From an uncultured virus (IMG/VR IMGVR_UViG_3300028840_008159) (taxonomy: Duplodnaviria; Heunggongvirae; Uroviricota; Caudoviricetes): 20,000 bases of DNA. Under the pieces are notes generated by a model, which worked only from the letters and a program-made list of their open reading frames with translations, did no database searches and was not told the DNA's origin. Within the stretch, counting starts at the first letter, position 1. Every line of letters begins with the position of its first letter. This document shows positions 1-20,000 of the stretch, in pieces. The DNA is taken from the IMG/VR virus record IMGVR_UViG_3300028840_008159. One strand, given 5' to 3'. The position numbers and the translations under genes were made by a program.

Positions 1-27
1 GAGTTCGATCTTGATCATCTTGGGCAT
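1..27 (-). CDS. 5' end of a hypothetical protein (MPKMIKIEL...), runs off the window
   Basis: ATG at 27 with AGAGGAG SD, 25 nt downstream of motif copy 53-71. Confidence 0.65.
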
Positions 28-52
28 GTCAATCTCCTCTGCGCTTGAGGGC

Positions 53-71
53 GGGCCTTCGGGGTTCCTGG
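53..71 (-). promoter_or_regulatory. start-associated motif copy
   Basis: CCAGG AACCC CGAAGGCCC. Confidence 0.8.
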
Positions 72-84
72 CCTTCAGGCACGG

Positions 85-576
85 TCACCAAGAGCTGTTG
101 ACCACGGTGTCCGTCTCGATCCGTCCACCGAAGGCCCGCTTGATGGCCTCGATCGAGGCCTTGGAGAAGGCCACGAAGGCCGGGGTCACGTAGCCGACGT
201 TGCTGGCGTGGCTCTCGTTGACGTACCACGCGACGTGGTCGCCCTTGACGATCTTGTGGCCGATGATCCCGTCGTACTTCTTGCCATGCTCCTTATCGAT
301 GTAACCCTTGACGGCCTTCCATCCCTTGACGGGGTCTGCGTCTACCTGGTAGCAGTCGAACAGGACGGTGGCCTGGACGATCCTGCGAAGCGCCTCGGGG
401 ATCTTCTTCCCGATGGCGTGCTCGGCGGGGAGCACCTCCAAGTCCTCCTTGACCTGCTCGAAGAGTTCCTGGTTCCTCTCCCAGAACTCGTCGTCCTCGT
501 ACTCGACCTCCACATCGTACAGGTGAGGGAAGTTGACCTTGAACGGGACGGGCGCGGCGTGGTGGTTATGGCTCAT
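85..576 (-). CDS. hypothetical protein, 163 aa
   Basis: ORF with AAGGAG SD, protein-like composition, overlaps the end of the upstream gene. Confidence 0.8.
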   Translation of the reverse strand: MSHNHHAAPVPFKVNFPHLYDVEVEYEDDEFWERNQELFEQVKEDLEVLPAEHAIGKKIPEALRRIVQATVLFDCYQVDADPVKGWKAVKGYIDKEHGKKYDGIIGHKIVKGDHVAWYVNESHASNVGYVTPAFVAFSKASIEAIKRAFGGRIETDTVVNSSW

Positions 577-922
577 GGACTTGCTCCTTTTCCTCTTCCT
601 CCAGTACCTTCATGGCCCGGATGGGGTCGTACTCGCCGTCCTCGTCGTAGACGGCCGGGTTGGCGAAAGGATGCCTGAACCCGTGGAGGACCCCGGAGAA
701 CATGGCGTGGGCCATCGCTGGCGTGACGCCGATCTCCTCGTTGAGTTCCATCGCCTTCTTCCTGCCTCCCCAATGCTCGGTCGGGAACCATCGCTCGACC
801 CCGCGCTTGTGCATGCACACGTCGCCGTACTTGTGGCGATCCTTCGCGGGGATATGGCCCCGTTGTCGCTCGTTGATGAACCAGTAGGACTTTTCGGGTA
901 GTCCCTTCAGGTCGATGATCAT
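566..922 (-). CDS. conserved hypothetical protein, 118 aa (LPEK...NEEIGVTPAMAHAM.SG..GF..P.A.P..YDEDG)
   Basis: GGAGG SD; pattern recalls an uncharacterised family from conjugative elements and phages (NxxLGVTxAQxxAMxxGSMFGWxxPxADP), from memory. Confidence 0.75.
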   Translation of the reverse strand: MIIDLKGLPEKSYWFINERQRGHIPAKDRHKYGDVCMHKRGVERWFPTEHWGGRKKAMELNEEIGVTPAMAHAMFSGVLHGFRHPFANPAVYDEDGEYDPIRAMKVLEEEEKEQVHEP

Positions 923-959
923 GGCTATCCTCCGCCCAAAAGGTCGGGTCTAATGGCCG

Positions 960-1229
960 TCAGGGACATCCGCATTCGAGGTCCTCGTCGTTGTTGTAGG
1001 GCTGATTGCATTTCGGGCACTTCACCTTGGCCTTGAACTTGATGACGTCATCGGCCAGCTCGGCGAGGAGCGCGGGCGCGTCGAGCTGGGGCGCGTCGCA
1101 TTGACACACGGACTCTCCGCTGAAGGACTCGTGCTCCACGAAGAACGCGATGACCTTGTCGAAGACGGCCTTGCGCACGTCCGGTCCGTCATCGTACTCG
1201 ACCACGTAGCTCTCGGTTTCCTTCTTCAT
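960..1229 (-). CDS. hypothetical protein with C-terminal CPKC...CGC putative Zn ribbon, 89 aa
   Basis: AAGGAG SD, Cys cluster. Confidence 0.75.
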   Translation of the reverse strand: MKKETESYVVEYDDGPDVRKAVFDKVIAFFVEHESFSGESVCQCDAPQLDAPALLAELADDVIKFKAKVKCPKCNQPYNNDEDLECGCP

Positions 1230-1232
1230 GGC

Positions 1233-1703
1233 TTACTCCTTGACGGGCCAGACGTAGGGGAGGGTCGGCGGTTCCGACCACCCGAACCTCCCGTACCAGG
1301 CCGGGTCCTTGCGCAGCAGGTTGCTCCGGTGGCTCGCGTGGAAGTCGGCGTTTCCGAGCCACGGCGGCGGTTCCAGGCCGAGGATCGTGATCCGCGCCCA
1401 TGACGGCGAGAAGACGCTAGGCGCCAGGATGACGTGAGCCAGCTCCCCTTCGATGAACACGCGCTGCTTCTCGTTCTTGTAGCCCCTGCCGACCCACTCG
1501 TCGATCATGGCCTTCATGTACACGGCCAGGGCGCCCTCGTGCCCGCGCCACATCCGGGCCGCCGGGTGGTTCGCCCAGCCCTTCCTGATCCCCTTGAGGG
1601 CCTCGATGAGCTGCCGCGCCTCGACGCGCTGCTTGCCCAGACGAAGACGGTCCAGGGCGCGGGCCGACGCGGCGAAGTCAGGGTATGGAAGGAACGTTTG
1701 CAA
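1233..1703 (-). CDS. pyrimidine dimer DNA glycosylase/endonuclease V-like protein (MSMEG_6728 family)
   Basis: MQTFLPYPDF..SA..LD..RLGKQRVE, HPA..MWRG, PPWLG, HASHRSNLLRKDP, LPYVWP; TTG start at 1703 with GGAGG SD. Confidence 0.85.
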   Translation of the reverse strand: MQTFLPYPDFAASARALDRLRLGKQRVEARQLIEALKGIRKGWANHPAARMWRGHEGALAVYMKAMIDEWVGRGYKNEKQRVFIEGELAHVILAPSVFSPSWARITILGLEPPPWLGNADFHASHRSNLLRKDPAWYGRFGWSEPPTLPYVWPVKE

Positions 1704-1751
1704 TGTCAGCCTCCACGTAAATGTTACCACGTGTCTCGTGCCTGTCCAGCC

Positions 1752-1770
1752 GGGCCTTCGGGCTACCTGG
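1752..1770 (-). promoter_or_regulatory. start-associated motif copy
   Basis: CCAGG TAGCC CGAAGGCCC, contains upstream stop. Confidence 0.8.
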
Positions 1771-2470
1771 CCGTGGCCGGGACCATCTGGTCCAGGCGGA
1801 CGAAGTCGAAGTCCACGTCCTCGCCATCCAGGTCGAATTTTTTCATCCAGATGTCGATCATCTTCTCGGTCATCTCAAGCTCGCGGTGGTCGTGACAGCC
1901 ATCGCACGCGAAAAGGGCGTAATCGTGGGGCGGACGCGGCGCGTACGGGTTCCCGACCGGGTGATCCTCCGTCCCCAAGAGCAGCGCGTCCATGACGAAC
2001 CTGTTGTGGTTCGTCTCCTTTGGTTGGGGCACGCCGCAGACGTCGCATTTCCAGCGGGGGCCGAAGGCGTACTCGTACGTCCTGACGCGGACGACCAACG
2101 TCTGGCGTTCCACCGGGACGTAGCCCCGGAAGAGCCGCACGGCCTCGTCGAAGATGATGTCCGGGGAGTTGAACGTGACCGGGCCGAGCGGCCCTCGGAC
2201 GAAGCCGCCCGGCCGCGACGACATCTTGTTGACGTCCTCGTGGATCTCGTAGGTCAGGGAGAACAGGCACGGCTGGATCGGCGACTCCAAGGTCCCGACG
2301 GTCATGATCTTGCCCGGACCCAACTTGCGCAAGCCGCGCATCTCTTCCCTGTGGGACGAGACGTAGCGAGCCGCCACCCCACGCTCCAGTAGTTGCTTGA
2401 GCATGTAGCGGAGGTAGTCCTCGGACTCGTTCGCGAGCTTTCCGATGATGTATGACTTGGATTCGCTCAT
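1763..2470 (-). CDS. hypothetical protein, 235 aa, with CxxC...CxxC
   Basis: ATG at 2470 coupled to upstream TGA (TGATG); CDVC and CDGC. Confidence 0.75.
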   Translation of the reverse strand: MSESKSYIIGKLANESEDYLRYMLKQLLERGVAARYVSSHREEMRGLRKLGPGKIMTVGTLESPIQPCLFSLTYEIHEDVNKMSSRPGGFVRGPLGPVTFNSPDIIFDEAVRLFRGYVPVERQTLVVRVRTYEYAFGPRWKCDVCGVPQPKETNHNRFVMDALLLGTEDHPVGNPYAPRPPHDYALFACDGCHDHRELEMTEKMIDIWMKKFDLDGEDVDFDFVRLDQMVPATAR

Positions 2471-2841
2471 CAATGCCACCATAGGATGATCGGGGTGTCG
2501 GCGGGCAACGCCTTGACGAAGGCCATCGCGGCCTCGTTCCAAGGACTTCCCTTCCAATGCCCCGCCGCCTTCGCGAGGTCGCCAGCCTTGACGTAGAAGA
2601 GGGGGTCGCCGTAGGAGTCGGTCGTCGTCCGCTCGATCCCCTCGTCGCCGTACCAGTCGAAATGAACCTTCCGGGGGAGTCGCTTCGGTTTCAGCGGCGC
2701 GGCGAGCTTCTGGCCGTCCTCGTTGCGGTTCAAGATCATGTGCCCAAGACCATCGCGGTCCAGGCCGAGGCGTTCATGTCCTAGCCACCAATCCATGCCC
2801 TCGTGATGCCTGATCGGTACTAAGGTAAGGTCCAATCCCAT
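2470..2841 (-). CDS. hypothetical phage protein, 123 aa
   Basis: AAGGGAG SD, behind motif copy; MGLDL...WWH. Confidence 0.8.
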   Translation of the reverse strand: MGLDLTLVPIRHHEGMDWWLGHERLGLDRDGLGHMILNRNEDGQKLAAPLKPKRLPRKVHFDWYGDEGIERTTTDSYGDPLFYVKAGDLAKAAGHWKGSPWNEAAMAFVKALPADTPIILWWH

Positions 2842-2867
2842 GTCATGCTCCCTTCGGCGTTTCTGGC

Positions 2868-2886
2868 GGGCCTTCGGATCGCCTGG
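2868..2886 (-). promoter_or_regulatory. start-associated motif copy (partial copy at 2848-2866)
   Basis: CCAGG CGATC CGAAGGCCC. Confidence 0.8.
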
Positions 2887-2896
2887 TGAATATGAC

Positions 2897-2983
2897 GCAG
2901 ACTCGCCTACTCTGGGTTTTCCTAGGACCCCGGTTTCGGCTGGGCTGGACCTCTCGGTCGGCCCTTCTCACCGCCCCGCCTGC
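2897..2983 (-). ncRNA. candidate structured RNA of unknown class
   Basis: intergenic; GCAGGC/GUCUGC closing stem, GACC-GAGA-GGUC hairpin inside GGGC/GCCC, GCC-GAA/AGUA-GGC loop-E-like element. Confidence 0.3.
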
Positions 2984-3001
2984 TAGAAGGCAGATTGATG
3001 G

Positions 3002-3370
3002 TCAGCTCGCCTCGTCGATCTGCCTTTGCAGGTCAAGCGCGAACCGCTTGATGACCTCGGCCTTGGAATCGACGCCCCTGCCCGGGGGCCGCAGCATCTC
3101 GACGCAGGTCCCCTTTCCCTTGGCGGTCAGGACGACGAACGTCTCGCCCTCGAACTCCCGAACCCAGCAGTGGAAGTAGAACTCGCCCTTGAAGCTGAAG
3201 TCCATCTTGCCCCACAGCTTCTTGAACGACTCGCGGTTGTCTCCCAGAATGCCGGGATCGCGCCAGCCCAAGTTCGTGGTCGAGAACCACCGGAAGAACT
3301 CCTGGCAGTTCAAGACGGGCACCGTGTTAAGCTCGCCCTTCCTGTACTTGACGCCCAATGGATGACTCAT
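3002..3370 (-). CDS. hypothetical protein, 122 aa
   Basis: ATG at 3370 overlaps upstream TGA; MSHPLGVKY... Confidence 0.75.
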   Translation of the reverse strand: MSHPLGVKYRKGELNTVPVLNCQEFFRWFSTTNLGWRDPGILGDNRESFKKLWGKMDFSFKGEFYFHCWVREFEGETFVVLTAKGKGTCVEMLRPPGRGVDSKAEVIKRFALDLQRQIDEAS

Positions 3371-3672
3371 CAGTTGCTCCACAATCCGGGCTTGCGGACG
3401 GGCTGCTCTCGCTCGATGGCCGCGCCGTCCTTGACCTCGACGAAGTGACTCTTGACGTACTTCTCCTCGTCCTCGTCGTAGAAGTTCACGCGGAAGAACT
3501 GGCTCTTGCCGTTCTTGAACAGGTGGGCGATGCTCCGGTCCATCCCGCGCCCTCGCGGGAACGCCTTGGCGACGACCTGACGCGCCTCCTCGACGCCCAA
3601 GTCCTTCACCTCGTCGGGCTTGACCTCGACGCAATCGCATTCGGGTTTCGGGCAATCAACGCAGTTGCTCAT
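3370..3672 (-). CDS. hypothetical protein, 100 aa, N-terminal Cys cluster
   Basis: AAGGAG SD, ATGA overlap, CVDCPKPECDC. Confidence 0.75.
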   Translation of the reverse strand: MSNCVDCPKPECDCVEVKPDEVKDLGVEEARQVVAKAFPRGRGMDRSIAHLFKNGKSQFFRVNFYDEDEEKYVKSHFVEVKDGAAIEREQPVRKPGLWSN

Positions 3673-4055
3673 CTCGCGCTCTCCTTGTTTGACAGTCCCT
3701 CGGCCTTGCCGAAAGCCCAGATCATCTGTTCCAGCACGGAAAACACCACTTGCGGCGGCATCCGGTTGTCCTTGGCCGCCACGAGGAAGGCGAGGACGAT
3801 GGAGGCGATGCAGTCGCCCCCGAAGCTGATGCCAGCTTGTCCGGGGACCAACGGCTGAAGCCCCGCGAAGCCGCAAGGACGCTTCGCTCCGGTCTCGAAG
3901 ACGATCCACTCGTTCTCCCGACGCAGGACCGTGAGCCCCTCCAACCGCTCCTCGTTGCATACCGAGTCGATGATCCCGCTGATGAACGTCTTCACGTCCT
4001 TCGACGAGAACGACTGCTTCATCAAGTCATTCGTCTTTTCGAGTACGGAGTTCAT
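3669..4055 (-). CDS. hypothetical protein, 128 aa
   Basis: ATG at 4055 after AAAGGGGAAGG SD and motif copy. Confidence 0.75.
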   Translation of the reverse strand: MNSVLEKTNDLMKQSFSSKDVKTFISGIIDSVCNEERLEGLTVLRRENEWIVFETGAKRPCGFAGLQPLVPGQAGISFGGDCIASIVLAFLVAAKDNRMPPQVVFSVLEQMIWAFGKAEGLSNKESAR

Positions 4056-4198
4056 GCCTTCCCCTTTCGATCCAAGGGACGGGCCTTCGCCTCCCCTGGC
4101 CGATGGATCATCACGGAAGCCGCGATGCCTACAAGTATCCAGGTAGCGAATCCGGTGCAAGCCAGAAACTCGACGATGATGTGCCAGATCGTTTCCAT
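4052..4198 (-). CDS. small putative membrane protein, 48 aa (METIWHIIVEFLACTGFATWILVGIAASVMIH...)
   Basis: own translation; hydrophobic stretch; TGA overlaps next ATG; no clear SD. Confidence 0.55.
   Translation of the reverse strand: METIWHIIVEFLACTGFATWILVGIAASVMIHRPGEAKARPLDRKGKA
4081..4099 (-). promoter_or_regulatory. start-associated motif copy
   Basis: CCAGG GGAGG CGAAGGCCC GTCCCTTGG. Confidence 0.8.
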
Positions 4199-4210
4199 GA
4201 CCGATGGGAC

Positions 4211-4229
4211 GGGCCTACGACGCGCCTGG
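4211..4229 (-). promoter_or_regulatory. start-associated motif copy
   Basis: CCAGG CGCGT CGTAGGCCC. Confidence 0.75.
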
Positions 4230-4243
4230 CGCGCCAGGCACGC

Positions 4244-4510
4244 TCATTCGACCTCGATCAGCCAGAAGACGCCGGGGCGAAGAGGGTGTTGCTTGAACCA
4301 GAGGTTCTCCGCGGCCTCGTTCCCGTTGATCACGTCCTTGGTGAGTTCATGGGCGGAAATGGGCTTGACGCGAAGGATCTTGCGCTTCTCGACGACGTGA
4401 TCCTCGTCGGACTCCAGGTCGTGACGCTCGGCCATCTCGCCGATCTTGGCGACCTCGGCCTTCGCGTCCTCCGGCAGGTCGAGCCCCTCGTAGTCGTCGA
4501 AGCTCTTCAT
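4244..4510 (-). CDS. hypothetical protein, 88 aa
   Basis: AAGGAGG SD before ATG 4510. Confidence 0.75.
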   Translation of the reverse strand: MKSFDDYEGLDLPEDAKAEVAKIGEMAERHDLESDEDHVVEKRKILRVKPISAHELTKDVINGNEAAENLWFKQHPLRPGVFWLIEVE

Positions 4511-4749
4511 CCCAACAGCCTCCTTAACCAACCCCTAATCCTGAGCGTCAGGGGCGCGTGCTTCCGATGCTGCTCCTCGATCCAAAGCTCCTCCTCCTCC
4601 CGCTCCTTCGGCGTCGGTTCGGGCGGTTGGGGGCGCGTCCTCTTGTATGGGGCGTCTCGTCTGATCAGGCTCAAAACAGGAACCTCCGGCAAGCCCTCGC
4701 CACCCTCATGGTCGTTGACCAGACGAGCCACGCGGCTCTGCCAACCCAT
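4507..4749 (-). CDS. possible hypothetical protein, start uncertain
   Basis: frame ends in ATGA overlap with next gene; no SD at ATG 4749; overlaps 4671-4787. Confidence 0.35.
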   Translation of the reverse strand: MGWQSRVARLVNDHEGGEGLPEVPVLSLIRRDAPYKRTRPQPPEPTPKEREEEELWIEEQHRKHAPLTLRIRGWLRRLLG

Positions 4750-4787
4750 ACGGATAGAGCGAGATAGAGCAACAGAGTCAACAACAT
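4671..4787 (-). CDS. small hydrophobic peptide, 38 aa (MLLTLLLYLALSVWVG...)
   Basis: GGAGGG SD, 30 nt behind motif copy, hydrophobic N-terminus. Confidence 0.5.
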   Translation of the reverse strand: MLLTLLLYLALSVWVGRAAWLVWSTTMRVARACRRFLF

Positions 4788-4817
4788 CGGATTGTCCCTC
4801 CAGACGCGAGCCTGGAC

Positions 4818-4836
4818 GGGCCTTACGTTCACCTGG
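4818..4836 (-). promoter_or_regulatory. start-associated motif copy
   Basis: CCAGG TGAAC GTAAGGCCC. Confidence 0.7.
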
Positions 4837-5224
4837 CCTCGCATATCTTGACGACCTCGATCCATTCGTCGTCGCTGACGATGACGCGTCTGGAACCGCT
4901 GCACATCTCCAATATGCCAGCGGCGTTACGATGCTCACGATGACAAACCAGAACGGCGTCTTCCAGCCCCCGCCACGCCCCGTCAGGGGACTTGGCGACG
5001 TCGCCCTTGGCGAGGGCGTCACGCGCCTCCTGCATGGTAGGTCGGCGTATCGTAAGGAACGGGAAGGACTTGGACACCTCGACCCGCATGTGGAACAGGC
5101 TGTCGGCGTATGACCTGGCGAGCCGCTCCTTCCAGTCCTCGCGCCTTTTCTCGATGACGGCCAAGGCGGTCTGGCACGTCTCGCGCGCCCTGGCCACGGG
5201 TATGCAGGCGTATGAGGGCATCAT
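4829..5224 (-). CDS. hypothetical protein, 131 aa
   Basis: AAGGAGG SD, ATGA overlap. Confidence 0.75.
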   Translation of the reverse strand: MMPSYACIPVARARETCQTALAVIEKRREDWKERLARSYADSLFHMRVEVSKSFPFLTIRRPTMQEARDALAKGDVAKSPDGAWRGLEDAVLVCHREHRNAAGILEMCSGSRRVIVSDDEWIEVVKICEAR

Positions 5225-5436
5225 TCCTCCTTTTTAGGAAGGCAGGCCATCCCGATGGCCCATGTCAGAAGTCCCAAGGAGACGATGATCATCGCTATCC
5301 CGTCGCAGATGGCCTCCTCCGCGCAGGAGGGGAGCCAGCCTTCGCCGCCGAAGAACTTGGTCTGTACGCCCGCGTAGGCGAAGCCGATGACGAGGATCAA
5401 GATCCCGTACCGTACCAAGTAACCTGGCCGTTGCAT
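5221..5436 (-). CDS. small membrane protein with two predicted TM helices, 71 aa
   Basis: GAGGAGG SD; YGILILVIGFAYAGV and IAMIIVSLGLLTWAIGMACL. Confidence 0.75.
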   Translation of the reverse strand: MQRPGYLVRYGILILVIGFAYAGVQTKFFGGEGWLPSCAEEAICDGIAMIIVSLGLLTWAIGMACLPKKEE

Positions 5437-5460
5437 GTGTCCCTCCTCGCCCTCCTCGTC

Positions 5461-5479
5461 GGGCCTTGCGATTACCTGG
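5461..5479 (-). promoter_or_regulatory. start-associated motif copy
   Basis: CCAGG TAATC GCAAGGCCC. Confidence 0.7.
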
Positions 5480-6401
5480 TCTTCTTGAGCTTCTGGACGA
5501 GCTTGCCGAGGTCCTTCAGCTTCTCGTCCTTGTCCTTCAGGAGGGACTCGTGGGGTAGTTTTTTCAGCGCGACGATGATCGTCTTCACGTCGCATCCAAG
5601 CACCTTGGCGAGCTTCATCCCAGTCACGATGAACTCCGCGTACTCGCTCTTCTTGGGGCGCCTCCAGTAATGTTCGCAACTCTTGTCGGCGACGAGTCCT
5701 TTCCCGAAGAAGTTGATGAACTTGCCGATGTCGCCGAACGCCTTCCTCAGTTCCACGGCCAGCTTCTCCGCCACGACCGTCACCTCGTTCAGCTTGACGG
5801 GCTTCTTGTACTTCTTGTTCGTCTTGTAGACGGGCGTTGCGAAATGCCAGTAGAACTCCCCGACGCGGACGCCCTCCACGTCCTTGAACGACCTCGCCAG
5901 CGAGCGGTTGATCAGGAGCCGCTTGTGCCGCTTGACCTCCTCCATGACACGCCGCTTGCGCGACGCGGTGAGCCTGGCGTCCTCCTTGTCCTCGCCGAGG
6001 AGCAGGAACGGGGAGTTCAGCACGTAGGCCGACCCGTTGTAAAAGACGTGATGATAGAGGTCCGGCGCGGGTTGCGCCTTCGGGAACTTGCCCGCGATGT
6101 ATTCGAGAACCTCGTCCAGGCTGTCCCCGGTGAACTCGACGTTCTTGGCCAGCGGCTCGTCGATGGGTCGCAGGTACACGTTGAAACGGGCCTTGATGAT
6201 CGCGTTGCCGCTTCTGCGCTCGTCCTCGGAGTACGCCACCCACCGGGCGGGCTTCATGATGTCCAACCCGCACCTGCTCTCGTGCGGCTTCCCGACGACG
6301 TGCCATCCTGGGGCGGTGGCCTTGTCGCCAAGCTCCCTGTCCACGTCGGCGGCGTCGATCCCGATCCTTGCGCAGAAGTCCGCGATGCTCGTTCTTTCCA
6401 T
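5472..6401 (-). CDS. hypothetical basic protein, 309 aa
   Basis: GGGAGG SD, behind motif copy. Confidence 0.8.
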   Translation of the reverse strand: MERTSIADFCARIGIDAADVDRELGDKATAPGWHVVGKPHESRCGLDIMKPARWVAYSEDERRSGNAIIKARFNVYLRPIDEPLAKNVEFTGDSLDEVLEYIAGKFPKAQPAPDLYHHVFYNGSAYVLNSPFLLLGEDKEDARLTASRKRRVMEEVKRHKRLLINRSLARSFKDVEGVRVGEFYWHFATPVYKTNKKYKKPVKLNEVTVVAEKLAVELRKAFGDIGKFINFFGKGLVADKSCEHYWRRPKKSEYAEFIVTGMKLAKVLGCDVKTIIVALKKLPHESLLKDKDEKLKDLGKLVQKLKKTR

Positions 6402-6426
6402 GTCAAGGTCCTCCCACCCATGGGGC

Positions 6427-6445
6427 GGGCCTCCGGTCTACCTGG
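6427..6445 (-). promoter_or_regulatory. start-associated motif copy directly after terminator
   Basis: CCAGG TAGAC CGGAGGCCC GCCCCATGGG. Confidence 0.75.
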
Positions 6446-6446
6446 C

Positions 6447-6490
6447 AAAAACCGGCGGGGGGCGGCCCTCGCCGCCCTCGAACCCGCCGG
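6447..6490 (-). terminator. Rho-independent terminator
   Basis: CCGGCGGG...GGGCGGC-GAGG-GCCGCCC...CCCGCCGG followed by TTTTT, 14 nt after a stop codon. Confidence 0.7.
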
Positions 6491-6504
6491 CACGAGCGAT
6501 CTCC

Positions 6505-7185
6505 TTACTTGTAGGGCAACGCCTTGCTGCCGGGCAGCGTGACGCCGCGCATGAGCTTCATCAGCTCGTCGTCGCCGAGGTCCTTCAGCTTCTCCTTGGC
6601 GATGGCGGCTCGGACGGCCCGTTCCAGCGCGGGGATCTTGTTCTTCTCGGAGCGGTTGACGGCCATGTTGTCATGGACCTCCGTCGTCCTCGTCGCGTTA
6701 CGCTCCAGAGCCTTGAGGGTATCGACGACGGCCTTGGACGCCTTGACGGTGTCGCTCTCCTGCGCCGACATCTCGCTCCCGTACTTGCGGCCCTCGCGCT
6801 CGACGTAGACGTTGAACGCCGCGTATACGCCTTGGAGCTTCTTGAGGGAGCCGCGTTCCTCGTCGGCATAGTGATCGGACTTGTAGCTCAGCCGGGCGTT
6901 GACATCGACCTTGATCGTGGCCTTCGGGTGGAAGGACGCGAACGCCTTCTTGATGTCCTCGACGCGCTTGCCGAACCGGGACTCGGCGACGGCCTTGACC
7001 TCCTCGTCGAGCTTCTCCTTGAGGGCCTTGGCCTCCAGGTCGAGGGCGGAGAGCTTCTTCTTGAGGCTCCGTTCCTCCTCCATGAGGTATCGCTCGAACT
7101 CGGCGACCTTGATGGCCACCACGTCGTTGGCCGAAACGGTCACGTCCACCTTGACCGACGGCAGCCGCTCCTTCTTCTTCGACAT
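6505..7185 (-). CDS. hypothetical coiled-coil protein, 226 aa
   Basis: GAGGAAG SD; K/E/L/A-rich heptads. Confidence 0.8.
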   Translation of the reverse strand: MSKKKERLPSVKVDVTVSANDVVAIKVAEFERYLMEEERSLKKKLSALDLEAKALKEKLDEEVKAVAESRFGKRVEDIKKAFASFHPKATIKVDVNARLSYKSDHYADEERGSLKKLQGVYAAFNVYVEREGRKYGSEMSAQESDTVKASKAVVDTLKALERNATRTTEVHDNMAVNRSEKNKIPALERAVRAAIAKEKLKDLGDDELMKLMRGVTLPGSKALPYK

Positions 7186-7232
7186 GCTTCACTTCCTCCT
7201 AAAAAGGGTTCGTCTTCTCCGCTTCGTCTGGC

Positions 7233-7251
7233 GGGCCTTCGACAAGCCTGG
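7233..7251 (-). promoter_or_regulatory. start-associated motif copy
   Basis: CCAGG CTTGT CGAAGGCCC. Confidence 0.8.
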
Positions 7252-7500
7252 TCAGTCCTCGAAGATGACCATCGCGTTCTTCGGGTCGCGTACCTTGGAC
7301 ACCTGTCCCCGCATGTGGGGCGGGCATTCGGCCTTGACCTTGATGAGGGCGCGCTTGACGTATCGCCATCCATCCTTCATCGCCGGGGTCGCCGACTCGA
7401 CGACGCCCGTGGCGATCTGGCCGCAGTAATTGTACGCGACACGACATCCGGGTTCAATGGTAGTGCCTCGATTATCTACCAGCGGCTCGGTCGTCGGCAT
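7252..7500 (-). CDS. hypothetical protein, 82 aa, possible SH3-like barrel
   Basis: AAGGAG SD; D..G..I.PG..VAY pattern. Confidence 0.7.
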   Translation of the reverse strand: MPTTEPLVDNRGTTIEPGCRVAYNYCGQIATGVVESATPAMKDGWRYVKRALIKVKAECPPHMRGQVSKVRDPKNAMVIFED

Positions 7501-7503
7501 CGC

Positions 7504-7728
7504 TCACTCCTTGAAATCCTTGACGCGCCCCGCGTGATGGCAACCGGCGCAGACGCATGAGGAATCGTCGTGCCACTCGTGGTCGTAAGTCTCCTCGATC
7601 CCGTCGTCATGGACCTCGGCCCAACAGTTCGAGGAGATGCGGAACGGACCGTAGGAATCGCACTCGGGGCATTTCATACCCGTCAGGCAGTTCTCGTTGG
7701 GGTTCGGGTTCTTGAGGCTGGGAAGCAT
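7504..7728 (-). CDS. small Zn-finger-like protein, 74 aa
   Basis: NCLTGMKCPEC...CAGC. Confidence 0.7.
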   Translation of the reverse strand: MLPSLKNPNPNENCLTGMKCPECDSYGPFRISSNCWAEVHDDGIEETYDHEWHDDSSCVCAGCHHAGRVKDFKE

Positions 7729-7831
7729 TTAAGCCCTCTTCTTGGATGGATCGCGTGCCGGATGCAATCCCGGCTCCCTAGGATGTCTGCCATTAACCAT
7801 CGACGCGATCCGTTCCCCTTCGCTTGGTTCC

Positions 7832-8218
7832 TTAGTGCTCGCTGGGCAGCATCGCCACCCAATGCCGACCATCGCCCAACGGCTGCACCCAGACGCGGAC
7901 CTTGTCCATCGGGAAGTCCGTGAACGGGATCTCCTGCCGGATCGCCACGTCGTCCTTGTCCCGCTCGCACGTCAGGACCGCCGACTTGTTCGCGGCGACC
8001 TCCAGAGTCCAGAACTGGTAATCCCGCAGCGACGGGTCCTTCAGGGCTTCCGGTTGGTGGCTGGCGATCGCGTCGATCAGCCAGAACGCCTCGCCCTCTT
8101 GGGCGAGGAACAGGACGCCGTCCGTCACGACCAATCCGCCATGCAGGGGCGAAAGCTTGTGGTACGCCTCGGTCCCGATGAACTGGTCCAGCGATCCTTC
8201 GAGTTCAGTCGCGTTCAT
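7832..8218 (-). CDS. DUF6876-like protein, 128 aa
   Basis: F.GTE.YH, TDGV.FLA, WLIDAIAS.Q, QFW.L, Q.IPFTDFP, LPSEH; family recalled from memory. Confidence 0.75.
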   Translation of the reverse strand: MNATELEGSLDQFIGTEAYHKLSPLHGGLVVTDGVLFLAQEGEAFWLIDAIASHQPEALKDPSLRDYQFWTLEVAANKSAVLTCERDKDDVAIRQEIPFTDFPMDKVRVWVQPLGDGRHWVAMLPSEH

Positions 8219-8245
8219 GCCTTTCCCCTTTCGACCCCCAAGGAC

Positions 8246-8264
8246 GGGCCTTCGGCGTTCCTGG
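8246..8264 (-). promoter_or_regulatory. start-associated motif copy
   Basis: CCAGG AACGC CGAAGGCCC GTCCTTGGG. Confidence 0.85.
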
Positions 8265-8609
8265 TCAGGAGGCACGCTCGCAGAAGAAGTCCAGCTTGGC
8301 GAGCAGCAGGGCGGCGACCGCCGGGTACCACCTTGGGTTCCGGGCAGCCGAAGCCAGGAAGTCCAGGACCGTCCCGGCACTCACGTAGTCGGAACCCTCG
8401 TCGCCGCACCGGATGCAGACGTGGGCGACCCCGTCTTGGTCATGCACGTAAACGTCGTACTTCCTGATCTCCGCCCGACCAATTTGCTGAACGGATCCCA
8501 GGTACTCGCTGCGCCTATGGCCGCAGCCATCCTCGTACAGCGGCCCCTCGCACCCGTGAATGTCCGGGTCGTAGGCGTCATGGATGGCATGAGTCATCTT
8601 GATCCGCAT
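8265..8609 (-). CDS. hypothetical protein, 114 aa
   Basis: GGAG/AGG SD, fills the gap between neighbours. Confidence 0.7.
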   Translation of the reverse strand: MRIKMTHAIHDAYDPDIHGCEGPLYEDGCGHRRSEYLGSVQQIGRAEIRKYDVYVHDQDGVAHVCIRCGDEGSDYVSAGTVLDFLASAARNPRWYPAVAALLLAKLDFFCERAS

Positions 8610-8615
8610 GGGGAC

Positions 8616-8816
8616 CTACTCCTCCAGCAGCCTGACGTTCGACGAGCTGATGATCCACTCCTGATGGCCGCCCTCCTCGGTCTCGGTCACGATGATGACC
8701 GATGCCGACTTGTGGTCACCGTCGTAGGAAACGTCCTTCACGCGGGGATCCCCGCGTGGCTCCCCGTAGTTATCAAGGGCTTGGTAGATCAGGTCGATGA
8801 TCTTGGTTTCATCCAT
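8616..8816 (-). CDS. hypothetical protein, 66 aa
   Basis: AAAGGGA SD before ATG 8816. Confidence 0.7.
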   Translation of the reverse strand: MDETKIIDLIYQALDNYGEPRGDPRVKDVSYDGDHKSASVIIVTETEEGGHQEWIISSSNVRLLEE

Positions 8817-8839
8817 GAGTCGGTCCCTTTCTCCGGGCT

Positions 8840-9151
8840 TCAAGCCTCGAACTTCTTGGCCCCTTCGCCGTCCCACGTCGCCGGGCCGTCCGACTCCACG
8901 TGGAGGGCGTAGGCCAACGCCTTCTCGTTCCCCTCCTCGTACTCGCAGACCAGCTCGCCGTAGGTCCCGAAGTCGTGCGGGGACCACTTGATCACGAGCC
9001 GCGCCCCCTCCGGCTCCGGCCCGCACTTCTCGCGGATCAGGTCCCGGTAACGGGTCATCTCCTCGGTGGCCTTGGCCCGGTAATCAGGTGCTCCGACCTG
9101 GACGCAATCCTCCTCGCAGGGGGACGAGCCGATGTAGACGTAGTCGGTCAT
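8840..9151 (-). CDS. conserved phage hypothetical protein, 103 aa (IGSSP.EEDCVQVG...HDFGTY)
   Basis: ATGA coupling with upstream small gene; motif familiar from phage proteins. Confidence 0.8.
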   Translation of the reverse strand: MTDYVYIGSSPCEEDCVQVGAPDYRAKATEEMTRYRDLIREKCGPEPEGARLVIKWSPHDFGTYGELVCEYEEGNEKALAYALHVESDGPATWDGEGAKKFEA

Positions 9152-9315
9152 GCCTTTTTCTCCCTCTCGTTCTCGATGATAAGCAGCTCGCGCATGAGTC
9201 GCAAGTCCTTGTCGTTGCAGGACATCGACATCAAGAAGAGCAGCGCGGACAGCAGGGGTTCCCGACTGGATCGGGCCGCGAGACGGATCAGTTCTTGGTA
9301 CTCGTTGGATTCCAT
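9148..9315 (-). CDS. small helical protein, 55 aa (MESNEYQELIRLAARS...), paralog of 9597-9752
   Basis: own translation; SD AAAGGGG; 27 of the first 45 residues identical to the paralog. Confidence 0.8.
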   Translation of the reverse strand: MESNEYQELIRLAARSSREPLLSALLFLMSMSCNDKDLRLMRELLIIENEREKKA

Positions 9316-9320
9316 CGGCG

Positions 9321-9356
9321 GGTTCCCCTTTCGTCGCCGGTTCCCCTTTCGTCGCC
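9321..9356. repeat. perfect 18-bp tandem duplication containing the SD
   Basis: GGTTCCCCTTTCGTCGCC x2. Confidence 0.9.
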
Positions 9357-9365
9357 CCCAAGGAC

Positions 9366-9384
9366 GGGCCTTCGGGGAACCTGG
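9366..9384 (-). promoter_or_regulatory. start-associated motif copy
   Basis: CCAGG TTCCC CGAAGGCCC GTCCTTGGG. Confidence 0.85.
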
Positions 9385-9387
9385 CTT

Positions 9388-9600
9388 TCAAAGGTCGGCG
9401 GGTTTGCCGACGCCAGGAAAATTGTAGTCGCCCCGCTTGACGGCCTCAAGCTCGGCCTTGGACGCTTCGGCGTATTTTGGATGAGCCTTCTCCTTGGCGA
9501 GGCAATCCATGCAGATTATGTCCTCGTTGAACTTGGACATGATGGTCACGGCGGTTTGGTCGCCGCATCGATCGCAAGTCCCGGATGGTGATCTCGTCAT
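9388..9600 (-). CDS. conserved small Zn-binding protein, 70 aa (CDRC...MSKFN...CMDC...GDYNFPGVG)
   Basis: GAGGGG SD, ATGA overlap, two CxxC. Confidence 0.8.
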   Translation of the reverse strand: MTRSPSGTCDRCGDQTAVTIMSKFNEDIICMDCLAKEKAHPKYAEASKAELEAVKRGDYNFPGVGKPADL

Positions 9601-9752
9601 TTCCCCTCTCCTCCTCCCAGTATCTCCCGGACGCTCTGCAAGTCCTTGTCGTCGCGGAGCATCGCCATCGCGTAGAGCAACGCGGCCAGTAGGGGTTGAC
9701 GGTCCGACCGCTGCGCGAGCTTGACGAGCTGAACGTATTCGTTTGATTCCAT
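9597..9752 (-). CDS. small helical protein, 51 aa (MESNEYVQLVKLAQRS...), paralog of 9148-9315
   Basis: own translation; GGGGGAGG SD; behind motif copy. Confidence 0.8.
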   Translation of the reverse strand: MESNEYVQLVKLAQRSDRQPLLAALLYAMAMLRDDKDLQSVREILGGGEGK

Positions 9753-9778
9753 TGCCTCCCCCTTTCGTCCCCAAGGGC

Positions 9779-9797
9779 GGGCCTTCGGCGTTCCTGG
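9779..9797 (-). promoter_or_regulatory. start-associated motif copy
   Basis: CCAGG AACGC CGAAGGCCC GCCCTTGGG. Confidence 0.85.
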
Positions 9798-9814
9798 TCT
9801 TCAGGCACGTTCGG

Positions 9815-10276
9815 TCAGAGGGCGTTCTCGTCCCAGAACTTCTCGGCCTCCTCGCGAGTCATCCTGAACCCGTAGTAGGCGACGCGAGTCTCCGTGGTCT
9901 CGACGACCTTCTTCCTGGCCTTCCACCAGCACCAGGTATGCTGCCGCCACACGCCGTCGCGTGACAGGGCGTACCCGGTCATGATCTCCAGCTTGTCCTT
10001 GTTGTTCTCCCACAGGCAGCACGAGTTGAAGTGACACTTGCAGTTCGCGCCGCGCCTCATCAGCGGGCGCCCGGTCTTCAGCTCGCCGCGCTCCATGATG
10101 GCCTTCAGGTCTTCCTCGATGACGGGCAGGATGACCCACTTGCCGCCCAGCCCGACCAGCCGGTCACGCAACGGACCCAGCTCCGGGGCCTGCTTCAGCA
10201 CGCCGCGCTCGCGGTCGTCCAGGAACTCCCGGCGTTCATCGTCCACGCGCTCGGCCTTGTACCTGATCCTTGGCAT
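9815..10276 (-). CDS. hypothetical protein, 153 aa, possible transglutaminase/papain-like fold
   Basis: CHFN...TGYAL..DG.WRQHTW...VVETT, a C/H/acidic triad pattern; TGATG coupling. Confidence 0.7.
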   Translation of the reverse strand: MPRIRYKAERVDDERREFLDDRERGVLKQAPELGPLRDRLVGLGGKWVILPVIEEDLKAIMERGELKTGRPLMRRGANCKCHFNSCCLWENNKDKLEIMTGYALSRDGVWRQHTWCWWKARKKVVETTETRVAYYGFRMTREEAEKFWDENAL

Positions 10277-10461
10277 CAGCTCGCCTTCCTGCAAAGTCCG
10301 TGGTCGATCATCGACTGGGCCACGCGACCGTAGTGCCCCTGGAGTCGCCACGCCATCCCGGAGTCGATGAGTTCCTGGAAGAACTCGATCTGCTCCTCTC
10401 GCGTCATCCGGCCATCCTCGTAGGCCATGATCTTGTCGAGCAGCTTGGATTCGGCAGCCAT
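10276..10461 (-). CDS. conserved small phage protein, 61 aa (AYE.G...FQELIDSG.AW.LQG.YGR)
   Basis: GAGGAG SD; widespread phage family recalled from memory (possibly DUF7417). Confidence 0.8.
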   Translation of the reverse strand: MAAESKLLDKIMAYEDGRMTREEQIEFFQELIDSGMAWRLQGHYGRVAQSMIDHGLCRKAS

Positions 10462-10471
10462 GATCTCCTCC

Positions 10472-10798
10472 TCAGACCGCGTACTGGAGGGGGAACGCGG
10501 GTTCCCCGCACCTCGGGCAGAAGAACTCGCCGTCCTTCTTGACCGGCTCGTCATGCTCGACGAACGAGTTCCACCCGCAGCGGAGGTTGTTGTCCTTGAC
10601 ATGCTGGATGTGCTTGCAGTCCTTGCGGAACTTGTACCCCTCGCATTCGCAGGAGTAGTCGTACTGGACCTCGTGGTTGCGATGGGAATGGCGATCCCAA
10701 GTGACCTTGTAACGGCGCCCCTTGGACCCATCGACCGTCGAGGACCATTCCCGGTCAGTCTCGCAATGCCAGAAGGTCTCGAGCGTCAGGTCAGGCAT
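10472..10798 (-). CDS. SWIM zinc finger protein with extra C-terminal CxxC, 108 aa
   Basis: GSKG..Y.V...YSCECEGYKFRKDCKHI (CxC-x7-CxH). Confidence 0.8.
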   Translation of the reverse strand: MPDLTLETFWHCETDREWSSTVDGSKGRRYKVTWDRHSHRNHEVQYDYSCECEGYKFRKDCKHIQHVKDNNLRCGWNSFVEHDEPVKKDGEFFCPRCGEPAFPLQYAV

Positions 10799-10823
10799 CT
10801 TGTCTTCCTCCCGCCCCAAGGAC

Positions 10824-10842
10824 GGGCCTTCGGACGTCCTGG
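10824..10842 (-). promoter_or_regulatory. start-associated motif copy
   Basis: CCAGG ACGTC CGAAGGCCC GTCCTTGGG. Confidence 0.85.
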
Positions 10843-10870
10843 ACGATCTTGGCAAGCAGCATGATCGTTC

Positions 10871-11086
10871 CTAGCTCGGGAAACAGTCGTCGCACATGCC
10901 GCTGACGAACAACTCGCGCTCGCTCGCGGGCATCGTCGGGAAGGCGTTCTGCACGAGCGCGCCCGCGAGGTACTTCTTGACGCCCTCGATGGGGGCGCGC
11001 AACTCCTGCTCCTTGCCGCAGCAGGGGCAGGTGAAAACGCATACCGCGTGCGTGTCGTCCTGATCCTTGACCTTGAACGGAGCCAT
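10871..11086 (-). CDS. small Zn-binding protein, 71 aa
   Basis: CPCC...LVQNAFP...ERE...SGMCDDC. Confidence 0.8.
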   Translation of the reverse strand: MAPFKVKDQDDTHAVCVFTCPCCGKEQELRAPIEGVKKYLAGALVQNAFPTMPASERELFVSGMCDDCFPS

Positions 11087-11103
11087 GTCTTTCCCCTTTC
11101 TCC

Positions 11104-11316
11104 TCAGTCCCAGAATGCCTTGCCCATCTCGGCCTCGGTGATCCCGCCGCCGTGATACTCGACGAGGCTGTCGAAGCCATCAAAGTCCTCATGCCAGTAG
11201 CGGGAGTCGTACCGCTCCTTGAACGCCTCCCAGAGAGCGTCCTTGACCTGCTCGCGGCTGGTCCCTACGCAGGCGAGCGCGTACTTGGTCTCGACCCGTC
11301 CAATGAATACCTTCAT
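11104..11316 (-). CDS. hypothetical protein, 70 aa
   Basis: SD and motif copy upstream. Confidence 0.75.
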   Translation of the reverse strand: MKVFIGRVETKYALACVGTSREQVKDALWEAFKERYDSRYWHEDFDGFDSLVEYHGGGITEAEMGKAFWD

Positions 11317-11342
11317 GCCTTCCCCCTTTCGACCCCAAGGAG

Positions 11343-11361
11343 GGGCCTTCGGCGTTCCTGG
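11343..11361 (-). promoter_or_regulatory. start-associated motif copy
   Basis: CCAGG AACGC CGAAGGCCC CTCCTTGGG. Confidence 0.85.
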
Positions 11362-11373
11362 CCGTCAGGCACG

Positions 11374-11751
11374 TCAGGCGAACGTGAACCCGTCCATGCC
11401 CAAGTCCTTCATCGTCTGGTCGATCTGGCCCAGCATCGCCTCTCCCATCGGCTCCTCGCTGAAGAACTTCCTGCCGTTGGAGTCGAGGGGGAGCTTGGCG
11501 TTCCACTCGTCGAAGAAGACGCGGTACACGTCCTTCTCCAGCGCGACGGCGTATCGCCCGTTCAGCAGGTCGGCTACGTCGAGGGCGTGTTCCCGTAGCC
11601 AAGCCTTCTGGTCGGGGGTCAGCAGCTTGTCCCTGATCACGGCGCAGACGCGACGGTCGTCGAATTCCGTCGCCTCCTCCAACGCCTCCATGATCGGGTC
11701 GGGGTGAGGGACGTACTTGACGCCCCTGCGCGTCTTGATCGTCTTTCCCAT
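11374..11751 (-). CDS. hypothetical protein, 125 aa
   Basis: AAGGAG SD before ATG 11751. Confidence 0.75.
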   Translation of the reverse strand: MGKTIKTRRGVKYVPHPDPIMEALEEATEFDDRRVCAVIRDKLLTPDQKAWLREHALDVADLLNGRYAVALEKDVYRVFFDEWNAKLPLDSNGRKFFSEEPMGEAMLGQIDQTMKDLGMDGFTFA

Positions 11752-11765
11752 GTTTTCTCCTTGGA

Positions 11766-12746
11766 TCACATGTGGCGCATGACCACGTCGGCCTTGTACT
11801 TGGCGATGGCGTCCTTGACGCGCTTCAGGTCATCCGCCTGCTCCGGCGTGTCGAAGCACTTGTCGAGGCGGTCAGTATCGTCTCCCGGCTCGCCCCCGGC
11901 GTACCAGACGTTGCCCACGTCGTCCTCCAGGTACAGGTCGTCAACCGCGCTGAAATCGTCGCCAACCTCGTCCTGCTCGCAGTCGATGTAGGCCGTGCCG
12001 CCCTTCGGGAAGGTGATGACGTCCTCGGGCTTCCCGTCGTCGGGAGAGATGAACAGGAACGTGGTACCGGGCTTGATCTCCTTCTTGCCGATGTACCCGC
12101 GCCGCTTGAGGTCGAACTCGACGTGCTTCTTCGAGGCGCGCTCCAGCGTGTGATATTCCTTGTCCAGAACCTCGTGGATGGCCCCTCCGGGGATGGGCTC
12201 GGCCGGGGGAGCGATGGGCTGGAAGAAGCCGTCGGTCGGGAACTTCTTGTATCCCTCCCCGAACACCTCGCGCCAAGCCTTCTCGTCGTCGATTTCGGAC
12301 TCGTCGTCGTCGGACGAGCTTGCCGGAACGGTCGCCGGAACCGGCGCCTCGACCTTGCACTCCGAGACGATCTTGCGCAGGACCGCCTCGGCCTTGGACT
12401 CGTCCTCGTAATACTCGCCGTCCAGCAACGCCCCGGGCGAGACGTCGTACACCTCGTCGTCCGTCGCCCTCGTCACCGCGACCCATTTCAGGCGGTCGAT
12501 CATCGGCTTGCAGCCCCTCTTGCATCGCTCCGCGTCGGCCTTGGCGCAAGCCTCGTCGATCTTGACGTTGCGGAACAGACGGATGAAGCCCGTCGCCGCG
12601 TTGCCCATCTTCTTGACCCGCTTCCAGAGCTTCGGGTCGGTGAGCTCGGACAACTCGCCGGGTATCTCGTTGCCCTTGCGATTTTCCTCGGCCCAATGGT
12701 CGCAGATCGCCTTGACGCAATCCTTGGTCGTGATCTTGTCAGACAT
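11766..12746 (-). CDS. hypothetical acidic protein, 326 aa, probably two domains
   Basis: AAGGAGG SD; low-complexity linker APVPATVPASSSDDDES. Confidence 0.8.
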   Translation of the reverse strand: MSDKITTKDCVKAICDHWAEENRKGNEIPGELSELTDPKLWKRVKKMGNAATGFIRLFRNVKIDEACAKADAERCKRGCKPMIDRLKWVAVTRATDDEVYDVSPGALLDGEYYEDESKAEAVLRKIVSECKVEAPVPATVPASSSDDDESEIDDEKAWREVFGEGYKKFPTDGFFQPIAPPAEPIPGGAIHEVLDKEYHTLERASKKHVEFDLKRRGYIGKKEIKPGTTFLFISPDDGKPEDVITFPKGGTAYIDCEQDEVGDDFSAVDDLYLEDDVGNVWYAGGEPGDDTDRLDKCFDTPEQADDLKRVKDAIAKYKADVVMRHM

Positions 12747-12773
12747 CCGTGAACCTCCTTCTCCTCCTCGGGC

Positions 12774-12792
12774 GGGCCTTCGGCGTTCCTGG
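12774..12792 (-). promoter_or_regulatory. start-associated motif copy
   Basis: CCAGG AACGC CGAAGGCCC. Confidence 0.85.
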
Positions 12793-12793
12793 C

Positions 12794-13033
12794 CTACGCC
12801 TCGAAATCATCCGGGTACACGAGCGTCCAGCCGACGTACTCGGCGATGGCCTCCGTCGTCGGGTAGTCCATCCCCTCCATCGGGATGACCACCATCGAGT
12901 CGTGAAAGCTGACCTCGCCGTCGCTCATCGGGACGACGACCATGTTGTGCTTCTTGCAAAGCTCCATCAGGTCGCGCATGAACTCGGCGGTCTTGGGATG
13001 CGCGTTCGCGTTGCAACCGTTTCCCTTGGGCAT
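12794..13033 (-). CDS. hypothetical protein, 79 aa
   Basis: GAGGAGG SD. Confidence 0.75.
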   Translation of the reverse strand: MPKGNGCNANAHPKTAEFMRDLMELCKKHNMVVVPMSDGEVSFHDSMVVIPMEGMDYPTTEAIAEYVGWTLVYPDDFEA

Positions 13034-13042
13034 GATGCCTCC

Positions 13043-13333
13043 TCACCTGCTTCGACGGGCCTTGCCGTCGCCTGGCCCGACCAACACGGCGTCGATCATG
13101 GCGACCCTGGCGCGCCTCGCCGCCTCCTCAAAGCTGTTCCGATACTTCAGGCGGTCATAGATGACCTTGCCGCGCCTCGCTATCCGGCAAGCCTCCGGCG
13201 TCCAGTCCTCGGGAATGACGCTGCGGGACCAGATGCGCAGGACTAGCTCGACGCGCTCGGATACGGTCAGGCTTCCCCAGTCGTTCTTCATCAGCCCCTT
13301 GGCGACGAACGACTTGATCTTGGACTCCGTCAT
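13043..13333 (-). CDS. hypothetical protein, 96 aa
   Basis: GAGGAG SD before ATG 13333. Confidence 0.7.
   Translation of the reverse strand: MTESKIKSFVAKGLMKNDWGSLTVSERVELVLRIWSRSVIPEDWTPEACRIARRGKVIYDRLKYRNSFEEAARRARVAMIDAVLVGPGDGKARRSR
13057..13075 (-). promoter_or_regulatory. start-associated motif copy inside the 3' end of a CDS
   Basis: CCAGG CGACG GCAAGGCCC. Confidence 0.7.
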
Positions 13334-13343
13334 CGGCTCCTCC

Positions 13344-13751
13344 TCAGATGACCGCCGATTCAAGCTCGGCGACCTTGGCCTTGAGGTTCCTGATCTTCCG
13401 CTCGATGAGCCTGCGCATGTCGTCGAAGTGCTTATCGACGTGAGCCTCGAAGTCGGCCCATGTCTTCCTCGGATGCGTCGGGTAGTCGCGGGCGACCTTC
13501 TCGTTATGGGCGTCGAACGCGGCCTTGATCCGGTCCTTGTTCGCCTCCCAACCGGCGCGGGTCAGGAACAGGAAGCCCTGCTCCTTCCCGACGCAGGGGC
13601 GATGAGCTTCCGACTCGACCTTGACGCGCATGAGCCACTCGTCGGGAACCTCCTCCATCACGGGCGTCCCCCCGATCCACCCGTCAGGGACTTGTAGGGT
13701 GACGTGTCCCTGCGAGGCCAGCATCGTGATCGTGTCCTTGATGATCCTCAT
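13344..13751 (-). CDS. hypothetical protein, 135 aa, C-terminal coiled coil
   Basis: GGGAGG SD. Confidence 0.75.
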   Translation of the reverse strand: MRIIKDTITMLASQGHVTLQVPDGWIGGTPVMEEVPDEWLMRVKVESEAHRPCVGKEQGFLFLTRAGWEANKDRIKAAFDAHNEKVARDYPTHPRKTWADFEAHVDKHFDDMRRLIERKIRNLKAKVAELESAVI

Positions 13752-13766
13752 GCGTTCCTCCCTGAA

Positions 13767-14144
13767 TTATCGGTTGAACCATTGGACATGGGTCGCGTCC
13801 TTCGGCAGGTCGCTCATGTCGCTCGGGCTGATGGGCTGGCTGGACGCCTTGCCGTCCTTGACCGGATAGCCGAACCCGTCGTCGTCGGTCAGGCATCCAG
13901 ACCGGACGCCGCAACGCCATGTCTCGACGGTCATCAGGTTGCCGATGCCGCCGACCTCCTCGGTATACCGGCCCCGCGACCGTCGCTTGGCGACCTCTCG
14001 GCAGTCTCCGCAGCGAAGCCACGTGACGTCGTCGTCCATCGGCCTCGAAGGCAGGGAGGAGTCGGCGTAGGCGGACTCGACGCGGTTGCCATCCTCGTCC
14101 GTCAGGATCGTCCCGCAGTTAAGGCATTTGGTCTGGATGCCCAT
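13767..14144 (-). CDS. hypothetical protein, 125 aa, with CxxC pairs
   Basis: GAGGAG SD; CLNC, CGDC. Confidence 0.75.
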   Translation of the reverse strand: MGIQTKCLNCGTILTDEDGNRVESAYADSSLPSRPMDDDVTWLRCGDCREVAKRRSRGRYTEEVGGIGNLMTVETWRCGVRSGCLTDDDGFGYPVKDGKASSQPISPSDMSDLPKDATHVQWFNR

Positions 14145-14167
14145 GTCTCCTCCTCTCCCTCAAGGGA

Positions 14168-14186
14168 GGGCTTTCGTCTTGCCTGG
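14168..14186 (-). promoter_or_regulatory. start-associated motif copy
   Basis: CCAGG CAAGA CGAAAGCCC TCCCTTG. Confidence 0.75.
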
Positions 14187-14203
14187 TATCGGCGTGTCTT
14201 GGG

Positions 14204-14326
14204 TCAGGACTTGCGACGGCGGGCCAGCAGCGCGACGAGCCAGCCCCAGAACGAGGCTGGCCGTCCCTCCTGACGGGCCATGATGCGCAGAACGCGCTCC
14301 CTGCGGTAGTCGGTTGGCATGTCCAT
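14204..14326 (-). CDS. possible small peptide, 40 aa (MDMPTDYRRERVLRIM...FWGWLVALLARRRKS)
   Basis: own translation; fills the gap; weak SD. Confidence 0.45.
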   Translation of the reverse strand: MDMPTDYRRERVLRIMARQEGRPASFWGWLVALLARRRKS

Positions 14327-14338
14327 CTTATACGGGGA

Positions 14339-14677
14339 TCAACCCGCCTCCTCCTTGATCCTGTCGGGGTCGAACTCGGCCTCCTTCGCCAAGTCCCATG
14401 CCTCGTTCCAGAGGCTCGTGAACTCGGTGTCGAATGGCTCGACAGGCTCCCCGTCCTCGTCCGTCGCCAAGTCGGGGTCGATCCCGCAGTTGCGCATGGC
14501 CTCGTCCATGACCATGTTGGCATCGCAATAGTCATGGGTATGGCAGATGCTCGCCCCGGAACCTTCGTCGCGGTTGCGCTGGCCGGCGACGACTAGGAAG
14601 ACGCCAAGCTCTTTTACGAGCAGCCTTGAGAACTCCTTGGCGACGGCTACGGATTGGCTCATCGTCCGTGTCTCCAT
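14339..14677 (-). CDS. conserved hypothetical protein, 112 aa (CHTHDYCDANM...WNEAW)
   Basis: AAGGAAGG SD; putative metal-binding motif. Confidence 0.8.
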   Translation of the reverse strand: METRTMSQSVAVAKEFSRLLVKELGVFLVVAGQRNRDEGSGASICHTHDYCDANMVMDEAMRNCGIDPDLATDEDGEPVEPFDTEFTSLWNEAWDLAKEAEFDPDRIKEEAG

Positions 14678-14744
14678 CCTTCCTTTTTATGGGGGGCGGG
14701 AGGGGGGCGATCCTGCCGCCTCCCCCCCGCAGGGGGATGCCCGA

Positions 14745-15218
14745 TTACGGGGCGGGAACTACCGCGCCCGTCGCGGCGGGGCGCAGGGCGGGGCCAAGGT
14801 TGATGACCAGATCGAGGTCAACGTCCTTGGTGTAAACCTTGCCCTCATGCCGACGCGGGGGCAACGCCTTCATCGACTGGCGAATCTTCGCCTCGGTTCG
14901 GGCGTAGTCCGCGTTGAAGGCTTGGACGTAAGCCTCGGCCTTCTCGTCCATCGCCAAGGCCGTCGTCATGGCGACTTCGAGAGCCTCCATGAAGCGGTCC
15001 CGCTGGACGCCCATGACCTTGAAGGCCAGCGCGAGGGCCGCGACGGTGGGGATGGAGGTCGTAGGCGTATGCCATTCCTCCTCGCCCTTCGTCAGCTTGC
15101 CCTTCAGGTCGCAGATGATCCGCGTCCCGTCGAGGCGGTACTCGCCCGCGTCGATTTCCTTGCTCTTGGCCTTCAGAGCCTTCTGGATCGCCATCTTGAC
15201 GACTTCGTTGATGTCCAT
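14745..15218 (-). CDS. hypothetical protein, 157 aa
   Basis: AAGGAG SD before ATG 15218. Confidence 0.75.
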   Translation of the reverse strand: MDINEVVKMAIQKALKAKSKEIDAGEYRLDGTRIICDLKGKLTKGEEEWHTPTTSIPTVAALALAFKVMGVQRDRFMEALEVAMTTALAMDEKAEAYVQAFNADYARTEAKIRQSMKALPPRRHEGKVYTKDVDLDLVINLGPALRPAATGAVVPAP

Positions 15219-15264
15219 GAACCAGTCTCCTTTCCCCTTGTCTCCCTCGAACGGTCCCAAGGGC

Positions 15265-15283
15265 GGGCCTTCGCCCGACCTGG
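15265..15283 (-). promoter_or_regulatory. start-associated motif copy
   Basis: CCAGG TCGGG CGAAGGCCC GCCCTTGGG. Confidence 0.85.
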
Positions 15284-15289
15284 ACCGTA

Positions 15290-15625
15290 CTACACCCCCA
15301 ACGCCTCGCCAAGGACTACGCCGGGAGGCGCAGGCTCCAGCAGCGACGGAGGGACGCGCCATTTCTCCTCTAAGACTCTACCGGCGACGGGAGTCTTGAC
15401 TATGACGATGATGTTCTTGGGGCCGAACCTGACGATGGTCCCTACGCGCCCCCTCCCGCGCCCCTTCCCCTTGATCCTTACCTTGTCGCCGATGCTAAAC
15501 TCGGCTGCCTTGGCCTTGCTCAGGTCGTTCCAGCGGGATCGCAGAAAGCCGCTGACCTGCTTCAGGTCGTCCTGATTGTCGATGCAGACGATGGCTTCGA
15601 GGGCTTTCTGTACGTTCTCGTTCAT
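15290..15625 (-). CDS. hypothetical protein, 111 aa, KOW/SH3-like C-terminal half
   Basis: FSIGDKVRIKG...GTIVRFGPKNIIV. Confidence 0.75.
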   Translation of the reverse strand: MNENVQKALEAIVCIDNQDDLKQVSGFLRSRWNDLSKAKAAEFSIGDKVRIKGKGRGRGRVGTIVRFGPKNIIVIVKTPVAGRVLEEKWRVPPSLLEPAPPGVVLGEALGV

Positions 15626-15744
15626 TTCTTGACTCCTGTCTCTCCGAACGGGATGTTGGGGGAGGAGGGCGGGGAGCGACGAACGCTCGTTCGTCTACCA
15701 GCTCGAGCCGCCCTCCCGTTTGGCTTAGTCACGACCCCAAGGGT

Positions 15745-15763
15745 GGGCCTTCGCCCGACCTGG
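15745..15763 (-). promoter_or_regulatory. start-associated motif copy
   Basis: CCAGG TCGGG CGAAGGCCC ACCCTTGGG. Confidence 0.85.
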
Positions 15764-15781
15764 ATCGTCAGGCACGTCGGC

Positions 15782-15939
15782 TCACCAGCAGATGCCCTGC
15801 TTGCGCTTGCTGCGCTCGGCGTCGGCGTCCTGCTTCAGGTCGCGGATGATCCCCAACAGCAGCCGTTGCGCCTCGGCGTCCAACGCCTCGACGCCCAGCG
15901 GTAAAGCTCGGCCTGCAACGCCCGCAGGACTGGACTCAT
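15782..15939 (-). pseudogene. small gene with a 1-nt frameshift (MSPVLRALQAELYR / LGVEALDAEAQRLLLGIIRDLKQD...W)
   Basis: SD GAGGAGG and ATGA overlap; the GC3-rich frame switches near 15898; 158 nt long. Confidence 0.55.
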
Positions 15940-16202
15940 GCGACCTCCTCGTTCATCCGGTCATTGCAACCATCGCAGTCGCGAACGACATCCCGCGCAT
16001 GGAACGCCTCCTCGACGTCCTCCATCGGGACGATCCGGCAGAACTGGTCCTCCGACGCGTACCGGACGAGGACCGCGACGAGATGACCCGTAAGCCGTTC
16101 CGGGTTGGAGACGAAGAACGTCCCCTCCGACAGCTCGACCTGCGGCTTGCCGTCCATCGGGCCGCCCGCGTGAACGCTCAACCTGCCAATGGCGTATTTC
16201 AT
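15936..16202 (-). CDS. hypothetical protein, 88 aa
   Basis: GGGGGAG SD, motif copy upstream. Confidence 0.75.
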   Translation of the reverse strand: MKYAIGRLSVHAGGPMDGKPQVELSEGTFFVSNPERLTGHLVAVLVRYASEDQFCRIVPMEDVEEAFHARDVVRDCDGCNDRMNEEVA

Positions 16203-16227
16203 GTCTCCCCCTTTCGTTCCCAAGGGT

Positions 16228-16246
16228 GGGCCTTCGGCGTCCCTGG
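16228..16246 (-). promoter_or_regulatory. start-associated motif copy
   Basis: CCAGG GACGC CGAAGGCCC ACCCTTGGG. Confidence 0.85.
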
Positions 16247-16247
16247 C

Positions 16248-16514
16248 CTACGCTCGCACCTTCAGCCGGGCAAGCTCGGCGTCGAACACCTCGGCCGGCC
16301 AGTCGCGGCCAGGCGGCCTCCAAAAGTCAGACCGGCGGGCGCGGGCGATGTACTCGACGTAATCCATCGGCGTGTTGTTCGGGAGCATGTTGAGGCCATC
16401 GGGGTGAAAGTCCCCGACGATCCCCTTCAACCGCTTGACCTCCTCATGGACGGCCAGCCAGTCCTCCCAGCCGTCGCCCCATGCCTCGGCGAAGATCGCG
16501 TCAGCGTGTCTCAT
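16248..16514 (-). CDS. hypothetical protein, 88 aa
   Basis: GAGGAGG SD before ATG 16514. Confidence 0.7.
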   Translation of the reverse strand: MRHADAIFAEAWGDGWEDWLAVHEEVKRLKGIVGDFHPDGLNMLPNNTPMDYVEYIARARRSDFWRPPGRDWPAEVFDAELARLKVRA

Positions 16515-16695
16515 CGTCCTCCTCCTCGCGGGACGCCCGATACTCGGCCAGCCCGTCCTCGATCTGCTCGTCGGCGTCGGCGTGCGAGACGCGGTCCAGT
16601 ACCTCGCGTCGGGACCGGAAGCTGGTCTTGCGCCCCCGCGTAGCGGCGGCCATCGCCGCCGCCTTCGTCTTGGAAGCCTCCCTCGCGCTCGGCAT
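16501..16695 (-). CDS. hypothetical protein, 64 aa
   Basis: GAGGGG SD before ATG 16695. Confidence 0.6.
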   Translation of the reverse strand: MPSAREASKTKAAAMAAATRGRKTSFRSRREVLDRVSHADADEQIEDGLAEYRASREEEDDETR

Positions 16696-16711
16696 CGGCG
16701 TTCCCCTCCCT

Positions 16712-17572
16712 CTAGGCGACCTCGCTGACGGGCCGCCCCAGAACCTTCGCGGCGGCGGCCAGTACCCATTCCATCGCCGCCTCTTGCGTCTCCCAATGAT
16801 GCGTCCCGTTCCGCAGGGACGGAACCTCGATGCCCCGTTCCTCCGACGTATGCCCTCGGCTCTCCGTAGGGCAACCGTAGCCGCCCGGAATCCCGAACCG
16901 GCTTCTAAGAGCGGCGTTTTCATGCTCCTTCGCTGAGAAGACCAGCCGCCGCAGCCAAGCGGAGTTCGCCAGCGCGAACGCCAGACGGTCAAGGTCGAGC
17001 GGGTCGCCAGCCTTGCGAAGGCAGACGTCATACTGGAGTACCTCGCGGTCGCCGTTCCAGCCGGGCGAAGACGCAGCCGATACGATGATCTCGCAGGAGT
17101 AGCCCAACTTCTCCAGCGCGTCCACCAGCGCGACGACGGCTGCCCCTCGGCAGAAGATCGTTCGCGTCGATACGCCAGCCGACGCCGACATGTTGACCCA
17201 AACCTTGACGACCTTGCCGCGCCCAAGGACGTTCTCGTCCTCGACGAACTGGATCATGTCCTCCGGTTCGCCCGTCAGGAAGCGGTCGACGTCAGCGAAC
17301 GCGCCAGCGACGTCGTACTGGATATCGACGCGGGGCATCTGCTGCCCGATGACGTTCCAGATCGACTCGGCCATGTCCTTGACCCGCGCCAAGCCCTCGG
17401 GCCAGCCGTCCCGCGCCAGACGCATCGCGTCCTCGAACGTCTCCGTACCGGACCAGAAAGTCCCGTCGGCGTTCCTATGCGACGACCTGCGGCTGGAGCC
17501 GTTGACGCTCGGCGTCCGGGCGACATGCTCCAGCCAAGCGTCGAAGTCGAACTCCCTCAGATGGATCGTCAT
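16712..17572 (-). CDS. vWA-like partner of MoxR AAA+ ATPase (DUF7192-like), 286 aa
   Basis: beta strand VKVWV followed by NxSxS degenerate MIDAS, LVDALEKLGYSCEI; adjacent to the ATPase. Confidence 0.7.
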   Translation of the reverse strand: MTIHLREFDFDAWLEHVARTPSVNGSSRRSSHRNADGTFWSGTETFEDAMRLARDGWPEGLARVKDMAESIWNVIGQQMPRVDIQYDVAGAFADVDRFLTGEPEDMIQFVEDENVLGRGKVVKVWVNMSASAGVSTRTIFCRGAAVVALVDALEKLGYSCEIIVSAASSPGWNGDREVLQYDVCLRKAGDPLDLDRLAFALANSAWLRRLVFSAKEHENAALRSRFGIPGGYGCPTESRGHTSEERGIEVPSLRNGTHHWETQEAAMEWVLAAAAKVLGRPVSEVA

Positions 17573-17604
17573 CGGCGTTTCCCCCTTCGTTCGGCGTCAA
17601 GGCC

Positions 17605-17623
17605 GGGCTTTCGCCCGACCTGG
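17605..17623 (-). promoter_or_regulatory. start-associated motif copy
   Basis: CCAGG TCGGG CGAAAGCCC GGCCTTG. Confidence 0.8.
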
Positions 17624-17629
17624 TCGGCG

Positions 17630-18616
17630 TCAGCAAGCCTTGCGCATCTCGGCGCGGAGCTTCGCTACGCTCGCCGCCTCGACGCCAGCGAGGAACGACA
17701 TTTCCTCGACCTTGGCCCAAGGCAGACCGGCGTCCAGAGCCTCGCCGCCGTAGATGCTGTCATGCGGCGAGACGATGATCCGCAGGCCGATCCGCTCGGC
17801 GGCCCGACGAGCCTTCTGGACATGGCGCGTCCAGTCGGCGCGGGGCGCGATCCGCATCTCATGCGCCTCGTTGTACCCCCAAGCCAGCTTGAGGAACCGC
17901 TTGAGCGTTGCGGCGTCGAGCTTGTTCCGCTGGTAATCGAGGGACGCGCCCGTACCGAACGTATTGGCCGCGCCGACGCAACAGAAGTCGGGATGCGCCT
18001 CGACGACCTCGCCGTTCGGGAACGTATAGACGCGGTTCTCGACAGCCGCGTTGAAGGCGGTCAGGCAGTTCGGGTTCGCCGCGTCCATCTCGTCGAACAG
18101 GTACAGGCCGCCGAACTTGAAGATGCGGTAGAAGCCCGACTCTACGTACTCGCCCTTCGCGTTCATGTACCCCGCGAAGCGGCTCTCGGGCGTCTGGTTG
18201 CAGAACGACTGGGGCAGGAAGTCCAGCCCCAACGCCTTCGCGATCTTGCGACAGGCGGTCGTCTTGCCCGATCCCGTAGGACCGACCAGCATGACCTTGA
18301 TGCGCCCCTTGACGAGCGTCATCAGCGTCCCGTACTCGGGATGCTCGGACGGTTTCGGCTCGGGCTTGTTGCCGAACGGCTTGACGGCGGCGGTCAGCTT
18401 GCGACCCGGGACGTGATGGCCGCAGCCCTTCAAGAGCGTCCATGTATGCCAGCCCTTGTTGTCCTTGCCCGAATCGGGAGTCCAGAAGCCGAACTCCTCG
18501 TCGAGGGCGCAGAAGTCGGGCGTACCCAACTTGCGGACGTTGCGGTCGTACGACTCCTTCAACGCCGCCATGCGACCATCGTCCTTCGAGAACGCTACTC
18601 GGCTTGCCATGTCCAT
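17630..18616 (-). CDS. MoxR/CbbQ/CobS-type AAA+ ATPase, 328 aa
   Basis: Walker A GPTGSGKT, Walker B LYLFDEMDAA, HPDF...AANT sensor 1, LDAATLKRF Arg finger. Confidence 0.9.
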   Translation of the reverse strand: MDMASRVAFSKDDGRMAALKESYDRNVRKLGTPDFCALDEEFGFWTPDSGKDNKGWHTWTLLKGCGHHVPGRKLTAAVKPFGNKPEPKPSEHPEYGTLMTLVKGRIKVMLVGPTGSGKTTACRKIAKALGLDFLPQSFCNQTPESRFAGYMNAKGEYVESGFYRIFKFGGLYLFDEMDAANPNCLTAFNAAVENRVYTFPNGEVVEAHPDFCCVGAANTFGTGASLDYQRNKLDAATLKRFLKLAWGYNEAHEMRIAPRADWTRHVQKARRAAERIGLRIIVSPHDSIYGGEALDAGLPWAKVEEMSFLAGVEAASVAKLRAEMRKAC

Positions 18617-18657
18617 GCCCCCTGTCTCCCTCGTTCACTCGGTTCGGCCCAAGGGGT

Positions 18658-18834
18658 GGGCCTTCGCCGCGCCTGGTCCCTCTCGCACCCCCATCGGCGT
18701 TCGGCGTCTTCGGCGTTTCTGGTCGGCGTTACTGGTGGGCCTTCGCGGCCCCTGGCCCCCCTCCGCACCCCCGTCGGCGTCACCGGCGTTTCCCCCGTCC
18801 GGCGACACAAAGGACGGGCCCACGCCTTTCCTGG
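18658..18834 (-). repeat. three motif copies at 79-bp period (18658-18676, 18737-18755, 18816-18834)
   Basis: the first two also share a flank (plus strand CCTGG.CCC...CGCACCCCC.TCGGCGT); the third is the CGTGGGCCC variant. Confidence 0.8.
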
Positions 18835-18921
18835 CGGCGCGAGACACGCCCGAGGATCGGCGGCGTGAGGCCGCGCCGCCGAGGTCGCGCCCGGCGGCGT
18901 GCGTCACCGAGGCGAGAGATG

Positions 18922-18940
18922 CCAGGTCGACCGAAGGCCC
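18922..18940 (+). promoter_or_regulatory. motif copy in plus orientation
   Basis: CCAGG TCGAC CGAAGGCCC GTCC. Confidence 0.85.
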
Positions 18941-18977
18941 GTCCTCGCGAGCGTTCGAGGGGACAAAGGAGATGACG

Positions 18978-19301
18978 ATGCCTACGGTACGCATGACGAA
19001 GGACGGGGAGTTGGCGACGGTCGCGGCGGTCGACGCCCGAACCGCCGAGCTTACCAAGGAGCGCAACGCGGCGCGTCTGACCGCGTCCTCCTACGCGGGT
19101 CGCCGCCTGTCGTACTTCGCGTCCCAATGGCGCGGCAAGGTCGCGGCCCTGAGCCGCCGCCTCAACGCGCTCAAGGCGCGTCGCGCCGAGCTGTCCGAGG
19201 CCGCCCTCAAGGGCCGCTGCGCGGACTGCCCGCGAAACGAGTTCTGCCCGCTCAACATGGGCGGCGACTGCACCTTCGTCGCCCAGAACATGGCCGCCTG
19301 A
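18978..19301 (+). CDS. hypothetical protein, 107 aa, coiled coil plus C-terminal Cys4 cluster
   Basis: AAGGAG SD; CADC...C...C; behind the inverted motif copy. Confidence 0.75.
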   Translation: MPTVRMTKDGELATVAAVDARTAELTKERNAARLTASSYAGRRLSYFASQWRGKVAALSRRLNALKARRAELSEAALKGRCADCPRNEFCPLNMGGDCTFVAQNMAA

Positions 19302-19320
19302 CCAGGCGGGCCGAAGGCCC
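19302..19320 (+). promoter_or_regulatory. motif copy in plus orientation
   Basis: CCAGG CGGGC CGAAGGCCC GCCCCTTGGG. Confidence 0.85.
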
Positions 19321-19349
19321 GCCCCTTGGGGAGCGAAAGGGGGACGGAT

Positions 19350-19544
19350 ATGGCATCGTCCAAGTTCGGGGTCGTCAAGGCCGCGCCCGCGTCCAAGCAG
19401 GCGCGAGCGGATACGCTGGCCTGGAGGCGCGAGCGCGACGCCCGACGACGGCGCGAGCGCGACGCCAAGGCGCACGGCCAGTCCCTCGCGGGGGGGCTGA
19501 AGGCCGCGCTGAAGGCCGCCTACGAGAAGAAGCGGGCGAGCTAG
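19350..19544 (+). CDS. small basic protein, 64 aa
   Basis: AAAGGGGG SD, motif copy upstream. Confidence 0.7.
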   Translation: MASSKFGVVKAAPASKQARADTLAWRRERDARRRRERDAKAHGQSLAGGLKAALKAAYEKKRAS

Positions 19545-19818
19545 TCGCCCGCCTGGACCGGGAGGAGCATTCATGCGCATGAGATGAGATGACTAACACG
19601 GCGCAGGTGGCGCCGCGCAGGCACGGTGGAGGGCGTCCCGTACACGGAGGGGGGGACGCGCCGCCCTGACCCGTCGCCAGCACCTCCGAACCAAGGACAT
19701 CCGAATGTCCGCGGTCGACGCGAGGATAGCCGAGCGACCATCCGCTTCGGTGGGCCTCGGCGATCCCTGGCGCGAACATGACACGCCGGCACGACGAGCC
19801 TGCTCCTACACGGGACGG

Positions 19819-19837
19819 CCAGGCTCCCCGTGGGCCC
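19819..19837 (+). promoter_or_regulatory. motif copy in plus orientation
   Basis: CCAGG CTCCC CGTGGGCCC, 28 nt before ATG 19866. Confidence 0.7.
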
Positions 19838-19865
19838 GGCCAGGTCGGGGAACGGAGGAAACGAC

Positions 19866-20000
19866 ATGAGTAACTGGGGCTTGGTTTCGTTCGTCATGGG
19901 GCTGGTCATGGTCCCGATCTGCGTCGGCCTGTCCTGCTGGGCCGACAACGGGGCGTTCATGCTCCTGTACCCCGCCGTCATGGGCGCGATGCTCTGCCTG
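19866..20000 (+). CDS. putative membrane protein, partial (MSNWGLVSFVMGLVMVPICVG...)
   Basis: GGAGG SD, motif copy upstream, hydrophobic. Confidence 0.65.
   Translation, partial: MSNWGLVSFVMGLVMVPICVGLSCWADNGAFMLLYPAVMGAMLCL

Follow-up and report, generated by a model that had tools for sequence, protein, structure and literature searches.

The window, the whole 20,000-nucleotide stretch of DNA analyzed here, raises the question of what role is played by a bipartite sequence, CCAGG-N5-CGAAGGCCC, that stands just in front of about half of the element's genes. Exact matches were found at 18 sites against 0.00 expected from 200 shuffles, and a scan of the window at up to 2 mismatches returned 28 sites against 0.41 expected. 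When the pattern was lengthened by NNC and up to 3 mismatches were allowed, still exactly 28 matches were detected (2.04 expected); as no copy was gained over the scan at 2 mismatches, the family is sharply bounded. All 27 copies claimed in an earlier note (24 minus, 3 plus) were recovered, and one that it had omitted, 19752-19770(-), brings the total to 28 (25 minus, 3 plus; Table 1). This last copy was counted as doubtful, since it opposes the direction of the local genes and a flank-aware sequence model failed to recover it.

Table 1. Copies of the bipartite motif and the divergent control region in the window
Feature	Position	Strand	Mismatches	Distance to start codon	Remarks
Motif copy	53..71	-	0	26 nt to ATG at 26	GTGCC box upstream
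Motif copy	1752..1770	-	0	48 nt to TTG start of DenV-like gene 1233-1703	overlaps stop of gene 1763-2482
Motif copy	2868..2886	-	0	26 nt to ATG 2841	
Motif copy	4081..4099	-	0	25 nt to ATG 4055	CCTTGG/CGAAAGGGG extension
Motif copy	4211..4229	-	1		tandem, 130 bp upstream of copy 4081; GTGCC box upstream
Motif copy	4818..4836	-	2	30 nt to ATG 4787 (38-aa hydrophobic ORF)	overlaps 3′ end of gene 4829-5221
Motif copy	5461..5479	-	2	24 nt to ATG 5436	overlaps 3′ end of gene 5472-6401
Motif copy	6427..6445	-	1	25 nt to ATG 6401 (309-aa ORFan)	
Motif copy	7233..7251	-	0	47 nt to ATG 7185	begins directly after upstream stop
Motif copy	8246..8264	-	0	27 nt to ATG 8218 (DUF6876 gene)	full extension and GTGCC box
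Motif copy	9366..9384	-	0	50 nt to ATG 9315	extension; leader lengthened by perfect 18-bp tandem duplication (9321-9356)
Motif copy	9779..9797	-	0	26 nt to ATG 9752	full module (GTGCC box, core, extension); best score of the family
Motif copy	10824..10842	-	0	25 nt to ATG 10798	
Motif copy	11343..11361	-	0	26 nt to ATG 11316	full module
Motif copy	12774..12792	-	0	27 nt to ATG 12746 (326-aa protein of unknown function)	
Motif copy	13057..13075	-	2	23 nt to ATG 13033	sole copy wholly within a gene (13043-13333)
Motif copy	14168..14186	-	1	23 nt to ATG 14144	
Motif copy	15265..15283	-	0	46 nt to ATG 15218	
Motif copy	15745..15763	-	0	119 nt to ATG 15625	GTGCC box
Motif copy	16228..16246	-	0	25 nt to ATG 16202	extension
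Motif copy	17605..17623	-	1	32 nt to ATG 17572 (DUF7192 gene)	
Motif copy	18658..18676	-	0	41 nt to ATG 18616 (AAA_5 ATPase gene)	proximal of three tandem copies
Motif copy	18737..18755	-	0		middle tandem copy, 79 bp from proximal
Motif copy	18816..18834	-	2		distal tandem copy, another 79 bp upstream
Motif copy	18922..18940	+	0	31 nt to ATG 18972	first of rightward arm
Motif copy	19302..19320	+	0	29 nt to ATG 19350	extension; begins directly after upstream stop
Motif copy	19819..19837	+	2	28 nt to ATG 19866 (membrane-protein-like ORF running off window)	
Doubtful motif copy	19752..19770	-	2		opposes local genes; missed by flank-aware sequence model
Divergent control region of leftward and rightward gene arms	18617..18971				355 bp; ~70% G+C; four motif copies; (A)ACGCCG(A) repeats

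Within the family, CCAGG, GGCCC, and a C at +21 (three bases past GGCCC) were found in 28/28 copies, the C being invariant despite lying outside the search pattern. Every mismatch falls within CGAAG, which alone varies in the copies that overlap coding sequence (4818, 5461, and 13057), where both CCAGG and GGCCC are kept. N5 is effectively unconstrained: 23 distinct pentamers occur in the family, with AACGC in four copies and TCGGG in three. The invariant boxes, constant spacing, and free N5 described in the earlier note were borne out, and the extension that it had called frequent was present in a part of the family, with CCTTGG located 3′ of the core in 11 of the 28 copies and CGAAAGGGG in seven. 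An optional GTGCC box was detected 11-12 nt 5′ of CCAGG in six copies, and GTGC at -11 to -13 in nine. Positions +23 and +24 are the sole T-rich positions of the profile and are followed by G, which is the pattern expected around a transcription start point. The motif carries ~30 bits of information (26 relative to window composition), while 10.5 bits would be enough for 28 sites in the window; an excess of this kind is known from T7-type promoters.

The placement of the motif relative to genes was found to be strongly ordered. Of the 28 copies, 27 share the orientation of the downstream gene (binomial P ~1e-7), such that the "always" of the earlier note holds for all but the doubtful copy, and 24 are fully intergenic, though the window is 84% coding. 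By the gene map, the end of the core is 23-32 nt from the next start codon in 17 of 28 copies, in agreement with the distance previously given for most copies. The remaining distances are 41-50 nt (n = 5), 119-307 nt (n = 5), and 1135 nt (n = 1, the doubtful copy), with the 119-307-nt group made up of the tandem copies 4211, 18737, and 18816 together with 15745 (119 nt) and 4818 (307 nt, gene map). Distances to the upstream stop, by contrast, range widely (-8 to 274 nt), so it is the downstream start that the motif follows, not the upstream stop. Tandem copies lie 41, 120, and 199 nt from the start, and long leaders measure 46-50 and 119 nt; the core thus need not abut the start codon. Gaps with the motif measure 45-72 nt and junctions without it 3-17 nt or overlap, at an overall density of one copy per ~2 genes.

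The window contained four sigma-70-like boxes (2.2 expected), none of which kept a constant offset to the motif, consistent with the earlier report of none at these sites, and terminator-like sites were at chance level (13 found versus 14.3 expected). One sigma-70-like box (1748-1721) adjoins copy 1752, directly downstream. Promoters must exist in the region 18617-18971, because both gene arms begin there; neither a TANNNT or TA-containing -10, nor a sigma-70-like box, nor an AT-rich box was found in this region, and the three leftward copies and one rightward copy of the motif are its only conserved elements. At the RNA level, ten folds (z-scores -2.4 to +0.8) revealed no common structure at the motif; a stem between N5 and GGCCC paired in 52% and 46% of cells in its two registers, close to the shuffled controls and with no covariation, and an Rfam search with the motif returned zero matches.

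On balance, the motif is probably the core of a promoter family that serves a dedicated transcription apparatus of non-sigma-70 type and gives rise to short leaders with a Shine-Dalgarno sequence. The evidence fits a DNA-level, orientation-dependent signal for transcription and favors a promoter over an operator, because the motif tracks the start codon, has no conserved fold, and is the sole conserved element of the divergent region. The earlier note had proposed either a phage-specific system of transcription acting at the motif or an operator with polar effect; its proposal is supported in part, with more weight on the first, and it is from this pattern that we infer promoter activity, a start point, and the nature of the factor. 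Also in keeping with a promoter, a near-copy of the module 8236-8279 was detected on a different contig at equal depth in run X2. Counter to this reading, the motif is very GC-rich with no obviously meltable -10-like element, and its five free spacer positions set it apart from T7-type polymerase promoters, which are continuous. The element itself is probably of phage origin, as suggested by PHROG matches, the DenV-like gene, and an AAA_5/DUF7192 gene pair also present in phages. No gene for an RNA polymerase, sigma factor, or activator was identified among the ~49 translated ORFs of the window, and no motif-bearing relative was found in the phage, plasmid, viral, metagenome, or genome collections searched.

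The closest analogue in kind is the early-gene motif of phiC31, alike in geometry and unrelated in sequence. In this phage, seven copies of a GC-rich 20-mer, CCGGGTTGCCGACnnCCTTA, were found; every copy is oriented with its gene, and the distance from its end to the early-gene start is 28-50 nt. We take these copies to be the mapped early promoters of the Streptomyces phage, a mapping reportedly due to Ingham et al. (Mol Microbiol, 1993) and Smith et al. (NAR, 1999). Both motifs are GC-rich, non-sigma-70-like words of ~20 bp repeated before genes (the early genes of a high-GC phage in the case of phiC31), and both have a separate inverted-repeat element beside some copies. Several phiC31 copies begin directly after the upstream stop, and the modal distance to the start here is 23-32 nt. 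The two differ in that (i) the phiC31 word is continuous, whereas the present motif is bipartite with a free 5-bp spacer; (ii) phiC31 has 7 copies in 17 kb compared with 24-27 in 19 kb here; and (iii) the proteins are unrelated. A scan of phiC31 for the present motif, with up to 2 mismatches allowed, gave 0 matches.

Two other promoter classes were compared. T7-class promoters are information-rich, uniform, repeated before genes in the sense direction, and compact between genes, all of which is shared by the motif; however, they are continuous over ~23 bp with an AT-rich melting segment, whereas the motif is GC-rich with five free central positions. The sigma-54 (-24/-12) consensus is TGGCAC-N5-TTGC, which likewise has two short boxes at a rigid, short spacing. 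GG-N10-GC is kept in 28/28 copies, and the implied start point would leave leaders of at least 14 nt. Nonetheless, the GG and GC doublets alone match: all 28 copies have A for the T of TGG and AGGC for TTGC, and the bases after GG are free. Furthermore, no sigma-54-type activator was found in the window, the AAA_5 ATPase lacking a GAFTGA loop.

The main rival, which we consider rather unlikely, is a stoperator-like polar operator, in which a phage repressor would bind every copy in an orientation-dependent manner and silence the whole region, as does the L5-type repressor of Cluster A mycobacteriophages. The phage repressor would block initiation where each arm begins and elongation from one gene to the next, perhaps as a two-domain monomer reading CCAGG and GGCCC in neighboring major grooves. 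In the excerpted account of PMC9283540, Cluster A operators and stoperators (L5, Bxb1, and TipsytheTRex) are asymmetric, number more than 20 copies, occupy promoter regions and short intergenic gaps, and are oriented in correlation with transcription; L5-type sites are recognized by a monomeric protein whose two DNA-binding domains occupy adjacent major-groove openings. The present copies resemble these in asymmetry, number, intergenic placement, and an orientation tied to transcription direction in 27/28, so that repressor sites of this type, as far as that account extends, would give an equal genomic picture; the clustering of several copies at the head of the leftward arm and the bipartite site with its free spacer, suited to a two-domain protein, likewise fit an operator. 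The stoperator is, by the same excerpts, a continuous 13-mer with no fixed distance to start codons, and one copy overlaps a recognizable host-type promoter, whereas the motif has two boxes, a free spacer, and a tight start distance, and the divergent region otherwise lacks promoter-like sequence. An operator would still need a real promoter heading each arm, and it does not account for gaps that exceed by ~30 nt what a bare operator and a Shine-Dalgarno sequence require, or for conservation extending past the core into the T-T/G-rich stretch. In addition, neither a repressor nor an integrase gene was found in the window, and the copies are denser than is known for L5.

An RNA-level signal in a polycistronic mRNA, whether a processing site, a site for translational activation or stabilization, or a leader gating access to the Shine-Dalgarno sequence, appears distinctly improbable. 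The strict mRNA sense of the motif near start codons would be in keeping with such a role, which would resemble that of T7 RNase III sites or the start-associated sequences (SAS) of Cluster K mycobacteriophages, and CCTTGG can pair with AAGG of the Shine-Dalgarno region in a 5-7-bp stem predicted in 4/10 folds, with CGAAAGGGG available in some copies; upstream, CGTGCCTG and CAGGAACG form an imperfect inverted repeat in 5-6 copies. However, this hairpin and the upstream repeat are confined to subsets of copies, the core is without conserved fold, covariation, or Rfam match, distances to the start reach 41-199 nt, and the promoters of both arms would still be missing. SAS and their extended forms (ESAS) are described, in the portion of PMC3203893 consulted, as asymmetric, confined to non-structural genes in one orientation, and of unknown function; most precede ATG starts, and about half are of the extended type, features that the motif largely shares. 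The SAS is, by that portion, a 13-mer that lies 3-7 bp from the start codon and includes the Shine-Dalgarno core, whereas the motif core ends at least 23 nt away and the Shine-Dalgarno sequence is a separate element.

Exchange of gene cassettes was also considered. Copies share 42-61-nt modules at 60-90% identity. In run X5, a contig sharing ~90% identity with the window lacks gene 9148-9315: there, 7 nt separate the start of gene 8840-9151 from a module resembling the one at 11323, whereas in the window gene 9148-9315 lies between them. This is a single case, from a contig of low depth whose match on one side spans 26 nt. A PeSL of T4-type phages joins a strong sigma-70-like promoter to a terminator stem-loop. 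Such cassettes are small regulatory modules on either side of non-essential ORFan genes of variable regions, where they can bring about modular shuffling (PMC2839356, in extract). That the ~60-nt modules are mainly homology patches for the gain, loss, or swap of small gene cassettes, with expression secondary, is very improbable: the flanked genes are indeed unrelated ORFans and the one cassette-type difference resembles PeSL exchange, but homology alone leaves the invariant boxes beside a free N5, the strict orientation, and the distance to starts unexplained. As PeSLs, per that extract, are themselves promoters and terminators, recombination would add to the promoter reading and not replace it; sigma-70 boxes are absent here, terminators are at chance level, and a stem occurs in a subset only. 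Among the analogues previously put forward, membership in SAS or PeSL therefore fails, and the likeness to stoperators is limited to genomic pattern.

If the motif is a promoter core, one protein would touch CCAGG and CGAAGGCCC-NN-C at a fixed distance and ignore the intervening 5 bp; candidates for the apparatus are an RNA polymerase or sigma-like factor of the phage and an alternative host factor exploited by the element. Transcription would start some 6-10 nt 3′ of GGCCC, within the T-T/G-G-G-G stretch, leaving leaders of ~15-25 nt with a strong Shine-Dalgarno sequence. Motif-less genes, close behind or overlapping the preceding gene, would be co-transcribed with it, giving ~24 small transcription units. 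At the divergent region, three stacked promoters would drive the first leftward gene and one would drive the rightward arm.

The distribution of the core, CCAGG-N5-CGAAGGCCC (19 nt), was compared between the window and 200 dinucleotide-preserving shuffles. Exact matches were found at 18 sites (0 expected) and 28 copies, each named here by its left coordinate, were detected when up to two mismatches were allowed (0.41 expected). When the pattern was lengthened by NNC and three mismatches were tolerated, the identical 28 sites were recovered and no others (2.04 expected); thus, the family is sharply bounded and is not the tail of a composition effect. The G+C content of the window was 61-71%. 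The motif family is real, and its statistical support is overwhelming. Alignment of the 28 copies in a fixed register showed CCAGG and GGCCC to be invariant throughout and mismatches to be confined to CGAAG; a C three bases beyond the pattern was likewise present in 28 of 28, though absent from the search pattern. The spacer was free, with 23 different pentamers among the 28 copies (AACGC four times, TCGGG three times), so the invariance of CCAGG, the final GCCC and the spacing that had been read from the sequence earlier, together with the free N5, was borne out. Even the three copies that overlap coding sequence with two mismatches retained both invariant boxes. Over 25 positions, which take in the core and the bases directly beside it, the motif carries ~30 bits of information, or 26 bits when measured against the window's own composition; 10.5 bits are all that specifying 28 sites in the window requires.

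The window reads on the minus strand almost throughout, with the exception of its last kilobase, and the copies follow this arrangement: 25 lie on the minus strand and three on the plus strand, the latter standing before three plus-strand genes at the right end. Of the minus-strand copies, 24 precede minus-strand genes, such that 27 of 28 are in gene sense; equal use of both orientations, which the earlier note had named as evidence against its proposal, was thus not seen within the window. The exception, at 19752-19770, runs against the local genes and was not recovered by a sequence model that included the flanks, and it was therefore graded doubtful. Setting this copy aside gives the 27 copies counted previously, for which the statement that the motif always takes the sense of the downstream gene holds; for the doubtful copy it does not.

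Placement was examined on a gene map based on GC3-supported ORFs and Shine-Dalgarno-preceded starts, which yielded 46 genes and 84% coding sequence. On this map 24 of the 28 copies were wholly intergenic, three overlapped the final codons of the gene preceding them, and the remaining copy was inside a gene. The distance from the motif end to the next start codon was 23-32 nt in 17 of 28 copies, in agreement with the range noted earlier for most of them. The distance from the upstream stop codon was scattered from -8 to 274 nt, and the position of the motif is therefore linked to the gene that follows and not to the gene before it. Intergenic gaps with the motif measured 45-72 nt, while genes without it began 3-17 nt after their predecessor or overlapped it, each with its own Shine-Dalgarno sequence. 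Three optional parts were identified around the core: (i) a CCTTGG extension, earlier described as frequent and here present after 11 of the 28 copies; (ii) a CGAAAGGGG Shine-Dalgarno block after the core in seven; and (iii) a GTGCC box 11-12 nt upstream of it in six. Whole modules of 42-61 nt displayed 60-90% identity between copies. One leader carries a tandem duplication (see table), which looks like recent slippage or recombination within the module.

The divergent region between the leftward and rightward gene arms is where the transcripts of both arms must start. Neither a sigma-70-like site (by scan) nor a TA-containing -10-like box (by inspection) was detected in this region. Three leftward motif copies were found there at an exact 79-bp spacing, stacked at 41, 120, and 199 nt from a single start codon, along with one rightward copy 31 nt ahead of the rightward start. 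A second tandem pair (4081/4211) and leaders of 46-50 and 119 nt occur elsewhere in the window. Taken with the stacked copies, these show that the core need not touch the ribosome-binding site, a separation that is hard to square with a purely translational role and easy to square with promoters.

Coordinates of features in the window and, where named, in other sequences
Feature	Coordinates	Strand	Observation
Divergent region	18617-18971		355 bp, about 70% G+C; AAA_5 ATPase start at 18616 (leftward), first rightward start at 18972
AAA_5 (CobS/MoxR-like) and DUF7192 genes	16712-18616		Adjacent
Heptamer (A)ACGCCG(A)	18690-18800		At least 7 times between the tandem copies; also in the leaders that follow copies 2868 and 17605
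Core-like stretch CCAGAAACGCCGAAG	within 18690-18800		Resembles a decayed core
Tandem duplication GGTTCCCCTTTCGTCGCC (two copies)	9321-9356		Perfect, 18 bp; between copy 9366 and gene 9148-9315, doubling its Shine-Dalgarno-bearing leader
Pyrimidine-dimer DNA glycosylase, DenV-type	1233-1703		Pfam Pyr_excise, E 9e-23; probable TTG start
Sigma-70-like hexamer pair	1748-1721		Between copy 1752 and the DenV-type gene; one of four in the window
Small proteins with CxxC pairs	9388-9600, 13767-14144, 3370-3669		Several such proteins
Metagenome contig locus (2.5-kb contig)	282-323	-	Exact motif 2 nt after a stop codon; ATG 26 nt further on, with GGGAGG in between
Phage Tunturi_4, unannotated stretch	9088-11461		2.3 kb directly upstream of the AAA gene; crowded with palindromes (CTGCACACTGTGCAG) and short tandem repeats (CACACAGA/GTGTGT)

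Promoter function, as yet putative, is the best-supported reading of the motif, and we lean slightly toward a set of promoters that have the motif as their core and are read by a dedicated apparatus not of the sigma-70 type. The main rival, which we consider unlikely, is a stoperator/operator system as in Cluster A mycobacteriophages. The Cluster A sites are asymmetric 13-mers in more than 20 copies, located in promoter regions and short intergenic gaps, with an orientation tied to transcription and a reader that is a monomer with two DNA-binding domains (PMC9283540). The window motif resembles the L5-type sites so defined, being asymmetric, in gene sense in 27 of 28 copies and fully intergenic in 24; against this, no other promoter is visible in the divergent region, the distance to the start codon is tight, and conservation extends beyond the core. 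L5-type operators go with a cognate immunity repressor, and one copy overlaps an early promoter of host type; within the window, no repressor-like gene was found among the ORFs and no host-type promoter in the divergent region.

A partial likeness to sigma-54 promoters was also found. Their consensus is TGGCAC-N5-TTGC, comprising the -24 box (TGGCAC) and the -12 box (TTGC), and the GG and GC of the motif (positions 4-5 and 16-17) are separated by exactly 10 bp in every one of the 28 copies, which is the sigma-54 geometry. Unlike the -24 box, an A and not a T precedes GG in every copy and the three bases after GG are free; unlike the -12 box, AGGC (26 copies) or AAGC (two copies) stands in place of TTGC, with T at neither position in any copy. 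Sigma-54 promoters depend on an AAA+ enhancer-binding activator; among the window ORFs, the sole AAA+ protein was of the AAA_5 type (MoxR/CobS) and without the GAFTGA loop. Since the consensus was not matched beyond its geometry and the ATPase lacks this loop, the motif was not filed as a sigma-54 promoter.

Of the analogues named in the earlier note, two more did not hold as memberships. PeSL cassettes combine a sigma-70-like early promoter with a terminator stem-loop and mediate modular shuffling (PMC2839356); the window has a similar modular, cassette-flanking layout and perhaps the shuffling, but its parts differ, as the motif is without sigma-70 boxes and terminator-like sites numbered 13 compared with 14.3 expected. 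The Cluster K start-associated sequence is described as a 13-mer with a Shine-Dalgarno core 3-7 bp from the start codon (PMC3203893), whereas the window core ends at least 23 nt before the start in all 22 copies with a start within 50 nt, and the Shine-Dalgarno sequence is separate.

Four sigma-70-type hexamer pairs were found in the window (2.2 expected), none of them in the divergent region or at a fixed offset from the motif; promoters of this type have -35 and -10 hexamers 16-18 bp apart and an A/T-rich -10. The earlier note saw no sigma70-like boxes at the sites; one pair lies next to copy 1752 (see table). The motif carries far more information than its sites require, a trait typical of T7-class promoters, those of single-subunit RNA polymerases, which are conserved continuously for ~23 bp through the start point. 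By comparison, the five central motif positions carry only 0.06-0.57 bits each, consistent with the diversity of N5, and no phage RNA polymerase gene was found among the ~49 translated window ORFs. N4-type hairpin promoters form by themselves a 5-7-bp stem with a 3-nt loop. Stems around GAA and GAAG in the motif were paired in 52% and 46% of cells, respectively, compared with 52% and 43% after shuffling, and N5-GGCCC pairing so near to the shuffled controls speaks against either an N4-type hairpin promoter or an RNA stem. RNA folds of ten copies gave z-scores of -2.4 to +0.8 with no common structure, the sole recurring feature being a short CCCUU/AAGGG stem in some extension-bearing copies; a search of the whole window against Rfam at E up to 1 returned no match, and no tRNAs were detected in the window. 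Chi/KOPS-type polar words, nick sites, REP-like repeats, attC, and methylation sites were rejected on their face because they leave unexplained the intergenic location, the fixed start-codon distance, and the orientation that switches with the genes.

The best counterpart in kind is the early-gene motif of phage phiC31. Its early region contains, within 21758-36240, seven copies of CCGGGTTGCCGACnnCCTTA and an eighth that is slightly divergent; all seven are in gene sense, several directly follow a stop codon, and they stand 28-50 nt before the next start, compared with a mode of 23-32 nt and 27 of 28 copies in sense for the window. These copies are, we presume, the experimentally mapped early promoters of phiC31, and we know of no identified factor that reads them. 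Both systems have a conserved GC-rich word of ~20 bp that is oriented with the genes and precedes early-gene starts by some tens of nucleotides. The window motif is absent from phiC31 and the phiC31 consensus word is unrelated to it in sequence. A separate palindrome lies near the CCGGGTTGCCGACnnCCTTA copies, and repeated palindromes containing CCTACTCACGTGAGTAGG were also observed in phiC31. The window motif is a new, structurally distinct (bipartite, GC-rich) variant, unrelated in sequence, of a known kind: phage-specific regulatory words before early genes.

Scans for the motif in viral contigs, metagenome contigs, and species genomes gave matches that were scattered and for the most part single. 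No DNA near-identical to the window was found in the phage collection or plasmids, and blastn of a 63-nt module against phages gave eight partial matches (E 2-6), each single in its record. The core followed by CC was detected at 22 loci in viral contigs, all single, and the extension pattern at none. In metagenome contigs, core plus CC occurred at no fewer than 119 loci; among the matches listed, all were single save in one contig, where two identical copies lay on opposite strands. Core plus CCTTGG was found at five loci in species genomes, all in coding-like context. Judged by eye, nearly all matches outside the window lay in coding DNA or terminator hairpins, and the word CGAAGGCCC appeared in 99 papers, the 20 listed having it in primer or unrelated contexts. 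The top model score among loci not selected for the extension was 27.4 bits (next best 24.8), for the metagenome contig locus in the table, which has the same layout as the window's sites and whose two small same-strand ORFs have no similarity to the window. As the margin is small and the genes are unrelated, this locus is no more than a candidate for another part of the element's genome or of a relative.

Closer relationships emerged when Logan contigs from two sequencing runs were compared with the window. In the first, the window was recovered as one contig of depth 50; the run had 118 further partial matches, and among the matches listed was a separate 8,856-nt contig of depth 47.9 carrying a copy of module 8236-8279 with three differences. 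The motif therefore also occurs outside the window, and the genome is probably the same. In the second, a contig ~90% identical to the window joined the start of gene 8840-9151 via 7 nt to a module like that at 11323, and was without the 55-codon gene 9148-9315, which stands between the two in the window. This suggests a cassette-type difference ending at a module, as seen in a single contig of low depth whose match on one side spans 26 nt.

The ~49 translated ORFs gave few family matches, namely AAA_5, DUF7192, DUF6876, DUF7417, and the DenV-type glycosylase, and five further ORFs matched PHROGs of unknown function. The AAA_5 protein, CobS-like, matched the PHROG 'porphyrin biosynthesis'. AAA_5 and DUF7192 are neighbors also in Tunturiibacter phage Tunturi_4 (41% and 34% identity), and each was matched at 30-41% identity in Sinorhizobium phiM5, Rhizobium P106B, and many actinobacteriophages (Gordonia, Mycobacterium). 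Because of this recurrence, the element was provisionally taken as phage-like, and the two look like a conserved early-gene pair. Tunturi_4, the closest cultured phage by this pair, has ordinary TTGACA/TGTAAT-type repeats and palindromes, and the window motif is absent from it. No loci were found in viral contigs for the DUF7192 protein or for an alignment of the family of the 326-aa protein encoded downstream of copy 12774, and the DUF6876 protein had no tblastn match in phages. The homologue search with the 326-aa protein returned seven proteins including the window's own, with nothing usable there or in the protein atlas. For the 309-aa protein downstream of copy 6427, the query itself was the sole match among 5.8 billion clusters, the atlas gave nothing usable, and a weak C-terminal HTH hint (E 0.04-0.08) led nowhere. 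One CxxC protein had weak matches, below threshold at E about 1e-3, to families of Lar-like and treble-clef zinc-ribbon proteins; small proteins of this type are common among phage early proteins. Proteins identical to two from the window were encoded on three contigs, the longest of 546,851 bp. The element could thus be a phage of very large size or lie within a larger replicon. Several studies of sediment and seawater yielded metagenome runs that contain the window DNA; the runs listed included none of RNA.

The asymmetric site, with its two invariant boxes, rigid spacing, and free 5-bp spacer, suggests that a single protein reads it with two heads. The profile is T-rich at +23 and +24 alone, and a run of G comes next; if transcription started there, the leaders would be ~15-25 nt long and include a Shine-Dalgarno sequence, which would fit the 23-nt minimum to ATG. 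A wider reading, which we regard as rather improbable, is that the element, which may be a phage genome of roughly 0.5 Mb, expresses its many small early genes from promoters of a class not seen before, with -24/-12-like geometry (GG-N10-GC, rigid spacer, GC-rich, without a -10 hexamer). This class would be read by the element's own factor, be it a polymerase carried in the virion or a specificity subunit with two domains, either sigma-54-like and highly diverged or of another type, and the ~60-nt promoter-leader modules would double as exchange junctions for ORFan cassettes. If true, an uncultured lineage would have a defined early regulon, and its promoter and factor would make up a new orthogonal pair.

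Were the sites stoperator-like, the silencing strategy would extend well beyond actinobacteriophages. If they are promoters, a ~30-bit GC-rich promoter with a free spacer could be combined with its cognate factor as a candidate pair for orthogonal expression, and the motif would be a precise bait for its reader, whether polymerase or specificity factor. How such elements reshuffle ORFan genes may be read from the modular promoter-leader units. As promoters, the sites would mark the whole early program of an uncultured, possibly very large phage-like element, with ~24 transcription units and ~46 almost entirely unknown genes within the window alone.
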